Positions 1-64,000 of a stretch of 64,000 nucleotides of DNA are shown piece by piece. The notes below the pieces were generated by a model that did not search any database, was not told the origin of the DNA, and saw only the letters and a program-made list of their open reading frames with translations. Numbering within the stretch: position 1 is the stretch's first letter; each line of letters starts with the position of its first letter. The stretch covers positions 222,076 through 286,075 of the forward strand of contig CBDEGZ010000003.1 in assembly GCA_965238175.1 (NCBI GenBank). The letters run 5' to 3'. The stretch comes from Gammaproteobacteria bacterium. Its GTDB lineage: Bacteria; Pseudomonadota; Gammaproteobacteria; CAJXQU01. Both the position numbers and the translations under genes were made by a program.

Positions 1-102
1 CGTGTTGCAGAAGTGATGGTAGATGCCGATCAAACATATTTGATCAGACAACGAGAAACCATTGAGGAGCTCATGAATGGAGAAACTCAGTTACCCGATT
101 AG
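1..102 (+). CDS. 3' end of an unidentified upstream gene (C-terminal 33 codons, stop at 100-102)
   Basis: Open frame from the window edge, '...RVAEVMVDADQTYLIRQRETIEELMNGETQLPD*'. No recognisable family. Confidence 0.3.
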   Translation, partial: RVAEVMVDADQTYLIRQRETIEELMNGETQLPD

Positions 103-200
103 ATAGCTTGTAGGCAGCGGCGTATTATCTTGCTGATTTTTAAGCGGTATGGGACACTGTCTTGAGAAGCGCTCAATCCTTGTAGTACATAGCCTATGCA

Positions 201-248
201 AGCACTACATTGGTGCGGAGCAAGCCTTAAGTGCACCATATTAGCGCA
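201..248 (+). promoter_or_regulatory. Two candidate NtrC (NRI) enhancer sites upstream of glnA
   Basis: aGCACTAcatTGGTGCg (201-217) and TGCACCAtatTaGcGCA (232-248) each match the TGCACCA-N3-TGGTGCA dyad at 12/14 positions. They are about 3 helical turns apart and about 70-100 bp upstream of the sigma-54 promoter. Confidence 0.45.
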
Positions 249-300
249 CCTTATTTGGTCGAGCAATGCTATCTTATTGAAATAAAAAGAAAAACACTAA

Positions 301-316
301 TGGCATATGATTTGCT
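301..316 (+). promoter_or_regulatory. sigma-54 (RpoN) -24/-12 promoter of glnA (glnAp2-like)
   Basis: TGGCATatgatTTGCT: GG at 302-303 and GC at 314-315 are separated by 10 nt, matching TGGCAC-N5-TTGCW. It lies ~90 bp upstream of the glnA ATG. Confidence 0.55.
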
Positions 317-402
317 CTATTAGATTGTTGTAAAGCTTTAGATCTTACAAAAAATTAAAATATCTATTGGTAAATAAAACACAATTAGCCGGAGGAGTGG
401 CA

Positions 403-1818
403 ATGTCTGCACAAATTAAAAAAGTACTTCAAATGATCAAGGACGAAGAGGTCAAATTCGTCGATTTCCGTTTCACAGACACTATTGGTAAAGAGCAACA
501 TGTGACCATGCCAGCTCATTCTATTGATGAAGATGATTTTGAAGAAGGTAAAATGTTCGATGGCTCTTCCATCGCAGGTTGGAAAGGAATAAACGAATCT
601 GACATGATTCTTATGCCTGATCCTGACACAGCTGTTCTTGATCCCTTCTTCGATGACACTACGCTGATTTTAGTATGTGATGTTATTGAACCTTCTACGG
701 GTGAAGGTTATGAACGTGACCCACGTTCTGTTGCAAAACGCGCAGAAGCTTATCTTAAATCGTCTGGCATTGGTGATACTGCATTCTTCGGCCCTGAACC
801 AGAGTTCTTTATTTTTGATGACGTTAAATGGAATGTCGGTATTAGTGGATGTTCAGTCAAAATTGATTCTGATGAAGCATGCTGGAACTCTGATAAAGTT
901 TTTGAAGATGGTAATATTGGTCATCGACCTGGTGTTAAAGGCGGCTATTTCCCAGTTCCTCCAGTTGATTCATTGCAAGACATACGTTCAACAATGTGCT
1001 TGATCATGGAAGAAATGGGACTAGAAACAGAAGTACATCACCATGAAGTAGCAACGGCAGGCCAATGTGAAATTGGCACTGTTTTCAATACGTTAGTTAA
1101 ACGAGCTGATCAAAACCAGATCTTGAAATATGTTGTTCACAATGTGGCTCACGGTTATGGGAAAACAGCGACGTTTATGCCTAAACCTATCGTTGGTGAC
1201 AACGGTAGCGGAATGCATGTTCACCAATCTATCGCTAAGAAAGGTGAAAATCTTTTTGCTGGTAATGAATATGGTGGTTTGTCAAAAATGGCGCTTTATT
1301 ACATCGGTGGAACTATTAAACACGCCCGTGCAATTAATGCCTTTGCAAATGCTTCGACTAATAGCTACAAACGCTTAGTGCCTGGTTTTGAAGCACCTGT
1401 TATGTTGGCTTATTCGGCTCGTAACCGATCAGCTTCTATCCGTATTCCTTACGTTTCAAGCCCTAAAGGTCGCCGAATCGAAGTTCGTTTCCCTGATCCA
1501 ACGGGTAACCCATATCTGACATTCACCGCATTGATGATGGCAGGTCTTGATGGGATCAAAAATAAAATTGATCCAGGCGAAGCGATGGATAAGGATTTAT
1601 ACGATCTTCCCGCTGAAGAAGCGGCAGAAATCCCAACAGTTTGTTCTTCATTAAATCAAGCATTGGAAGCATTGGATGCTGATCGTGACTTCTTGAAAGA
1701 AGGTGGTGTTTTCACCGACGATACTATTGATGCATATATTGAACTTAAAATGGAAGAAGTCACAGCAATGCGCATGACAACTCACCCAATTGAGTTTGAT
1801 ATGTATTACAGTTGTTAA
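403..1818 (+). CDS. glnA: Glutamine synthetase type I
   Basis: The translation is a full-length GSI ('[26 protein letters not shown]...', 'DNGSGMHVH', '[21 protein letters not shown]', adenylylation-loop context). ATG at 403 is preceded by GGAGGAG (391-397). The ORF-track TTG at 367 is probably not the real start. Confidence 0.95.
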
Positions 1819-1883
1819 GAAAAACCATTCACAATAATCTGGTCTGGTTATTGCTTAATCATCTATGAGGCGATCTGAGCCTG

Positions 1884-1915
1884 AGTGGATATTGGTCATT
1901 TGATCAATATCCACT
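1884..1915 (+). terminator. Hairpin downstream of glnA (11-bp stem, 10-nt loop) without a clear U-tract
   Basis: agtggatattg-gtcatttgat-caatatccact is a perfect inverted repeat 66 bp after the glnA stop. It is not followed by a T-run, so it may be a protein-binding palindrome rather than an intrinsic terminator. Confidence 0.3.
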
Positions 1916-2016
1916 GAATCAGCCTAAGAACTTCTTTGTATAGAGATTTCTTAAGTTCCTATTCATAATTGCTGTTATATACTTTAAGTTCGATTGTAAT
2001 TGGATACTATTGCTTC

Positions 2017-2589
2017 ATGCGTAAATTCATCGTTACTTTATTACTTATTGTTCCTGTGGGGACACAAGCTGCTATTTACAAGTCCATAGATGCAAACGGT
2101 AACGTGAGTTTTTCGGATGAAAAACCAAGTTCAAATGCTAAGGAAGTAGAAGAAATAAAAATTGATCCGTCCGTATTGAAGCCACCACCTGCAAAAAGTC
2201 GTACTACGATTAAACTTAGACCTCCTGAAGTACAAGCCCCTACAGAGGAGAATCAAAGAACAAATTATGATGAGTTACGTATTACGAGCCCCAAAAATAA
2301 TGAAACTGTGCGGGCAAATAATGGAGACTTAAATGTCAATATTTCTATCGAACCCAAACTAAGAGAACAGCTGGGGCACAAGGTTGTTCTTTCCCTGAAT
2401 GGGAAACCAGTTTCTGAACCACGCTCTACCACCAGTTTCGCTCTACATGGTTTGGATAGAGGCAAACACACGCTTTCAGTTAAAATAGTGGCTAAAAATG
2501 GTAAAACTGTAAAAAAAGCCACACCTGTCACTGTATATTTGAAGCGTTATTCAAAATTACTTAATTCACGACCACCAGCAACCCCTTAA
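2017..2589 (+). CDS. Secreted DUF4124-domain protein
   Basis: Signal peptide (MRKFIVTLLLIVPVGTQA) followed by 'IYKSIDANGNVSFSDEKP', the characteristic DUF4124 motif. ATG at 2017 is chosen because the signal peptide starts there. Confidence 0.65.
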   Translation: MRKFIVTLLLIVPVGTQAAIYKSIDANGNVSFSDEKPSSNAKEVEEIKIDPSVLKPPPAKSRTTIKLRPPEVQAPTEENQRTNYDELRITSPKNNETVRANNGDLNVNISIEPKLREQLGHKVVLSLNGKPVSEPRSTTSFALHGLDRGKHTLSVKIVAKNGKTVKKATPVTVYLKRYSKLLNSRPPATP

Positions 2590-2754
2590 TTTTTCTATAG
2601 CTAAGTAGCCCAGGTTAGAAACTTGTTTCTTATCCTAATTGTTTCCATTTATAGTAGGATTAAAAAACATTGTGGCTTTAATATAATTTCACAGTGCGTC
2701 ATACTATTGACATTGCATAGTCCCTAAATAATTATTTGTAGGGGGATAATTCAA

Positions 2755-3300
2755 TTGAAGACAACAACAAAAACTACGTCCATCTTATTAATATTGCTTT
2801 TCACTTGCATTGCTTCAGGTTGTCAGATGTTGACGATTTTTGATCAGGAACTTGCAACTAACGACCTCGTATCAAATACCACTCCAGAAACTACCCCTGA
2901 AGCGACTGATGTTAGGAAATTAACCCGTGAGCTTCCGGTTATTTTTTTTGCGTCAGGTAGTACCCAATTGAGTAATGAAGCACGAAAGCAGATCCGTAAT
3001 ATTGCACCACTGTTCAATCATCCAGATATCATTGATCAGACTCTAACCATTACAGGTCACTCAGATACCGCTGGAGGTGTGGATACAAACCTGGCCTTAT
3101 CTGCTAAAAGAGCTGAGTCAGTTAGCCGTGAATTAATCTTAAACGGTATACGCAATGAGCGCTTAGTTATTCAGGCCTTAGGCGAAAAACGACCTCAAGC
3201 TAAAGAAATATTAGAAGATGGTGAGTTTGATCCACAGGCCGCTGATAAAAATCGTCGAGTAGAGATCTACCTTGGTACAATACATTCAGAAGATGAGTAA
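2755..3300 (+). CDS. OmpA-family lipoprotein (peptidoglycan-binding OmpA/MotB C-terminal domain)
   Basis: TTG start with GGGGGA RBS 8 nt upstream. Lipobox (LFTCIASGC) and OmpA-like motifs 'TGHSDTAGG...NLALSAKRAESV...NRRVEI'. Confidence 0.8.
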   Translation: MKTTTKTTSILLILLFTCIASGCQMLTIFDQELATNDLVSNTTPETTPEATDVRKLTRELPVIFFASGSTQLSNEARKQIRNIAPLFNHPDIIDQTLTITGHSDTAGGVDTNLALSAKRAESVSRELILNGIRNERLVIQALGEKRPQAKEILEDGEFDPQAADKNRRVEIYLGTIHSEDE

Positions 3301-3315
3301 TTAACAAAATTAAGC

Positions 3316-5817
3316 ATGTATCGAAATTTCTTTAATCTACAAGAAAAACCTTTCAAACTAACGGCTTCACCGGAGGTATTCCACGACAATCAAGGAATCA
3401 CTCCTGCTTATAAGAAATTGATCAAAGCCATCCACTCCGAACAAAGATTGATTTTACTTTCAGGTCAAACGGGCACGGGTAAAACGTTGTGTGCAGAAAA
3501 ATTAAAGATCGATTTAAAAGGTGATCCCTATTTTGAATGTATTGCAATTCCTTTTACTTCCCTGCCACTTGACGAAATACTTGGTTACATTTGCAATAAT
3601 CTGAACCTTCATTTTGGTTTAGGCCAAGATATCGACAAGCTGGAAATTCTTGATCGTTTTCTCACACACGGACACTCTCCAATACGCTCAGTCATCATCT
3701 TAATCGACGAAGCACAAAATCTATCTCATACCATTTTGACTGGACTGGTCGAACTTGTAAAACTCGGTGTACGCTCAAAACGTAACATCCAAATTGTGGT
3801 GATGGCTCGCAATGAAACCGATCTGAATTTACATCACTCTCGCATGGCTGAATTTAATCAACATTTATCAGTAAAGTGTCAGTTAGAACCTCTCACTTTC
3901 GAAGAAACCGACTCCTATATTAAATATCATCTTGATATGGCTGGCGCTACAGACAACGGTTTTTTCACCAAGGAAGCCACCGCAAAAGTTTTTGAACTGA
4001 CTCAGGGTCGAGCACGAGCCATTAATGTTCTTTGTGATCACATCCTTAATACCGCCGCTCACGAAAAAGCAACCATCATTACGCCCCAACATGTATTTCA
4101 GTCTCACAACCAACAAAAGTTTGATGACACAATTGAAATGGATAGTTCACTTATTTCAGATGCTATTAAGGAATATGTATACGAAGAAAATCAAGTCTTA
4201 CAAAAAGAGTCGTATATCTCCACAAAACCAGAGATCTCAAATGAGCCTGATACAAAAGATCACTCTTTTTCTGAAATTGAACTTGAAGATACCGTTGAAC
4301 CTTTGATCACAAAGCTAAATACACTAGAAAACACTCACCCAACCAAATCTGTATCTAATCAATCTCTACCATCTGTAGAAGATGAAACAATAGAATTTGG
4401 AAGTACTATTATTCATACAAATAATGAACAACTGAAATCGAACACACGTAGTAAATTCAACATACCATTGTGGGGATTAATATCACTGCTTTTAATCGCA
4501 GGACTACTCTATCAAGTAAATCAACATAAGATTTTACCTTATTTAGAAAGCAGACAAATGGACCATGAAACTCTGCCACTAACAGTAGAACCTGTCATCC
4601 AACTTGCAGAAAAAATTGATCTGCCCGATGAAATTAATCTTCAAACGGAAATTGACACCCCAATAATCGACGAAAAGACCTCAAGAACCACTTATCCTCC
4701 AGAACAAAATTTCCCTGAATCTAATCGCACGATTAAAGAAAATACACTCAGCGAAAATCAAACTCTAACTGAAATTGTGCAAAAAGACCTAATGCCTGCG
4801 ACAATAATTATTGAATCGTCTGAAGAAAAAAATTCAGTTACCGAGATCGAGTTTTTATTAAAAAAAGCTAAAGTTCAAATAGCCAGTTTAAAACTTACAG
4901 TACCAAAAGATGATAATGCCTACGCAAGCTATAAGTCGATTTTACAAAAGGATCCTGAGAATGAACAAGCCAATCAAGGTATTGAAGATCTCAAACAAAT
5001 GTTCATTGAATGGGCAAAAAACAACGTCAAAAAAAACCAATTTGATCGCGCTCGCCATTATTATCGAAAAGCATTGATCGTCGATCCACAAGATCAAGAA
5101 ACACTACAAGCACTCTCCGAGCTTGAGAACAAAATCGGGGATACAGATAACATTGAATTTAAAGCTGGACTGTTAGGTCTCGCAGAAAAAGCCAACTTAG
5201 AAGAGATACAAATGCTTCTGAACAAAGGTGCGTTTCCAGAAGTACAAGATCAAAAAGGTAATACGCCACTAATGCTGGCTACCGAACGTGGTCATGTCGA
5301 AGTGATCGAAACATTATTAAACAATGGAGCTAATCCCAACATCAAAAACAACTCCGGTGACACTGCACTAATGAATGCGGTGTGGAATGCACACGCTGAA
5401 ATTGTTGATCTTTTGATCAATAAACAAGCAAATATTGATACCGCAAACAAACGTGGATGGACGGCTTTAATGTATGCTGCAGTACAGGGCCATATAGAAA
5501 TACTAGAACGGTTGACTCTTATGCGAGCGAATTTAGAATCAGAAACTGATGATCAAAAAACTGCACTTGCCATCGCTGCCTACAACGGACAATATGAAAT
5601 TGTCAAAGCACTATTAAAAAGTGGTGCACAAATAGATACACAAGATATATCTGGCTGGACACCTTTAATGTCTGCGGCCTGGAATGGTTATAAACCGATT
5701 GTGATTATGCTTTTAGAACATGGCGCAGATAAATCTATCGCCACCCCTGAAGGTGACAATGCTTTTGAGTTAGCCTCGGAACAGAGCCACTACTCCATTA
5801 TGACGTTACTAAAATAG
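3316..5817 (+). CDS. ExeA/GspA-like P-loop ATPase (GQTGTGKT, DEAQ box) with TM segment and C-terminal TPR + ankyrin repeat region
   Basis: N-terminus has Walker A 'GQTGTGKT' and 'LIDEAQNL', typical of ExeA/MSHA-type secretion ATPases (PEP-CTERM-locus ATPase-like). A TM helix lies near residues 380-400 (PLWGLISLLLIAGLLY). TPR-like repeats come next, then 6-7 ankyrin repeats (GNTPLMLATERGHVEVIETLLNNGANPN...). Confidence 0.8.
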   Translation: MYRNFFNLQEKPFKLTASPEVFHDNQGITPAYKKLIKAIHSEQRLILLSGQTGTGKTLCAEKLKIDLKGDPYFECIAIPFTSLPLDEILGYICNNLNLHFGLGQDIDKLEILDRFLTHGHSPIRSVIILIDEAQNLSHTILTGLVELVKLGVRSKRNIQIVVMARNETDLNLHHSRMAEFNQHLSVKCQLEPLTFEETDSYIKYHLDMAGATDNGFFTKEATAKVFELTQGRARAINVLCDHILNTAAHEKATIITPQHVFQSHNQQKFDDTIEMDSSLISDAIKEYVYEENQVLQKESYISTKPEISNEPDTKDHSFSEIELEDTVEPLITKLNTLENTHPTKSVSNQSLPSVEDETIEFGSTIIHTNNEQLKSNTRSKFNIPLWGLISLLLIAGLLYQVNQHKILPYLESRQMDHETLPLTVEPVIQLAEKIDLPDEINLQTEIDTPIIDEKTSRTTYPPEQNFPESNRTIKENTLSENQTLTEIVQKDLMPATIIIESSEEKNSVTEIEFLLKKAKVQIASLKLTVPKDDNAYASYKSILQKDPENEQANQGIEDLKQMFIEWAKNNVKKNQFDRARHYYRKALIVDPQDQETLQALSELENKIGDTDNIEFKAGLLGLAEKANLEEIQMLLNKGAFPEVQDQKGNTPLMLATERGHVEVIETLLNNGANPNIKNNSGDTALMNAVWNAHAEIVDLLINKQANIDTANKRGWTALMYAAVQGHIEILERLTLMRANLESETDDQKTALAIAAYNGQYEIVKALLKSGAQIDTQDISGWTPLMSAAWNGYKPIVIMLLEHGADKSIATPEGDNAFELASEQSHYSIMTLLK

Positions 5818-6382
5818 TGATTTTCAGTCAAAACAATTCCATATCATCAAAGTCTAATTAACCTGTGAATCTACAAACAAAACAAAAAGTGGAAATGTTA
5901 ATTTATACTTCTCAATAAAAACACGAAATGAATTCCATCTGAAAGTTCCATCGCCCTTACAAACAGCAAACATGCTTAACTGCTTTGAATATCTAATACT
6001 AAATAGGCGCCCCTGAAAAACAAACTAACTCATTGAATATGTTGTCAAAGACTCAGTAACAAGATGACCCAATCGACCAGAGATAGTAAAATGTAAGCTC
6101 GTTCTCTGGTCGAAATGGTGAATAAATGCTGACCAAAAACCGTACCAGTGGTTTTCAACCGAATTTGTTTGGGAATAGACTTACTTAAACAACTAGCTCC
6201 CTCTACCCCTTCACTAGCGCTATCCGCTCGCATTCCCTGGTATGACTTTGAAAAAAACAAATTCAAGCTCCCCTTTGAGGAAATCCCAGTACTCGCTTTG
6301 ATGTGCCGATCAGTCCTCTGTTTCGCTGGCATCAAAACGAATACCTTGTACAAAACGAGGCAAAGCAGCCACAAAAATTGAT

Positions 6383-6829
6383 ATGGCGACGCTATTAAAC
6401 GAATATCCCGATGATTATCAATGGGAGCGCGGTCAACACCTAGAGGTGAGGAAACTCGCCATTTATTATGCGCTCAACCAGCTCAAAAACCGTTATAAAA
6501 AAACGCTATCCCATCCAAAATCAGATGAATACCCGTCATGCTTTTCAACATCGGAGCGCTCGCTACGAAGCCATCGGTAAAAAAGTCTTTGCCTTGATAA
6601 AGGTGGTTTTGCCCAGTGCATGCCACGAACCCATGGTGATGCCGCTAAAGGGTTACGTTGTTATGGAAAACAAAACTGCCAGGCGAAAGGAAGAGTGAAT
6701 GTGATAGGCCCGATTAGTCGTATGACTTATTTAATGTTAAGTGTGTTTCCGTGCAACATTAATGCGGACATATTTTCTGCCTGGGTAACTCAAAATTTGC
6801 TGCCTAAGTTATCTAAGCAAAATGAATAG
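6383..6829 (+). pseudogene. Degenerate IS630/Tc1-family transposase remnant (frameshifted, truncated)
   Basis: Three overlapping frames carry pieces resembling IS630 transposases: '...YKKTLSHPKSDE', 'RTHGDAAKGLRCYGKQN.QAKGRVNVIGPIS...INADIFSAWVTQNLLPKL'. No intact DDE region or terminal repeats were identified. Confidence 0.45.
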
Positions 6830-6952
6830 TAGATTTATACTAGATGCTCAAAACATTAGTTTGTATGGCATATGAGCACTAACAATGGTCACGAACTCCA
6901 TAGTAGAATGTGAGATAAACAAGTTTTTGATTAGTAAAGTGACTAAATATTA

Positions 6953-8209
6953 ATGGATATAAAAGAATACATGCAGGATCTTGGGCAAAGTGCGCGAACG
7001 GCTTCCCGAGCGATGGCAAAAGCTGACAGCAATGCGAAAAATGCTGCATTACTGGCGATTGCTGAAATTATTGAACAGCGTAAAGACACTTTGATCAGTG
7101 AGAACAAGAAAGATCTTAAAGCGGGTAAAGAGAGAAATTTGGACTCTGCAATGTTAGATCGGCTTGAATTGAATAATACTCGTATTGCATCAATGGCCGA
7201 AGGTTTACGGCAAGTAGCAGCGTTGGATGATCCTATTGGTGCGATCACCGATATGAAATATCGTCCTTCCGGTATCCAGGTTGGAAAAATGCGCGTGCCT
7301 TTAGGTGTCGTTGGGATCATTTATGAGTCGCGTCCGAATGTGACGGCCGATGCTGCTGCTCTTGCGTTGAAATCGGGTAATGCAACGATCTTGCGTGGTG
7401 GTTCTGAGGCGATAAAATCGAATCAGGCAATTGCGGTTTGCGTCAAAGAAGGCTTGAAAAAAGCCGGTTTGCCGCAAGATGCTGTACAGGTGATCGAAAC
7501 CACAGATCGAGCAGCTGTGGGTGAAATGTTGGCGATGAACGAATTTGTTGATGTCATTATTCCGCGTGGAGGTAAAGGCTTGATCGAACGAATTAGCAAA
7601 GAAGCAACCATGCCCGTGATCAAACATCTGGATGGTATTTGTCACGTTTATATAGATGACAAAGCGTGTATGGAAAAAGCGATCAATATTGCTTTTAATG
7701 CAAAAACACATCGATATGGTGTGTGTAATGCGATGGAAACATTGCTAATAGCCGAATCCGTGGCGAATAAAATTTTGTTGCAACTGGCGCCGCTTTATAT
7801 CGAAAAAAGCGTTGAGTTACGCGGTTGTGCCGCAACGATGGCGATTGTGTCAGATATTACAGAGGCGACAGAAGAAGACTGGCAAACCGAATATCTCGCA
7901 CCGATTCTTTCTATCCGAATTGTAAAAGATGTTAATGCCGCGATTGATCATATTAACCACTATAGTTCGCAACATACCGACACGATCGTCACAGAAGACT
8001 ACACGATTGCCCGTCGTTTCTTGCGGGAAGTGGATTCCAGTTCTGTAATGATTAATGCTTCTACGCGTTTCGCTGATGGTTTTGAATATGGTTTGGGAGC
8101 GGAAATTGGGATCAGTACGGATAAGTTTCATGCACGTGGACCAGTCGGTTTAGAAGGACTCACTTCACAGAAATATATTGTGTTTGGTGATGGTGAAATC
8201 CGAACCTAG
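6953..8209 (+). CDS. proA: Gamma-glutamyl phosphate reductase (glutamate-5-semialdehyde dehydrogenase)
   Basis: Full-length ProA-like translation (aldehyde dehydrogenase fold, '[29 protein letters not shown]', '[22 protein letters not shown]'). Confidence 0.95.
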
Positions 8210-8231
8210 TTTGAGAGTTATTCAGAATTCG

Positions 8232-8864
8232 ATGAAGCCAGTCGCAATTTTTGGTGGGACATTTAATCCAGTTCATAATGGACATTTGCGTGCGGCCTTA
8301 GAGATCAAAGAGACGCTCGATCTATCAGCAGTTCATATGATCCCATTGTTTGCACCACCTCATCGAGAGCCTCCAGAAGTGAGTGCAGATCTTCGATTAG
8401 TCATGCTTGAAGCGGCAACATCTGATAATGCTGATCTGATTGCAGATGATCGGGAGATCCGACGCAGTGGGATTTCATACACTGTCGATACGTTGCGTGA
8501 ATTACGTGAAGAACTGGGTTCTAATCCTTTGTGTATGATTTTAGGAACAGATGCATTTTCTCATTTGCACACTTGGCGTAATTGGGAAGAATTGATCGAG
8601 CTGGCTCATATCATTGTTGTACATCGACCAGGGACAGATCTGTCGAAAAATGTACCTGCGAATGAGCTGTTAGAAAAGCTGCAAACTGACAAAATTAAAC
8701 ATCTACACAATTCACCTTCGGGCTGTTTTATGTCGATCTCGATCCCGATGTTAGAGATTTCCTCGACACAGATAAGATCAATGTTGCACAATGACCGAAA
8801 TCCGAGATATTTATTACCAGAGTCGGTCCGAAAAGTCATCATGGAAAAAAAGTTGTATCAATAA
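8232..8864 (+). CDS. nadD: Nicotinate-nucleotide adenylyltransferase
   Basis: 'VAIFGGTFNPVHNGHL' (the HxGH nucleotidyltransferase motif) and 'ISSTQIR' C-terminal motif. ATG at 8232 is chosen over the upstream ORF-track start. Confidence 0.9.
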   Translation: MKPVAIFGGTFNPVHNGHLRAALEIKETLDLSAVHMIPLFAPPHREPPEVSADLRLVMLEAATSDNADLIADDREIRRSGISYTVDTLRELREELGSNPLCMILGTDAFSHLHTWRNWEELIELAHIIVVHRPGTDLSKNVPANELLEKLQTDKIKHLHNSPSGCFMSISIPMLEISSTQIRSMLHNDRNPRYLLPESVRKVIMEKKLYQ

Positions 8865-9211
8865 TGGAAATAGAAAAACTTAAAAAAATCGTCATCGAAG
8901 CACTGGAAGATATTAAGGCTGAAGACATTCAGGTTTTAGATGTAAGTGAGATAACCTCTATCGCAGACTATATGATTGTCGCCTCTGGTAATTCTACTCG
9001 ACAGGTGAAAGCTTTGGCCCATAATGTTGTCGAAGAAGCCAAGAAAAATGGTGTGCAGCCAATCGGAACCGAGGGTGAAGAAAAGGCAGAATGGGTATTA
9101 GTTGATCTCGGTGATATTATTATCCACGTTCTAAAACCTGAAACGCGGGAGTTTTATCAGCTAGAAAAACTCTGGGCACCGCAAGTGGATCAAGTTCAAT
9201 CTCAAGAGTAA
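8864..9211 (+). CDS. rsfS: Ribosome silencing factor RsfS (Iojap family)
   Basis: 115-aa Iojap-like protein ('SIADYMIVASGNSTRQVKALA...WVLVDLGDIIIHV'). Classic nadD-rsfS-rlmH synteny. Confidence 0.9.
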   Translation: MEIEKLKKIVIEALEDIKAEDIQVLDVSEITSIADYMIVASGNSTRQVKALAHNVVEEAKKNGVQPIGTEGEEKAEWVLVDLGDIIIHVLKPETREFYQLEKLWAPQVDQVQSQE

Positions 9212-9223
9212 GTTAAAACCAGT

Positions 9224-9694
9224 ATGCAAATACAGCTACTGGCAATTGGGAAACGGATGCCAGATTGGATCGGGATGGGATATAAAGAATACGCAAACCG
9301 TCTTAAATCAACATTACCTCTCAACTTGATTGAGATTGCCACCACTCGAAAATCAAATTCACAAGATAGTAAAACCGTCATTCGTGGAGAAGGTGAAAAG
9401 TTACTGGCAACTATTCCTGAAAAAGCCTGGGTTGTCGCGCTTGATGAACATGGCAAGCAGTGGAGCAGCAAAGAACTCGCAGAACAAATGGAAAAATGGG
9501 CCGATCATTCCTCACAAATCGCCCTTTTGATCGGTGGTGCAGACGGTTTAGATAAAGCTTGTCTAGATCGAGCAGATCAAATTTGGTCTTTATCAGCATT
9601 GACCTTACCGCATGCGTTAGTGCGTGTTGTCGTAGCTGAACAGATTTACCGCGCTTGGAGCCTTAATAGTAACCATCCATATCATCGATCATGA
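9224..9694 (+). CDS. rlmH: 23S rRNA (pseudouridine1915-N3)-methyltransferase
   Basis: SPOUT-fold RlmH-like sequence, 156 aa. Synteny with rsfS. Confidence 0.9.
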   Translation: MQIQLLAIGKRMPDWIGMGYKEYANRLKSTLPLNLIEIATTRKSNSQDSKTVIRGEGEKLLATIPEKAWVVALDEHGKQWSSKELAEQMEKWADHSSQIALLIGGADGLDKACLDRADQIWSLSALTLPHALVRVVVAEQIYRAWSLNSNHPYHRS

Positions 9695-10260
9695 AGCTTT
9701 ACCTCGCATCACAATCTCCCCGTCGTCGTGAATTGCTTGATCAAATTGATGTGAGTTATGAATGCCTGGATGTTGATATCAATGAAGATTGGGATGGTAA
9801 AGAACAAGCACGAGACTATGTGGCGAGACTCGCGCTAGAAAAAGCACAGACGGGTTACAAGTTATTGGAAGACAAAACTGATTGTGTGGTGTTGGGTGCA
9901 GATACATCCGTTGTCTTGGATGATGATATTCTCGGTAAAGCTACAAACCGGCAAGAAGTTTATAAGATGTTGTCTCGACTCTCTGGTCGCGTTCATTATG
10001 TATACACTGGTGTTGCTTTAGTAGGTTTCGAAAAGGAGGTTCTTGTTAATCTGAATAGAGTAACTTTCCGGCCATTATCTCAGAATGAATTAGAGAGCTA
10101 TGCTGCTTCGAACGAACCGCTTGGAAAAGCAGGTGGTTACGCAATTCAAGGAATGGCTGCAAAATTTATAGAACGCATTGAAGGAAGTTATTCTGGTATT
10201 ATGGGGTTACCATTGTTTGATGTTGCCGTTTTATTAAAAGGGAAAGCAATAATTTATTAA
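9691..10260 (+). CDS. maf: Maf-like nucleoside triphosphate pyrophosphatase
   Basis: 'LYLASQSPRRRELL' N-terminal Maf signature, 189 aa. Its start overlaps the rlmH stop. Confidence 0.9.
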   Translation: MKLYLASQSPRRRELLDQIDVSYECLDVDINEDWDGKEQARDYVARLALEKAQTGYKLLEDKTDCVVLGADTSVVLDDDILGKATNRQEVYKMLSRLSGRVHYVYTGVALVGFEKEVLVNLNRVTFRPLSQNELESYAASNEPLGKAGGYAIQGMAAKFIERIEGSYSGIMGLPLFDVAVLLKGKAIIY

Positions 10261-10398
10261 CTATTTATTATCGCTTTTCAAGAAAAACTTTAAGATCGAA
10301 CTTGTTAAGTAGTTCATAGAAATGTAATAAATTTGACATTAGAACGACATACAAGTAGGTCAGAATATATTGTGTTTTGAAATATCAGGAGTTTAATT

Positions 10399-10578
10399 GT
10401 GGACAATATTTTAACAAATGAGATAGAAACAGGATCTATTCCGCACCGTGTTACTAGTTATGTTAATGACACGCAAGATACAGAAAATAAGGGGCTCAGT
10501 CAATATCTGGGAGCTGTTACTATGGTTGGTTTATTAATGTGGGTTGTTTTTGCATATATTTTAATCAGCATTTTTTGA
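10399..10578 (+). CDS. Possible small (59-aa) tail-anchored membrane protein, unannotated in the ORF track
   Basis: GTG start 7 nt after AGGAG (10387-10391). Hydrophilic N-terminus and a single C-terminal TM helix (LGAVTMVGLLMWVVFAYILISIF). It lies in the long AT-rich leader of the EPS operon. Confidence 0.3.
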   Translation: MDNILTNEIETGSIPHRVTSYVNDTQDTENKGLSQYLGAVTMVGLLMWVVFAYILISIF

Positions 10579-10913
10579 TCTTTAAAATTATTTAAAATAC
10601 ACACAAACTTTTTTAATCATTTCTTCTCTTTCGCTATATATTTTTACCTGCGGTTATTAGTAATTATACTTATTTGTTTTTTACTTTTAACAAAAATATA
10701 CCTCCGTTAACAAAAAGAAACTCTCTCCTTTGATACAACTTGAATATACTCTCAGTAAGAAATGAGGTGTATTTATGCTTTATAATTTATTTGGTCAAGA
10801 TTTTGACGGTACTTGTTCGTTCGAGTATAGTCATTGATATTGGAAATTGAGAGAGTGCTTAATAAAGATAACATTAACAAAGAGATAGGGATGTTTAAGA
10901 ATGTCAGGGATGA

Positions 10914-11525
10914 GTGATGGATAGTTTAGAGATAGTAATAACAATTCTTCTCATGGGGCTTTTTATTTCAATATACTTGTTATGGTTGGAAAAAAAGAAC
11001 CGTCAACCTAACAAGCATTTTACCGTTGAATTCTTGAAGGCGGCGTCAATTCCTTCATTCCGAGATTCAATACTACCTATAAACAGTGAACTCTCGCGAG
11101 CTCGCCGTTTTGAAAAATCAGTCTCAGTTATTGTGATCAAATATAACTCGTTCGAAGAAAACCTTGAGCAAAAAAATACTCAAGCCGATGCTTCCATTGT
11201 CGCGAATATTTTTAGTCGTCATAAAAACAAAGAAATAAGTTGGGCGAACTTTTTACAGTGCGGTATCGCCGTGCGTGATGCTTTAAGAGATATAGATTTG
11301 ATTTGTTTTGCAGGAGCAAGTTATCAGTACGTCATAGTATTACCTGAAACAACAAGGGCAAATGCGGAGCTACTACATAAAAGATTGCTTGATATTGTTG
11401 GAAGTGATATTTCAAATCAATTTGATGTTGGAATCTCAGAGTTTCCAAATGATGGTTTGATTATCGATGATCTTGTTGGTAGTGCAACGGATTCCATCAA
11501 TGAGGAGTTTGTTGCACAGCATTAA
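10914..11525 (+). CDS. Membrane-anchored protein with degenerate GGDEF-like domain (GGDEF motif replaced, 'FAGASYQYVIV')
   Basis: N-terminal TM helix. The remainder aligns by eye to the GGDEF fold (VIVIKYNSFEE ~ DlDhFK region; 'DLICFAGASYQYVIVLPETT' in place of RxGGDEFxxll; 'FDVGISEFPNDGLIIDDLVGSATDSI' ~ the SiGia...AD.alY tail). It lacks catalytic residues, so it is a possible c-di-GMP receptor. Confidence 0.5.
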   Translation: MMDSLEIVITILLMGLFISIYLLWLEKKNRQPNKHFTVEFLKAASIPSFRDSILPINSELSRARRFEKSVSVIVIKYNSFEENLEQKNTQADASIVANIFSRHKNKEISWANFLQCGIAVRDALRDIDLICFAGASYQYVIVLPETTRANAELLHKRLLDIVGSDISNQFDVGISEFPNDGLIIDDLVGSATDSINEEFVAQH

Positions 11526-11622
11526 TTCAAGACTATAAGTTGATACTCAGTACAAATTAAAGACTGTTTACTAACCATGTTTATGGGGGGTCTTACAATA
11601 AATAAAAGAAACTAGGAGGTTT

Positions 11623-12345
11623 ATGCAAAAGGCGAACAATGATAGAACATTTGGGAGTTCTCTACGTGATCATTTAAAAATTAGAATATTTTATTCAGAA
11701 AGACAAAGGACGTATGATCTTTATACGTTTGATCCACCAAATTCTATAACGTATAGACAAGTCAAAAGGGTTCTGGATGTGCTGCTTAGTTCTTTGATTT
11801 TAATCGCGGTATTACCCATTTTTTTATTATGCATTCTTGCTATTAAACTTGACTCACCTGGGCCGATCTTTTTCTTTCAAGAAAGGACAGGGAAAGGTGG
11901 GCATAGATTCAAGATGTACAAATTCAGAACCATGTTAGAAAATGCAGTTGAATTGAAGCAAAAATATCTTCACCTAAATACGCTCACCTATCCAGATTTC
12001 AAAATCCCTAATGATCCTCGTATCACCCGATTAGGTCGATTTCTACGTAGGTCAAGTTTAGATGAGTTGCCACAATTGCTAAATGTAATTAAGGGGGATA
12101 TGAGCCTGGTGGGTCCCCGACCTACTTCATTTAGTTCCGATACTTATGATTTGTGGCAGACCGCGCGGTTGGGAGTTACGCCAGGGATCACTGGATTATG
12201 GCAAATCTCAGGCCGAGCAAATGTCGATTTTGATGAGCGTAATCGTCTGGATATTGAATACATTAGGGATCAATCGTTCTGGTATGACACAAGAATTCTT
12301 TTTAAAACCTTTTCCAGGGTGATGGATAGAGATGGAGCAACTTGA
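11623..12345 (+). CDS. Priming sugar transferase (bacterial sugar transferase family, PglC/WbaP C-terminal type)
   Basis: AGGAGG RBS. One TM helix, then '[27 protein letters not shown] ... [21 protein letters not shown]', the conserved undecaprenyl-phosphate hexose-1-P transferase core. Confidence 0.85.
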
Positions 12346-13496
12346 TGATTATCTTGACGGTCTCTTTCTGGATATCAATCATAATAATTTTTTACACATA
12401 TATTGGATTTCCGCTTCTATTAACCATTGTTGGCTACATAAAAAATCGTAGTGTGTCTAAAGCACCGATTCAGCCTTCGGTAAGTCTCATAATTGCCGCA
12501 TATAATGAAGCGGCTGGGATCTCGAAAAAACTGGAAAATTCACTAAATCTGGATTATCCGTCTGACAAGCTGGAAATAATTGTTGCTTCAGATGGATCAA
12601 GTGATGAGACAGATAATATTGTTAGAAGTTATGCTGAAAAAGGGATCAAACTAATGAGTTTCCCTAGGCGCGGTAAAATATTCGCGCTGAATGATGCGGT
12701 GTCCCGATGCACAGGGGAAATTCTGGTGTTTTCCGATGCAAACACACAATATCATCCTGAATCAATTAAGAAACTTGTTGCAAACTTTACCGATCCTGAG
12801 GTTGGAGGTGTCTGTGGCAACCAGGTACACACAGATAAACTCGAGAATGACAATACTGCCAGTGGCGAAAAATTATACTGGAGTTATGACAAATGGCTAA
12901 AAAGAATGGAAACACTGACAGGCAGTATAGTGTCTGCTGATGGTGCTATCTATTCGATTCGGCGCGCTCTTTTTCGGTTACCAGAATCGACAGCCGTGAC
13001 GGATGATTTTGCAATATCGACGGGTGTAATTGATCAGGGATACCGTTTAGTTTTTGAAAGTGAAGCACTTGCAGCGGAAGATGCAGCGCCTGAAGCTAAA
13101 AAAGAATTTGGACGCAAAGTCAGGATAATGAATCGTGGATTACGAGGTGTATATTTACGTAAAAACCTATTAAACCCCTTTAATTATGGCTTTTACTCTG
13201 TGATCTTGTTTTCGCATAAGTTATTACGCCGGTTAGTACCTTTATTTCTGTTTAACCTGATCATAATGAGTATTTTATTGAGCGGTGAAAGTATTTTCTT
13301 TTTTAGTTTTATGATTGCTCAAATAGTTTTTTATGTCTGGGCAGGAATAAGTTACAAGTTGAGGGATACTAAGCTTGGGCAGCATAAAATATTTTACATT
13401 CCCTTTTTCTATTGCCTTGCAAATGCGGCTTCACTGGTTGCTATTTTTAAGCTACTTAGTGGGACTAAAATTGAAAGATGGCAACCACAACGATAA
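12342..13496 (+). CDS. Family-2 glycosyltransferase with C-terminal TM segments
   Basis: 'VSLIIAAYNEA...IIVASDGSSDETD' (GT-A DxD region). Multiple C-terminal TM helices. Start overlaps the preceding gene. Confidence 0.85.
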   Translation: MMIILTVSFWISIIIIFYTYIGFPLLLTIVGYIKNRSVSKAPIQPSVSLIIAAYNEAAGISKKLENSLNLDYPSDKLEIIVASDGSSDETDNIVRSYAEKGIKLMSFPRRGKIFALNDAVSRCTGEILVFSDANTQYHPESIKKLVANFTDPEVGGVCGNQVHTDKLENDNTASGEKLYWSYDKWLKRMETLTGSIVSADGAIYSIRRALFRLPESTAVTDDFAISTGVIDQGYRLVFESEALAAEDAAPEAKKEFGRKVRIMNRGLRGVYLRKNLLNPFNYGFYSVILFSHKLLRRLVPLFLFNLIIMSILLSGESIFFFSFMIAQIVFYVWAGISYKLRDTKLGQHKIFYIPFFYCLANAASLVAIFKLLSGTKIERWQPQR

Positions 13497-13570
13497 TAAT
13501 TTATTGAATGATATAAAAATCTCCCTGTTGTCAGTAACTTATGTTTCTGCGAAATTCACTTGGGTATTGA

Positions 13571-15124
13571 ATGACAGTCTCACCTAGTAATCTACCAACA
13601 AACTCTGAAGATACAAATCCTGTCACAACTCGCAAACAAATAAGGGGTTCGGGATTATTACTTGCTGGGCGATGTGTATCGTTAGTACTTAATTTTATAA
13701 CACAAGTGCTTATCGTACGTTATCTATCAAAATCTGATTATGGATCCTGGGCGTATTGTCTGTCTTTGATTGTTTTATTCCAAGCATTCTCATCTTTGGG
13801 TCTTAAACGATCAATTACGCGTTTTTTACCTATTTATCATGAGCAAAAAGATTACGGAAAGATGTTTGGGACGATCGCTCTGGTAATTATGTCGATCTTG
13901 ATCATGGGTGTTGTATTTATTGGGAGCATTCATTTAGCTCCAGAAGTGATTTCGCAGTTGATAAAAGATAATAGCGAGGTATTGAAAATACTGTTAGTTA
14001 TGATTTTTATCGTTCCAGTCCAGGCAGTTGATGGAATAATAATTGGTATTTTCGCAAGTTTTTCAAAGTCTCGATCAATATTTTTCCGACGCTACGTGCT
14101 AACGCCAGTTCTAAAATTACTGGTTGTGTTTGGACTGCTGTATTTTGAGGGTAGCGTAGTATTTCTCGCTTTAGGGTATGTCGCCGTCAGTGTGGTGGGC
14201 ATTTTAATTTTCATAAAAATGTTGATGCGTTTATTACGTCAGGAAGGTTTGATCCAATATTCGAGCTTTAAAAATTTGGACATACCCGCAAAAATTATTT
14301 TTGCTTTTTCACTTCCACTTCTAACAACTGATTTGGTGCAAGTTGTAATGCATTCTAGCAACACATTGATGTTGGGCTACTTCTATAGTGCTGAAGAGGT
14401 TGCTTTGTACAGGGTTATTATTCCCCTCGCACACGTAAATACGATAGTCTTTGCGAGTTTTGGACTGCTATACACACCAATGGCAGCAAGGTTATTTGCC
14501 CGGAATGATTATTCAGGTATTAGTAAAAACTATTGGCAAACAGCAGTTTGGTTGGCTGTACTTTCATTTCCCGTGTTTGCATTAACATTTATATCGGCGA
14601 AACCATTAACGTTGTTACTCTATGGAGATCGTTATGCGGAATCTTGGATATACCTACAAATAATGGTGGGTGCATATTATTTCCATGTGTTACTAGGTTT
14701 TAATTCATTGACTCTTGCTGTGCTAGGGAAGGTGCGCTACGTAGTAGTAATCAATATTATAGCTCTTATTATTAACTTAATACTTAATTATATTTTTATT
14801 ACAAGATATGGTGCTTTAGGAGCGGCGATAGGAACATGCGCGAGTATGGTTTGTCATAATTTGCTCAATCAACTTGGCTTGTTCTACGCTGGAGTTGAAG
14901 TATTTGACAGGCAGTATCTATCATTATATTTGGAAATCTTCGTGACTATTTTCATGCTTTTTATAATCCAGTTTTACATTTCAGATAGCATTTATGTTCT
15001 GATCCCTTTAATAATTGTAGCTTCATTAGTTATCGTTAGAAGGAGTGCTTATCAATTAAATATTGAAGATACATTTCCTGAATTAATGAAAGTTCCTGTT
15101 ATTAGTTTGTTATTGAAAAGGTAG
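13571..15124 (+). CDS. Polysaccharide biosynthesis protein / Wzx-like oligosaccharide flippase (MOP superfamily)
   Basis: 517 aa with ~12-14 TM helices. Architecture of Wzx/RfbX-type flippases, in EPS context. Confidence 0.75.
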   Translation: MTVSPSNLPTNSEDTNPVTTRKQIRGSGLLLAGRCVSLVLNFITQVLIVRYLSKSDYGSWAYCLSLIVLFQAFSSLGLKRSITRFLPIYHEQKDYGKMFGTIALVIMSILIMGVVFIGSIHLAPEVISQLIKDNSEVLKILLVMIFIVPVQAVDGIIIGIFASFSKSRSIFFRRYVLTPVLKLLVVFGLLYFEGSVVFLALGYVAVSVVGILIFIKMLMRLLRQEGLIQYSSFKNLDIPAKIIFAFSLPLLTTDLVQVVMHSSNTLMLGYFYSAEEVALYRVIIPLAHVNTIVFASFGLLYTPMAARLFARNDYSGISKNYWQTAVWLAVLSFPVFALTFISAKPLTLLLYGDRYAESWIYLQIMVGAYYFHVLLGFNSLTLAVLGKVRYVVVINIIALIINLILNYIFITRYGALGAAIGTCASMVCHNLLNQLGLFYAGVEVFDRQYLSLYLEIFVTIFMLFIIQFYISDSIYVLIPLIIVASLVIVRRSAYQLNIEDTFPELMKVPVISLLLKR

Positions 15125-15231
15125 TGTTTTCTGGTTTCATAACCGGCGGATTCTCTTCGACATTCCGATGATCCCATTCGACAAGCTTCGTTATTATGTT
15201 CTATACCGAAGGAATTTCAGTAACTGAATGT

Positions 15232-15262
15232 CTAATTGTGTCTCCTTGGGAGACACAATTAG
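15232..15262 (+). promoter_or_regulatory. Perfect 14-bp-stem palindrome (ctaattgtgtctcc-ttg-ggagacacaattag) downstream of the flippase gene
   Basis: Seen directly in the sequence. No U-tract follows, so a protein-binding site or attenuator is as likely as a terminator. Confidence 0.35.
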
Positions 15263-15700
15263 ACTAAATAACAGCTTTCAATAAGCATATATTTTTTATC
15301 TTATTGATTTATATTATAAAATAAACTGGCGTAAACTATGCTATGTATCTAAATAATGACAATGCTGTGTTGGTGTATTACAAAAAATAATGGTTGTAGT
15401 CTAGTTATCTGACTTGTTTTAGACAGGCGCTATGATTCAGAGAAAATTAGTCAGCAACATCATTTGGTTTTAAGAATTAAAATCAACTTTTACTAACTTG
15501 CTATCGAAAAACGAATAAGTTAAATAATGAAATTATCTGAGTAACATTTATTAAGATCACTGGCGATTATCTTTCTTGCATACTAGTATTAAGAGAGGTA
15601 ACCAGTAAGTCATTAAGCTGACAATAACTAACAATAAATATTTTCTATAGAAATATTTCAGAAACATGATTTCAAGTAGAAAAAAATAGGGAAATCTTTC

Positions 15701-16702
15701 ATGTCTAGACGTTTATTAATGTTTTTCACACTTTGTTTCGTCGTTCTTAATTTGTCGATTCCAACGAGTATTGCAAAAGGTCCACTTTCCGGGAAAATTT
15801 ATGCAATCGAGGTAGATGGCACGTTTGCTTATATGGGTGCTGGAGAAGAATTGGTTGTTTTTGATGTAACCAACCCCATCAAACCTATTCAGATCGCTAG
15901 TTTAGGGTTATTGGGTGATTCGGTTCAAGACATTCAAATAGTTGGAGATCTTGCTTTTATCGCGACGGGAACAGCAGGATTACATATTATCAATGTTGTA
16001 GATCCGTATCAGCCAGCGAAGGTCAGTAGGCTTGAAACACCAGGCCAGGCCAGTGGTGTCTATGTGGTTGATGGTTATGCTTATCTTGCAGCGGGTTCTG
16101 GTCTTATCATACTGGATGTAAGCGATCCTGAAAAACCGGCTCCTGTCGCATTTTCTGAGACGCTTGGTTGGGATAGTGATGTAATCGTTGCGAAAGGTTA
16201 TGCCTATGTCGCATCTGGTGAAGAAGGCGTTCGGGTTGTAGATGTTAGCAATCCACATGCGCCGACAATTATTGGTTCAATTGATACCCCTAACGATGCA
16301 AATGGCATTTTTGCAGAAAGTGATCTTCTCTTTATTGCTGCAGGATCCGGTGGGTTACAGATCGTAAATATCAGTGATCCATCTAATCCAAAAGAAGTCA
16401 GTGTTGAAGATACGGGTTATGCACGACAAGTCATAGTCAGTTCTGGTTATGCCTATATTGCTTCAGAAAGGAAGGGCTTATGCACAGTAGATATTTCCAG
16501 TCCGACAAGACCAGAGCTTATCAAACGTTACCCTGCTGAAGGTTCGGCTAATAGCATTGATGTAGAGGATGGTTACATTTTCACAGCAGATGGCATTGGT
16601 GGTCTACTGGTTATAAATGGTTTCATGAATCATTCGAGTATATCAGATAGTCAATATTCTCCCGCGCCTGATTCCGTGAGAAGTTTCACACCTAAGAAAT
16701 GA
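15701..16702 (+). CDS. Secreted LVIVD-repeat beta-propeller protein
   Basis: Signal peptide. ~8 repeats of the 'GYAYVA.G..GL.IVDVSDP..P' LVIVD-type motif. Confidence 0.8.
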   Translation: MSRRLLMFFTLCFVVLNLSIPTSIAKGPLSGKIYAIEVDGTFAYMGAGEELVVFDVTNPIKPIQIASLGLLGDSVQDIQIVGDLAFIATGTAGLHIINVVDPYQPAKVSRLETPGQASGVYVVDGYAYLAAGSGLIILDVSDPEKPAPVAFSETLGWDSDVIVAKGYAYVASGEEGVRVVDVSNPHAPTIIGSIDTPNDANGIFAESDLLFIAAGSGGLQIVNISDPSNPKEVSVEDTGYARQVIVSSGYAYIASERKGLCTVDISSPTRPELIKRYPAEGSANSIDVEDGYIFTADGIGGLLVINGFMNHSSISDSQYSPAPDSVRSFTPKK

Positions 16703-16758
16703 TTTCACTTATAAATAATAAACATACAACAATTAAAAAAAGTAGATGGGAAATTGAT

Positions 16759-19700
16759 ATGAGAAGGATGCTTGCGTCACCCCTAAGAAGACTGCAATTG
16801 AGTCTTAAACATAAACGACTTAATAACCTCATGATCATTATTTTTATGATGATGTTTGGTTTGTCTATCGTGAAAGCTGCTACGCCGCTTTCTGAGGCAG
16901 GTTACAGAGGTTTTTCCTATCCGACAGCGCTTAGCCAACCAACAGGTGAAAAGCCCGAGAGTAAATTGTGGTTCAACGATGGTTTTTGGTGGGGCATTCT
17001 TTGGAGCACTTCTGGCGGAGCGCATCATATACATAGACTGGATGAGAACACACAAGACTGGATAGATACTGGCGTATCAGTTGATGATCGTGATGACTCA
17101 AAGTCAGACACTCTGTGGGATGGAAACAATCAAAAACTCTATGTTGTCTCACACCGATTCATCAGTAATGCAGGGCAATCAGCGACTTCAGGTAACCGCG
17201 GTGAATTGTACCGTTATAGCTACAGTGCTGGATCAAATTCTTACAGCTTGGATAGTGGTTTCCCAGTTGAAGTTAATGCAGCAAGAACTGAGACATTAGT
17301 TATAGAAAAGGATTCGAATGATCGCCTATGGGTCACATATACTCGAGATCAGACTGTCTATCTAAACCATAGTGGTTCCAGCGATACTGATTGGGATCCT
17401 ACGAATAGACCATTTATTCTACCTACTGGAGATAATACGGTAGATATCGGTGCTGATGACAACTGCTCGATTGCAACTTTTAACAACAACATTGGTGTCA
17501 TGTGGAGCAACCAATCAGATGACAAAATGTATTTTTCTGCTCATCCAGATAGCGCTAGTCCAACTACAGGTTGGTCGAGTGGTGTTGTGGTATTCGAAGG
17601 TGCTGGAAACAGGTCAGCAGACGATCACATTAACTTGGCCTCTCTTGATGGTGATCCGGCCGGTGAAGTTTTTGCCGTTACTAAAACCTCGGAATCAAAT
17701 GCTCGAAATATGCTGTTAGTCTGTGACAGCGGTTGTACTTCAAGTAGTGATTGGACAGCATACACAGCTTATCAAGAGGGTGGCAGTGTGGGAAATCCCA
17801 CACGTCCAGCGGTTGTTATTGATACCAGTAATCGCCAGTTATATGTTTTCACAAGTGTGAGTGATAGTGGTCGAGATATATATTACAAAGTAACCGATCT
17901 GGATAATATCCAGTTTAATGCCTCAAGTTTAGGTAGCCCGCTTATAAAAGATTCCTCGAACTCCCCAAATAATGTTACGTCCACTAAGCAGAATTTGAAT
18001 AGTTCAACGGGATTGGCAGCTCTTTCTGCAACTGGCAGTCGATATTTACACAACCAATTTCCACTGAGCGCTAGCCCTAGTCCCGACATAACCGTAACGC
18101 CGATATCACGTAACTACGGAGACGTTGTAGTGAACGGTGTAGGTTCATTCAACTTTATAGTTAGTAACGATGGAACAACCACATTGAATGTGAGCAGCAC
18201 AAGCCTTCTTGGAAGTGATTCCGATCAGTTCAACATCGATAGTGGTAACGGTTCTTTTAGCCTGAACCAAGGGCAGAGTCAGACTGTGAGCTTGAGCTTT
18301 AACCCGACCACTGTTGGTAACAAGAGCGCAACTTTACGAATAGCGAGTAACGATCCGAACGAAGATCCCTTTGATGTAAGCCTAACCGGAAATGGTGTGA
18401 TAAGCGCTCCAGATATAACGGTCACTCCGAGCGCCAATGATTATGGAGACATTGAGGTTGGTAACACAGTTTCTTTTAACGTTGAGATCAGAAATGACGG
18501 CAGCGAAAACCTGAACGTATCGGCCCTGTCCTTGGCTGGCAGTAATCCGGGTGAATTTAGTATAGACAGCGGACAAAGTGGCAGCACTTTAGCTCCAGGT
18601 CAAAGCCAGGTAGCTGCTGTGAGTTTCAACCCTAGTTCCCTAGGGGATAAGAGCGCAATTTTAAGCATTCCTAGCAATGATCCAGATGAAAATCCGAGCA
18701 ATGTGGATTTGAGCGGCAGAGGTATATCGCCTGGAATGGGCGGCGGCACTCTAACACTTTCCCCTAGTGACGACGCACGTGTGAGCTTGGGATTTCCCAG
18801 AAGTAATTACGGCTCAGACACAGTAATAAGAATACGAGGAGCAGGCACAAGCTCTCATGAAAGTTACCTGAAATTTAACGTGGCCGGACTTACAGGTACA
18901 CCGACATCGGCCAAATTACGTCTTTTCGTAACCGATGGAAGTCCTGATGGTGGTGATGTCTACATAGTTGGCAACAGCTGGGATGAATCCACGATCACAG
19001 CGGGTAATGCACCAGCGATTAGTGGCAGCCCAATTGCTAGTGCGGGTTCAGTTATTAATGGAATCTGGATAGAGATCGATATAACTTCTGAGATTACAGG
19101 CAATGGAACTTATAGTTTTGGTATGCGGAGTAATAGCTCGAATAGTGCTCGTTACAGTTCAAAAGAAGGTGCTAATCCGCCAGAACTGGTGATCGAACAA
19201 TCCGGTACAAGTGGTTCTGTTACACCGACACTCAGTAAGAGTTTCAACCCAATAACCATCACAAGCGGAGGTATATCGACACTGACCTTGACGATCAATA
19301 ACAACGGAAATAGCGTTGCCCTGACAGGTTTAAGTGTCAGTGATAACTATCCTGCGGCGATCACAAATGCGGCTTCAGCGAATGCCAGTAGCACCTGTAG
19401 CGGTGGTACTCTGAATGCGGCAAACGGCGGTAGCAGTATTAGCTATACCGGAGGAAGCGTTGCGGCAGGGTCGAGTTGTACGATAAGTGTGAATGTGACC
19501 AGCAACACTGTAGGCCAACACCTTAATACTAGCGGCGTGGTCAGCAGTACTGAAGCACCGGACAGTGCAACAGCGAGTGCCACATTAACTGTGAATAGTG
19601 AAGTTGTAGCACCAACACTGAGCAAGAGTTTTAACCCAACCTCCATCACAAGCGGAGGTATATCGACACTGACCTTGACGATCAATAACAACGGAAATAG

Positions 19701-21789
19701 CGTTGCCCTGACAGGTTTAAGTGTCAGTGATAACTATCCTGCGGCGATCACAAATGCGGCTTCAGCGAATGCCAGTAGCACCTGTAGCGGTGGTACTCTG
19801 AATGCGGCAAACGGCGGTAGCAGTATTAGTTATACCGGAGGAAGCGTTGCGGCAGGGTCGAGTTGTACGATAAGTGTGAATGTGACCAGCAACACTGTAG
19901 GCCAACACCTTAATACTAGCGGCGTGGTTAGCAATGCAGAGGCACCGGATAGCACAACAGCGAGTGCAACTTTGGGTGTTACTTCATCAGGGGGTGGTGG
20001 TGGTGGCACTCTAACACTTTTCCCTAGTGACGACGCACGTGTGAGCTTGGGATTTTCCGGAAGTAACTACGGCTCAGACACAGTAGTAAGGGTTCGGGGA
20101 GCAGGTACAAGCTCCCATGAAAGTTACCTGAAATTTAACGTGGCTGGATTAACGAGCATACCTACATCGGCTAAATTACGTCTTTTCGTAACCGATGGAA
20201 GTCCTGATGGCGGTGGTGTATACGTCGTTGGCAGCGGCTGGGATGAATCGACTATCACAGGGAGTAATGCACCTGCAATTAGCGGTAGCCCAATTGCTAG
20301 TTCAGGTTCAGTTACGAATGGAACCTGGGTAGAGATAGATATAGCTTCGGCGATTACAGGCAACGGCACTTATAGTTTTGGTATACGGAGTAATAGCTCG
20401 AATAGTGCTCGTTACAGTTCCAAAGAAGGTACGAATCCACCAGAATTAGTAATTGAATCATCGGGAATTCCTACCCCAGACATAACCGTAACGCCGACAT
20501 CAAATAACTACGGAGATGTTACAGTCAATGGAATGGGTTCAATTAATTTTACGGTACGCAACGATGGAATCGCCACTTTGAATGTGAGTGGTACAAGTTT
20601 GATTGGAAGCGATCCTACAGAGTTCAACATCGACAGTGGTGGTTCATTCAGCCTGACTCAAGGACAAACTCAGGTGGTGAGCGTGAGTTTCAACCCAACG
20701 TCAATTGGTGGTAAGAGTGCAAGCTTACGAATAGCGAGTAACGATCCGAACGAAGATCCACTTGACGTAAGCCTAACTGGTAACGGTGTAGTTAGCGCTC
20801 CAGATATAACGGTCACTCCGAGCACTCACAGCTATGGCGACATTGTTGTAGGAAACTCGGACTCTCTTAACATAGTTATCCGTAATGATGGTAGCCAAAA
20901 CCTGATCGTATCTGCCGTGTCCTTGAGTGGAAGTAATCCGGGGGAATTCAGTATAGACAGCGGCGGTAATGGCGGCATTCTGACTCCTGGACAAAGTCAG
21001 ACGGTTACGGTGAGTTTCAATCCCAGTTCTCTAGGAACTAAGGCCGCAGTTTTAAGTATTCCTAGCGATGACCCGGATGAAAACCCGATCGATGTGGATT
21101 TGAGTGGCACAGGTGTTGATACTCCACTACCAGGTGGTAACGTGACATTCGAAGATATACAGGCTGGCGGTTCATCGAGTGCTACTGCTGTTTCAACTTC
21201 GGGTAATGTGACAGGTGTTAGTGGTGATTTGTATTTAGCGACTATCACCAGTAAATCCTTCAAGACGGTTACATCGGTTACTGGACTAGGTTTAAGTTGG
21301 AGTCTGGTCACGGAGCAATGTGCTGGACGTAACCAGACGGGTGTAACTGTTTGGCAAGCTCAGGGTAGTAGTCCTACCTCCAGCACAGTAACAGCAAATT
21401 TATCAGGAGCTCCAACTAATGCAACAATTACAGTGTCACGTTACTCCGGTGTGAGCCAAACAGATCCCATTGGAAACATTATTTCTGGTAACACTAATGG
21501 TGTGAGCGGAGCTTGTTCTGGAGGCACTGATTCTAATAGTTATAACTTTAATCTAGACACTACTACGCATGGGTCTGTCGTATTTGGAGCTATTGCCATG
21601 CGTAACAAAGCTCATACTGAAGGTTTTGGTTACACTGAACAGGTAGAGTTTGTACAGGGCAGTGGTGGCGGAAGTGCTTCGGTAGCTAACATGGATCAGA
21701 CTATTTTTAGCCCATCGACGGTTAGTGTTGATGGTATATTTAGTAGCAATGTTGACTACGCTGTTATTGGTATTGAGATCAAGCCATAG
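16759..21789 (+). CDS. Giant (~1.68k aa) secreted multi-domain surface protein with glycan-binding / adhesin-like modules
   Basis: Long signal-like N-terminus (…KHKRLNNLMIIIFMMMFGLSIVKA). N-terminal globular region. Two pairs of ~110-aa beta-sandwich repeats ('DITVTP..NYGDV.VG....F.V.NDG...L.VS' type). Two ~150-aa 'TLTL.PSDDARVS...SNYGSD...R.RGAGTSSHESYLKFNV' modules. Two identical ~130-aa 'conserved repeat/DUF11-like' modules. A poly-Gly linker. The start could also be the ORF-track ATG at 16699; 16759 is chosen because it precedes the basic/hydrophobic signal region. Confidence 0.8.
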   Translation: MRRMLASPLRRLQLSLKHKRLNNLMIIIFMMMFGLSIVKAATPLSEAGYRGFSYPTALSQPTGEKPESKLWFNDGFWWGILWSTSGGAHHIHRLDENTQDWIDTGVSVDDRDDSKSDTLWDGNNQKLYVVSHRFISNAGQSATSGNRGELYRYSYSAGSNSYSLDSGFPVEVNAARTETLVIEKDSNDRLWVTYTRDQTVYLNHSGSSDTDWDPTNRPFILPTGDNTVDIGADDNCSIATFNNNIGVMWSNQSDDKMYFSAHPDSASPTTGWSSGVVVFEGAGNRSADDHINLASLDGDPAGEVFAVTKTSESNARNMLLVCDSGCTSSSDWTAYTAYQEGGSVGNPTRPAVVIDTSNRQLYVFTSVSDSGRDIYYKVTDLDNIQFNASSLGSPLIKDSSNSPNNVTSTKQNLNSSTGLAALSATGSRYLHNQFPLSASPSPDITVTPISRNYGDVVVNGVGSFNFIVSNDGTTTLNVSSTSLLGSDSDQFNIDSGNGSFSLNQGQSQTVSLSFNPTTVGNKSATLRIASNDPNEDPFDVSLTGNGVISAPDITVTPSANDYGDIEVGNTVSFNVEIRNDGSENLNVSALSLAGSNPGEFSIDSGQSGSTLAPGQSQVAAVSFNPSSLGDKSAILSIPSNDPDENPSNVDLSGRGISPGMGGGTLTLSPSDDARVSLGFPRSNYGSDTVIRIRGAGTSSHESYLKFNVAGLTGTPTSAKLRLFVTDGSPDGGDVYIVGNSWDESTITAGNAPAISGSPIASAGSVINGIWIEIDITSEITGNGTYSFGMRSNSSNSARYSSKEGANPPELVIEQSGTSGSVTPTLSKSFNPITITSGGISTLTLTINNNGNSVALTGLSVSDNYPAAITNAASANASSTCSGGTLNAANGGSSISYTGGSVAAGSSCTISVNVTSNTVGQHLNTSGVVSSTEAPDSATASATLTVNSEVVAPTLSKSFNPTSITSGGISTLTLTINNNGNSVALTGLSVSDNYPAAITNAASANASSTCSGGTLNAANGGSSISYTGGSVAAGSSCTISVNVTSNTVGQHLNTSGVVSNAEAPDSTTASATLGVTSSGGGGGGTLTLFPSDDARVSLGFSGSNYGSDTVVRVRGAGTSSHESYLKFNVAGLTSIPTSAKLRLFVTDGSPDGGGVYVVGSGWDESTITGSNAPAISGSPIASSGSVTNGTWVEIDIASAITGNGTYSFGIRSNSSNSARYSSKEGTNPPELVIESSGIPTPDITVTPTSNNYGDVTVNGMGSINFTVRNDGIATLNVSGTSLIGSDPTEFNIDSGGSFSLTQGQTQVVSVSFNPTSIGGKSASLRIASNDPNEDPLDVSLTGNGVVSAPDITVTPSTHSYGDIVVGNSDSLNIVIRNDGSQNLIVSAVSLSGSNPGEFSIDSGGNGGILTPGQSQTVTVSFNPSSLGTKAAVLSIPSDDPDENPIDVDLSGTGVDTPLPGGNVTFEDIQAGGSSSATAVSTSGNVTGVSGDLYLATITSKSFKTVTSVTGLGLSWSLVTEQCAGRNQTGVTVWQAQGSSPTSSTVTANLSGAPTNATITVSRYSGVSQTDPIGNIISGNTNGVSGACSGGTDSNSYNFNLDTTTHGSVVFGAIAMRNKAHTEGFGYTEQVEFVQGSGGGSASVANMDQTIFSPSTVSVDGIFSSNVDYAVIGIEIKP
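19223..19985 (+). repeat. Intragenic near-perfect tandem duplication (~390 bp x 2) inside the giant gene
   Basis: Nucleotides ~19223-19612 and ~19613-19985 are almost identical base-for-base (e.g. 'cacaagcggaggtatatcgacactgaccttgacgatcaataacaacggaaatagcgttgccctgacagg...'). The encoded modules are 'PTLSKSFNP.TITSGGISTLTLTINNNGNSVALTGLSVSDNYPAAITNA...'. Confidence 0.9.
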
Positions 21790-21810
21790 TCGAAAATTAA
21801 ATATATAAGG

Positions 21811-22305
21811 GTGCCAGTTATTATTTGTGGCACCCTTTATTATTTGTGGCACCCTTTATTATTTGTGGCACCCTTTATTATTTGTGGCACCCTTTATTAT
21901 TTGTGGCACCCTTTATTATTTGTGGCACCCTTTATTATTTGTGGCACCCTTTATTATTTGTGGCACCCTTTATTATTTGTGGCACCCTTTATTATTTGTG
22001 GCACCCTTTATTATTTGTGGCACCCTTTATTATTTGTGGCACCCTTTATTATTTGTGGCACCCTTTATTATTTGTGGCACCCTTTATTATTTGTGGCACC
22101 CTTTATTATTTGTGGCACCCTTTATTATTTGTGGCACCCTTTATTATTTGTGGCACCCTTTATTATTTGTGGCACCCTTTATTATTTGTGGCACCCTTTA
22201 TTATTTGTGGCACCCTTTATTATTTGTGGCACCCTTTATTATTTGTGGCACCCTTTATTATTTGTGGCACCCTTTATTATTTGTGGCACCCTTTATTATT
22301 TGTGG
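21811..22305. repeat. Perfect tandem array: 19-bp unit GTGGCACCCTTTATTATTT x 25, plus one degenerate leading copy
   Basis: Directly visible; the period of 19 is confirmed by the 3-nt shift per 60-nt line. It starts 22 bp after the giant-gene stop and ends inside the last codons of the convergent gene at 22277. No spacers, so it is not a CRISPR array. Confidence 0.95.
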
Positions 22306-23569
22306 AATGGGTCCAACCAGTCCACCCAATGTTTTTACCGAACCGGGTTTTCTTACGATTCCAAAAGGAGGTAGCGTAGTAACAATCAACTAATGGCAAC
22401 TGCCAGGTATCATCACCAGTAGCTGAAAAATTAGCTTCATCATTTAACCAACTGTAAGCTCTTAATAAGGCCTTATCTTGCCAATTGAATGGATCATATC
22501 CTTGTCTCTGAAGAATGATTGCTTGAACGAGTGCACCCTGTAGTGCTTCGTAAACGTAGTTTTCCTTAGGTGGCGGCCATTGAAATCCACCACCTCGGCG
22601 TTGATCATCAGGTAAGACTCCATCTATGGAGTGTCCTTCTTTTTTACAGCCTTTTGGATTGATTCCGACAGGCTTATTTGCGTGGCACTGCCAGGCAAAA
22701 CCATATCTATAAACGAAATTTGAATATGCGTCGCGATCACCAAGCCATCCTTTAAAGACAGTGGCCGCACGGTGGATTTCTGCACGATCATTAAGATATA
22801 CCGCAATTGCTAAACGGCTTGCGCCGGCGTGAGTGCCCCAATTATTAGGTCGCTCTTCATGGGTGGAAATTAAAGTTTTCCTGCTAAGAGTGTCCGGTTG
22901 CGAATAGCGAACATTGCTTAGCCAAGCCTTAAAAAGCACTTCTTGTTTTGGGGAAAGTGTGATGAGATCAGCTGCAATAACATAAGCAGCAAGTTCTCGG
23001 CCCAATGCTAACGTAGAGCCACCTTTTTCTGTTCCCATAATCATCATGATTTGTCCCATTATTTCCTGATGAAAACTCTTTAATTCAATATCACTACATT
23101 GCAGAGATGAAGGCTCTTGGGTACAACGCACATAAACAAGGGCTTTCCCTAAGATATAGACATTGTGTTTTTGTTTATTATTACTTAAGTTCGGCTTGCC
23201 AACTGGTTTAATTGCCTGTTTTTTTAGTTGCTCCCAGGCTTCTCCTTGCATATCTAGATCAGCAAGTTCTTCAGCACTAATCCAAATACTTGTTTTTTCG
23301 GCTGGCACTGGATTTTCGTTTTCAGAAGAATTTTGTTCTAACCCAATAAGTTTACGATCCGATCCGGCATCAGCCAGAGTAACCCCTTCAGAACGAGTAA
23401 CGTCTTTTTTGCTCAGGCGAAGATCTTGTGATGAGAGTTTTTGATCTGTTGAGTACTGATCAGGTTTCTCATAATCGATCATTGTTAGACCAGTAATGGT
23501 TAACAGACTGAGCGCAGTGAGAATTGTACAAAATACGAAAAACCGTCTCATCCTTATTCTTATCTCCAT
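22277..23569 (-). CDS. Secreted alginate-lyase-family (PL5/PF05426-like) polysaccharide lyase
   Basis: Signal peptide (MRRFFVFCTILTALSLLTITG). 'NNWGTHAGASRLAIAVYLNDRAEIHRAATVF' resembles the '[28 protein letters not shown]' catalytic region of alginate lyases. 'YVYEALQGALVQAI' is similar to a conserved helix. This is a by-eye match only. Confidence 0.5.
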   Translation of the reverse strand: MEIRIRMRRFFVFCTILTALSLLTITGLTMIDYEKPDQYSTDQKLSSQDLRLSKKDVTRSEGVTLADAGSDRKLIGLEQNSSENENPVPAEKTSIWISAEELADLDMQGEAWEQLKKQAIKPVGKPNLSNNKQKHNVYILGKALVYVRCTQEPSSLQCSDIELKSFHQEIMGQIMMIMGTEKGGSTLALGRELAAYVIAADLITLSPKQEVLFKAWLSNVRYSQPDTLSRKTLISTHEERPNNWGTHAGASRLAIAVYLNDRAEIHRAATVFKGWLGDRDAYSNFVYRYGFAWQCHANKPVGINPKGCKKEGHSIDGVLPDDQRRGGGFQWPPPKENYVYEALQGALVQAIILQRQGYDPFNWQDKALLRAYSWLNDEANFSATGDDTWQLPLVDCYYATSFWNRKKTRFGKNIGWTGWTHSTNNKGCHK

Positions 23570-24113
23570 AAGATAATTAACATAATTAGTTAAAACCTTT
23601 CAGCAATTTCTGTAGATTTGTTAATTTATAAATGTTTAATCTTTAAATCGTTCTCTGCCATTTTAATAGATTAAATTAAACTTAGACGAATTGGGAATAA
23701 ATGTAGAGAGTCCAGCTCTATATTATAAAGGTTGTTCAGCGCGTGGGTAATCAGTAAACACTTGGATACCTTATTTCATAAGCAGTATAAAAAAAGAAGA
23801 TATCTAGAACTCATCAAAAAAACCGATACGGCTTGATAAATCAAAGTAGCCATTTTTGTCTCTAATTAGAGACGCTTTCTTGAGGTATGAAATTTAAATA
23901 ATTTATAGAAATATCGTATCTATTTGATATTATTGTATAATTTCTATTTTTTAATGTGTGGCATACTAATTGCTATCACTGTATATGAATAGAGCTTTTT
24001 TACATCAATTTTAACTTATAGTTGTATTTGGTTTCGGAGACAAAATAGTAAATAGATACTTCAGTATCTGTAACAATTTAGCGCCATAGCAAAATAAGCA
24101 GAATAACAAAGGT

Positions 24114-25085
24114 ATGAATAAACTTATGAAGAATTTTTCGATAAAAAGAATTACATCGGCATTTATTACGGTCATGATTGGATTTTTCACAGTCCTACCA
24201 GCAAATGCATTAACTCTGTCATATCTTGACTCATTCTCAACAGGTACTGATGGTGGCGGTGCAGGTATCGCTTTCGTTGATGGTAAGCTGTATGTCTCAA
24301 ATGGTAGTAATGTAGGCAATAGTACCATTCGTGAATTCAGCTTCGATGTTAATAACATTGGCGCTAGTGCGGAGATCCGTTCGTTTACTGCTGCGACTAA
24401 TCAGGATGGTCTGCATGGATTTACTACTAATTTACTAATGTCAAGATCATCAGCGTCATCTGATACTGATAGATTGTTAGAGATATCATTGGGGGTAACA
24501 ACCCTGGGTGTTCCAGTCGGAGGAGGCACTGATTTGTTAATAGATCAAATAAATGATTCTGGAACGAATAGTCTTGAAGCAAAAGGCGTGACTGTTGGAC
24601 CTAATGGTAATTTTCTAGTTGCTGATGAAGCGAATAACCGAATCCTTGAATTGAACAGCAGCGGCGTAATTGTTTCTCAATTAGATATGACGACATTAAT
24701 GGGAAGTGGATTTATCAGTGATCTCGAAGGTATCGCCTATTATTCGGATAATAAGCTCTTTGCCGTAACAGATTCTAACGGAGGAACGGGTGCTTCTACT
24801 GTATACGAATTGGATATTTCCTCAGGTCTCGGCGCCGCCTCTTTTGTAGCGAGTACCTTTCTAGGGGCAAATGATGGAAGTTTTGGTAATTTGGATGATC
24901 CTGAGGGGCTAGCGATTGACCTAGCTAACAACTTACTTTTTGTTTCCGATAATGCCGGCAATGAAGTGGGTGTGTATCGGATTAGTACAGCTGTGGTTCC
25001 AGTTCCTGGAGCACTCATTCTTTTTGGGTCTGCCCTGCTGGGACTTTTTGGTGCTTCGCGCCGAAAACAAGTCGTCGTAGCTTAA
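24114..25085 (+). CDS. PEP-CTERM-anchored secreted beta-propeller (NHL/SMP-30-like repeat) protein; predicted exosortase substrate
   Basis: N-terminal signal peptide. The C-terminus 'VPVPGALILFGSALLGLFGASRRKQVVVA' is a VPxP motif + TM + basic cluster, i.e. a canonical PEP-CTERM sorting signal. Internal repeats 'NN.L.VSD.ANN.V..'. Confidence 0.8.
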   Translation: MNKLMKNFSIKRITSAFITVMIGFFTVLPANALTLSYLDSFSTGTDGGGAGIAFVDGKLYVSNGSNVGNSTIREFSFDVNNIGASAEIRSFTAATNQDGLHGFTTNLLMSRSSASSDTDRLLEISLGVTTLGVPVGGGTDLLIDQINDSGTNSLEAKGVTVGPNGNFLVADEANNRILELNSSGVIVSQLDMTTLMGSGFISDLEGIAYYSDNKLFAVTDSNGGTGASTVYELDISSGLGAASFVASTFLGANDGSFGNLDDPEGLAIDLANNLLFVSDNAGNEVGVYRISTAVVPVPGALILFGSALLGLFGASRRKQVVVA

Positions 25086-25335
25086 AAGGTCGTCTATTTC
25101 CCTTAATTATTTGATTGTTGACCTTATCTTTAAGCACAAAATTTGTTCGTATGAGCAAATAGACCAAATATAGATTTACGTTTGCTCGCTTTTTATATTT
25201 AAAGATATCTAACAGAGGATTCCAGCTAAACTGAGAGCGTACATGGCCTTGTTAATTTTTGTGGGATAAATTAAGTTATGGATCCAGCTGTGAATCAATA
25301 TGTCCTCTAGCTCAATAACTGACGAATAAGTTCTT

Positions 25336-26439
25336 TTGCAAAACCTTACTGATAAAAACGAACCCATCACAGCTGAAGCGGTGGAGCAAATCCTTAAAGA
25401 AATTACTACCCATGCCGCAAGTTGGTTAGGTTTATCTGGCCAAGCTATTGTCACACTACATCAAGTTTATGATCGTCCTCAGTCAACCTTGATCTTGGTT
25501 GGTGTCGGTGGAAGCCATAAAGAACTTCTAATCAAATCACCTAAGGTTACTAGTTATGATCCTCGCTTTCATGATCGACTTTTAAAACCCGTCAGTAGTC
25601 CTTTGGTTAAGAGTAAGCTTGAGTTTGAGGCATTGTCAGCCATAGCACAACATTTTGAGGCACTTGCAGATCCTCGTTTTGCCTGGATCAAAGTTTACGC
25701 ACATCTCGAAAATCCACCTGCAACCGTTATTGAGAAGGTCTCCGAGGTGACTTTTGATAAACTACTAAGACAACCTAAAATGGCACAGGATGGTTATACA
25801 TCGTCTCGTGTAATGAAAAATTTGGGAAGTTGGTTAGCTGAATATCACAAAATAGACATGCGGCAAGTAGAGCTACGTGATGCCAGAGCTGATCAGGTGA
25901 TTACAGGTATGGTGAAATTGTTGGGTATTATTTCGAATTCGAATAGTTGGCCTCGCCCTCTGCCAGAGTCTGAGAGGGTCATTCGCCAAGCAGCATCCTA
26001 CTTACTTCCGGATGAATTGCCATTGGGTCTAGGGCACGGTGACTTTGCACCAAGAAATGTGTTTGTCGGAAGTGGCTCAAGCGTTGCTGTCATAGATTCA
26101 TTGGCAAGATATAGTGCGCCGATTTATGAGGATATCGCCTACCTTTTGGTTGAACTTTTGTCTGGTGCTGTTCGTCTCAGACGCGGCACATTACCTATTT
26201 CAACGGCCGAGCTTGCTGGTTTGAGGACGGCACTACTCGAAGGTTATAGCATTGCTGATGATGAAGTATTAAATATATTTGAACTTCGTGCTTTGCTCGA
26301 CAAGTGGCGATCGCTCACACAGCGAGCTAGATCAAACAATTTGAAAGGTCGGGCTACACGTATGGTAGATACTTTTCGTCGAATAATCGTGTCACAACGA
26401 GCCAATACGCTTATTAAACAGTTAAGAAAACATCAGTAA
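25336..26439 (+). CDS. Protein-kinase-like / aminoglycoside-phosphotransferase-fold protein (paralog A)
   Basis: 'GLGHGDFAPRNVFV...VAVIDSLARYSAPIYEDIAYLL' resembles the APH/choline-kinase catalytic loop (HGD..xxN) and DFG-equivalent (IDxE). TTG start is uncertain. Paralogous to 27448-28563. Confidence 0.55.
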   Translation: MQNLTDKNEPITAEAVEQILKEITTHAASWLGLSGQAIVTLHQVYDRPQSTLILVGVGGSHKELLIKSPKVTSYDPRFHDRLLKPVSSPLVKSKLEFEALSAIAQHFEALADPRFAWIKVYAHLENPPATVIEKVSEVTFDKLLRQPKMAQDGYTSSRVMKNLGSWLAEYHKIDMRQVELRDARADQVITGMVKLLGIISNSNSWPRPLPESERVIRQAASYLLPDELPLGLGHGDFAPRNVFVGSGSSVAVIDSLARYSAPIYEDIAYLLVELLSGAVRLRRGTLPISTAELAGLRTALLEGYSIADDEVLNIFELRALLDKWRSLTQRARSNNLKGRATRMVDTFRRIIVSQRANTLIKQLRKHQ

Positions 26440-26623
26440 AGTCTCTATTGTAAACTGAACATTGATAATTTGAGGCTTTACAATAAGTTACTTGGGATCT
26501 GTTTATTCTTTATCAAAGAAATTATATGCTAATAAGTTATTATGGAATAACAAACTTCGAGATCAGATGTTTTGAAAAGAACAACAATTTCGACTAAATG
26601 TTAAGTACAGGAGCATATAAAAT

Positions 26624-27463
26624 ATGGATCGGTCACCTAATTTTCTTTATATTGGTACCAGTAAAGCAGGTTCTACGTGGTTGTATAATGTACTAGATAA
26701 TCACTCGAATATTTATATGGCACCTGGTAAGTCCATCTATTACTTTTGTAATCATTACGCGCGTGGCAGGGATTGGTATCTTCAGAATTTTGAATCTGCA
26801 GAACAACAAAAAATCATAGGTGAAGTTTCACATAGCTATCTTTACTCACCAGAAGCATGCCAGAGAATTGCGGAACTAAATCCAGATATGCATCTTATGG
26901 CATGTTTGCGAGAGCCCACAGATCGAGCCTTTTCTGATTATTTGGATGGCGTAAAAAATGGCCTGTTTCATGGCAGCTTTGAAGAAGAATTAGAACGAGC
27001 ACCTTCTTTAATTGATCGTGGAAAGTATGCAAAACATTTGAAATGTTATGTCGAACAATTTGGTCTTGAGCAACTTCATATTGGTGTGTTTGATGAGTTG
27101 GGGGCCGACCCAGATGTATTTGCCCAAAGAATATTTAAATTCCTTGCTGTAGAGGTGCGTGAACTTCCCAGCTCACAACGTAAAAAGATGATGCCAGCAG
27201 GAAAGCCCCGCTCCAAGTTTCTTGCACAATTTGCCAAGAAGGCCTCACATACTGCCAGATCTCTAGGTTTGAGGAAGTTGCGAGGCAAGGTAAAAACATC
27301 ACGATTAGCACGGAACATCCTCTACCGACCTTATACTGCTAAAGAAAAACCACAGATGAAGCCAGAAACAAGGAAGAGATTAAGAGAGGTTTTCCGAGAA
27401 GATGTTACCGCTTTAGATTCACTATTAAATATGGACTTTAAAGGACAATGGGGATACAAATAA
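26624..27463 (+). CDS. Sulfotransferase-domain protein (PAPS-dependent)
   Basis: AGGAG RBS. 5'-PSB motif 'IGTSKAGSTWL' and 3'-PB-like 'LREPTDRAFSDY'. 279 aa. Confidence 0.8.
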   Translation: MDRSPNFLYIGTSKAGSTWLYNVLDNHSNIYMAPGKSIYYFCNHYARGRDWYLQNFESAEQQKIIGEVSHSYLYSPEACQRIAELNPDMHLMACLREPTDRAFSDYLDGVKNGLFHGSFEEELERAPSLIDRGKYAKHLKCYVEQFGLEQLHIGVFDELGADPDVFAQRIFKFLAVEVRELPSSQRKKMMPAGKPRSKFLAQFAKKASHTARSLGLRKLRGKVKTSRLARNILYRPYTAKEKPQMKPETRKRLREVFREDVTALDSLLNMDFKGQWGYK

Positions 27464-28563
27464 GTACAACGCAAGAGACTATTTTTGCTCAGCATCTCTA
27501 CGATAATGCCGCTGATTATTTTCCGGATCTACTCACGCAAGAGGTCTTGGTAGATTTAGCTAATAAGTGGATACGAAACAACTCTGAGCTGTATCGTTTT
27601 AAGATAAGTGGAGGTATTACGGAACACTTTGTTTACGTTAAAGTACCGAGTCTACGTGGTGCTTCACGAGCAATTAAGCGACCTTACCTTATACCTGAAA
27701 CAACTTCAGATCAGAAATTTCAACTGCATTACACAACACTTGAATTGATTCAGCAGCATTTTGAGCAGTTGGGAGATCAACGTTTCGGTACGGTTAGAAT
27801 GCTGGACTCGTTACCTGAACATGATGCTTTCATCATGCAGGAGGCATCTGGTGAGATCATGCGTCGTTTATTGAACCGGGCTAGCCGTTCTAGCTTTGCA
27901 ACGGCTCCACAGCAACTGGAAAAGGCATTCAATAACGCGGGTGTCTGGTTACGAATATTTCACCAGGAGATGTCACCGCCAAATAATATAGAAATAATAC
28001 ACGACCAGCGCAGTGACTATGTTGCTGCTATAAGGATGTTTACAGAGTATCTATCTGGAGCGCTTGACGATCAAAAAATTTTTCATCAAATTGATTCAAA
28101 TATCGAGGGGATTGCTGAAAGAGTACTTCCAGAACAGTTACCGCTCGGTTCACGTTTTGGTGATTTTGGCTTGACAAATATACTTGTAGAAGCGGATGGT
28201 CGGGTCACCGGAATCGACACAATGGCCAAATGGCGAGCACCAATCTACGAAGATATCGCCTGGTTTCTCACCGCTTTGAAAGCCTACAACATGCAGTCAT
28301 ATAGCCAGGGTTTGGCCTTTAGTCCGAAAAAGATCAAGCTCCTTGAACAGCAGTTTTTGACGGGCTACTTTGCTAAAGATCCCATTCCTACAGCGGAAAT
28401 ACGTCTTTTTGAAATTCTAAGATTGTTGGAACGATGGTCTGCTAAAGTAAGTCGGAATCAATCCATGTCGGGGCCTGTAGGTAGTGTTAGATCATTCTTG
28501 GTAAATCGTTTTTTTCGGAAAACAATTGGTAATCTTCTGAAAGCTTGTGAGCAGACTACTTAG
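27448..28563 (+). CDS. Protein-kinase-like / APH-fold protein (paralog B)
   Basis: 'LGSRFGDFGLTNILV...VTGIDTMAKWRAPIYEDIAWFL'. Collinear with the 25336 paralog. Overlaps the sulfotransferase gene by 16 nt. Confidence 0.55.
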   Translation: MGIQISTTQETIFAQHLYDNAADYFPDLLTQEVLVDLANKWIRNNSELYRFKISGGITEHFVYVKVPSLRGASRAIKRPYLIPETTSDQKFQLHYTTLELIQQHFEQLGDQRFGTVRMLDSLPEHDAFIMQEASGEIMRRLLNRASRSSFATAPQQLEKAFNNAGVWLRIFHQEMSPPNNIEIIHDQRSDYVAAIRMFTEYLSGALDDQKIFHQIDSNIEGIAERVLPEQLPLGSRFGDFGLTNILVEADGRVTGIDTMAKWRAPIYEDIAWFLTALKAYNMQSYSQGLAFSPKKIKLLEQQFLTGYFAKDPIPTAEIRLFEILRLLERWSAKVSRNQSMSGPVGSVRSFLVNRFFRKTIGNLLKACEQTT

Positions 28564-28586
28564 TTTATGCTAGTGAGCAGGTCAGT

Positions 28587-29717
28587 ATGAACACACACAC
28601 GGACTTTGATATTCATGGGATCGTAGGGGTTCAAGTACAAGACGCTACAACCAAGGATATTTTGATGGTGGGGCGACAACTAGGACTTGTAGAAAAGCAA
28701 CTTGAACGACCTGCGGATATTATAATTCGCTTCGTAGATAAGTTAAAAACCCCAGAATCAATGCGCTATCTTGATCTGGGTGATATAGCGTTTACTGATG
28801 ATTCTTTTTATGTACTTAAAGGGAAACATAAATCACGTACAAAGGTAAAAATTCCATTTCAAGATATAGGTTCGCAATGCGAAATTGTTTGTGAGCGAGG
28901 TCTTGCGGCTGTTCCGCATCTAATCGATATTATTAATACGGTGGCACTGGGTAATGGTTTCCTGCCATTACATGCTTCCGCTTTTAATTATGATGGTGTT
29001 GGAGTAGTAGTAACGGGCTGGTCAAAGGGCGGTAAAACAGAAACGTTACTTGCTTTTATGGCTGAAGGAGCGGAGTACGTGGGAGATGAGTGGGTATATA
29101 TCAGTCGAGATGGAGCGCTAATGGCAGGTATTCCAATACCTATTCGTGTATGGGATTGGCATCTAGATGATTTACCAAACTATCGGAAAATACTTGGTCG
29201 TCGTGATCGATACCGGCTTCGGGTTCTAAAAACATTTGTTCGGATTACTGAGAAAATTAGCGAAGGTAAGATTGGGAAAGGATACCTGTCAAAACTCATG
29301 AATCGAGTTGCACCTCTACTCAAAAAGCAGATGTATGTAAATTGGTCTCCTGGGAAGGTTTTTCATAATACGAAATTTTTGATGAAAGGGAGGCCAGATA
29401 AGCTCTTTTTTGTAGGCAACCACATATCGTCAGATGTTGTGGTCTCACCGATGGATCCAAGCGAGATTGCAAAGCGAATTTACTTCTCGATACAAGAGGA
29501 ACGTGATGACTTTATTGCTATCTATCAACAATATCGTTTCGCATTTCCTGAACAACCTAATGAACTAATAGATCAGTCCAGCCAAATACAGCAAGAACTA
29601 TTGAACACAGCACTTTCTGGTAAAGAATCTTATTCGGTTTTTCACCCATACCCCGCACCTGTTTCGAAATTGTTTGAAGTAATCTCTCCATTATGCAAGC
29701 CCATCACTGAGGTTTAG
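28587..29717 (+). CDS. HprK-like P-loop protein (paralog 1; Walker A 'TGWSKGGKTETLL')
   Basis: The central 'VVVTGWSKGGKTETLLAFMAEGAEYVGDEWVYISRDG' resembles the HPr kinase/phosphorylase C-terminal P-loop (G.SG.GKSE.AL.L). ~45% identical by eye to the ORF at 38354-39496. The function assignment is tentative. Confidence 0.45.
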   Translation: MNTHTDFDIHGIVGVQVQDATTKDILMVGRQLGLVEKQLERPADIIIRFVDKLKTPESMRYLDLGDIAFTDDSFYVLKGKHKSRTKVKIPFQDIGSQCEIVCERGLAAVPHLIDIINTVALGNGFLPLHASAFNYDGVGVVVTGWSKGGKTETLLAFMAEGAEYVGDEWVYISRDGALMAGIPIPIRVWDWHLDDLPNYRKILGRRDRYRLRVLKTFVRITEKISEGKIGKGYLSKLMNRVAPLLKKQMYVNWSPGKVFHNTKFLMKGRPDKLFFVGNHISSDVVVSPMDPSEIAKRIYFSIQEERDDFIAIYQQYRFAFPEQPNELIDQSSQIQQELLNTALSGKESYSVFHPYPAPVSKLFEVISPLCKPITEV

Positions 29718-29787
29718 CCAGTTGAAAGTCATTTTCAGAAGTGACTACAGACAAGCCATATCGGCGTAATTTTATTTGATCAGCACT

Positions 29788-31179
29788 TTATTCATAATAG
29801 ATATAATTGCTATCTTGATCATCTTCAGCCGGCTCATAAGATTTAAGGATCTGTACACACGCTCCAGCCAAAGCAAGGAATAACCAAAAGTATCTCTGGT
29901 ATGAAAGGTGGAGAAATATCGCAGTGCTTAAGTAGCCAAGAATGCTAAAAATGAAAGCGGTAGCCAGGTGAGCCAATTCTGGTTCGAACAATGACCATCG
30001 GTAACGAACGACTAACAACTGATAGATCATAAAAAAGATGATTCCCATAAATACAAAAAATCCAAAAATACCAGTTTCAGCAGCTAATTCAGGATAGAGT
30101 GAATGGGCTCGCCTATTCGTATTCAGTTGCCTCAAGGCAATCGTTGGGTCGTTCATATACTCTACGGAATAAAACAGACTGTAATGGTGCGGGCCAACAC
30201 CAAGGATGGGATGATCGAGAAAAGCTTTGCTCGCTGCCATCATTTCTGTCAAACGCCCTCTGGTAACCGCATCAGGTTTATGTTGTGTAGTGTCAGAGAC
30301 AAGCCCCTCGACACCGAAAATGGTTTGCATTCTGACAAAGTAGCCTGGAGATACAACGGCAATCAATAATAAAATAACCAGCAAACCACTTAGTAGATGC
30401 CTTATTTTAATATATTTAAAGATCGTTAGAATTAAAGTGAGTAGCAGCATTGAAACAAAAGCACCGCGGGAATAGGTGAGTAATATGCCGCTTAAAATCA
30501 AGCCAACAGATCCGGCCGCAAGGATCTTTTTAGGCCGTTGAAAACGTATTTGGCAAAATATAAAAATGGCTAGTGGTAACAACAGAAGCATATTCTGAGC
30601 ATATCTGTTTGGATCACCTATAGGGCCCGTTGCACGATTGGAACCTCGAACTTTTGTCCGTTGTTTAAGAACAGCACCTTGTTGAAGATTAGGATCTACG
30701 CCATCCCAGTTCTCTATTTTTCTCTGCGCTAACCCTCCAAACTGCACATCATAGGCTCCTGTAGATTCCTGAAAAACAGACATGGAGCCTAAAATGGTGC
30801 CGGCGATCATAAGCACCCAGATCACGCGTTTCAAAGTATCTAGGTTGCGGACTACGTTTATTATTAAGAAATACAACATGATGCCTTCTAGAAAGTATTC
30901 ACCGACCCACTGGAAACCAACAATAGGCTCTTTGGAAAGCAGGGAAGACACTATGCAGATGGTCAGAAAAACAAACATTAGTCCCAACACACGATCAAAA
31001 ATAATTTTTTCGTGGCGGATAAAAATATAAAAACTAAATGGCAGCAGTAGCAGAAGAGCAAAAGAACTAGCGATAACCGGAGGGACGCCATGAAGCGATT
31101 TTGCTATAGCTCCAATATTAGTGAAAAGAATAAATAAAGCAGTCCAAGTAGCGACTTCGAGTTCTTTTGTTGCTGTCAT
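29788..31179 (-). CDS. O-antigen ligase / Wzy-type polymerase family membrane protein
   Basis: ~11 TM helices with a large periplasmic loop. 'LTYSRGAFVSMLLL' Wzy_C-type motif. Confidence 0.7.
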   Translation of the reverse strand: MTATKELEVATWTALFILFTNIGAIAKSLHGVPPVIASSFALLLLLPFSFYIFIRHEKIIFDRVLGLMFVFLTICIVSSLLSKEPIVGFQWVGEYFLEGIMLYFLIINVVRNLDTLKRVIWVLMIAGTILGSMSVFQESTGAYDVQFGGLAQRKIENWDGVDPNLQQGAVLKQRTKVRGSNRATGPIGDPNRYAQNMLLLLPLAIFIFCQIRFQRPKKILAAGSVGLILSGILLTYSRGAFVSMLLLTLILTIFKYIKIRHLLSGLLVILLLIAVVSPGYFVRMQTIFGVEGLVSDTTQHKPDAVTRGRLTEMMAASKAFLDHPILGVGPHHYSLFYSVEYMNDPTIALRQLNTNRRAHSLYPELAAETGIFGFFVFMGIIFFMIYQLLVVRYRWSLFEPELAHLATAFIFSILGYLSTAIFLHLSYQRYFWLFLALAGACVQILKSYEPAEDDQDSNYIYYE

Positions 31180-31870
31180 TTCATTAAGTTATCCATGGTT
31201 TTCGACTTGCTGCTACTAAATTTGTGGGAAATAACCGGTAAGTTCATGATAATTATATCAGTCATTTGCCTATATCTTCCTTACCACTTGGTCACTATGT
31301 AATATGAACTAAAAAAACTACATTCAATTATCGGAATTTAAAGTTAAGGTAATTAAAAGAACTTGCCATGTCAGGTTCAACGATATTGTAGATTAACTTG
31401 TGATCCTGAACGGTAAGTTATGTCAAAGAATAATAAAAATGTGTGGGTTTCTTGCAAAAAATAGTTAACCATTAGATCTTATATTGTTTATTGAGTTATA
31501 TTCCATATAGATAGCTAGTTTGGGATATAGGATCCATTTTGCATTTTGCTTGGAATGATATGGAACTGGCCGATATAAATATCACAAATAAGTGACAAGT
31601 GTAGTCCGTTTCATTAGAATAAAAACGGTATGGAAATTCAGAGAGTTAGAGTTATATTCTGAAAAAGTCTCATAAGATTCAACCGCATAGAAATAAGTGC
31701 AAGGAGCCATATCTATTCTACAATATTAACCAATAGCTCCTTCGTTAAAACTTAAGACAGCGCAATGGATGTTGTTTTTCTTTTGGAGAATATTTGTTTT
31801 AGCAAGTAAAACTTAAGAGTTTCATTACAAGTTGATGAGATTAAATTAAGAATAAAAACAAGAGGTTATC

Positions 31871-32938
31871 ATGAAAAAAACTATTTTTGTAATAATGATG
31901 GTCATCTTCAATGCCAGTTGTACTGGTATGAAAATGGTTGAGTCTTTACCTGACGTGGAAGGTGTCACAATACAGCCAATATCTGCGGAATTAATCAATA
32001 ATTTAGCCTCTGATCAACAATCGGAAGTGAGGAAGTTGTCTTCGAATCTGGGTTCATTAAATGATGGAAATTACGACTACCGAGTCGGGCCTCAGGATGT
32101 TTTGAATATTACGGTATGGGATCATCCTGAATTGACGATACCTCAAGGTCAGTTCCGTAATCCAGATGTTGCCGGGAATCTTGTCTTTGAAGACGGGACA
32201 ATTTACTTTCCATATGTGGGATATCTCCAAGTAGCTGGAAAGACGATGCCACAAATTCAAGGAATGCTAGTTAAAGGCTTAGATGACACCATCCAAGATC
32301 CACAAGTTTCTGTCACTGTCGCCAACTATCGCAACCAGAGAGCATATGTTGTAGGTGAAGTTAATACGCCTGGGCCTAAAGCAATCACTGATGTGCCATT
32401 AACAGTCGTAGAAGCGGTAGGTCAAGCTGGAGATGCAACTTCGGATGCAGATTTAACAGATGTGAAGCTGACCCGTGATGGAATCGTCTACAAAATTGAT
32501 ATGTTAGGGATATACCAAGACGGAGATCTCAATCAAAATGTATTACTCAAACATGGTGATGTATTACATATACCGAACCAAAGTGAACGTAAAGTTTTTG
32601 TTGTAGGGGAAACGTCCAAGCAAATTTCATTGCTTATTGATCAGAATCGACGGACAACGACATTGACTGAAGCAATAAGTGATGCCGGCGGTGTCGATCA
32701 GATCACTTCTAATCCAGGGCGTATTTTTGTATTGCGTGGTACAGATAATCCCGAAGAAAAATTAATTTACCATATTAATGCAAAGTCACCGGATGCCTTG
32801 ATATTAGCAAATCATTTTCAGATATGGCCCCGTGATGTGATTTATGTAGGAACAGCAGGTATCACGCGTTGGAACCGAGTTATTTCCCAATTGTTTCCAT
32901 CATCGGTATCAAGCGTCATACGTACAGTCGATAAATAG
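31871..32938 (+). CDS. Polysaccharide export outer-membrane protein (Wza/EpsE-like)
   Basis: Lipoprotein-like signal (MVIFNASCTG). Poly_export motif 'YRVGPQDVLNITVWDHPELT...G.I.FPYVGYLQVAGKT', SLBB-like repeats. Confidence 0.85.
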   Translation: MKKTIFVIMMVIFNASCTGMKMVESLPDVEGVTIQPISAELINNLASDQQSEVRKLSSNLGSLNDGNYDYRVGPQDVLNITVWDHPELTIPQGQFRNPDVAGNLVFEDGTIYFPYVGYLQVAGKTMPQIQGMLVKGLDDTIQDPQVSVTVANYRNQRAYVVGEVNTPGPKAITDVPLTVVEAVGQAGDATSDADLTDVKLTRDGIVYKIDMLGIYQDGDLNQNVLLKHGDVLHIPNQSERKVFVVGETSKQISLLIDQNRRTTTLTEAISDAGGVDQITSNPGRIFVLRGTDNPEEKLIYHINAKSPDALILANHFQIWPRDVIYVGTAGITRWNRVISQLFPSSVSSVIRTVDK

Positions 32939-33078
32939 AAGTTAACTGATTAGTGGGTCCTTTGAAGATTAAAGAACCCATAGTGTTCTCCGTTATGACA
33001 AACAAAGAATTACTGATATAAGGATCTTATTTTTATACTACAACAGTCTGCTACAGACAAGTTAATGCCGAAAAAATT

Positions 33079-35883
33079 ATGAACGATACAGCGAAAAAAA
33101 GGGAAGAAGAAATTGAGAATGGACAGGGAAGTCGCAAGAAGAGGTATTCTTGGGCATCTAAAATTAAAGCTGTTAAACAAGTTCTAGGCGGTCGGCCCAT
33201 GGATGAAGTTGCAAGTGAATATGGAGTGCGTCCTAAAACGATAAGCAAGTGGTGTCGAAACTGGAAGAAAGAATTTGCAAAGAACGTAGTAGATGATCAT
33301 AGCAAAGTAGATAGCCCTAAAGATTCGCTTGTAACTCGTGCTGTTGAGCATTGGAATGATTCAGCTGATGATTTAATTGTTGATGCAATAGGTAAAAACT
33401 TAAATGCAACACATAGGATTGATAATTCACCTCCAAGACATTCGACAGAAATAACGAACACATCATCACATCATGAAAGAAGAACCATAAAAAATAGTGA
33501 GGATATCTACAAGCAGCAACTAAATGTTCAACAATTCTCAAAAAATCAATCAAGTAGGAGGATAATTGAACCACAAACCGCATTCTCAGGCCAGGCATCC
33601 CTTAGAGAAGTCTTGGGAATACTACAGGAATCTAAGTGGTTTATTAGCCGGATCGTTCTACTTACGGCACTTCTGGGAATATTACATCTTTGGTTTGTAC
33701 CGCCTATTTACCGAGCAGATGCAATACTGGAAATTGAAGAAAATGTTCGTGGCACAGGTGCCGTCCTTGATAATTCTAACGATCTGAATGAGGAAGGTGC
33801 CATTGTTAGTGAGGAAGTCGAGATCCTTAAATCCAGAGCAGTTGTTCGTGAAGTTGTTAATAATCTTAAATTAGATTTCATTATGAGTCCAAAATACTTC
33901 CCGGTTATCGGGGAGGCAATCGCGCGAAAAAATCCTATATTAACAAACTCAAAGGAAGGTTTATCTGAAGTACCTTTATCTGCGGCATGGATTGTTAAGC
34001 AGATTCCATCAATTGAAGAGCCTCTAAAATCCACATATGCATATATTCAAACCTTAAAAACAAAATTATATGATCAACTCAAGTCTTCAAAATATGCGTG
34101 GGGAAATGAACAAATTATTGTAGAAGAAATGATCGTGCCTGATAGTTTATTGGGTGTGAAATATACCGTTATAGCTACGGATAACAAACAATATCAATTG
34201 CTTGATCAAGATGGACAAAAATTAGGAATGGGCAAAATTGGAGAGCCACTTGAGATCTCATTGCCGGATGGAAAGTTTGTCTTGCTTCTTTCAGACCTTA
34301 CTGCCACGACAGGTAAGCATTTTGAAATAACGAGAGTTCCGTTGATTGTCGCGATTGGTCAACAACAGAAAAATGTGATCGTGCGAGAGAAAGCGGGTGT
34401 TGTTAACTCTGGTCTTTTGGGCGTAACTCTAGAAGGAGCGGACAGGTTTAGCATTGTATCCATCATTAACGAGTTAATGGATACTTATATTCGCCAAAAT
34501 GTTGATCGTAAAGCAGCTAATGCTGAAAAGAAATTAAGCTTCATGGAGGAGCAGCTTGCTGTTCTCGAAGAAAGCATGAGTACAGCAGAGCAAGGATTGA
34601 ACAACTATCGACAGCAAGAAGGTTCCGTTGATCTGGCGACAGAGTCGGAAGTAATTCTAAAGCGAATTGTTGAAGTAGAATCGGAAATTTCAAGTCTTAC
34701 CAGGAATCGTCTTGAGCTTATCCAAAAATTTAAACCCAGACATCCTAAGATTCGGGCATTAGATGGACAGGTAGGTACATTAAAAAGAGAGCTGGAAAAA
34801 TTGAACGGAAAGGTAAAGAAATTACCAGATACACAACAGCAAGTACTCAGTATGACAAGAGACGTCGATGTTCAAGCTAAACTTTACTCTTTTCTTTATA
34901 ATAAAATTCAAGAACTTAAAGTTATTACTGCCGGTTCTATTGGAAACTTAAGAGTTGTTGATTATGCAACACTGCCGGTTGAGCCTGTCAAACCGCAAGG
35001 AAAAGTGATAATCGTAGCGTATCTATTGCTGGGTTTAATTCTAGGGGTTGGCGCCAGCTTTGTTAGAAGGGGAATGCATGCAGGGGTACATGATCCAGAG
35101 GTTATTGAGAAACAACTGGGCCTTGAGGTTCTTGCGGAGCTACCTTTGAGCCCACAACAGGCTAAACTTAAGAAAAGCAGCATTTTTGGTAAAAGTTCTA
35201 AAAAAGGTATTCTTGCGATTGTTAATCCAGAAGATCCAACCATTGAGGGTCTGCGTAATCTTAGAACCTCACTTTACTTCTCTCAGTTTGAGTCGAAAAA
35301 TAATCTGATAGTCATTACTGGGCCTGCACCAGAAGTAGGCAAATCATTTGTTTCTATAAATTATGCTGCTGTTTTAGCAAGTTCGGGTAGTCGTGTTTTA
35401 GTGATTGATGCAGATTTTCGCAGGGGCACTATCAGTGAATATGTCGGGATAGAACGCCATAGTGGGCTATCTGATTTGATCCTTGGGAAAATGAGTGCTG
35501 AGGAAGTGATTCAAGAAACAGATGTTGAAGGTCTGGACGTCATCACATCAGGCAAAATGCCTTCGAATCCTTCAGAGCTGCTACTACACGAAAACTTCGC
35601 AAGAGTATTAGAAAACATTTCGGCAAACTATAATTTTGTGATCATTGATACACCCCCAATCTTGGCATTTTCTGATGCCACGGTAATCGCACGACTTGCT
35701 GGCTCAGCTTTGCTTGTGGTCAAGTCTGGAATGCATTCGGTACGCCAGTTGGAATACACCATCAAGCAATTAAATAAAGCTGACGTCAAGTTAGAAGGTG
35801 TTGTTTTCAATGGACTGGATATAACAAATACAGCTTATGGGTACGGGCACAGTTATGGTTATTCGTACTCTTACAAAAATTAA
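33079..35883 (+). CDS. Polysaccharide co-polymerase / BY-kinase (Wzc/EpsG-like tyrosine autokinase) with unusual N-terminal transposase-like HTH extension
   Basis: TM1, periplasmic coiled-coil Wzz-like region, TM2, then Walker A 'GPAPEVGKSFVSINYAA', Walker B 'VIIDTPP', and a Tyr-rich tail 'YGYGHSYGYSYSYKN'. The first ~110 residues ('KRYSWASKIKAVKQVLGGRPMDEVASEYGVRPKTISKWCRNWKK') look like an IS3-OrfA-type HTH. The true start may be internal, possibly non-ATG. Confidence 0.85.
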   Translation: MNDTAKKREEEIENGQGSRKKRYSWASKIKAVKQVLGGRPMDEVASEYGVRPKTISKWCRNWKKEFAKNVVDDHSKVDSPKDSLVTRAVEHWNDSADDLIVDAIGKNLNATHRIDNSPPRHSTEITNTSSHHERRTIKNSEDIYKQQLNVQQFSKNQSSRRIIEPQTAFSGQASLREVLGILQESKWFISRIVLLTALLGILHLWFVPPIYRADAILEIEENVRGTGAVLDNSNDLNEEGAIVSEEVEILKSRAVVREVVNNLKLDFIMSPKYFPVIGEAIARKNPILTNSKEGLSEVPLSAAWIVKQIPSIEEPLKSTYAYIQTLKTKLYDQLKSSKYAWGNEQIIVEEMIVPDSLLGVKYTVIATDNKQYQLLDQDGQKLGMGKIGEPLEISLPDGKFVLLLSDLTATTGKHFEITRVPLIVAIGQQQKNVIVREKAGVVNSGLLGVTLEGADRFSIVSIINELMDTYIRQNVDRKAANAEKKLSFMEEQLAVLEESMSTAEQGLNNYRQQEGSVDLATESEVILKRIVEVESEISSLTRNRLELIQKFKPRHPKIRALDGQVGTLKRELEKLNGKVKKLPDTQQQVLSMTRDVDVQAKLYSFLYNKIQELKVITAGSIGNLRVVDYATLPVEPVKPQGKVIIVAYLLLGLILGVGASFVRRGMHAGVHDPEVIEKQLGLEVLAELPLSPQQAKLKKSSIFGKSSKKGILAIVNPEDPTIEGLRNLRTSLYFSQFESKNNLIVITGPAPEVGKSFVSINYAAVLASSGSRVLVIDADFRRGTISEYVGIERHSGLSDLILGKMSAEEVIQETDVEGLDVITSGKMPSNPSELLLHENFARVLENISANYNFVIIDTPPILAFSDATVIARLAGSALLVVKSGMHSVRQLEYTIKQLNKADVKLEGVVFNGLDITNTAYGYGHSYGYSYSYKN

Positions 35884-35956
35884 TACTATTCGTAGTATCA
35901 GCCCATTTTTGTAAATTACATATTCAGCGAATATGGGCTAAATCCAGAGTCAAACA

Positions 35957-37171
35957 TCAGGAATACCGAATGAGAAGATTAAGAAATTGCACAATGTTTT
36001 TTTCTTGATCAAATTCGTTTATCACTTTTACTCTACCCTCTTTCCCCAAAGCAATTTTTTTTGTAGGTTCTTTTTGTATATCCATTAGTGCTTTAGCTAG
36101 ACCATCGGTATCGCGAGGCTCTACTAATATCCCAGTTTCCCCATTATCCACAAGCTCAGGTATGCCCGATAACTGACTTGATATTACGGGCAACCCACTT
36201 GCCATCGCCTCCATTAATACAACGGGTATACCTTCTCGTTTGCCTTGCTTTGTCGGAACACTAGGTAGAGTAAAAACATCCGATCTGGCCAACAAATCAA
36301 GAACCTTGTCCCTTGGTAATCCACCGTGGATATGAAATTTATCCTTCAAATTCAGATCATTGATGAGTTTCTCGATGCTGTCGCGCAGAGGGCCATACCC
36401 AACCAGATGGCACTCAAAGTTTATGTTCTTATCAAGTAATATTTTGCATGCTTCGACCAGATATTTATGACCCTTTACTTCTTCATATGAAGCAACACAT
36501 AAAATTTGCAAAGGACGATCATCTGGTGATTTTTCAGTAGGAAAAAAGAGCTTAGTATCGATACCGCAGCGGATGACGTGTATTTTTTCACGATCTTTTT
36601 CCCCTGTTTCAGCTACCATCAATTCTTTGTTATAGGAGGATACGGTTGTCACAAAACTAGCCGCCTGGATCTTTTTATCTAACATCCTTCGATCAACATG
36701 TAGATCTGAACCATGTGCAGTAAAGCTGAACGGAATACTGGTTAGTCGATTAATAATTAATGCCGTGATTGTTGGGTGAGTCGCAAAGTGTGCATGAACA
36801 TGCTCCACGCCAAGCTTTTCCATCTCATAAGCGAAAAGTACACTCTTTGGCAAAATCCCAAGTGCTCCTATGAAAAAATTCCGGCTCCCGAAGGTACCTG
36901 TCAGAACTTCTCGAATGATCTTAATATAGTTGGTGAAATCGCGACGGATATAGTGCCAATGTGCTGCGAGAATTTTAAGCGATAAGAAGGGATGAAAATG
37001 AGCTCTATCTGTCAGCTCTTGAGCTTCTTTGTGAGTCACAGCTGTCTTTTCTCGCAACAGTGGGAAAATTTCTACTTTAACTCCCTGTTCTTCAAGTGCG
37101 ATAATTTCATAAAGTATGAATGTTTCAGTTAGCTTTGGAAAGCGAGACATTATGTAGGCAACTTTTTGCAT
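35957..37171 (-). CDS. GT4-family glycosyltransferase
   Basis: 'EGIPVVLMEAMASGLPVISSQLSGIPELV..GETGILVEP' E-x7-E retaining-GT motif. Confidence 0.85.
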   Translation of the reverse strand: MQKVAYIMSRFPKLTETFILYEIIALEEQGVKVEIFPLLREKTAVTHKEAQELTDRAHFHPFLSLKILAAHWHYIRRDFTNYIKIIREVLTGTFGSRNFFIGALGILPKSVLFAYEMEKLGVEHVHAHFATHPTITALIINRLTSIPFSFTAHGSDLHVDRRMLDKKIQAASFVTTVSSYNKELMVAETGEKDREKIHVIRCGIDTKLFFPTEKSPDDRPLQILCVASYEEVKGHKYLVEACKILLDKNINFECHLVGYGPLRDSIEKLINDLNLKDKFHIHGGLPRDKVLDLLARSDVFTLPSVPTKQGKREGIPVVLMEAMASGLPVISSQLSGIPELVDNGETGILVEPRDTDGLAKALMDIQKEPTKKIALGKEGRVKVINEFDQEKNIVQFLNLLIRYS

Positions 37172-37197
37172 GATTATCTAAGGGTTGCTTTTATAAG

Positions 37198-38196
37198 TCA
37201 GGTGGCGGGTGTTTTAGGAATGGGATTAATAACTGAGTGATCATGATGCTTGTTACGATGTCGCCACTTGTCAATATAGCTAAACCACTCTTGTAACCTT
37301 ATTTTAAATAGTGCCAATGAGGTTCGCTGTGTGACTTCGGTACGGTAAAGTCGCAGCGGGTTAGCTGAATTCATATTATTAAAACCATCAATGACAGTGA
37401 CCGCAAGCTCTATTTTTTCCTGTTTGAGTATATCCATAATTGCTTGATCGTGGTTACCATTCGGGTACGCAAACACCGGAAGCACCGCACCAATTTCATT
37501 TTTTAGATCATTATATGAACCACTAATCTCTTCATGTGCTGACTCCAGAGTCAGTCTTGTTAATAAGGGGTGTGTGCGAGTATGCGCACCGAGTGTCACA
37601 CCTTCATTAGCAATTACTCTAAGTTGATCCCAATCCATTGTACTCTGTTTGATTACGTTTACTATTTTCAGGCGCTCACACACATCATCAACAAGGGCCA
37701 TTGCATCACTATGAGGAAGTGTTTTTACATGATTTTGTAAAAGCTTAAGACTCTGCATTTTTTTTGTATGATCCTCAAGTAAAAGAGTCGAGAAGTTAGT
37801 GTTAGCAATTTGCAGTTGGTTTTTTGAAGTTTGGGCAAATGCTGCATAGAGCTTATCCCACCAGAAAACGAGATCGGTTTGTCCAGGATAGCTTGTTGGG
37901 ATAAATACTGTAGCGGGCAAATTAAGTTTTTTAAGGATTGGCCATGCAATCTCGATAAAATCAAAATAACCATCATCAAACGTAATTAATACAGCCCTAT
38001 CAGGTAGTTGTTCTTGTGAAAGAGTTGCGGCCAAGACCTGTTCCATTGATACAACATTGTATGACTGAGCCAAGTATTTCATTTGCTCAGCAAATATAGC
38101 CGGTGTTGCACTTATAATTCTGGGATTGAGAACACTATTTTTTGAGGGATCTGCTACACGATGATAAGTCAGGATGCGTAATAGATTTTTTTTCAT
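37198..38196 (-). CDS. Polysaccharide deacetylase (NodB-homology domain)
   Basis: 'VLITFDDGYFDFIEIAWPILKKLNLPATVFIPTS' TFDDG motif, 'GAHTRTHP' His-box. Confidence 0.85.
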   Translation of the reverse strand: MKKNLLRILTYHRVADPSKNSVLNPRIISATPAIFAEQMKYLAQSYNVVSMEQVLAATLSQEQLPDRAVLITFDDGYFDFIEIAWPILKKLNLPATVFIPTSYPGQTDLVFWWDKLYAAFAQTSKNQLQIANTNFSTLLLEDHTKKMQSLKLLQNHVKTLPHSDAMALVDDVCERLKIVNVIKQSTMDWDQLRVIANEGVTLGAHTRTHPLLTRLTLESAHEEISGSYNDLKNEIGAVLPVFAYPNGNHDQAIMDILKQEKIELAVTVIDGFNNMNSANPLRLYRTEVTQRTSLALFKIRLQEWFSYIDKWRHRNKHHDHSVINPIPKTPAT

Positions 38197-38353
38197 ATTC
38201 TTGGATCTTAAATAGTTAAACTGGTTTCACGCGATTCAGTTTCAATAACAATGGATTTAAGATTATCACGACGATGGTTAAATCCAAATGCAATTATCTT
38301 TTAAGTTATGACTGCTTCAAGTTAGGTTAGCGTAGCATAAAAAATTATATGCC

Positions 38354-39496
38354 TTAGACGTATGGTTTAATTGCCTCGTATAGATCTGGAATCGAGACAG
38401 GATAGGGATGAGAAACCAGATAAGCCTCCTTGCCCGCTAATACTTTTTTTAACATGTCACATTGGAGCTCTTCGGAATTTTCAATATATGAGTTCTTAAG
38501 CTCGGGAAACGCAAATTTAAACTTTAGATAATTATTAACAAAATCTATTTGCTCATACTGCAGAGAAAATACCATGCGTTGAGCAACTTCATCAGGCTCA
38601 ATATGCTCAACGGTTATTTCTGGTTTGTTGTGGCTAAAGACAAAAAAGAATTTATCAGGAATACCACTTAGAGATGATTCAAGACCTTTCTGATTAAACG
38701 CTTCTTTAGGTGGTAAATGCACATAGAGTTGCTTCTTGATCAATGGTTTGAGACGGTTGAAAAATGACAGAAGTTTTGAGTTACTTCGCGGATTCCTGGA
38801 TATACACCACTCTATGAAGTTGACACTCTTTCTGAGGAAGTAAAGTCGACACTTATCAGTATGGCCAACAAAATCCCACAACCGAGGTATTTCATGTAAA
38901 TGCCAATCCCAGATCCGAATGGGCTCTGGAATGCCATGCATGCGTTTACCATCAACAGATAGATAAATCCATTCATCGCCGACATACTCGGCACCATTTG
39001 CGATAAAACCAAGCAACGTTTCAGTCTTACCACCTTTGGCCCAACCAGTTGCAACTACTCCTTTATCATTATAGGTAAAGGCCGATGCATGTAACGGTAA
39101 CGCACCATTTTTCAATGCGATCAGATTGATTATGGCGATTAGCATCGGTACTGCTGCAAGCCCTCTTTCGCAGATTATCTCACACTGACTACCAATTTGA
39201 TCAAATGGAATTTGGACTTTAGCGCGAGACTTTTGTTTGCTACGCAAAATTAAAAAAACATCTTCCGTATAGCCTGCTTCATCTACTTCTAAATATTTGA
39301 TCGGGGAAGATATCTGTAATTCGTCCACGAACTTAATAATTATGTCAGGTTCACGATCTAGATCTTTTTGGAGAGGACCAACTTGTCTGATGACAATCGC
39401 AATATCTTTTGGAGAAGCGTCAACTAGTCGAATACCTACAATACCATGCAGATCAAATTCGGTACTGGACGAAATACTCTCTGGACTGACTGCCAT
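38354..39496 (-). CDS. HprK-like P-loop protein (paralog 2; 'TGWAKGGKTETLL')
   Basis: Collinear with 28587-29717 ('DLHGIVGIRLVDASPKDI...QIPFDQIGSQCEIICERGLAAVP...ASAFTYNDKGVVATGWAKGGKTETLLGF...GDEWIYLS.DG...GIPEPIRIWDWHL'). Confidence 0.45.
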   Translation of the reverse strand: MAVSPESISSSTEFDLHGIVGIRLVDASPKDIAIVIRQVGPLQKDLDREPDIIIKFVDELQISSPIKYLEVDEAGYTEDVFLILRSKQKSRAKVQIPFDQIGSQCEIICERGLAAVPMLIAIINLIALKNGALPLHASAFTYNDKGVVATGWAKGGKTETLLGFIANGAEYVGDEWIYLSVDGKRMHGIPEPIRIWDWHLHEIPRLWDFVGHTDKCRLYFLRKSVNFIEWCISRNPRSNSKLLSFFNRLKPLIKKQLYVHLPPKEAFNQKGLESSLSGIPDKFFFVFSHNKPEITVEHIEPDEVAQRMVFSLQYEQIDFVNNYLKFKFAFPELKNSYIENSEELQCDMLKKVLAGKEAYLVSHPYPVSIPDLYEAIKPYV

Positions 39497-39575
39497 TGGC
39501 TACTATCTCCTGATTTTAGTATTTATTTTAACTAACACTTTCTTAAATATCCCAAATTTACGGTGTCTTAATAAA

Positions 39576-40802
39576 TCACGCGGTTAGACTTTTCGAGACT
39601 AATTTTTTTATGGTTTCCGGTATTTGTGCTATTGCAGGTAGCGGATCATCTAGGCACAGAAGATCAAATTTTCGATATGGATTAAAAAAACCAGCGAAGG
39701 CATAGACAGCTCGCATTCGACCCGGGGACTGAAAAAAATGAAATTTCTTTTTTTGACCAAGAACACAAGCAATCCACAACATATCACGCTGCAAATCACG
39801 ACTTCTAACACCGGTTTTATATTGTTTTGGGTTGATCGACTTTACCGTGTCTGGACCGTTCAATGTCATTTCAGTCAGCATTAATGGGAAATCAACACCA
39901 CTAAGCACAGCCAGAGGTAACGAGCCCCAAACACGGCCATTTATCTCCATCAAAACCTTTTCAGAACCATTAACCTTAAATTCCACCATTGCAAGCCCAG
40001 TCCATTTTAGTTCTTTGAGCATTGCTTCAGAATAATTAAAAAGTTCTGGATCCACCTCAACACCTTCTCGGTATGAGCTTGCACCTCCAGAGACGGGATA
40101 CTCCCTGAGTCTTTTGTGTGAAAATGTAGCAATCAAGTTTCCTTCATGCATCAGCATTTCAACACCATAACCTCGACCAGTATGATATTTCTGCAGTAGT
40201 ACCTGGCATTTACCTTCAAAGGATTGCATTATTTGTTCAAGTTCTATCTTTGAAGATACATAGGTCACTTCAAAGGATTCTACTTTGCCATCCTTACTAA
40301 ACTTGGCAGATGTTATCGGTTTTAAAACAATAGGCCACCCTAAATCATCTGCGTACTGTAAAGCTTCTACAGCTGTCTCAACTACCTCTGTTCTCGGAAC
40401 TGGCACTCCCACTTTTCGCGCAAGTTCCATCGTTTTTTCTTTATCGGTGACAATACGGTATTTCTCTGTCGAAGGAAGAGCAAGGCGCGTTTGTGCTTCA
40501 AACAAATCACGACTTTTAATAATTGGCTGAATAACGACTTCTGTTGTCGGAATGAGAAGATCTATATCTTCAATTTTAACTTCGTTTAAAAGTAACTCTG
40601 CCGCTTTATCGGGATTATTTTCAGGTGAGGGATATAGCAATGTCTTCCAGACATATTTTGATTTAAAACCAATGCTGTTAGGATCACTATCAGCGGCGAT
40701 CACTTTGTAACCCGCGCGACCAAGTGAACGGATTATTGCAACCGCACAACTCCTTGAGACGTCTGCAACAAGCACCGTGGCCTTATATTCTTCCCTTTGC
40801 AT
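39576..40802 (-). CDS. ATP-grasp domain enzyme (carboxylate-amine/thiol ligase type)
   Basis: N-terminal Rossmann-like pre-ATP-grasp (VLVADVSRSCAVAIIRSLGRAGYKVIAAD) and a central ATP-grasp fold ('WPIVLKPITSAKFSKDG', 'MVEFKVNGSEKVLMEINGR'). Confidence 0.65.
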   Translation of the reverse strand: MQREEYKATVLVADVSRSCAVAIIRSLGRAGYKVIAADSDPNSIGFKSKYVWKTLLYPSPENNPDKAAELLLNEVKIEDIDLLIPTTEVVIQPIIKSRDLFEAQTRLALPSTEKYRIVTDKEKTMELARKVGVPVPRTEVVETAVEALQYADDLGWPIVLKPITSAKFSKDGKVESFEVTYVSSKIELEQIMQSFEGKCQVLLQKYHTGRGYGVEMLMHEGNLIATFSHKRLREYPVSGGASSYREGVEVDPELFNYSEAMLKELKWTGLAMVEFKVNGSEKVLMEINGRVWGSLPLAVLSGVDFPLMLTEMTLNGPDTVKSINPKQYKTGVRSRDLQRDMLWIACVLGQKKKFHFFQSPGRMRAVYAFAGFFNPYRKFDLLCLDDPLPAIAQIPETIKKLVSKSLTA

Positions 40803-40806
40803 TATT

Positions 40807-41538
40807 CTATACTTCCCTGTCTTGATGAAATTTGTAGATTTGTTCCTTTACGTGTGAGACCACCAACTCTAAAGGTATTGTTGTATCAACAACGACTGAA
40901 TTTTTTGCGACACTTTGCAATTCTAAATATTGCTTACGTTTTATTTCAAGAAACTCCGGGTTGAATTCACCTTTTCGGGCAAAAACCACTTCTCCAGGTG
41001 CATCAAGAATAATTAGCAGGTCAGGTTCTCGTAGTGTATATTTCAGCACAAATCCATGTATCCTGCGTTTGAGCGAAATATTTTTATCACCAACTTGCAT
41101 ATCTTGATGATAATAATCATAAATAAAATGTCTGTCGAACAACACAATGTAGCCACGTTGAACATAAACCCAGGAAACGAGTTGTCTGTACCATTCTTCT
41201 AGTATCCTGTTTCCTAGACCAACACTTTTACGAATTTTTCTGATCAATTTTTTAGCTAAATTTCTTGTTTCAGCTTTCCGTACTAACTCATCAAGCGCTT
41301 TATCTTCATGATCAAGTTCATTTTGAACTTTTTGGGAATGAGGTATCACATGTCCTGTAATGCCTTTGTTCTTCTTTCGAGTTTCCCACCAACGTGTGGT
41401 TGGTAACATTATGTTACTGGCTTCAACATTCATACCCATATAAATGTATTTAAGTGGTAGATTAAAAGATTCTTCAAGTTCTTTTGAAACAGTGGTTTTG
41501 CCAACACCATCAGGCCCAATTAATGTAACTGTAAACAC
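40807..41538 (-). CDS. Small P-loop NTPase/kinase-like protein (Walker A 'GPDGVGKTT')
   Basis: Walker A at residues 8-16 and a Walker-B-like 'LLIILDAPGEV'. Size and layout are those of nucleoside/sugar/APS-kinase-like P-loop kinases. The specific family was not identified. Confidence 0.45.
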   Translation of the reverse strand: MFTVTLIGPDGVGKTTVSKELEESFNLPLKYIYMGMNVEASNIMLPTTRWWETRKKNKGITGHVIPHSQKVQNELDHEDKALDELVRKAETRNLAKKLIRKIRKSVGLGNRILEEWYRQLVSWVYVQRGYIVLFDRHFIYDYYHQDMQVGDKNISLKRRIHGFVLKYTLREPDLLIILDAPGEVVFARKGEFNPEFLEIKRKQYLELQSVAKNSVVVDTTIPLELVVSHVKEQIYKFHQDREV

Positions 41539-41728
41539 CGGAACTTCACCTTTTTATTAATTCTTAGTTATCTATCTATAGTAGTGGTTTTTGGAATTAG
41601 AATGGCTAATTTTTGATAATTCAAAAATTATTTAGCAGATATGAGCACACTTTAGGAACCAATTTGTGGCTAACTCTAATTCATATTATTATTTATAAAT
41701 TTAATTTTATCAAAATTTTTAGACTTTA

Positions 41729-41768
41729 AAACAATAACTAAAGTTAAAAAACAATAACTAAAGTTAAC
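41729..41768. repeat. 20-bp tandem direct duplication (aaacaataactaaagttaaa x2) in the promoter region of the minus-strand EPS operon
   Basis: Directly visible. It lies ~190 bp upstream of the P-loop kinase start and downstream of ppa. Confidence 0.6.
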
Positions 41769-41957
41769 TCGATATTTAACTCTTTATTTTTTCCTGAAAT
41801 ATTAAAGAGGTACAGTTTTTATTTTTCGGAATTGTCCTTTAGCCCTAATAATTTTTAAGAGCAGGATTTCAGACGGTCAAACTACATCTATCAGATGATG
41901 GGTTACTTCAAAAGTTTATACCTTCCCCTTTAGTCAAAGGGGAAGGATAAGAAGAGT

Positions 41958-42491
41958 TTATTTTTCTGCTTGAGCACGCTTATAAGAAGCCATAATTTCT
42001 TCTCGCGCTGCTTCTATATTTTTCCAGCCATCTACTTTCACCCACTTACCAGTTTCAAGATCTTTATAGTGTTCAAAGAAATGTACGATCTGGTTGAGCA
42101 ACATGTCTGGGAAATCTTGTGGTTTATCTACATGTGTGTACATGCTGGACAACTTGTCAACAGGGACTGCGAGAATCTTCGCGTCTTCACCTGCTTCGTC
42201 TGTCATCGCCAACATACCCACTGGACGACAACGTACAACTGAACCTGTAATTAGTGGTACGCCGGTGACAACCAGAACGTCTACCGGATCACCATCGTCA
42301 GAAAGCGTATCAGGGATATAACCGTAATTGCATGGATAGTGCATCGCTGTGTTCATAAAACGATCGACAAACATCGCACCAGTTTCTTTATCAACTTCAT
42401 ATTTGATTGGGTCGCCGCGTAATGGGATCTCAATGATTACATTAAAATCGTCTGGAAGTTGCTTTCCAGCTGGCACGCCTCTTAAAGCCAT
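41958..42491 (-). CDS. ppa: Soluble inorganic pyrophosphatase (family I)
   Basis: '[25 protein letters not shown]' and '[13 protein letters not shown]' are family-I PPase active-site motifs. 177 aa. Confidence 0.9.
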
Positions 42492-42656
42492 GTTAAGTCC
42501 TCAGTCTATAGTTAAGGTGTAAAAATTCGAGCAATTATATACAGAAAATCAGGTGATAGCAGAAAACAACTGTTTACACAGTATTTCATGTCAGTATAAA
42601 GTGTTACTTCCAATAAGAAGTAACCTAATAATAACAATATTCAACAGGAGGTCAGT

Positions 42657-44669
42657 ATGAGTTTCAATGCATTGCTACCAATGCTGCTAGGTGTGATCGG
42701 TCTTGGTGGTGCGTTCTATCTTTATAAAGCTGTCAAAGAGTTTCCCGGAGGAGAAGGGAAAATTGCTGGAATAGCTGAACAGATCCATAGTGGCGCAATG
42801 GTTTTTATGCGTCGCGAATATACAGTGCTAGTTATTTTTTGTGCGTTCGTTTTAACATTAATACTTTTTTCTGATCTTGGTTGGAAAACGGCACTCGCAT
42901 TTTTGATCGGAGCACTTACCTCAGCCACCGCTGGCTATATCGGTATGTACACCGCGACTCAGGCCAATGTTCGTACGGCGGTTGCTGCTCGAGATGAAGG
43001 TGCTTCAAGTGCTTTAACGATTGCTTTTTTCGGTGGCTCAATTATGGGATTAACCGTCGCCTCTATGGGCTTGCTCGGGCTAGGATTTTTGTATCTTATC
43101 TTTGGTGGCGATCCTGAAACTGCACATGTTATCCATGGCTTCGGTATGGGCGCGTCAAGTGTTGCATTATTCTCTCGTGTGGGTGGTGGTATCTTCACTA
43201 AAAGTGCCGATGTTGGTGCTGATTTAGTCGGTAAGATTGAAGCGGGCATTCCAGAAGATGATCCAAGAAATCCGGGCGTGATTGCAGATAACGTTGGAGA
43301 TAATGTGGGTGATGTTGCCGGCATGGGATCAGATATTTTCGAATCATACTGTGGTTCGATGATTGCGACACTTGCACTTGCTTCAACCATGTCAGCAAGT
43401 TCCCTGGCTCAACTCAGTGCAGAACAATCTGAATTAATGTTCTTGCCGCTGGCACTTGCGTCACTAGGCTTGCTTTGCTCAATGGGTGGAATCTTTCTGG
43501 TTAGACATTTTGCTAGCAAATCACCAGAAGTTGCATTACGCATAGGCACCATCGGTGCTTCGATCATTTTCATTGTTGCGGCACTTCTTTTGATCGCAGC
43601 TTACGGAATTAGCGTTAAAGTCTGGGGCTCTGTATTAGTCGGCGCATTAGGTGGAATTATTATTGGTCTGGTGACGGAGTACTACACTTCTGCTGCACCG
43701 ATAAGACGAATCGCCAAGTCCGGCGAAACCGGTCCGGCAACCGTTATGATCACAGGTCTTGCGGTCGGCATGCAATCTGTCGTCGTTCCTGTTTTGACCA
43801 TATGCGGAATCATTTTGATCTCAAGTAACCTGGCTGGATTATACGGCGTAGCAATTGCCGCAGTCGGCATGCTCGGAACGGTTGGGATTACCATGGCGAT
43901 TGATGCATACGGACCCGTTGCGGATAACGCAGGTGGTATCGCTGAAATGGGTGGCATGGGTGAAGACACTAGAGAGATCACTGATTCTCTTGATGAGTTG
44001 GGTAATACAACAGCAGCTATCGGTAAGGGTTTTGCGATTGGTGCAGCTGCGCTTGCCGCACTCGCACTGATCAGTGCTTACATCGAAACGATTATTCATG
44101 GCAGGGCTGATTTCACCTTAGAGTTGAATAGTCCACAAGTCCTTGCGGGTATGTTCCTTGGGGGAATTTTTCCATTTGTTGTCAGCGCAATAACAATGAC
44201 CGCAGTGGGAGACGCAGCCTTCGATATGATCAAAGAGATCCGGCGTCAGTTTCATGAAATTCCTGGTCTATTAGAAGGTGAAGCTGAACCCGACACTGAA
44301 AGATGTGTAGACATTGCAACCACCGCAGCACTGAAAAGAATGGTGTTGCCAGGTGTTTTAGCAGTAGGTTCACCCGTTGTTGTCGGTTTCCTACTAGGCC
44401 CAGAAGCGCTAGGCGGAATGCTCGGTGGTGCCTTGATCTGTTGTGTCTTGATGGCGCTGATGATGGCCAATGCAGGTGGTGCTTGGGATAACGCCAAGAA
44501 ATATGTAGAAAAAGGGAATCTTGGTGGAAAAGGAACCGATACTCACACTGCGGTAGTTGTTGGTGACACAGTCGGCGATCCATTCAAAGATACATCTGGT
44601 CCAGCGATGAATATCTTGATCAATGTTATGGCGATTGTTTCTTTAGTGATTGCGCCGTTGTTGGTTTAA
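42657..44669 (+). CDS. hppA: Membrane-bound proton/sodium-translocating pyrophosphatase (K+-dependent type signature)
   Basis: 670 aa, ~15 TM helices. Motifs 'GGG(I)[16 protein letters not shown]', 'DNVGDNVGD', '[15 protein letters not shown]'. It has '[10 protein letters not shown]' (Ala, not Lys), the signature of K+-dependent M-PPases. Confidence 0.9.
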
Positions 44670-44700
44670 TAAAGAAACGTTATTGAACGTTTATAATTAG

Positions 44701-44739
44701 CCTATCCAACTTTATATTAAGTTTAAGTTGGATAGGTTT
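44701..44739 (+). terminator. Rho-independent terminator of hppA (12-bp stem, 12-nt loop, TTT tail)
   Basis: cctatccaactt-tatattaagttt-aagttggatagg followed by ttt. It begins 32 bp after the hppA stop. The IS481 copy is inserted immediately at its U-tract. Confidence 0.6.
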
Positions 44740-44742
44740 ACT

Positions 44743-45968
44743 TGTAGAAATTCAGATTTGATCTGACAGTTACCCAATTATCAGTAACCGACTGTCAGGT
44801 TAAGTTTAATTCACAAACTTTTCCTTCCAGATAGCTTGTCCGTCGATGAGTGTTTCCATCGGCGTCCTCCCGCAGCACATTTTGCCTTGGTGAGTTCGTT
44901 GAGTATTGTATTTGAGCAACCATTCGTCAAGGTCGAGTTGCAGTTCATCAATCGATTGGTAAATTTTCTTACGCAAAGCGACTTGATAAAACTCATTGAG
45001 GATCGTCTTATGGAATCGCTCACAAATACCATTCGTCTGAGGTGATTTGACCTTGGTTTTGGTGTGTTCGATATTGTTCAACGCCATATAAAGCTGATAA
45101 TCATGCTGGTCAGCTCGCCCACAATACTCCGTCCCTCTATCTGTCAAAATGCGCAACATAGGCAAACGTTGTTCTTCGTAGAATGGGAGGACGCGGTCAT
45201 TGAGCATGTCAGCTGCCGTAATCGGTGTTTTAGTCGGGTACAGTTTCGCGTGAGCGACCTTGCTGTAAGTATCAACAAACGTTTGTTGATAAACCCGACC
45301 AATGCCTTTGAAAGTACCGACATAGTAAGTATCTTGCGAGCCAAGATAACCAGGGTGTGCCGTTTCTATCTCGCCACAAGCCTCATCGTCGTCTTTTTTG
45401 CGTTCCATCGCCGCGACTTGAGACTCAGTGAGGATCAAGCCTTCACCAGCTACCTTATCAGACAATGCCTTCAGGCGATCTTTAAAGCAAGCAAGACCAT
45501 GACGAAGCCAGATACAACGAACGCCACTGGGTGAGACAAATGTTCCCCGTTTGCGCAGCTCGTTACTGGTGCGCGTTTGACCATGTGCGGGCTCTTCCAG
45601 TGCATACTCGAGCACAACGGTTTCAATAGCCGGGTCGATTCTGTTTTTAAGATTTGGGGTACGCCGATTACGATCAAACAAGGCTTCTACACCGCCTTCA
45701 TCAGCCGCTTCTTTGTAGCGATAAAATATATCTCTGGACAAACCCATCATCTTGCAGGCTTTTGAGACATTGCCGAGTTCTTCAGCGAGATTGAGTAGAC
45801 CAACTTTATGTTTTATAACTTTGTCATTAGTATGAATCATGAGAGTTACCTCTTTGTGTTTTGATGTTTACGTTGCAGTTACATCAAAGCGGGTAACTCT
45901 CACTAAATCAAGCGTCGCTACGCTCCGCTTGATTTAGTGATGTGTCAGATTGGGTCTAAACTTCTACA
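44743..45968 (-). mobile_element. IS481-family insertion sequence, copy 1 (1226 bp) with 7-bp target-site duplication GTTTACT
   Basis: Identical to the copy at 62266-63491. Imperfect ~24-bp terminal inverted repeats: TGTAGAAaTTcAGAtttgATCTGA / TGTAGAAgTTtAGAcccaATCTGA. Flanking direct repeat gtttact (44736-44742 and 45969-45975). Confidence 0.85.
44806..45840 (-). CDS. IS481-family DDE transposase (344 aa)
   Basis: N-terminal HTH ('LSRDIFYRYK') and rve-type integrase core ('...RILTDRGTEYCG...', 'NGICERFHKTILNEF'). It differs from the second copy by one residue (I/T). Confidence 0.9.
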   Translation of the reverse strand: MIHTNDKVIKHKVGLLNLAEELGNVSKACKMMGLSRDIFYRYKEAADEGGVEALFDRNRRTPNLKNRIDPAIETVVLEYALEEPAHGQTRTSNELRKRGTFVSPSGVRCIWLRHGLACFKDRLKALSDKVAGEGLILTESQVAAMERKKDDDEACGEIETAHPGYLGSQDTYYVGTFKGIGRVYQQTFVDTYSKVAHAKLYPTKTPITAADMLNDRVLPFYEEQRLPMLRILTDRGTEYCGRADQHDYQLYMALNNIEHTKTKVKSPQTNGICERFHKTILNEFYQVALRKKIYQSIDELQLDLDEWLLKYNTQRTHQGKMCCGRTPMETLIDGQAIWKEKFVN

Positions 45969-45982
45969 GTTTACTTATATTG

Positions 45983-46546
45983 CTACTGATATTCATACGT
46001 ACGAAATAAGATATTCTGACTTTTTTCGAGGATAAATACTTTGTTTCCTTCAAGCTCTAAATTGAGTTTTAGAGGATATGTTATTTTGATATTTTTAGCT
46101 TGTGCTGATTTTACAAGACTTTCAATGTCTCCTCTTGTTTCAATTTCTATTTCCTGAAGAAGTTCGATCATATAATCAGAATGCCTTATTGCATCAATGC
46201 TACCTCCATTTATATTGTACCCACCCCCTAAAAGCCCATATATAGATCCGTCTTTCAATTCGATAAAAGTAGAAACTCCGGTTCTACGAAATTGATTGTG
46301 TGTATTCTCGTTTATTGGACGAGATAATCCCGTAATGCCTTTAAGTTTATAAAGCTCTATAGATTCTGGCTAATCTCTATGTAGTATTTCCACGATTTCT
46401 TTTTTTACCCAACTTCCATGAAGGAATATACCAATAAAAAATACACTGTCATTAGTTATCCTTGCAAATAACAAAGGCCCAGTCCTTTTATGAAGCCATC
46501 TTTTTCTATTGTTTCTCCAAGGTGAAAATGATGTATTCCCCAATCA
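45983..46546 (-). pseudogene. Disrupted gene of unknown function (in-frame TAG at 46370-46372; upstream frameshift relative to 46585-46851)
   Basis: The minus-strand translation reads '...RTGPLLFARITNDSVFFIGIFLHGSWVKKEIVEILHRD*PESIELYKLKGITGLSRPINE...KDGSIYGLLGGGYNINGGSIDAIRHSDYMIELLQEIE...'. It is continuous apart from one stop. The upstream ORF (46585-46851) ends 38 nt before it in another frame. Confidence 0.4.
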
Positions 46547-46584
46547 TTCAAAAGTGAATCATCGTAATCAAGCTTCTTTAGGCC

Positions 46585-46851
46585 TCAGCTTAGATACGGA
46601 TTAACGTTTTCACCGTTTCTGAATTGATTTTCGATATTATCTAATGAATCTTTAAATTCTGTAGGACACTCAAAAGTACTAGATTTGTTTACATATCTTT
46701 TGCATGGAAATATTTCTCGTAGTTTCACGTTAAAATACTGAAAGGCAATATCCTCTACGCTTTTATTTTCGTCGGGATCGTATCCTCTTTCCTTTAGGAA
46801 ATATAATAGTAGCTTTCTCCAATCTTCAACTAAGTTTATTTCCACTTCCAT
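46585..46851 (-). CDS. Hypothetical small protein (88 aa); possibly the N-terminal piece of the disrupted downstream gene
   Basis: ORF only, no recognisable motif ('MEVEINLVEDWRKLLLYFLKERGYDPDE...'). Confidence 0.3.
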   Translation of the reverse strand: MEVEINLVEDWRKLLLYFLKERGYDPDENKSVEDIAFQYFNVKLREIFPCKRYVNKSSTFECPTEFKDSLDNIENQFRNGENVNPYLS

Positions 46852-46879
46852 AGTTAACCTTTGGACTGTTATACCTCAG

Positions 46880-47608
46880 TTAATAATCCCCAAACCGATT
46901 TTGCAAAGCCGCTACAGTTGCTAAGGCTGCGGTTTCAGTACGCAAAATTCTAGAACCAAGCTTGATCGCAATGAATTCATTCTTTTCTAAGGTTTCAATT
47001 TCTGATCGACTTAAGCCACCTTCTGGCCCGATAACCAAACTGACTGTTTTTATTTGATCTGAAAAATCAGAAAGAGTTTGTTCTGCATCCGGGGCCAAGA
47101 TCAATTTTAGATCTTGTTCATTTGTTGTCTGTAGATCTTCGAGTTTTTTGAGTTCTGTAAGCTCAGGGATCTGGTTTCTTCCACACTGTTCACAGGCGCT
47201 GATAATGACTTTTCCCCAGTGATCGAGTTTTTTTTCAGTTCTTTTTTGATCGAGTTTTACATTTGAGTAAGTGGTGATCAAAGGTGTAATTTTATTCACT
47301 CCAAGCTCAACCGCTTTCTGAATGGTGAAATCCATTTTGTCGCCTTTGGATAAGCCTTGGATCAACTCGATACTGATCGGGGATTCTCTTTCGATATCGA
47401 TAAATTCATTTACTTTAACTTCTACATTTGATTTATGGATCGAAGTTACTACTCCATTAAATTCACCACCCTGTCCGTTAAATAAAACGACAGCTTGATC
47501 TGGCTTCATGCGTAAAACACGGGCGACATGATGGCCTGCCGTTTCGGACAAAATTGTTGATTCCTCTACTTTTAGATTTTGATCTATGAACAGTCGAGTA
47601 GTTACCAT
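46880..47608 (-). CDS. rsmE: 16S rRNA (uracil1498-N3)-methyltransferase
   Basis: 242 aa. N-terminal PUA-like region and a C-terminal SPOUT region ('LVIGPEGGLSRSEIE', 'GSRILRTETAALA'). Confidence 0.85.
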   Translation of the reverse strand: MVTTRLFIDQNLKVEESTILSETAGHHVARVLRMKPDQAVVLFNGQGGEFNGVVTSIHKSNVEVKVNEFIDIERESPISIELIQGLSKGDKMDFTIQKAVELGVNKITPLITTYSNVKLDQKRTEKKLDHWGKVIISACEQCGRNQIPELTELKKLEDLQTTNEQDLKLILAPDAEQTLSDFSDQIKTVSLVIGPEGGLSRSEIETLEKNEFIAIKLGSRILRTETAALATVAALQNRFGDY

Positions 47609-48973
47609 TTAATTATCACTCACAGCGTGATCAATACTTTCAAGCGCAACTTTCGCCATCATTTTTATTTCATCTTCATTGATCACGTAAGGTGGCATAA
47701 AGTAGATCACATCACCCATTGGCCTTAGCAAAACACCTTGCTGCATAGCATAGTGGAAGGCCTTTCGTCCTCGCCGTTCTTGCCAGTCGAATGGTTCTTT
47801 TGTGTTTTTATTTTTAACCATTTCGATTGCTAGAATCATCCCTGTTTGTCTAACTTCAGCTATATGTGAGTGCTTACTATACCCGGATGTTGATTGTTTT
47901 ATAGTAGCCGCGAGTGTTTTGTTATTTTCGATTACATTGTCTTGTTCAAAAATATCCAATGTTGCATGTGCAGCCTGGCATGCTAAAGGGTTTCCGGTGT
48001 AGCTGTGAGAGTGTAAAAAGCCAGTTAAATTCGTAAAGTCATCATAAAAAGCTTGATAAATAATTTCGCTGGTTAGCACAGTAGATAGTGGTAAATACCC
48101 ACCAGTGATCCCTTTTGAAAGACACATGAAGTCGGGACTAATATCAGCCTGCTCACAAGCAAACATGGTACCGGTTCGGCCAAAGCCGGTGGCGATTTCA
48201 TCGGCGATCAAATGTACCTCATATTTATCGCAAGCTTCGCGCAGAAGTGTCAGATAGATCGGATGATACATGCGCATAAAACCTGCGCCCTGGACTAATG
48301 GTTCTACAATCACTGCACAAATTTCGTCAGATTGATCGGCCAGAATTTTTTCCATTTTGACAAACTGCTGTCGTGAATAATCTTCCCAACTTTGTCCTTG
48401 TTCTCGATGATAACAATCCGGAGAAGGTACGGTGATCACATCTAATAATAATGAACCATATGTTTTTTTATAAAGTGGTACATCACAGACGGAAAGCGCG
48501 CCTAGAGTTTCACCATGATATGCATTTCCAAGATTTACAAAGCGCTGTTTATTTGATTTGCCGACATTTTGCCAATAATGAAAACTCATTTTCATGGCAA
48601 TTTCGACAGCGCAAGAACCGTTGTCTGCATAAAAACAACGATCAAGTCCTTCTGGTGTGATTGAAACCAGTCGTTCTGAAAGGCGTACAACCGGTTCATG
48701 GGTGAAACCTGATAGCATGACTTGCTCTAAGGTGCCAAGCTGATCAGAAATTGCCTGGTTTATGCGCGGATTTGCATGTCCAAACAGGTTTACCCACCAG
48801 GAACTAATTGCATCTAAATATCGATTCCCATCATGATCTTCAAGCCAGACACCCTCGCCTTTTTTGATCGGGATGGGTGGCCAGGATTCATGATCTTTCA
48901 TTTGCGTGCAGGGATGCCAGACGGTGTTCATATCACGTTGTGCGAGATTAAAATTGCTATGTTGGGTTATCAT
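47609..48973 (-). CDS. bioA: Adenosylmethionine-8-amino-7-oxononanoate aminotransferase
   Basis: Class-III PLP aminotransferase with BioA-specific N-terminus ('VWHPCTQMKDHE...PIPI.KGEGVWL.D.DG..YLDAISSWWVNLFGH') and PLP lysine context 'FMCLSKGITGGYLPLS'. Confidence 0.9.
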   Translation of the reverse strand: MITQHSNFNLAQRDMNTVWHPCTQMKDHESWPPIPIKKGEGVWLEDHDGNRYLDAISSWWVNLFGHANPRINQAISDQLGTLEQVMLSGFTHEPVVRLSERLVSITPEGLDRCFYADNGSCAVEIAMKMSFHYWQNVGKSNKQRFVNLGNAYHGETLGALSVCDVPLYKKTYGSLLLDVITVPSPDCYHREQGQSWEDYSRQQFVKMEKILADQSDEICAVIVEPLVQGAGFMRMYHPIYLTLLREACDKYEVHLIADEIATGFGRTGTMFACEQADISPDFMCLSKGITGGYLPLSTVLTSEIIYQAFYDDFTNLTGFLHSHSYTGNPLACQAAHATLDIFEQDNVIENNKTLAATIKQSTSGYSKHSHIAEVRQTGMILAIEMVKNKNTKEPFDWQERRGRKAFHYAMQQGVLLRPMGDVIYFMPPYVINEDEIKMMAKVALESIDHAVSDN

Positions 48974-49004
48974 TAGGCAATTATATAGTGGAACTGGACT
49001 CGCC

Positions 49005-49463
49005 GTGATAAGTGCAATACAAAAATTTTTTAGTGAACGGATTTCTGTTCCGGAATCAACAGATACACAACGACAAAAGGCATTACAAATTGCTGCATCG
49101 GTTTTAATGATCGAGATTAGCCGATCAGATATGCATGTTTCTGAAACTGAAGAACAAACGATTTTGTCGGCACTACAAAAAACATTCTCGCTTGATCAAA
49201 AAGAGTCAGAGAATTTGATGTCGTTGGCAAATGATAAAACGGATCAAGCAATTTCTTTTCACGAATTTACGCGTGAGATAAACGATCAATTTTCAGCAGA
49301 GGAAAAGATCAATTTAGTCAGATTACTTTGGGATGTTGCGATAGCCGATGGTGAGATTGATAAGTATGAAGATTTTTATATTCGAAAAATTTCTGATCTG
49401 CTTTATGTTTCACACAGTGATTTTATCCGTATGAAGCACAAAGCTATCGAGAATAAACCTTAA
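49005..49463 (+). CDS. TerB-family (tellurite-resistance TerB-like / DjlA N-domain-like) protein
   Basis: '...LLWDVAIADGEIDKYEDFYIRKISDLLYVS' TerB-fold signature. GTG at 49005 is proposed because the ORF-track ATG (48906) lies inside bioA on the other strand. Confidence 0.55.
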   Translation: MISAIQKFFSERISVPESTDTQRQKALQIAASVLMIEISRSDMHVSETEEQTILSALQKTFSLDQKESENLMSLANDKTDQAISFHEFTREINDQFSAEEKINLVRLLWDVAIADGEIDKYEDFYIRKISDLLYVSHSDFIRMKHKAIENKP

Positions 49464-49933
49464 GAGACTTCTTGCTCGAATGATAGATCACCGATCATTG
49501 CAGTAATCAATTGATCTTCAAATTCTATACGAGACGTGAGAAGTTCTCCTAATTTGGATATATCATTTTGTAGATGATTTTCGATAACGGCAGAATCTAA
49601 TGGTTCATACCGTTCATTGAATTCTATTGCAGCTTGAGTTGAATCAGAAATTAAGGGGTAAGTTTTTTCTGCCGTATTGACAACAGTTTTACGCCGTTCT
49701 TTACCGTCAGCGATTCGTTCGTATAAACCAAAGTGAGCTGAAGCGATGTAATCAACTAAAACTTCGCAGAATTTTTGTAAGCTATCTTTAACGGATGTTT
49801 CGGCTTTAAACGGCTTTAAGCCAGAGACTTCACACAGTAACACCAACATTTCTCGGCGTTCTTGTAGCATTTTTTGGATAATTTCTTGGGTTTGATCACG
49901 AGGTTCGAGTGCTGATATCTCTTCTTGCGTCAT
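49460..49933 (-). CDS. rsd: Rsd/AlgQ-family regulator of sigma-70
   Basis: 157 aa. 'EVLVDYIASAHFGLYERI' matches the Rsd/AlgQ conserved core. Confidence 0.65.
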   Translation of the reverse strand: MTQEEISALEPRDQTQEIIQKMLQERREMLVLLCEVSGLKPFKAETSVKDSLQKFCEVLVDYIASAHFGLYERIADGKERRKTVVNTAEKTYPLISDSTQAAIEFNERYEPLDSAVIENHLQNDISKLGELLTSRIEFEDQLITAMIGDLSFEQEVS

Positions 49934-50220
49934 GACAGTATTAGCTCCTTATTATTTATCATTTAGATTTTAGAGACCCTTGAGTCTCTTTCCCTGATAG
50001 AGACAATGCAAGAAGAAGGCCTATCTAATTTTTTGGACAATGCTTGAGGTTACAAATTGTTTCTTACCTGCTAAGCTATTGAAATATATTTAGAATATCT
50101 ATTACTATTCTTAATCAATAAAAATAAGTGTTTTTGCTTGTTTTCAACTATTTGATCTATAGATGGTTATAATAGTGGGCTAATTAATGGGTAGGGTAAA
50201 CTCATACTAACGTACAGAAT

Positions 50221-51657
50221 ATGGAAATTACAGGCTACAAAATAGATAGAACAATTGGTGAAGGTGGCATGGCGACAGCTTACCTTGCCGAACAGGAATC
50301 GCTAGGGCGGTTGGCTGTACTTAAAGTGCTCAACACAGACAATCGAGATACCAAAGAAAATGTAGAACGCTTTCTAAATGAAGGCCGTATTGTTGCTTCC
50401 CTTAACCACCCGCACATTATTACTATTTATGATATTGGTATTGAAGAAGATTTTATCTTTATCTCAATGGAGTATATCGAAGGTGGTGACCTAAAAGAAC
50501 GTCTAAAGAATCCGGTTTCTGCTTCAGAAGCAATCGATATTATCAAAAAGGTCTGTAGTGGTCTTGACGTTGCGCATCGTAAAGGCATAGTTCATCGTGA
50601 TGTAAAACCAGGCAATATTTTGTTCAAAACCAGTGGTGAGCCATTACTGACCGATTTTGGGATCGCCAAGCGTTTGACGATGGATCAAGACCTTACTATG
50701 ACGGGTGTTTTCCTCGGTAGTCCAAACTATATGGCACCTGAGCAAGCAGAAGATGGGCCGATTGACGGGCGCGCAGATATTTATGCGTTGGGTGTTATTT
50801 TGTATGAAATGCTCGTCGGACAGAAGCCCTATAAGTCAGAATCTATAATTGATGTCATTGTTCAACATAAACAAGCGCCAGTGCCCATCCTGCCAGAAAA
50901 ACACCAGGTCTATCAGCCCCTGTTGAACATGATGATGGCTAAAAATCGTAAAAATCGTTTTAGAGATGCTGCTAGTGTCCTGCATTTTATTCATCACCTT
51001 GAGCAACTGGAATCGTTAAAAGTTCCAACAGATGATCAGGTAATAAAAGAAATGCCTGCCGATGAAGTATTCACATCTCATCTGCGACAACCAAAAAAAG
51101 CACGGAAATGGTCGACTTATGTTTTGACGGGGTTACTGCTGTTAACCGCATCAGGATTTGCTTTTGTTTCATTTATGAATACGAAACTCAGCCACGAAAT
51201 TTCTACTCTCAGTACTATTGAAGCAGAAGAAGCTAATCTAGAGTCATTCGTGAAGCTCGCACCAATTCCAGAGGTAGGATCAAAACCACTGAAAGTGAAT
51301 AATCCTGATGAGGTTGAGGAGGTATCAAAAGCATTAGGCTGGTTAGCGAGAAAAAGTCTGGAAGAATATCGTTTGACCGCCCCCCCGAAAGACAATGCTT
51401 ATTATTATTATGTGCGCTTGCTTGAGATCAATCCGAACAACAATATTGCCAGACAAGGTTTGCGACACATTGCAGAGAAATTTGCTCTTCTCGCAGAAAG
51501 AGAGTTGGCGGATAACCATTACCAAGCAGCTGCGGGTTACATTGAAATTGGTTTACAGATTAATCCCAGTAATCCAACATTGAAACAACTAAAATTGTTA
51601 ACTGCCACGAGCAAGCGTAGTGTTTTTGATAGTATCAAGAGCTTATTCAGCTCCTAG
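50221..51657 (+). CDS. Hanks-type Ser/Thr protein kinase with TM segment and C-terminal TPR repeats
   Basis: 'IGEGGMATAY', 'AVLKVL', 'HRDVKPGNILF', 'DFGIAK', 'SPNYMAPE'. A TM helix lies at ~300-320; TPR-like 'YYYYVRLLEINPNNNIARQGL...YQAAAGYIEIGLQINPSN' follows. Confidence 0.85.
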   Translation: MEITGYKIDRTIGEGGMATAYLAEQESLGRLAVLKVLNTDNRDTKENVERFLNEGRIVASLNHPHIITIYDIGIEEDFIFISMEYIEGGDLKERLKNPVSASEAIDIIKKVCSGLDVAHRKGIVHRDVKPGNILFKTSGEPLLTDFGIAKRLTMDQDLTMTGVFLGSPNYMAPEQAEDGPIDGRADIYALGVILYEMLVGQKPYKSESIIDVIVQHKQAPVPILPEKHQVYQPLLNMMMAKNRKNRFRDAASVLHFIHHLEQLESLKVPTDDQVIKEMPADEVFTSHLRQPKKARKWSTYVLTGLLLLTASGFAFVSFMNTKLSHEISTLSTIEAEEANLESFVKLAPIPEVGSKPLKVNNPDEVEEVSKALGWLARKSLEEYRLTAPPKDNAYYYYVRLLEINPNNNIARQGLRHIAEKFALLAERELADNHYQAAAGYIEIGLQINPSNPTLKQLKLLTATSKRSVFDSIKSLFSS

Positions 51658-51667
51658 TCAGAATTAT

Positions 51668-52240
51668 TTATTCGTCTATTTCTTCCGTTGTTTTAACCTC
51701 AAGTAGGGATTTAGCTTCTTCGGTTCGATTTTTATCCCAAGCGCTGATCAATAATTTTAACCGTTCTATTCTATCGTCAGGGGATTCTGATTCTTTTTTG
51801 ACTGAATTTTCAGCAGGTTTTACTGGCTCATCATTTTTAAGTCCGTCGGCGAGCTCCTGATCTGAAATTGGCGCTTGTTGTGGAGGTTTTTTCAGATATT
51901 CCTCCAAAACAGGGGATTCGATAAGTGCTTCAATTTTTTCTTCAAATGCTGCAATAGCCTGAGAAGAAGTTAGGGAGCTTTTTTGATCACTAGCCTCAAT
52001 CTGCAATGCTTTATTACGAAATTCAAGGCGTTGTTCTTCACTTACATACACAGCAGTGTCATCGACTAACACATTTTTTTCGAAAACCAATACACGAGGG
52101 CCGCCTGTTTCGCTTCGATACCAGGAAGGTGCCTTCCCTGACATTTGTGAATTGCCCGTTGTTGGGTTAACCCATTGATACATACGCGCCTCGACTGAAA
52201 CCACCGATAGCACCATAAAAAGACATATAATTTTTCGCAT
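51668..52240 (-). CDS. Secreted DUF4124-domain protein (second copy in the window)
   Basis: Signal peptide followed by 'MYQWVNPTTGNSQMSG'. Acidic coiled C-terminal region. Confidence 0.6.
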   Translation of the reverse strand: MRKIICLFMVLSVVSVEARMYQWVNPTTGNSQMSGKAPSWYRSETGGPRVLVFEKNVLVDDTAVYVSEEQRLEFRNKALQIEASDQKSSLTSSQAIAAFEEKIEALIESPVLEEYLKKPPQQAPISDQELADGLKNDEPVKPAENSVKKESESPDDRIERLKLLISAWDKNRTEEAKSLLEVKTTEEIDE

Positions 52241-52303
52241 AAATAAGATTATAGCAAGGATGTGATTTTAAAGGCTATTTTCTGGAGAGTTCCTCTATAG
52301 ATT

Positions 52304-54976
52304 TTGTTAACATGGAGACATAAAAGCCGATCTCGCCATTACTCAATGCTACTATCTGATCACCGCCTTATTATCACTATCAATCGTCGTCTCGCCCGAG
52401 AATTGACGGATCAATATTCTGCGGCTCAGATAAAAGCAGGTAAGCTAGTTTGGGAGTCACCCGTCGTTATGCCCTGGTCAAGCTGGTTAAATAGTTTGTG
52501 GCGGCAGGAACTTAAGTTACACGTTAACGCATCACTTTTATTATTGAATAACGTGCAGTCACAAGTTGTGTGGGAAAACATTATCCGATACTCACCGGCG
52601 ACAGATGGGTTGCTACAAGTTTCTGAGACTACAAAAGTAGTTATGCAGGCGTGGCATTTATTACATGAATATCAAGTGACGTTTGATCAAGTTAAGCAGC
52701 AACTTGTTGAATCTAATCTCGATATGCAGGCCTTTGCTGAATGGGTGAAAACCTATCAAGATCGCCTAAAACACAAGGGCTGGATCGATCAAGAAATGCT
52801 GGCCAACAAATTGATCGAACAATTTGATTCAGGAAAACAAAAAATACCTGAGAAATTATTACTGGCCGGTTTTGCTCAACTTACACCATTACAACTACGA
52901 TTTATCAATTTATTAGTCACACAGGGTTGTTTGATCGAAACTTATAAACCTATGGATATTAAGGCACAAGCATTTCGTTTTGCCTGTGTAGATTTTGATC
53001 ATGAATTGAAATTTGCGGCCTACCGGACACGTTATCTTCTTGAGCAAAATCCAGCGACGCGAATAGGGATTGTTATTCCTAACCTACAAAAAGACAAAAC
53101 AAAGGTTGAAGCCGTTTTTGAAGATATTCTACAGCCTGACAACCTTGTGTCGGATACAAAAGAAATACGCCCTTTTAATATTTCCCTGGGTGATTCGTTA
53201 GCGGATTTCCCTATGATTAAAACGGCTTTTTTGGTCATGACAGCCGCAACAGGCCGTCTCCCACTAGAAGATTTGAGTCGTCTTCTCCGCTCGCCTTATC
53301 TTGTTGGCGGCGAATCAGAAATGGCGCAACGTTGTTTGCTCGATGCCCAATTAAGGAATTATGGTGATGATTCTTTAGGACTTTCTTTAGTTGTAAAAGA
53401 AGCGTCTTCGGACGAGGTTTGGAAATGTCCAATTTTAGTTGAAATTATTAGCAAAAACAGAGAGTTGATTGAAGAGAAGGATTTTTCCAAAAAACGCACA
53501 ATTGTTGACTGGGTAAATGTATTTGATGAATTGCTTAAATCCATGGGTTGGCCAGGAGAGAGGACGTTAAGTAGCGCAGAATATCAATTACATGAATCCT
53601 GGGAAGCCGTCAGAGAACAATGCACTGCATTGGAAACCGTTACCCAAGAAATGGGTTATCGAATCGCCCTTCAACACTTACGAAAGTTGGTTAGTGATCA
53701 AATCTTTCAAGTAGAAACGGTAGATGCTCCCATACAAATTATGGGGGTTTTGGAAACAGCAGGATTACAATTTGATTATCTCTGGGTTATGGGGATGACT
53801 GATGATCAATGGCCTGTAAAACCTTCACCGAATCCATTCTTGCCTATGCAACTACAACGTAAACATAAAATGGCGCATGCAACGGCGGATTGGGAGTTAG
53901 GTTTCGCCCGTTCGGTAACCGATCAATTATTAGTTTCTGCACCGCATATCACTTTTAGTTATTTGCTCAATGAAGCCGATCAAGAATTACGACCGAGTCC
54001 ATTGATTAAAAAGTTGCCGGTGAAAACAGAACTGGAACTTGAGATGAGTTTGTTGCCAGATTATCGCCAGAAAATGTGTTCACAGTCTGTTTTGGAAAGA
54101 CTTGTGGATAATCACGCAAGCAGTTTGTCCGAGCCACGAAACTGGAAGGGTGGCGTCGGTATTTTTAAGGATCAAGCAGCGTGTCCTTTTCGCGCTTTCG
54201 TTCGACATCGCCTGAAAGCTGAACCGTTGGGAGTTGCTGAGTCAGGATTGAACCCTGCAGAAAGAGGCTCTCTTGTTCATGTGGCACTTGAGATCCTTTG
54301 GAACAACTTACAAACGCAAGAAAAGCTCAATCAACTTTCTGATGAATTGATCAAAAAAGAAATTCATCGCTCCGTAGAAATGGCATTAGAACAACTTCGC
54401 TTTGGAAAATCGGTGGTTAAAACAGAACAATTTCAAAGCCTGGAGCAGACTCGATTGGAAAGTTTGTTATCCGAATGGTTACTCGTTGAACGTGATCGAG
54501 AGCCATTTAACGTCATTGCCAGTGAGAAAGAATTACAACTGACGGTTGGTGGGATCAGTGTCAATACGCGTGTTGATCGAATTGATCAATTAGAAAGTGG
54601 TGAACTGGTTTTGATCGATTATAAAACGGGCGAAGTGAATACTAATAGCTGGTTGGGTGATCGACCCGATGAACCACAACTTCCACTTTATGCAACAAAT
54701 ATGTCGAAACCACCTCAAGCGGTTTTATTTGCAAAGCTAAAAAAAGGTGAACAAAAATTTGTCGGATTTTCCGCAGATTTAAAACTAGGTAAAACACAAG
54801 AAAACTGGGACACATTAATTTTACAGTGGCAAATAACACTTGAAAATTTAGCTAAACAGTTTCGACAAGGAGAAGCACAAGTTGATCCAAAAGAAGCGGC
54901 AACTTGTCAATATTGTTCTTATCAAAGTTTATGCCGAATTGATGAAGTGACCGATCAGAAAGGAAGCGAAATATGA
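52304..54976 (+). CDS. AddB-like subunit of AddAB-type helicase-nuclease (PD-(D/E)XK nuclease with Fe-S cysteines)
   Basis: C-terminal 'LVLIDYKTGE...' nuclease motif flanked by 'CPFRAF' and 'CQYCSYQSLC' cysteines, as in AddB. No functional Walker A at the N-terminus. It immediately precedes the AddA-like gene. Confidence 0.65.
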   Translation: MLTWRHKSRSRHYSMLLSDHRLIITINRRLARELTDQYSAAQIKAGKLVWESPVVMPWSSWLNSLWRQELKLHVNASLLLLNNVQSQVVWENIIRYSPATDGLLQVSETTKVVMQAWHLLHEYQVTFDQVKQQLVESNLDMQAFAEWVKTYQDRLKHKGWIDQEMLANKLIEQFDSGKQKIPEKLLLAGFAQLTPLQLRFINLLVTQGCLIETYKPMDIKAQAFRFACVDFDHELKFAAYRTRYLLEQNPATRIGIVIPNLQKDKTKVEAVFEDILQPDNLVSDTKEIRPFNISLGDSLADFPMIKTAFLVMTAATGRLPLEDLSRLLRSPYLVGGESEMAQRCLLDAQLRNYGDDSLGLSLVVKEASSDEVWKCPILVEIISKNRELIEEKDFSKKRTIVDWVNVFDELLKSMGWPGERTLSSAEYQLHESWEAVREQCTALETVTQEMGYRIALQHLRKLVSDQIFQVETVDAPIQIMGVLETAGLQFDYLWVMGMTDDQWPVKPSPNPFLPMQLQRKHKMAHATADWELGFARSVTDQLLVSAPHITFSYLLNEADQELRPSPLIKKLPVKTELELEMSLLPDYRQKMCSQSVLERLVDNHASSLSEPRNWKGGVGIFKDQAACPFRAFVRHRLKAEPLGVAESGLNPAERGSLVHVALEILWNNLQTQEKLNQLSDELIKKEIHRSVEMALEQLRFGKSVVKTEQFQSLEQTRLESLLSEWLLVERDREPFNVIASEKELQLTVGGISVNTRVDRIDQLESGELVLIDYKTGEVNTNSWLGDRPDEPQLPLYATNMSKPPQAVLFAKLKKGEQKFVGFSADLKLGKTQENWDTLILQWQITLENLAKQFRQGEAQVDPKEAATCQYCSYQSLCRIDEVTDQKGSEI

Positions 54977-55009
54977 TCCAAAAAAAAGCTTAAACATGGA
55001 TTATAAATC

Positions 55010-58000
55010 ATGGTAGTTGATCAAAAAGTGAGAGATGAAGCACTTGATCCAGGTCGATCATTTATTGTTCAGGCCCCGGCTGGTTCTGGAAAAACGGAAT
55101 TGCTCATGCAACGCTATCTGGCGTTATTAGCGACGGTTGAAAATCCTGAAGAAGTTATTGCGATTACTTTTACGCGTAAAGCAACAGCGGAAATGCGCGG
55201 TCGAATTCTTAGTGCATTAGAGAATGCCGCTAGTAATCAAAAGTCCAATCAACCACATCATCAAAAAACCTGGCAACTTGCTCAGCAGGTTTTGATCAGA
55301 GATGAAACATACAACTGGAATTTGCAACAGAATCCAAATCGTTTGCAGATCCAAACTATTGATGCGATGTGTGCGAGTTTGACTAGACGTATGCCGGTGT
55401 TGTCTCGCGCAGGTGTTAATCCACAAACGATAGAAAAAGCCGATGAGTTGTATCGAAAAGCAGCAAGAGCAACATTGCAAGCATTACCGAAATCAAAAGA
55501 GGTCGGAATTCTTTTATCTCATCTTGATAACAACTGGCAAAAATTGGAGTCAATGATCACCAACTTGTTACAAAAACGAGATCATTGGTTACGACATTTA
55601 CCGATTAATGGAGAACTGCAACAAGAGCGAGAAACTTTACAGGCAAGCCTTTGCGCGATCATTTGTCAGACCTTAGAACAAGCCTATCAAAACATACCAG
55701 CAGCTTTAATTGAGGAATGGATCGGTCTAAGTAAATATGCTGCAGAAAATTTATTATCTGAAAAAAAACAAACGCCACTGACCGCTTGTGCTGGTTTACA
55801 ACAATGGCCAGAACCATTTCCGGAAGAATTACATTTTTGGGAAGGATTGATTGAATTGGTCTTAACGAAAGATAATAAATGGCGAAAAGCAGTGAATAAA
55901 ACAATTGGGTTTCCGACCTCGACTGGTGAGCAAAAACAGTTGCAGGCGGAGATGAAATTAAGCATTTTGAGTTTAATCGAAACGCTAAGTGAAATTCCAG
56001 ATTTGATCGGAAATTTTCAAGTGATAAGACAGTTGCCGAAGCCAGGTTATAGTGAAGATCAATGGCAAATTTTAGGATCCTTATTTGTCGTTTTAAAATT
56101 AGCCGTTGCGCAACTACAAATTGTATTTCGTGAACAAGGGCAAGTTGACTTTACTGAGGTCAGTATTGCTGCAGTTTACGCACTCGGACATGCTGAACAA
56201 CCAACCGATCTTGCGTTAGCTCTGGATTATAAAATTAATCATTTATTAGTGGATGAATTTCAAGATACATCTATAAGTCAGTACTCACTACTGCAAAGAA
56301 TCATCGCAGAATGGGAAATTGATGATGGGAGAACATTATTCCTCGTCGGTGATCCCATGCAATCTATTTACCGTTTTCGTGAAGCAGACGTTGGATTATT
56401 TATAAATGTTCAACAACAAGGCGGGCTAGGACATGTCCCTTTAACATCGTTAAAACTAACGGTAAATTTCAGATCAAATCACGAAGTAGTTGAATGGGTT
56501 AACCACACTTTTCAACGAGCAATGCCGGTGAAAAATTCAGTCACAAATGGCGCAGTATCCTATACACCTTCACAGGCATTTCACCCTTCTGAATCAGAGG
56601 CACTTGTTTCAGTACATCCGTTTATCGATACGGATAAAAAACAAGAAGCATTGTTAGTTTGTGATCTAGTTCGACAAGGGATAGAGCAGGAAAAAAATAT
56701 TGCTGTTTTAGTGCGTAGCAAATCGCATCTTTTGCAGATTACATCTGCACTAAAAGATCAAAAATTATCTTATCAGGCCGTCGAAATTGAAACCCTGGCG
56801 CAACAACCTGTTATTAACGATCTTCGTTCTTTGACATGTGCGTTATTACATCTCGCAGATAAGATTTCCTGGTTATCAATTTTGCGGGCACCTTGGTGTG
56901 GTTTGATATTGGATGATTTGGAAAGGTTAATGGGTCGATCAAATTTATCTGTTTGGAGTTTGATTAACGCAGATCAAAAAGTTAATTCGATCAGTAATGA
57001 TGGGAAAAAACGACTTCTCCGAGTACGAGCAATTATTAATAAAGCGTTGTTGCAACGACAACGTGTTTCTCTATCACGTTGGGTTGAAGGCGTTTGGGTT
57101 TCTTTAGGTGGTCCAGCGTGTTTGGAAAATGATTCTGATCTTGATAATGCGAATTCTTTTTTTGAATTATTGAATCAACTTGAAGATGCCGGCGAACTTT
57201 CTTCTGTCGAAATTTTGGATCAATCAATTAAAAATTTGTTTGCTTCAGCAGGTCAAGTCACGGATTGTTCTGTGCAATTGATGACGATCCATAAAGCTAA
57301 AGGATTAGAGTTTGATACTGTGATCTTGCCTGCACTTGAGCGACAACCAAGGAATGATGAGCGGCAATTGTTACAATGGACTGAATGGCACAATACAGAA
57401 GAAAACGCGGATGAATTATTACTTGCACCGATAGAAGAAACAGGCCGTGAAAAGGAACGCATAAATCAATATTTATCTTTGCTAGAGAAAGAACGATCAC
57501 GACACGAAACCGTACGACTTTTATATGTTGCGGTGACCAGAGCAAAACAACAACTGCATTTGATTGGCTGTGCAGAATACAATACTAAAAACGAATTAAA
57601 ATCACCCGATCAACGTTCTTTGTTAGCATGCATTTGGCTGTCCATTAAAGATCAGTTTGAAGAAAAATCAGATCAAAAAGTTGAGATAAATTCTGTTACT
57701 GAGCCAACCGAAACTTTCACTCCTTACATAAGCAGATTACCCACTGATTGGCTGTCGCCAGAAAGTTCCGAATCGGTTGATTGGCATGTTGATTTAATTG
57801 ATGCGAAAAAGAATAAACAAGCAGAAAAAGAACAAGATTTAGAATTTATCTGGGCAGGTGCTCCAGCAAGGCATATAGGAATCGTTGTGCATCGACTTTT
57901 ACGGCAGATTGCAGAGGAAGGTCTTGAGCAATGGGATCAGAAACGAGTTGATTCTATAACATCGTTGATTAAAACATTGCTTTTGGAATCTGGATTATCT

Positions 58001-58399
58001 AAAAGCAGATTATCAGTAGCGATTAAAAAAGTTTTGGAATCAATTAATCAAATATTGCAAGACGAACGAGGTCGTTGGATTTTGAGCGCTGAAAACCGGC
58101 AAGCTCAAAGTGAGTACGCACTTACCGGTATTGTTAATGGGGAACTGATCAATATCATTATTGATCGGACATTTGTTGATCAAAATGGTACACGTTGGAT
58201 CATTGATTATAAAACTGGCAGTCACGAAGGTGGCGACCTCGAGGGCTTTCTTGATAATGAACAATTGCGTTATCGTGAGCAACTCGAACGTTATGCAAAA
58301 ATAATCGCAAATCTCGAAAGTCGACCTGTTAAATTAGCGCTTTACTTCCCAAAGTTTTGTGGTTGGCGCGAATGGTCATTTCCTGATGCGGGACACTGA
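55010..58399 (+). CDS. AddA-like UvrD/Rep-family helicase with C-terminal PD-(D/E)XK nuclease
   Basis: 'FIVQAPAGSGKTELLMQRYLALL' (motif I), 'LVDEFQDTS' (II), 'TIHKAKGLEFDTVIL', 'LLYVAVTRAKQQL', C-terminal 'WIIDYKTG' nuclease motif. Confidence 0.8.
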   Translation: MVVDQKVRDEALDPGRSFIVQAPAGSGKTELLMQRYLALLATVENPEEVIAITFTRKATAEMRGRILSALENAASNQKSNQPHHQKTWQLAQQVLIRDETYNWNLQQNPNRLQIQTIDAMCASLTRRMPVLSRAGVNPQTIEKADELYRKAARATLQALPKSKEVGILLSHLDNNWQKLESMITNLLQKRDHWLRHLPINGELQQERETLQASLCAIICQTLEQAYQNIPAALIEEWIGLSKYAAENLLSEKKQTPLTACAGLQQWPEPFPEELHFWEGLIELVLTKDNKWRKAVNKTIGFPTSTGEQKQLQAEMKLSILSLIETLSEIPDLIGNFQVIRQLPKPGYSEDQWQILGSLFVVLKLAVAQLQIVFREQGQVDFTEVSIAAVYALGHAEQPTDLALALDYKINHLLVDEFQDTSISQYSLLQRIIAEWEIDDGRTLFLVGDPMQSIYRFREADVGLFINVQQQGGLGHVPLTSLKLTVNFRSNHEVVEWVNHTFQRAMPVKNSVTNGAVSYTPSQAFHPSESEALVSVHPFIDTDKKQEALLVCDLVRQGIEQEKNIAVLVRSKSHLLQITSALKDQKLSYQAVEIETLAQQPVINDLRSLTCALLHLADKISWLSILRAPWCGLILDDLERLMGRSNLSVWSLINADQKVNSISNDGKKRLLRVRAIINKALLQRQRVSLSRWVEGVWVSLGGPACLENDSDLDNANSFFELLNQLEDAGELSSVEILDQSIKNLFASAGQVTDCSVQLMTIHKAKGLEFDTVILPALERQPRNDERQLLQWTEWHNTEENADELLLAPIEETGREKERINQYLSLLEKERSRHETVRLLYVAVTRAKQQLHLIGCAEYNTKNELKSPDQRSLLACIWLSIKDQFEEKSDQKVEINSVTEPTETFTPYISRLPTDWLSPESSESVDWHVDLIDAKKNKQAEKEQDLEFIWAGAPARHIGIVVHRLLRQIAEEGLEQWDQKRVDSITSLIKTLLLESGLSKSRLSVAIKKVLESINQILQDERGRWILSAENRQAQSEYALTGIVNGELINIIIDRTFVDQNGTRWIIDYKTGSHEGGDLEGFLDNEQLRYREQLERYAKIIANLESRPVKLALYFPKFCGWREWSFPDAGH

Positions 58400-58492
58400 C
58401 ATAGGGAATGGTTGGGCCTCTTTGGTTTTTATAGGCGCCAATCTACGACTCTAAGATGGTGGAGTGGATTTCATACATCGATTTGGAATTAA

Positions 58493-59467
58493 CTAAGCAA
58501 TTTCTGCTTCATCTGCATCTATAGTTTCAACACTTTTTTCCAGTGAAATAACCGCTGTTACTTCATTTCCTTTATCGTTGTATATCAAATTATCTAGACT
58601 CATCAAATTGGATGAAGCAATGCCTCTACCATGAGTATCGAAAACACGTTCAGGACTAAACTCCATGTATTTTCCCCAGTCAAAACCTTCCCCTTGATCC
58701 CTAATTATTATTGTTATATTTTTTTTATTACGCTTAAATGTCACATTGACAAATTTTTCCTTATTTTCAGGTAAGGCCAAACGTCTATCAACCTCATCTT
58801 TCCATTGACCTTTTTTATCTAGCTCAGACTTTTCATGATAGGTGATACCAATATTGCCATGCTCTACAGCATTTACGAATAGCTCGGACAAACCAATAAC
58901 AACTTTTTGTGGTTTTGGACAAGTTCTTGCCAAATACGTTGCTAAAGACTGCGCTTCATCTAATGTCTGGAATTGAAACTGCGCGTAATTTATCATCCCT
59001 GCTGAAATAATACTTTCCATTAAAGACTGTTGAACGCGAACAGCTTTTTTACTTTCCGCAACGGCGCTCCCTACCATTGACAATAAAACATCTTCATCAA
59101 ATGGCTTCGTCAAATAAAAATATGCGCCAGCGTCAATCCCTTCTTTAATATCTTCTTTTGTTGATCTTGCTGTTTGTAATATAACGGGTATGTTTTTTAA
59201 GGCAGGATCTTGTTGAATTATTTCCATCAACTCTAAACCTGTCATAACTGGCATCATACGATCAAGTAATAACACATCTATCTTATGCGCAACTAATTTT
59301 AAGATTTCTAAGGCTTCAGCTCCATTACTCGCAAAACTTAGTTTGTAATCTTCATTTTCAAGGTAAAACTCAATAATTTCTCTATTGAGTGGTTCGTCAT
59401 CAACGATGAGGATATGTGGTTTGTTTTCTTGAATAGAATTACATGTCTCGTTCATATTCATTACCAT
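58493..59467 (-). CDS. Response regulator receiver fused to RsbW/SpoIIAB-like anti-sigma-factor serine-kinase (HATPase_c_2) domain
   Basis: REC domain ('ILIVDDEP...LLDRMMPVMTG...LTKP'), then 'LSELFVNAVEHGN...DQGEGFD', typical of GHKL partner-switching kinases. Confidence 0.7.
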   Translation of the reverse strand: MVMNMNETCNSIQENKPHILIVDDEPLNREIIEFYLENEDYKLSFASNGAEALEILKLVAHKIDVLLLDRMMPVMTGLELMEIIQQDPALKNIPVILQTARSTKEDIKEGIDAGAYFYLTKPFDEDVLLSMVGSAVAESKKAVRVQQSLMESIISAGMINYAQFQFQTLDEAQSLATYLARTCPKPQKVVIGLSELFVNAVEHGNIGITYHEKSELDKKGQWKDEVDRRLALPENKEKFVNVTFKRNKKNITIIIRDQGEGFDWGKYMEFSPERVFDTHGRGIASSNLMSLDNLIYNDKGNEVTAVISLEKSVETIDADEAEIA

Positions 59468-59489
59468 TGATTAGTAGTACCTTAATAAT

Positions 59490-60494
59490 TTATGCCGGAT
59501 TTTTTTCAGAAACTGAATTGTTTCTAGCTTTGCTTTTACTCAATTCAGAATCCTGAGTTTTGCATGCTTCTAATAACAAGGAAAATTTAAATATACTGCC
59601 GCCTTCGGGATTTTGTTCAACCCATATATGACCTTCATTTAATTCAATGATACTTTTACAAATTGCTAAACCTAAACCAGTTCCACCTACATATGAGCTA
59701 GTTTTACTACTCTGAATAAACTTATCAAATACTGACTTTAACTCATTATCTGGGATCCCAACACCTTGATCGGCTATAGATACTTCTAGAGCTGGATATT
59801 GTTCTTTATCTATTAACTGAACACTATGGCAGTAGGAAATGGTTATCTCTTTACCATTTTCTGAAAACTTAATCGCATTGATTATAATATTTCTAATAAC
59901 CTGTTCAATTTTAACTGGATCAAAAAAAGCAACTGTCTCACATTCAGGAACTATAATTTTTACGGAAATAGTTTTTTCATCTAAAACCATCTGCTGTTCA
60001 GCCAAGACAATATCAACAACACTTTGTATATCTGACTTTCTACGGCTAATAACAAATTGACCTGATTCAAATTTTGATAAATCTAGCAAGTCATTAAGTA
60101 ATGTTAGTAATTTTTTGCCGCTTATATTTATATTACTGAAATATTTTTCTAACCTTTCTAGCTTACTTTTATCTATATCTTTTTTACCAAAATCTGAAAA
60201 ACTTATAATCGCATGTAGTGGTGTCCTAAGTTCGTGAGACATATTCGCCAAAAATTCACTTTTAGATCGATTGCGCGCCTCAGCTTTTGCTACAACAGCA
60301 TGAAAGCTATTTGTCTTTTCTTCAATGATTCTCTGTAGGTATATATTACGTTCAAACACTGCAAACGAATCACTTGTGTTTTGAATACTGCGCTGAACCC
60401 GATCGCGTAACGCCTTAATCACTTTATCTTTTTTATCTAGTTTCTTCTGCAACTTTTCAATTTCTTTTTCTAACACTTCTTCTGATGAGGTCAT
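59490..60494 (-). CDS. Sensor histidine kinase (coiled-coil N-terminus, HisKA + HATPase_c)
   Basis: H-box 'FLANMSHELRTPLHAI'. N-box 'IRNIIINAIKFS', G1 'DQGVGI', G2 'GGTGLGLAI'. Confidence 0.85.
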   Translation of the reverse strand: MTSSEEVLEKEIEKLQKKLDKKDKVIKALRDRVQRSIQNTSDSFAVFERNIYLQRIIEEKTNSFHAVVAKAEARNRSKSEFLANMSHELRTPLHAIISFSDFGKKDIDKSKLERLEKYFSNINISGKKLLTLLNDLLDLSKFESGQFVISRRKSDIQSVVDIVLAEQQMVLDEKTISVKIIVPECETVAFFDPVKIEQVIRNIIINAIKFSENGKEITISYCHSVQLIDKEQYPALEVSIADQGVGIPDNELKSVFDKFIQSSKTSSYVGGTGLGLAICKSIIELNEGHIWVEQNPEGGSIFKFSLLLEACKTQDSELSKSKARNNSVSEKNPA

Positions 60495-60500
60495 ATCTGA

Positions 60501-61754
60501 TTAACCTCCAATCACGACACCAGTTAATGTTTGGTTTACATGAATAGAATTGAATTGCTCACCATAGGTACTAAACCCCATAAAGTTTAATGGCATCAAG
60601 ATCTCTTCCACTTCATCTTTTATACCCGTTTCAAGAATTTCCATACGACGATGTATACAGTCAAAGCCTAATGTCATTTCAATATGATCAAAATCGTTTA
60701 CTAATGCATTGACTCGTTCAGCCAAGGAATTAACCAAGCCTTCACATTTGCCTACTGTTAGGGGCAGGCCTGCATCCATTGCACATGCAAAAGATAGAGA
60801 TTCATCTGCATGATAATTTTTAATAGATCGTACGTACCATTCATCTCCAACTTGCAACATAACTGGAAACGTCGAATAAACTTCCATAGTCAGCTGTTCT
60901 TTGCTCACACCAATAATTTCTGCTAATTCTGTTGCAGCAGGACCACCATCTATTTCGTAAACAATACGCTTACCAGGGTCTGCTTCGGTTATAGTCATCT
61001 CCATGTTTGAAGGTGTATAGTGCTGCTCTTTAAAAACTTTGAAATTAGACTTGGATTCAATAAGTGCAATTGCAGCTGTACCCGTTTGAAATTTTCCATC
61101 AGAAAAAACCGACGTTTTCGTAAAAGTTAGGCTATCGCCTGCAGAACCGCCAATAACCTCGACTCCGCACAGAGCACTGTGCAAACCTGCTGCAACATGT
61201 TCTTCCATCATAGAAAGACCATCGATGAGTAAAAATCCAAACATTTTATTTGCATCAAACTTGTCTGAAAACTTCAATTGTTTTTTTAGTTTTTCCGCAA
61301 TTTCTGACGCAGCAGCGGTACTAAAAGTGTCCAGTTTATTAATTGTTTCTATGTGAAAGTTAAAAGCAGCCTTCGAAAAGCTTGCCGCAACAATGCCGCC
61401 ATTTTGGTATGTCGAGCCAATTTCTCCTGCGGTTGTACAGCCAATAATCGGACATTCAAAAGTCTCGTTCAGTAAATCTGCCAGCAGCTCGAGATCATAT
61501 TTATCGGAACAGAAAAACGTAATACCTGCCAAGTTATCTGTATGAAGATTATTCCGCATGTATTTAACAACTTCTCGCTCATCTAGAGTTGTAATCTCGG
61601 TACGAAATACATTTCCAACCACTAAAACATCTCCTGCAAATAAACCTGAAATAATCAAATTTTCAGCCACAATAACATTGTAGCGACACCAAGGTTCATA
61701 ACTTAACTTATTAACAAGTACATTTTCTAACGACAGAGCCTCAATAAAACACAC
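60501..61754 (-). CDS. FIST-domain sensory protein (FIST_N + FIST_C)
   Basis: 417 aa. The C-terminal 'LNFMGFSTYGEQF' resembles the FIST_C signature. It is operonic with the HK and the REC-kinase. Confidence 0.6.
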   Translation of the reverse strand: MCFIEALSLENVLVNKLSYEPWCRYNVIVAENLIISGLFAGDVLVVGNVFRTEITTLDEREVVKYMRNNLHTDNLAGITFFCSDKYDLELLADLLNETFECPIIGCTTAGEIGSTYQNGGIVAASFSKAAFNFHIETINKLDTFSTAAASEIAEKLKKQLKFSDKFDANKMFGFLLIDGLSMMEEHVAAGLHSALCGVEVIGGSAGDSLTFTKTSVFSDGKFQTGTAAIALIESKSNFKVFKEQHYTPSNMEMTITEADPGKRIVYEIDGGPAATELAEIIGVSKEQLTMEVYSTFPVMLQVGDEWYVRSIKNYHADESLSFACAMDAGLPLTVGKCEGLVNSLAERVNALVNDFDHIEMTLGFDCIHRRMEILETGIKDEVEEILMPLNFMGFSTYGEQFNSIHVNQTLTGVVIGG

Positions 61755-61850
61755 TTACTTAACATTTTAAATTTAAAAAACCTCTTTTGTGTACGTTTAT
61801 TGCTTTAATCATTATCGAGTAGCACCCAAAAACTAATAGAGGAAGCAATA

Positions 61851-62225
61851 ATGGCGAAAATTTTGGCAGTTGATGACGCTAAACTAATGCGAGAACTTGT
61901 GAGTGTAAGTTTAGCAACACAAGGTCACGAGGTTGTGACTGCAAATGACGGGCAAGAAGCTTTGGATTACGCAAAGAATAATTCTGTTGATTTAGTTATA
62001 AGTGATGTAAACATGCCAAATTTAAACGGCATTAACCTGCTCAAACAACTACGCGAGTTACCACATTATTCAGAAACACCTATCCTTATGTTAACAACTG
62101 AAGATGCTCAGTACCGTAAAGATAAAGCGCGTACTATGGGTGCTAATGGCTGGCTAACAAAACCCTTTGATCCACCAAGATTACAAAGCGCTGTAGAAAA
62201 ACTTCTTATTAAAGCAACAGCATAA
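61851..62225 (+). CDS. Single-domain CheY-like response regulator
   Basis: 'ILAVDDAKLMRELV...DLVISDVNMPNLNG...LMLTTE...TKPF'; Asp pocket present. 124 aa. Confidence 0.85.
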   Translation: MAKILAVDDAKLMRELVSVSLATQGHEVVTANDGQEALDYAKNNSVDLVISDVNMPNLNGINLLKQLRELPHYSETPILMLTTEDAQYRKDKARTMGANGWLTKPFDPPRLQSAVEKLLIKATA

Positions 62226-62265
62226 GTTAAGAACATCTGCTTGAAGAAATAACGCTGCTTTAAAA

Positions 62266-63491
62266 TGTAGAAATTCAGATTTGATCTGACAGTTACCCAA
62301 TTATCAGTAACCGACTGTCAGGTTAAGTTTAATTCACAAACTTTTCCTTCCAGATAGCTTGTCCGTCGATGAGTGTTTCCATCGGCGTCCTCCCGCAGCA
62401 CATTTTGCCTTGGTGAGTTCGTTGAGTATTGTATTTGAGCAACCATTCGTCAAGGTCGAGTTGCAGTTCATCAATCGATTGGTAAATTTTCTTACGCAAA
62501 GCGACTTGATAAAACTCATTGAGGATCGTCTTATGGAATCGCTCACAAATACCATTCGTCTGAGGTGATTTGACCTTGGTTTTGGTGTGTTCGATATTGT
62601 TCAACGCCATATAAAGCTGATAATCATGCTGGTCAGCTCGCCCACAATACTCCGTCCCTCTATCTGTCAAAATGCGCAACATAGGCAAACGTTGTTCTTC
62701 GTAGAATGGGAGGACGCGGTCATTGAGCATGTCAGCTGCCGTAATCGGTGTTTTAGTCGGGTACAGTTTCGCGTGAGCGACCTTGCTGTAAGTATCAACA
62801 AACGTTTGTTGATAAACCCGACCAATGCCTTTGAAAGTACCGACATAGTAAGTATCTTGCGAGCCAAGATAACCAGGGTGTGCCGTCTCTATCTCGCCAC
62901 AAGCCTCATCGTCGTCTTTCTTGCGTTCCATCGCCGCGACTTGAGACTCAGTGAGGATCAAGCCTTCACCAGCTACCTTATCAGACAATGCCTTCAGGCG
63001 ATCTTTAAAGCAAGCAAGACCATGACGAAGCCAGATACAACGAACGCCACTGGGTGAGACAAATGTTCCCCGTTTGCGCAGCTCGTTACTGGTGCGCGTT
63101 TGACCATGTGCGGGCTCTTCCAGTGCATACTCGAGCACAACGGTTTCAATAGCCGGGTCGATTCTGTTTTTAAGATTTGGGGTACGCCGATTACGATCAA
63201 ACAAGGCTTCTACACCGCCTTCATCAGCCGCTTCTTTGTAGCGATAAAATGTATCTCTGGACAAACCCATCATCTTGCAGGCTTTTGAGACATTGCCGAG
63301 TTCTTCAGCGAGATTGAGTAGACCAACTTTATGTTTTATAACTTTGTCATTAGTATGAATCATGAGAGTTACCTCTTTGTGTTTTGATGTTTACGTTGCA
63401 GTTACATCAAAGCGGGTAACTCTCACTAAATCAAGCGTCGCTACGCTCCGCTTGATTTAGTGATGTGTCAGATTGGGTCTAAACTTCTACA
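62266..63491 (-). mobile_element. IS481-family insertion sequence, copy 2 (1226 bp) with 7-bp target-site duplication TTTAAAA
   Basis: Base-for-base near-identical to copy 1, same orientation. Flanked by tttaaaa on both sides (62259-62265 and 63492-63498). Confidence 0.85.
62329..63363 (-). CDS. IS481-family DDE transposase (344 aa)
   Basis: Same protein as 44806-45840 ('SRDTFYRYK' variant). Confidence 0.9.
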   Translation of the reverse strand: MIHTNDKVIKHKVGLLNLAEELGNVSKACKMMGLSRDTFYRYKEAADEGGVEALFDRNRRTPNLKNRIDPAIETVVLEYALEEPAHGQTRTSNELRKRGTFVSPSGVRCIWLRHGLACFKDRLKALSDKVAGEGLILTESQVAAMERKKDDDEACGEIETAHPGYLGSQDTYYVGTFKGIGRVYQQTFVDTYSKVAHAKLYPTKTPITAADMLNDRVLPFYEEQRLPMLRILTDRGTEYCGRADQHDYQLYMALNNIEHTKTKVKSPQTNGICERFHKTILNEFYQVALRKKIYQSIDELQLDLDEWLLKYNTQRTHQGKMCCGRTPMETLIDGQAIWKEKFVN

Positions 63492-63504
63492 TTTAAAAAC
63501 AGCG

Positions 63505-64000
63505 TTATTTTTTTGACTCAAATACCTTCCGTTTACCTTGGTTTTTTATCCTTTCCACCATTTTATTTTTCTGTCCTTGAAAAGGATTGTTACCCTGTCT
63601 AAACTCAATTTTTATTGGTGTACCAACTAATTTTAACGATTTTCGAAAAGCATTCTCGAGATAACGTCGGTAGGATGCAGGAACGGATTTCACTTGATTC
63701 CCGTGGATAACAAATCGTGGCGGATTTTGTCCAGCCATATGAGCAAATCGTAATTTGATCCTGTGATTACGAACAATCGGCGGCTGATGATCAGTAATTG
63801 CTTGTTCCAATATACGATTCAGTTTTGATGTTCCAACTTGAACATTCGCAGAATTGTAGGCTTTATTAATGCTGCCAAATAGATTCCCAACTCCCGTTCC
63901 ATGTAATGCTGAAATAAAGTGTGTTTTAGCAAAATCAATAAAACGCAATTTTCTCTCTAATTCACGTTTAATCCAATCTCGTTGATCTGGTTCCAAACCA
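63505..64000 (-). CDS. der: GTPase Der (EngA), C-terminal part; gene continues past the window edge
   Basis: '...RIKLRFAHMAGQNPPRFVIHGNQVKSVPASYRRYLENAFRKSL.L.GTPIKIEF' is the Der C-terminal KH-like domain. The N-terminus is outside the window. Confidence 0.85.
   Translation of the reverse strand, partial: GLEPDQRDWIKRELERKLRFIDFAKTHFISALHGTGVGNLFGSINKAYNSANVQVGTSKLNRILEQAITDHQPPIVRNHRIKLRFAHMAGQNPPRFVIHGNQVKSVPASYRRYLENAFRKSLKLVGTPIKIEFRQGNNPFQGQKNKMVERIKNQGKRKVFESKK

Follow-up and report, generated by a model that had tools for sequence, protein, structure and literature searches.

The 64,000-nt stretch of DNA analysed here (the window) encodes an intact Wzc, a PCP-2a BY-kinase of a gammaproteobacterium, whose cytoplasmic N-terminus exceeds the usual length by about 170 residues and carries a predicted transposase-class helix-turn-helix (HTH) in frame. 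The best reading of the data is a real, lineage-specific HTH-Wzc fusion, with the HTH tethered at the inner membrane, next to the kinase ring. The anatomy of the protein and the origin of the block, as this reading describes them, are highly probable; the whole explanation, function included, falls somewhat short of probable. An initial annotation, made from the sequence alone, had suggested, as one of three possibilities, a domesticated HTH fused to a BY-kinase, and as anatomy only this is the view we favour, given that the block is in frame, has a predicted fold, uses host-like codons and lies between homologous flanks.

An intact Wzc in a polysaccharide locus

The ORF described in the initial annotation, 934 aa of Wzc with an HTH at its N-terminus, is as stated, and no stop codon intervenes between the HTH and TM1 (Table 1). 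NCBI/ENA contains a 100% identical protein (P0001), encoded on a 3.33-Mb contig. Profile searches with Pfam place the Wzz domain from residue 174 onward (Wzz 174–263) and GNVR at 584–664, and hydropathy delineates hydrophobic segments at residues 186–211 and 637–663. The juxtamembrane region is well defined, with E177, K186 and W187 invariant in Wzc alignment A1 and with helices H175–184 and H186–206 predicted at pLDDT 88–95 in the full-length AlphaFold2 (AF2) model. At the C-terminal end, TIGR01007 spans residues 725–927 with 171 bits against a cut-off of 108 (NCBIfam), and the kinase motifs are intact: Walker A (GPAPEVGKS, read in the translation), Walker A' (LVIDADFR, residues 774–781) and Walker B (FVIIDTPP, residues 853–860). 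The tyrosine cluster YGYGHSYGYSYSY (residues 920–932) is likewise intact, the last 20 residues holding six Tyr. From these motifs we infer that the protein would autophosphorylate on tyrosine and that its octamer would cycle.

Table 1. Positions of wzc, its predicted parts and the upstream wza in the window
Feature	Position	Strand	Basis or remark
wza, outer-membrane polysaccharide export lipoprotein	31871..32938	+	Pfam Poly_export, SLBB_2, Wza_C
wza-wzc spacer, 140 nt	32939..33078	+	without IS end, promoter-like or terminator-like site
Translation-start region, orthologous to sister wzc start	33070..33112	+	local alignment to L011, MAFFT alignment A3
Complete wzc ORF	33079..35883	+	934 aa and stop codon, ATG start; Pfam Wzz, WZC_N, GNVR, AAA_31; NCBIfam Wzc, eps_fam
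Transposase-class HTH (residues 19–65)	33133..33273	+	HTH_Tnp_1, HTH_28, AF2
Disordered polar cytoplasmic linker (residues 77–171)	33307..33591	+	pLDDT < 50 in both AF2 models; partly homologous to sister tails
Juxtamembrane helix (alpha1 equivalent, residues 172–185) and TM1 (186–207)	33592..33699	+	alignment A1, AF2, hydropathy
Periplasmic polysaccharide co-polymerase domain (Wzz / WZC_N / GNVR, residues 208–640)	33700..34998	+	Pfam; AF2 confident
TM2 (residues 641–666)	34999..35076	+	hydropathy; AF2 helix H641–666
Cytoplasmic BY-kinase domain	35251..35874	+	TIGR01007, Walker motifs, C-terminal Tyr cluster

The overall architecture is that of Escherichia coli Wzc and Etk, comprising a short cytoplasmic helix, TM1, a periplasmic co-polymerase domain, TM2, a P-loop kinase and a Tyr cluster; as in E. 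coli, the protein has a Wza partner, and residues 343–933 are covered by the NCBIfam models for Wzc and Etk. However, it scores 527 against an equivalog cut-off of 1068, and since its scores lie under the equivalog cut-offs we regard it as a distant family member rather than an orthologue of E. coli Wzc. In the cryo-EM structure of E. coli Wzc, the N-terminal helix alpha1 is packed onto the beginning of the Tyr-rich tail (PMC8285477). The E. coli protein has about 30 cytoplasmic residues before TM1, whereas the window's Wzc has 185, including the predicted HTH and a linker of about 100 residues.

The wza gene lies directly upstream of wzc and is probably co-transcribed with it; the window has no gene between the two. 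Scans of the spacer for promoters and terminators, and against Rfam, returned nothing, and its repeats are at chance level. The locus runs wza-wzc-glycosyltransferase (GT4)-deacetylase, and the genes flanking wza and wzc also include a Wzy_C-like gene and an ATP-grasp gene. No low-molecular-weight protein tyrosine phosphatase (Wzb) was found among the window ORFs scanned, and no wzb phosphatase gene adjoins wzc in the window; it may lie elsewhere in the genome.

An HTH block inside an inherited tail

The peptide quoted in the initial annotation, KRYSWASKIKAVKQVLGGRPMDEVASEYGVRPKTISKWCRNWKK, corresponds to Wzc residues 21–64. Pfam HTH_Tnp_1 (PF01527) matches residues 19–63 with 29.5 bits in the full protein (cut-off 24.1) and with 32.4 bits (E 1.1e-7) when the N-terminal 194 aa are searched alone, and HTH_28 (PF13518) matches with 27.6 bits against a cut-off of 25. 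AF2 run on the single sequence gave three helices (residues 25–36, 41–48 and 52–71/76) with pLDDT 83–89 for residues 21–60 and 74 for residues 61–70; the full-length model contains the same three helices, at a lower confidence for the HTH (pLDDT 53–71). The domain, whose net charge is +10, is thus predicted to be a small, strongly basic three-helix bundle of the transposase class spanning residues ~19–70, and among PDB sequences it matches the CENP-B/psq-type HTH 2elh best. It is more than a chance resemblance, considering the profile score above the gathering threshold, the AF2 fold and a reading frame that stays open over the 59 codons upstream of M41 (p ~0.02 in shuffled window sequence). 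The HTH had been assigned to the first ~110 codons of the ORF; this holds for residues ~19–70, but beyond them residues ~77–171 form a low-confidence, disordered linker that does not resemble IS sequence and whose coding potential is positive in the wzc frame.

The three nearest Wzc clusters (P0002, P0003 and P0004), which come from metagenomes, share 56–60% identity with the window's protein at lengths of 872–886 aa, and cluster members P0090 and P0092 have 945 aa and 920 aa, respectively. The N-terminal tails of this sister clade comprise 130–190 acidic, low-complexity residues rich in Ser, Glu and Asp, with tandem peptide repeats in some, and are variable in length and repeat content. BLASTP aligned window residues 81–194 with residues 30–150 of P0004 (E 2e-10) and residues 130–194 with P0092 (E 4e-14), and the conserved YRAD motif is found at residue 211 in the window, at 159–167 in the sisters and at 44–86 in more distant homologues (located in 20 of 29). 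The long N-terminal tail is therefore inherited, as the nearest Wzc clade has one too. Gene order is also held in common: wza-wzc-GT4-deacetylase recurs in sister loci L001 and L010, and L011, which begins at wzc, shows wzc-GT4-deacetylase only. The resemblance to the sister clade thus extends over gene order, long tail, start region, distal tail and juxtamembrane helix; the difference is that the sister tails are acidic and contain no HTH remnant in any reading frame of their loci. The initial annotation had proposed comparing the N-terminal extension with orthologues and had taken orthologues beginning at TM1 as a sign of an insertion scar. The nearest ones instead carry a long tail and lack the HTH.

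Homology with the sisters also covers the start region. Positions 33070–33112 match L011 at 33 of 42 positions, with a score of 42 compared with 17.4 ± 3.0 for shuffled sequences, none of 500 shuffles reaching the score; the window ATG at 33079 stands opposite an AGG in the sister, whose own ATG is paired with a window AGG at 33100 (codon 8). Because both this region and residues 81–194 have homologues in the sisters, the HTH is an in-frame block of ~50 codons within the inherited tail, present in this protein only and bounded by sequence homologous to sister tails. The difference between the lineages may reflect either a gain here or a loss in the sisters.

Among the 40 Wzc homologues listed, PF01527 occurs in P0001 only, and conversely none of the 48 listed matches to the HTH is a Wzc. 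In a search of 1.84 billion cluster representatives, the best single-domain relative was P0081, an HTH protein of 98 aa with 35% identity, and the protein search of 72,556 plasmids yielded one weak match with 38% identity, so that no relative above ~38% was found in either collection. Judged from these searches, the HTH-Wzc arrangement appears to be a singleton in the collections covered.

Translation start and origin of the block

Before TM1 the frame contains only four possible starts, ATG 33079 (M1), ATG 33199 (M41), GTG 33226 (V50) and TTG 33613 (L179), and so, as the initial annotation had observed, the stretch from residue 41 to TM1 lacks a further in-frame ATG. We infer that translation begins at ATG 33079, the only start that yields an intact HTH, of which helix 1 lies upstream of M41. 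The non-ATG internal start raised in the initial annotation is unlikely: a start at TTG L179 would fall inside the conserved juxtamembrane helix and cut it, and GTG V50, like ATG M41, would leave a truncated HTH. Initiation at M41 or V50, with codons 1–40 serving as an untranslated leader and the full HTH never made, is improbable. It would fit the lack of a Shine-Dalgarno sequence before ATG 33079, a lack shared by about half of the window genes, and the pairing, in one MAFFT alignment, of the L001 start ATGGATG with the window ATGGATG at M41, from which ~146 residues would remain before TM1, a length close to that of the sisters. However, neither M41 nor V50 has a better ribosome-binding site than M1, V50 offering a 4-nt GTGA match only, and the orthologous start region lies at 33070–33112 rather than at 33199. 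Codons 1–40 are not only open but coding-like, with a coding potential of 0.236 in the wzc frame versus −0.38 and −0.65 in the other two, and they encode exactly the helix 1 expected by the HTH profile and AF2. A spurious fusion of a small HTH gene to wzc, created by an indel or chimeric join during sequencing or assembly, is very improbable. A-runs, which are error-prone in long-read assemblies, do occur here (A7 at 33094–33100, for example), and the fusion is known from one assembly only; yet none of the orthologous loci places a separate gene between wza and wzc, the junctions show no shift in composition, and, as both flanks of the HTH are homologous to the sisters in the same frame, an artefact would need at least two compensating errors.

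A further account of origin concerns an IS insertion scar, in which a decayed IS3-family element at the wzc 5' end would supply promoter, start codon and first codons through its orfA. The HTH does fall into HTH_Tnp_1, a class typical of IS3 OrfA, sharing with it the basic stretch, the (Y/F)S, the helix-G-helix order and TISKW in the recognition helix, and it weakly matches the NCBIfam transposase models for IS3, IS481, IS630 and IS66 TnpA, all far under their cut-offs (20–25 bits versus 160 for NF033516, transpos_IS3). Unlike OrfA, however, it is a part of a membrane protein and has no leucine zipper, frameshift signal with orfB, DDE/rve partner, inverted repeats or multiple copies. Neither inverted nor direct repeats around the block are significant, the candidate direct repeat flanking it being no better than chance (its score is reached in 162 of 1000 shuffles), and a second copy of the HTH is absent from the window. 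Pfam detects no rve/DDE remnant in the wzc ORF; in place of a DDE (rve) partner, the sequence downstream of the HTH is Wzc tail homologous to orthologues, and past helix 3 it is disordered, without a leucine zipper or a full OrfA-OrfAB match. Plasmids provide no close IS, the nucleotide search being empty, nor is the spacer any longer than the orthologous one (140 nt versus 153 nt in L001). With a start region orthologous to that of sisters lacking the HTH, no IS supplies the wzc 5' end, contrary to what the initial annotation had considered, and with both flanks homologous to sister tails the scar is already largely refuted and scarcely credible.

Possible function of the tethered HTH

To explain why the block has been kept, we propose tentatively that the HTH is retained for DNA binding, coupled to the assembly state of Wzc. 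The domain would share the kinase's side of the membrane, on a flexible leash and in up to eight copies per ring. Having no dimerising leucine zipper of its own, it would need the multivalency of the dephosphorylated octamer to bind DNA, so that transcription of target genes, or their positioning at the membrane, would follow the export machine through its cycle of assembly and phosphorylation. The obvious candidate target would be the polysaccharide locus itself; in a repeat scan of the locus no operator candidate or inverted repeat stands out. The E. coli Wzc octamer comes apart upon phosphorylation (PMC8285477), and in Bacillus subtilis the BY-kinase PtkA phosphorylates a tyrosine inside the HTH of FatR, abolishing DNA binding (PMC3814354). 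In a variant of the scheme, the adjacent kinase would phosphorylate Tyr23 or Tyr48 of the HTH and thereby release the DNA, in the way PtkA acts in trans on FatR. Both systems bring a BY-kinase together with a Tyr-containing HTH, but kinase and regulator are separate in B. subtilis and would form one polypeptide here, where phosphorylation of Tyr23 or Tyr48 is hypothetical. The full sequence of events, in which eight heads on the dephosphorylated octamer capture target DNA at the membrane and autophosphorylation releases it through disassembly of the ring or through Tyr23/Tyr48, is rather unlikely.

The layout of the protein, and the logic proposed for it, also recall membrane-bound one-component transcription regulators. 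ToxR, TcpP and CadC have a cytoplasmic N-terminal DNA-binding domain followed by a linker, a TM segment and a periplasmic domain, and are built from an OmpR-type winged helix, a single TM and a sensor domain. The window's Wzc has the corresponding order of cytoplasmic HTH (19–70), linker (77–171), TM1 (186–207) and periplasmic domain, and by analogy the proposed DNA binding at the membrane would be set by oligomeric state. Unlike in ToxR and CadC, the HTH is of the transposase type, with no Pfam match to the OmpR-type winged helix (Trans_reg_C) in the window's Wzc, and the scaffold is a two-TM export component with its own kinase.

A tolerated neutral insertion, in which a mobile-element HTH fragment lies in frame within a disordered, fast-evolving and insertion-tolerant tail and is translated, useless and still undecayed, is almost as likely as the preferred DNA-binding mechanism, and as an explanation in its own right it is plausible although short of probable. 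Disordered tails tolerate insertions, which we count against a function of the HTH, and the tail is disordered here and varies in length and repeats among the sisters. The genome harbours active IS, two IS481-like copies in the window being 99.7% identical. The singleton status of the fusion is also in keeping with a passenger and argues against function. So does the makeup of the domain: transposase OrfA proteins dimerise via a leucine zipper and a second domain, and this HTH has neither of these modules, nor a recognisable target site. On the other hand, an exhaustive search of a source collection that contains the genome's own Wzc found no donor-like sequence of at least 40% identity. Codon usage and composition of the block are already host-like, with GC and GC3 of residues 1–84 at 0.409 and 0.333 compared with window gene averages of 0.412 and 0.336, and the HTH remains above the Pfam cut-off with its predicted fold intact, while the adjacent tail has diverged to ~27% identity with orthologues. 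Taken with the absence of any relative above ~38%, these observations favour retention over fresh debris, although none of the points against a neutral passenger is decisive.

To our knowledge, BY-kinases affect gene expression only indirectly, through phosphorylation of separate regulators. The literature searched yielded no account of a Wzc that has a DNA-binding head of its own, and the sequence collections searched yielded no other Wzc with a tethered HTH. Being a singleton, the fusion is of limited general importance for now. Should the HTH prove to be idle, the protein would be a well-delimited example of disordered tails accepting whole folded domains in frame, and it would also caution against labelling ORFs of this sort 'IS-disrupted'. 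A working HTH, by contrast, would constitute a one-protein link between polysaccharide export and transcription and a clean bacterial case in which a host membrane machine has recruited its DNA-binding domain from a mobile element; transcription would then directly report how far a capsule/EPS export machine is assembled, by way of a new kind of membrane-tethered regulator derived from a captured transposase HTH.

The Wzc protein and its polysaccharide locus

The wzc open reading frame encodes 934 aa and matches, beside the domains listed in the table, the NCBIfam Wzc/Etk and eps_fam tyrosine-autokinase models. Walker A (GPAPEVGKS), Walker A' (residue 774) and Walker B (residue 853) are intact, as is the C-terminal Tyr cluster (residues 920-932), and a pair of hydrophobic segments occupies the positions expected for TM1 and TM2 in a Wzc. 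The full-length AlphaFold2 model, built with 33 homologues, is confident over the entire Wzc body. At the level of sequence, the protein thus has the features of a PCP-2a BY-kinase, except for an adjacent wzb: whereas the classical order is wza-wzb-wzc, here wza is followed by wzc, and no gene for the low-molecular-weight phosphotyrosine phosphatase Wzb was found between them or among the window ORFs scanned.

Features of the polysaccharide locus (nucleotide positions in the window) and domains of its Wzc (residues)
Feature	Position	Strand	Assignment
Wzy_C-like gene	29788-31179	-	polysaccharide locus
wza	31871-32938	+	polysaccharide locus
wzc	33079..35883	+	polysaccharide locus
GT4 glycosyltransferase	35957-37171	-	polysaccharide locus
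polysaccharide deacetylase	37198-38196	-	polysaccharide locus
ATP-grasp gene	39576-40802	-	polysaccharide locus
Wzz	residues 174-263		Wzc, Pfam
WZC_N			Wzc, Pfam
GNVR	residues 584-664		Wzc, Pfam
P-loop AAA_31/CbiA domain	residues 744-914		Wzc, profile match

The locus is flanked by housekeeping genes (glnA, proA, bioA, a proton/sodium pyrophosphatase gene and addAB-like genes), indicating that it is chromosomal; GlnA assigns the organism to the Gammaproteobacteria, and its best named relatives, at ~81-83% identity, come from Thiohalomonadales, Methylophaga and a scaly-snail endosymbiont. An 833-aa protein encoded at 3316-5817 (+) joins an N-terminal XrtA/PEP-CTERM-system-associated ATPase to C-terminal ankyrin-type repeats, which hints that the neighbourhood is part of an exosortase-type EPS system. 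Repeats also occur elsewhere in the window. A perfect tandem array at 21818-22305 (19-nt unit TTATTATTTGTGGCACCCT, 25.7 copies, 100% matches) lies just 3' of a 1696-aa ORF (16699-21789, +), overlaps the 3' end of an ORF on the minus strand (22277-23569) and is open in all three plus-strand frames. The 1696-aa ORF itself contains an internal domain duplication, a 387-nt unit present 1.9 times at 95% identity (19223-19967).

The helix-turn-helix within the N-terminal tail

The initial annotation had described the first ~110 codons as resembling a transposase-type helix-turn-helix (HTH). The domain is borne out, with the resemblance holding for about residues 19-70 and not for the remainder. Pfam HTH_Tnp_1 matches residues 19-63 above its cut-off of 24.1, scoring 29.5 bits on the full-length sequence and 32.4 bits on the N-terminal fragment, and HTH_28 scores 27.6 bits (cut-off 25). 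For residues 1-175 alone, without an alignment, AlphaFold2 predicts three helices (25-36, 41-48 and 52-76), with pLDDT of 83-89 over residues 21-60 and below 50 outside the HTH; the full-length model contains the same three helices, with residues 68-170 at ~30-43. The HTH is strongly basic, with a net charge of +10 over 47 residues. Its best match among solved structures is 2elh, a CENP-B/pipsqueak-type HTH from the superfamily that also includes transposase HTHs. Foldseek against the PDB gave only weak generic HTH matches (E >= 0.065), compatible with an HTH but non-diagnostic. As the annotation also stated, no stop codon separates the HTH from TM1, and the reading frame is continuous. GC and GC3 of residues 1-84 (0.409 and 0.333) match those of the window genes (0.412 and 0.336), so that nothing in the composition points to recent import.

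To place the domain in its family, we compared the protein with its closest relatives. A full-length search of a 5.8-billion-cluster collection returned P0001, a protein of identical sequence from a 3.33-Mb NCBI contig, and three sister clusters (P0002, P0003 and P0004) at 56-60% identity, the next matches reaching at most 40%. The order wza-wzc-GT4-deacetylase is common to the window and the loci of all three sister clusters. The sister proteins are 872-886 aa long, with cluster members of up to 920 and 945 aa, and the conserved YRAD motif directly after TM1 is found at residue 211 of the window Wzc, at 159-167 in the sisters and at 44-86 in those more distant homologues where it could be located. 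This small clade is thus characterised by a long N-terminal tail on the cytoplasmic side. The orthologue comparison proposed in the annotation thus gives a divided answer: the extension is shared with the sisters, but the HTH is not. Sister tails are acidic and Ser/Glu/Asp-rich, some with tandem peptide repeats, and lack an HTH; no HTH remnant was found in any reading frame of the sister loci (best E-value 1.2). The tails of P0002 and of P0090, from locus L010 and its relatives, carry the tandem peptide repeat IDIDLTDLEK. Near-identical sister cluster members differ in tail length, from 881 to 945 aa in total, which marks the tail as a hotspot for in-frame length change.

Judged from the alignments, the HTH is an internal block rather than a terminal one, with flanks on both sides homologous to sister tails. 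Downstream, residues 81-194 align with residues 30-150 of P0004 (E 2e-10) and residues 130-194 with P0092, a sister cluster member (E 4e-14). Upstream, window DNA at 33070-33112 and the start region of sister locus L011 are identical at 33 of 42 aligned positions, with a score of 42 against 17.4 +/- 3.0 for shuffled sequences, none of 500 of which scored as high; the multiple alignment A3 agrees. The sister ATG stands opposite a window AGG (codon 8) and the window ATG at 33079 opposite a sister AGG, the frame being restored by a one-base indel, so that the translation start has moved by seven codons inside an orthologous region. The wza-wzc spacer measures 140 nt in the window and 153 nt in the sister locus L001. 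By these flanks, window residues ~13-80 stand in place of sister residues ~6-29, and the net excess of the window tail, about 50 residues, is the HTH. As the tail is missing altogether from the outgroups, a gain in the window lineage and a loss in the sisters both fit.

Translation start and origin of the block

Only four in-frame start codons precede TM1: ATG M1 (33079), ATG M41 (33199), GTG V50 (33226) and TTG L179 (33613); the observation that no ATG follows residue 41 before TM1 was correct, the later starts being GTG and TTG. The annotation had raised an internal non-ATG start. At L179, such a start would leave out the greater part of the conserved juxtamembrane helix, in which E177, K186 and W187 are invariant (alignment A1); in E. 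coli Wzc, the N-terminal helix packs onto the beginning of the Tyr-rich tail (PMC8285477). The homology of residues 81-171 with the sister tails requires a start upstream of these residues, which leaves M1, M41 and V50. A Shine-Dalgarno sequence is missing at both M1 and M41, while at V50 there is only the 4-nt match GTGA; about half of the window genes likewise lack one. M1 is favoured because it lies inside the orthologous start region (33070-33112), because codons 1-40, which encode HTH helix 1, look coding (0.236 in the Wzc frame against -0.38 and -0.65 in the others; window genes average 0.359 +/- 0.146), and because the 59 open codons upstream of M41 are equalled in only ~2% of shuffled stretches. 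M1 is thus probably the translation start, and initiation at an internal codon is unlikely. M41 had appeared as a candidate ancestral start when a first MAFFT set placed the L001 start opposite it, a placement overruled by the significant alignment at 33070-33112.

The further suggestion that an insertion sequence (IS) remnant supplies the 5' end does not hold, as the start region is orthologous to that of sisters without the HTH and IS hallmarks are absent. Pfam profiles detected no rve/DDE fragment in the Wzc ORF, no significant inverted or direct repeats surround the HTH block, and tblastn and blastn found no second copy of the N-terminal region within the window. The pair GGAAGAAGAAATTG / GGAAGAAAGAATTTG, considered as a flanking direct repeat, is attributable to chance, 162 of 1000 shuffles scoring equally. 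The comparison with IS sequences that the annotation called for was made on 72,556 plasmids, which stood in for an IS database: blastn with 32939-33500 gave no nucleotide match, and a tblastn query with residues 1-90 returned a single weak match, in Streptomyces (38% identity, E 5e-3). An IS3 model reaches 20-25 bits on the HTH against a cut-off of 160. The window Wzc is not part of an insertion sequence; it shares the HTH fold class alone, the other IS features tested being absent. That the block is an IS scar is accordingly highly improbable, and an assembly error behind the continuous HTH-Wzc frame is only slightly less so. The window does contain two copies of a 1231-bp IS481-like element (44743-45973 and 62266-63495), each encoding a 344-aa transposase (HTH_29 + rve) on the minus strand; their 99.7% identity suggests recent transposition in this genome. 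These elements are unrelated in sequence to the HTH.

A single HTH-Wzc architecture and its possible function

An exhaustive phmmer search with residues 1-174, run on 1.84 billion cluster representatives, produced 48 matches at 23-41% identity, all through the HTH alone and none shown to be a Wzc; among single-domain relatives, an HTH protein of 98 aa ranks first (35% identity). P0080 (771 aa, HTH at residues 18-80), considered as a second fusion, is a multi-HTH, low-complexity protein without Wzc motifs. The closest HTH relatives, P0041, P0042, P0044 and P0079 (421 to 4219 aa), consist almost wholly of tandem transposase-type HTH repeats, with 6-12 matched stretches per protein, an odd and apparently uncharacterised architecture. 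A word-index protein search with residues 1-194 came back empty, missing even the identical P0001 that a full-length query recovers, so that this negative carries no weight, and exact look-ups of P0001 and of the window Wza and GT4 gave no record. Public genome contigs yielded distant Wzc C-terminal matches alone (26-33% identity); a first metagenome scan gave no match, and a second gave contig L012 at 65% identity, starting at residue ~323 and hence lacking the N-terminus. Neither the literature searched nor the sequence searches yielded another HTH-Wzc fusion; the architecture, seen once, is new.

The block could be either a functional domain or a passenger without function that a permissive, disordered tail tolerates. 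Function is the preferred reading, though a tentative one, and the passenger, its main rival, is almost as probable. The case for function draws on the clean profile and fold, the host-like codon usage, the lack of a close relative and an adjacent tail at ~27% identity; this argument is indirect, hinging on the age of the insertion.

The product would be a Wzc with a basic N-terminal HTH on a predicted flexible leash of ~100 residues, which would exit on the cytoplasmic face beside the kinase domain and the Tyr tail. As a second possible mechanism, the kinase may phosphorylate Tyr23 or Tyr48 of the HTH, in parallel to PtkA, which phosphorylates a Tyr within the HTH of FatR and thereby switches FatR off (PMC3814354). 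In the preferred, tentative proposal, the HTH would capture DNA at the membrane. No candidate operator was found in the locus, and Rfam and promoter/terminator scans of the wza-wzc spacer were both empty. A binding site of the Wzc HTH would most naturally be sought in 31180-31870, a 690-nt AT-rich stretch (GC about 0.31-0.34) between wza and the divergent Wzy_C-like gene, in which lie the sole sigma-70-like promoter matches near the locus (31592-31620 and 31631-31658, +). E. coli Wzc is an octamer when dephosphorylated, and autophosphorylation of its Tyr tail dissociates the octamer (PMC8285477). A single transposase HTH without a leucine zipper would probably bind DNA weakly, and eight HTHs per ring would provide avidity, so that DNA capture at the membrane would track the export machine through its cycle of assembly and phosphorylation. 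Such capture may provide a feedback on locus transcription similar to the action of ToxR and CadC, membrane-bound one-component regulators that the window Wzc resembles in layout only.

Follow-up and report, generated by a model that had tools for sequence, protein, structure and literature searches.

The prototype of the IS481 family of insertion sequences (ISs), IS481 of Bordetella pertussis, uses the target NCTAGN. IS3, by comparison, relies on a programmed -1 frameshift, while IS481-family elements of about 1.2 kb encode a transposase with helix-turn-helix (HTH) and DDE (rve) domains in a single open reading frame (ORF). For IS10 and IS50, "protection from outside activation" is known, a fold-back inhibition of translation from read-through transcripts. 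The termini of IS481-family elements carry the signature TGT..ACA, and their target site duplications (TSDs) range from 2 to 15 bp, mostly being 6 bp (PMC10045372).

The window analyzed here is a stretch of 64,000 nucleotides of contig CBDEGZ010000003.1, from a 3.33-Mb gammaproteobacterial genome (assembly GCA_965238175.1). It contains two copies of one IS, referred to as A and B, with the following boundaries, duplications and terminal repeats:

44743..45968, minus strand: IS copy A, IS481 family, 1226 bp, its transposase encoded on the minus strand
62266..63491, minus strand: IS copy B, likewise 1226 bp and oriented as copy A
44736..44742: left TSD of copy A, GTTTACT, the first G of which is the last stem base of the post-hppA hairpin
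45969..45975: right TSD of copy A, GTTTACT
62259..62265: left TSD of copy B, TTTAAAA
63492..63498: right TSD of copy B, TTTAAAA
44743..44768, plus strand: transposase-distal inverted repeat of copy A, TGTAGAAATTCAGATTTGATCTGACA
45943..45968, minus strand: transposase-proximal inverted repeat of copy A, TGTAGAAGTTTAGACCCAATCTGACA

The initial annotation had announced two identical copies, described in its details as 1226 bp long, nearly base-identical and in direct orientation, each with its own intact TSD. Alignment with 50-bp flanks and a repeat scan reproduced these boundaries and the orientation exactly, with the starts of the copies 17,523 bp apart and 16,297 bp between them. "Nearly base-identical" is the right term, and "identical" was slightly too strong, since three mismatches were found (99.76% identity, 0.24% divergence): T/C at 45364/62887, T/C at 45397/62920, and A/G at 45728/63251. 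Two of these are synonymous (E159 and K148), and the other is the single Ile/Thr transposase codon noted earlier, I38 in copy A and T38 in copy B. Similarity ends abruptly on both sides at TGTAG.../...CTACA, and the two distinct 7-bp TSDs are perfect on both sides of each copy; the chance of a 7/7 match, calculated from the base composition of the window, is ~1e-4 per element. The 26-bp inverted repeats are imperfect, distal and proximal repeats matching at 19/26 positions, and the four IS ends were the sole sites in the window for the two repeat sequences, with none in 100 shuffles. The G+C content of the IS is 45%, versus 38.5 to 40% for the host DNA, as would be expected for an acquired element. 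Very likely, these copies of a single IS entered the chromosome in separate transposition events, each into its own intergenic gap of a resident, syntenic segment. Such a situation, with ISs lying between genes on a stretch of chromosome that is normal in other respects, is ordinary and well understood.

Each copy encodes one transposase:

44806..45840, minus strand: transposase of copy A, 344 aa, with HTH_29 and rve/rve_3 domains, D170/D234/E274, and the derived residue I38
62329..63363, minus strand: transposase of copy B, 344 aa, which has T38 and R182 as in the consensus

In both proteins, Pfam placed the HTH at residues 11 to 73 and rve/rve_3 at residues 162 to 319. The earlier assignment to the IS481 family was borne out by a score of 276.5 bits against the NCBIfam model NF033577 (transpos_IS481; cut-off, 224), whereas the IS3 model reached 83.1 bits, under its own cut-off of 160, and the IS21, IS630, and ISNCY models fell far under theirs. 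Both copies have D170, D234, and E274, which are kept in 109, 108, and 109 of 109 full-length homologues, respectively; their position in the rve fold points to a role as the DDE catalytic triad. Residue 38 is threonine in all 109 homologues, and the I38 of copy A is a derived change within the HTH. Copy A may be defective through T38I, and since T38 is invariant in these homologues, copy B appears the better candidate for an active source.

The element shares with the IS481 family the single-ORF HTH and DDE (rve) transposase without a frameshift, the length of about 1.2 kb, the TGT...ACA termini with imperfect inverted repeats, and a short TSD inside the family range. It differs from IS481 in targeting AT-rich DNA with a T-rich core rather than NCTAGN. 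Its TSD is 7 bp, as opposed to 6 bp in most members of the family (PMC10045372). The nearest transposase in the protein collection was 92% identical, and the nearest DNA, among the matches listed from species-representative genomes, was ~82% identical (Arenicella sp. and "Ca. Oxydemutatoraceae" metagenome-assembled genomes [MAGs]). Annotated plasmid and E. coli homologues were 70 to 78% identical and bore the merely generic label "IS481 family transposase." The element is an unnamed IS481-family IS, and usual ISfinder practice would give such an element a new name. Movement would be carried out by the DDE transposase, presumably by a copy-out/paste-in route through a circular intermediate as in the IS3/IS481 group, and the 7-bp TSD would arise from staggered 7-bp cuts; to our knowledge, copy-out/paste-in lacks biochemical demonstration for IS481 itself.

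The ends and duplications were reproducible against other copies. The transposase-proximal end begins with TGTAGAAGT in 18/18 related elements, and perfect 7-bp TSDs flank 4 of the 15 related elements that are full length. Matching flanks of 3 to 6 or 8 to 12 bp were found in none of these 15, and 11 of them had no matched TSDs. A scan of the genome collection with a degenerate inverted-repeat pattern located at least 94 loci in many Proteobacteria. A third transposase variant, P0385 (T38, W182), was taken to come from the same genome as the window, and this genome therefore probably holds at least three copies of the element.

Both insertions are in intergenic gaps between convergent genes, next to or within these structures:

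44701..44736, plus strand: hairpin 3' of the hppA stop codon, CCTATCCAACTT/AAGTTGGATAGG, from the fold of the reconstructed empty site
62243..62258: left half of a two-way terminator, now split, that follows the cheY-like gene, GAAGAAATAACGCTG C
63499..63514: right half of this terminator, A CAGCGTTATT TTTTT, overlapping the der stop codon at 63505-63507

The post-hppA hairpin has a 12-bp core, with 14 pairs in the minimum-free-energy fold (z = -4.7), and the insertion point of copy A is its 3' foot. The insertion of copy B splits the terminator between the cheY-like gene and der at the loop. In the IS-free relative L097, the orthologous terminator hairpin is uninterrupted and shows compensatory stem changes. 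Both insertions in the window thus touch terminator-like hairpins, with the loop serving as the TSD of copy B and the TSD of copy A starting from the last stem base, as would be seen if the element targeted intrinsic-terminator hairpins by structure and the sites were not merely tolerated AT-rich intergenic spots. This was judged unlikely. At the reconstructed empty sites of the four related elements with intact 7-bp TSDs, no hairpin was found (z, -1.2 to +0.4), so that hairpin targeting was unsupported as a lineage property. Gaps between convergent genes in compact genomes are, moreover, mostly terminators and the least harmful landing places. Survivorship combined with a preference for T-rich 7-mers, of which the TSDs GTTTACT, TTTAAAA, CTTTATT, ATTTAGC, ATTTTTG, and AATAAAG are the examples, explains both of the cases in the window.

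The transposase leader was predicted to be structured, as illustrated for copy A:

45902..45938, minus strand: leader hairpin 1 (stem, 13 bp), located after the inverted repeat and ahead of the Shine-Dalgarno helix
45841..45901, minus strand: long-range leader helix, in which GAGAGUUACC (45901-45892) pairs with GGUAACUCUC (45850-45841)

The long-range helix (predicted fold, z = -5.9) surrounds a small hairpin, and its pairs extend over the Shine-Dalgarno sequence as far as the AUG. The helix was found in 18/18 related leaders by independent folds, with compensatory changes. Pairing was possible in 86.8% of cells, versus at most 55% when the partners were slid, and 0/500 shuffles reached the observed value; these pairs were counted on a hand-specified helix, and RNAalifold on the leader alignment gave only a fragment of it because of indels in the alignment. 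A consensus scan flagged no consensus sigma-70 promoter in the leader. Transcripts reading in from outside, with der as a possible source at copy B and the rsmE operon at copy A, would include the 5' arm GAGAGUUACC, which would pair with GGUAACUCUC across the ribosome-binding site. The conserved leader structure suggests that transposase translation would thereby be kept low. Such an arrangement would resemble that of IS10 and IS50, in which pairing between a 5' leader segment and the ribosome-binding site is restricted to transcripts starting outside or upstream of that segment. The transposase family and the sequence are different from those of IS10 and IS50.

The same region has a counterpart in Rfam. 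Positions 1 to ~114 of the psRNA2 model (RF02349) correspond to the antisense of the transposase leader, and the match takes in the Shine-Dalgarno helix, the inner hairpin, and the inverted repeat. Scores against the model were 106 to 134 bits for related IS481-family elements of betaproteobacteria (gathering score, 65). The remainder of the model falls in variable flanking DNA outside the IS, which suggests that it represents an IS end rather than a free-standing small RNA gene. The four IS ends of the window scored 20.4 to 25.3 bits, below the gathering score, and the element was accordingly not accepted as a psRNA2 member, although it shares the helix architecture of the matching elements. 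A widespread sub-lineage that both targets terminator hairpins, at the loop or the stem foot, and transcribes its leader outward as a psRNA2 RNA is conceivable but improbable. Were it real, each insertion would remove a terminator and add an outward regulatory RNA beside host genes, which in this case would be der and the cheY-like gene. The two copies described here would then be instances of structure-directed, transcription-rewiring ISs and not passive passengers.

The DNA between the copies bears on whether they arrived together:

45969..62265: bracketed interval, 16,297 bp, resident chromosome running from a PD-T4-7-like pseudogene through rsmE, addB, addA, and FIST/HK/REC to the cheY-like gene
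45976..46860, minus strand: decayed PD-T4-7-like gene, outside the IS and missing from relatives

Most of the gene content listed in the initial annotation was recovered by Pfam, namely an RsmE-type methyltransferase, a class-III aminotransferase, TerB, Rsd/AlgQ, a Ser/Thr kinase, a PDDEXK_1 protein with a UvrD/PDDEXK helicase-nuclease (AddB/AddA-like), FIST, HisKA/HATPase, REC-HATPase_c_2, and a CheY-like REC protein. The label "DUF4124" for 51668-52240 was not reproduced, this ORF having no Pfam match at E <= 0.01. The pseudogene reported in the segment was identified as a decayed PD-T4-7 defence gene: its conceptual translation matched PADLOC PDLC04065 over residues 6 to 280 (E = 8.4e-38), and two in-frame stops and one or more frameshifts interrupt its reading frame. 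The gene was therefore rejected as an intact anti-phage defence gene despite this match.

The closest available relatives, L095 to L097, have DNA ~84% identical to that of the window. In L095 and L096, which are IS-free here, hppA adjoins rsmE, followed by a bioA-like gene, TerB, rsd, the Ser/Thr kinase gene, addB, and addA. In L097, also IS-free, der adjoins cheY, FIST, HK, and REC, with a 46-nt gap. By blastn, L095 9866-19711 corresponds to 46879-56726 of the window and L097 9386-13128 to 62225-58491, and collinearity with the relatives is broken exactly at the IS sites. For site A, the comparison is one of gene-level and blastn collinearity, the hppA-rsmE intergenic DNA of the relatives being too diverged for base-level alignment. 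Because IS-free relatives share the gene order on both sides, the interval is resident chromosome and not composite-transposon cargo. The relatives indicate that the sites were once empty and give no date for their filling.

An 18.7-kb IS-cargo-IS unit, acquired or still moving as one composite transposon, is thus very unlikely. The composite-transposon-like look remarked on earlier is a matter of appearance only: two complete direct copies bracket a gene set, much as Tn10 and Tn5 have other genes enclosed by a pair of ISs of one kind, and the outermost ends form a legitimate pair of inverted repeats, one of them distal and the other proximal. Arrival as a unit failed its tests, in accord with the independent transpositions read by the initial annotation. 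The outer flanks do not match (GTTTACT versus TTTAAAA) while the flanks of each single IS do, the interior keeps its collinearity with the hppA side and the der side in IS-free relatives, its G+C content of 38.5% is like that of the rest of the window (40%), and the cargo consists of housekeeping-type genes. The locus also differs from Tn10 and Tn5 in that no TSD surrounds the whole unit, the interior is resident and syntenic, and the copies are direct and not inverted. Equally remote is an origin by segmental duplication, as relics of inversion or recombination, or through an assembly artefact duplicating one IS: the 99.76% similarity, the shared orientation, and the 11/15 related elements without matched TSDs, which indicate that IS-IS recombination or decay occurs in the lineage, would be compatible with it, but similarity stops exactly at the inverted repeats with no common flanking sequence, each copy retains a perfect matched TSD that recombination between copies would have scrambled, a collapsed or duplicated assembly is disfavored by three fixed differences, one of them an amino acid change, and both protein variants are on record separately.

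Separate transposition of the two copies, as proposed in the initial annotation, is supported by the matched 7-bp TSD of each, by the differing outer flanks, and by the IS-free hppA-rsmE and der-cheY adjacencies in relatives. The accompanying terms "recent" and "active" are plausible in a relative sense only, given the 0.24% divergence, the intact ORFs and DDE triads, and the third variant; the insertions are weakly dated because the IS-free relatives are merely ~84% identical in DNA. Activity of the element is plausible from its intact ORFs and the near identity of its copies. Metagenome scans with a 32-nt IS end and with the reconstructed empty site B gave no match.

Homologous recombination between direct repeats of 1.2 kb can delete or excise the DNA between them. 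RecA-type recombination between copies A and B would delete 17,523 bp and leave one hybrid IS with GTTTACT to its left and TTTAAAA to its right. A 17.5-kb interval that includes the AddAB-like recombination genes could therefore be lost from this chromosome, in which one insertion also splits a conserved two-way terminator beside the essential GTPase gene der. The analysis adds to the IS481 family an unnamed element with defined ends and a 7-bp TSD, of which a gammaproteobacterial genome of 3.33 Mb probably has three or more copies. The practical value of the analysis is limited, and the current understanding of ISs is unchanged. Perhaps more useful to curators, Rfam psRNA2 seems to represent the antisense strand of a leader and end region in related IS481-family elements, which also share a conserved helix predicted to sequester the ribosome-binding site.

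Two insertion sequence (IS) copies, A and B, were delimited by aligning 44693-46018 against 62216-63541 and by a repeat scan. The copies were collinear and in the same orientation, and similarity stopped sharply at TGTAG... and ...CTACA. The scan placed their starts 17,523 bp apart with 16,297 bp between them, in agreement with the direct orientation and interval of about 16.3 kb proposed in the initial annotation. The copies had also been called identical, which holds as near identity and not in the strict sense, as they were 99.76% identical with three differing positions. Their ends carry imperfect 26-bp inverted repeats, TGTAGAAATTCAGATTTGATCTGACA and TGTAGAAGTTTAGACCCAATCTGACA, for which no further site was found in the window even at three mismatches and which never occurred in shuffles. 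The proposal that each copy has its own intact 7-bp target-site duplication was borne out, both being perfect; a random 7/7 flank match was calculated from the base composition of the window at ~1e-4 per element.

Features of the two IS copies
44743-45968, IS copy A, 1226 bp; transposase ORF at 44806-45840, minus strand
62266-63491, IS copy B, 1226 bp; transposase ORF at 62329-63363, minus strand
44736-44742 and 45969-45975, target-site duplication of copy A, GTTTACT, perfect over 7 bp, directly outside the IS
62259-62265 and 63492-63498, target-site duplication of copy B, TTTAAAA, perfect over 7 bp, directly outside the IS
IS position 622, first difference, T at 45364 (A) and C at 62887 (B)
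IS position 655, second difference, T at 45397 (A) and C at 62920 (B)
IS position 986, third difference, A at 45728 (A) and G at 63251 (B)

Each copy contains one minus-strand ORF of 344 aa, whose product begins with a winged helix-turn-helix (HTH) domain (Pfam HTH_29, residues 11-73) followed by rve/rve_3 integrase-core domains. Both copies retain D170, D234, and E274, which were conserved almost without exception across 109 full-length homologues. The transposase scored 276.5 bits with the NCBIfam IS481 equivalog model, against a cut-off of 224, supporting the original assignment to this family, while the IS3 model was failed with 83 bits against a cut-off of 160 and the other NCBIfam IS families were likewise failed. 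The length, single ORF, TGT...ACA termini, and short duplication also fit the IS481 family, whose duplications range from 2 to 15 bp and are mostly 6 bp (ISfinder data summarised in PMC10045372). The element is an unnamed new member of the family, and the pair of insertions is ordinary.

Database comparisons place the element in a very large and widely spread IS481 sub-lineage. The transposase gave 8000 protein matches at E <= 1e-30, the nearest with 92% identity, and a scan of a genome collection found the degenerate inverted-repeat pattern across many proteobacterial genomes. The nearest DNA among the matches listed was ~82% identical and came from an assembly of Arenicella sp. and a MAG of Ca. 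Oxydemutatoraceae; homologues of 70-78% identity annotated in plasmids and E. coli bear the plain label "IS481 family transposase." In an alignment, 18/18 related elements started with TGTAGAAGT at the transposase-proximal end, and the outside flanks differed among all of them. Perfect 7-bp duplications (ATTTTTG, AATAAAG, CTTTATT, and ATTTAGC) flanked 4 of the 15 related full-length elements, and matching flanks of 3-6 or 8-12 bp flanked none of the 15; both the IS ends and the duplication length are thus reproduced against other copies. The remaining 11 had no matched flank, owing to recombination or decay. A cluster of related copies was observed in a Ca. Oxydemutatoraceae genome (L068; OZ250161.1, 160001-168000), with full copies lacking matched duplications and three tandem 487-bp partial units (at 2635, 3122, and 3609), each starting at the proximal inverted repeat. 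This arrangement points to IS-mediated rearrangement at this locus.

For the left side, the closest relatives located via HppA were the gammaproteobacterial MAG GCA_045110495.1 (97% protein and ~84% DNA identity) and an ENA contig of 605 kb (93%). In both, hppA is followed directly by rsmE, a class-III aminotransferase gene, TerB, rsd, a Ser/Thr kinase gene, a small ORF, and addB-like and addA-like genes, with an hppA-rsmE gap of 112-155 nt and no IS. On the right side, GCA_045110495.1 has a convergent cheY-like gene 46 nt after der, then FIST, histidine kinase (HK), and REC-HATPase genes. By blastn, collinearity with IS-free relatives was interrupted exactly at the two IS sites, at L095 9702/9866 (window 44660/46879) for site A and at L097 9339/9386 (window 63503/62225) for site B. 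The G+C content of the bracketed interval (38.5%) agrees with that of the rest of the window (40%), whereas that of the IS is 45%. Arrival of the whole unit as a composite transposon is ruled out, because the outer flanks of the pair are unlike (GTTTACT versus TTTAAAA) and each IS is individually matched. Copies A and B are therefore independent IS481-family insertions into the resident chromosome, and the initial annotation was essentially right in reading them as independent transpositions, given their own duplications and the IS-free syntenic relatives on both sides. The matched duplications also imply that no recombination between A and B has taken place after they inserted. A separate synteny break, not IS-associated, lies inside the bracketed interval at the addA/REC-kinase junction. 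In the window the REC-HATPase_c_2 gene is convergent with addA (58399-58493), in the closest relative (L097:13126-13138) a Lactamase_B gene, bamC, and dapA come after it, and L098, a more distant relative, has the FIST/HK/REC module in yet another gene context; the signaling module thus has variable neighbors.

Two of the differences between the copies are synonymous (E159 and K148); through the third, residue 38 is isoleucine (I38) in copy A and threonine (T38) in copy B. T38 lies within the HTH and was invariant in 109/109 homologues, so I38 is the derived state, in copy A; the transposase of this copy may be impaired. Copy B encodes the consensus transposase. A third transposase variant from outside the window, P0385, has T38 but carries W182 in place of R182, which was otherwise invariant (109/109 homologues); as in copy A, the change is derived and falls on a conserved residue. 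P0385 is recorded on a 3,332,875-bp contig, equal in length to that listed for the proteins of the window. If P0385 belongs to the same genome, as assumed from this match in length, this genome holds at least three IS copies. Judged from these sequences, "recent and active" appears a reasonable description of the copies.

The empty sites were reconstructed by deleting each IS and one copy of its duplication. Empty site B reads GAAGAAATAACGCTG-C-TTTAAAA-A-CAGCGTTATTTTTTT, an A-tract, stem, loop, stem, and T-tract that make up a two-way intrinsic terminator lying between a convergent gene pair. The duplicated TTTAAAA forms the hairpin loop, and the der stop codon (63505-63507) lies inside the 3' arm. 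The orthologous hairpin is uninterrupted in the IS-free relative L097 (AAATAACGTCGTC-ATTACT-GACGACGTTATTTTTT), with compensatory stem changes that show the terminator to be conserved; copy B split it. Neither the IS end nor empty site B had a match in metagenome scans. At site A, the insertion is at the 3' foot of a 12- to 14-bp hairpin (44701-44736) that follows the hppA stop codon, and the duplication starts on the last stem base. Hairpin targeting as a lineage trait is unsupported, as a hairpin was absent from the reconstructed empty sites of all four related elements that keep matched duplications. Most simply, the sites reflect a bias toward T-rich 7-mers together with the persistence of insertions that fall harmlessly between convergent genes.

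A 128-nt leader separates the AUG from the proximal inverted repeat and folds much more stably than its shuffles do (-46.7 kcal/mol, z = -5.9). The predicted fold comprises a 13-bp hairpin and then a long-range helix, in which GAGAGUUACC (45901-45892) would pair with GGUAACUCUC (45850-45841); the 5' arm of the helix is GAGAGTTACC. The pairing extends over the Shine-Dalgarno sequence as far as the AUG. The same architecture was obtained for 18/18 related leaders, each folded independently, with 86.8% of cells paired versus at most 55% when partners were slid, and with compensatory A-U to G-C changes at two helix positions; 0/500 shuffles reached the observed pairing. A scan of the leader for consensus promoters flagged none. 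IS10 and IS50 are protected from read-through transcripts by fold-back structures, which the modeled helix resembles. It would similarly keep such transcripts from driving the transposase, a protection that is pertinent because der now reads into copy B past the destroyed terminator and the rsmE operon runs toward copy A.

The Rfam family RF02349 ("psRNA2") matched the antisense of the transposase leader plus inverted repeat in related betaproteobacterial IS481-family elements at 106-134 bits, with the remainder of the model falling in flanking DNA beyond the inverted repeat. The IS ends in the window scored only 20-25 bits, below threshold. From these alignments, the family looks like an IS end and not a stand-alone sRNA gene.

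Matches to RF02349
Related elements: L004:1217-1392; L080:955-1140; L060:6517-6697; L015:1675-1885; L041:297-523; L016:2118-2291
Window, sub-threshold: 45843-45984 and 63366-63534

The gene beside copy A (45976-46860, minus strand), initially annotated as pseudogenised, is indeed broken in frame, with at least one frameshift and two in-frame stops. Its conceptual translation matched PADLOC PDLC04065 (E = 8.4e-38), which identifies it as a decayed PD-T4-7-like gene for anti-phage defence; it is 33% G+C, and neither relative has it in the gap between hppA and rsmE. Together with the IS, it indicates that accessory DNA was acquired twice in this gap.

Elsewhere, an exopolysaccharide/capsule cluster of roughly 31.7 kb occupies ~10220-41963, inserted between genes that are adjacent in the closest relative, where only 100 nt separate them (L095 6897/6997). 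It encodes an initiating sugar transferase, GT2 and GT4 glycosyltransferases, a Wzx-like flippase, Wzy_C, Wza, and Wzc, as well as a sulfotransferase, a deacetylase, an alginate-lyase-like protein, and a 1696-aa repetitive surface protein. The 1696-aa ORF has large internal direct repeats, 76-97% identical (18076-20940), and a perfect 19-nt tandem array of ~27 or more units lies at or just past its 3' end (21685-22419); as the 19-nt unit is not a whole number of codons, each change in copy number would shift the reading frame. In the longest ORF of the Wzc-like tyrosine kinase (33079-35883), N-terminal residues 19-63 match the transposase family HTH_Tnp_1 (E = 9e-7), suggesting that a remnant of an IS3-type orfA is fused to the annotated start or overlaps it. 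No tRNA genes were found within the 64-kb window.

Recombination between the 1.2-kb direct repeats formed by copies A and B would delete 17,523 bp. The predicted deletion would remove one IS together with rsmE, the aminotransferase gene, TerB, rsd, the kinase gene, the AddAB-like pair, and the FIST/HK/REC/CheY module, and its product would be a hybrid IS with unmatched flanks.
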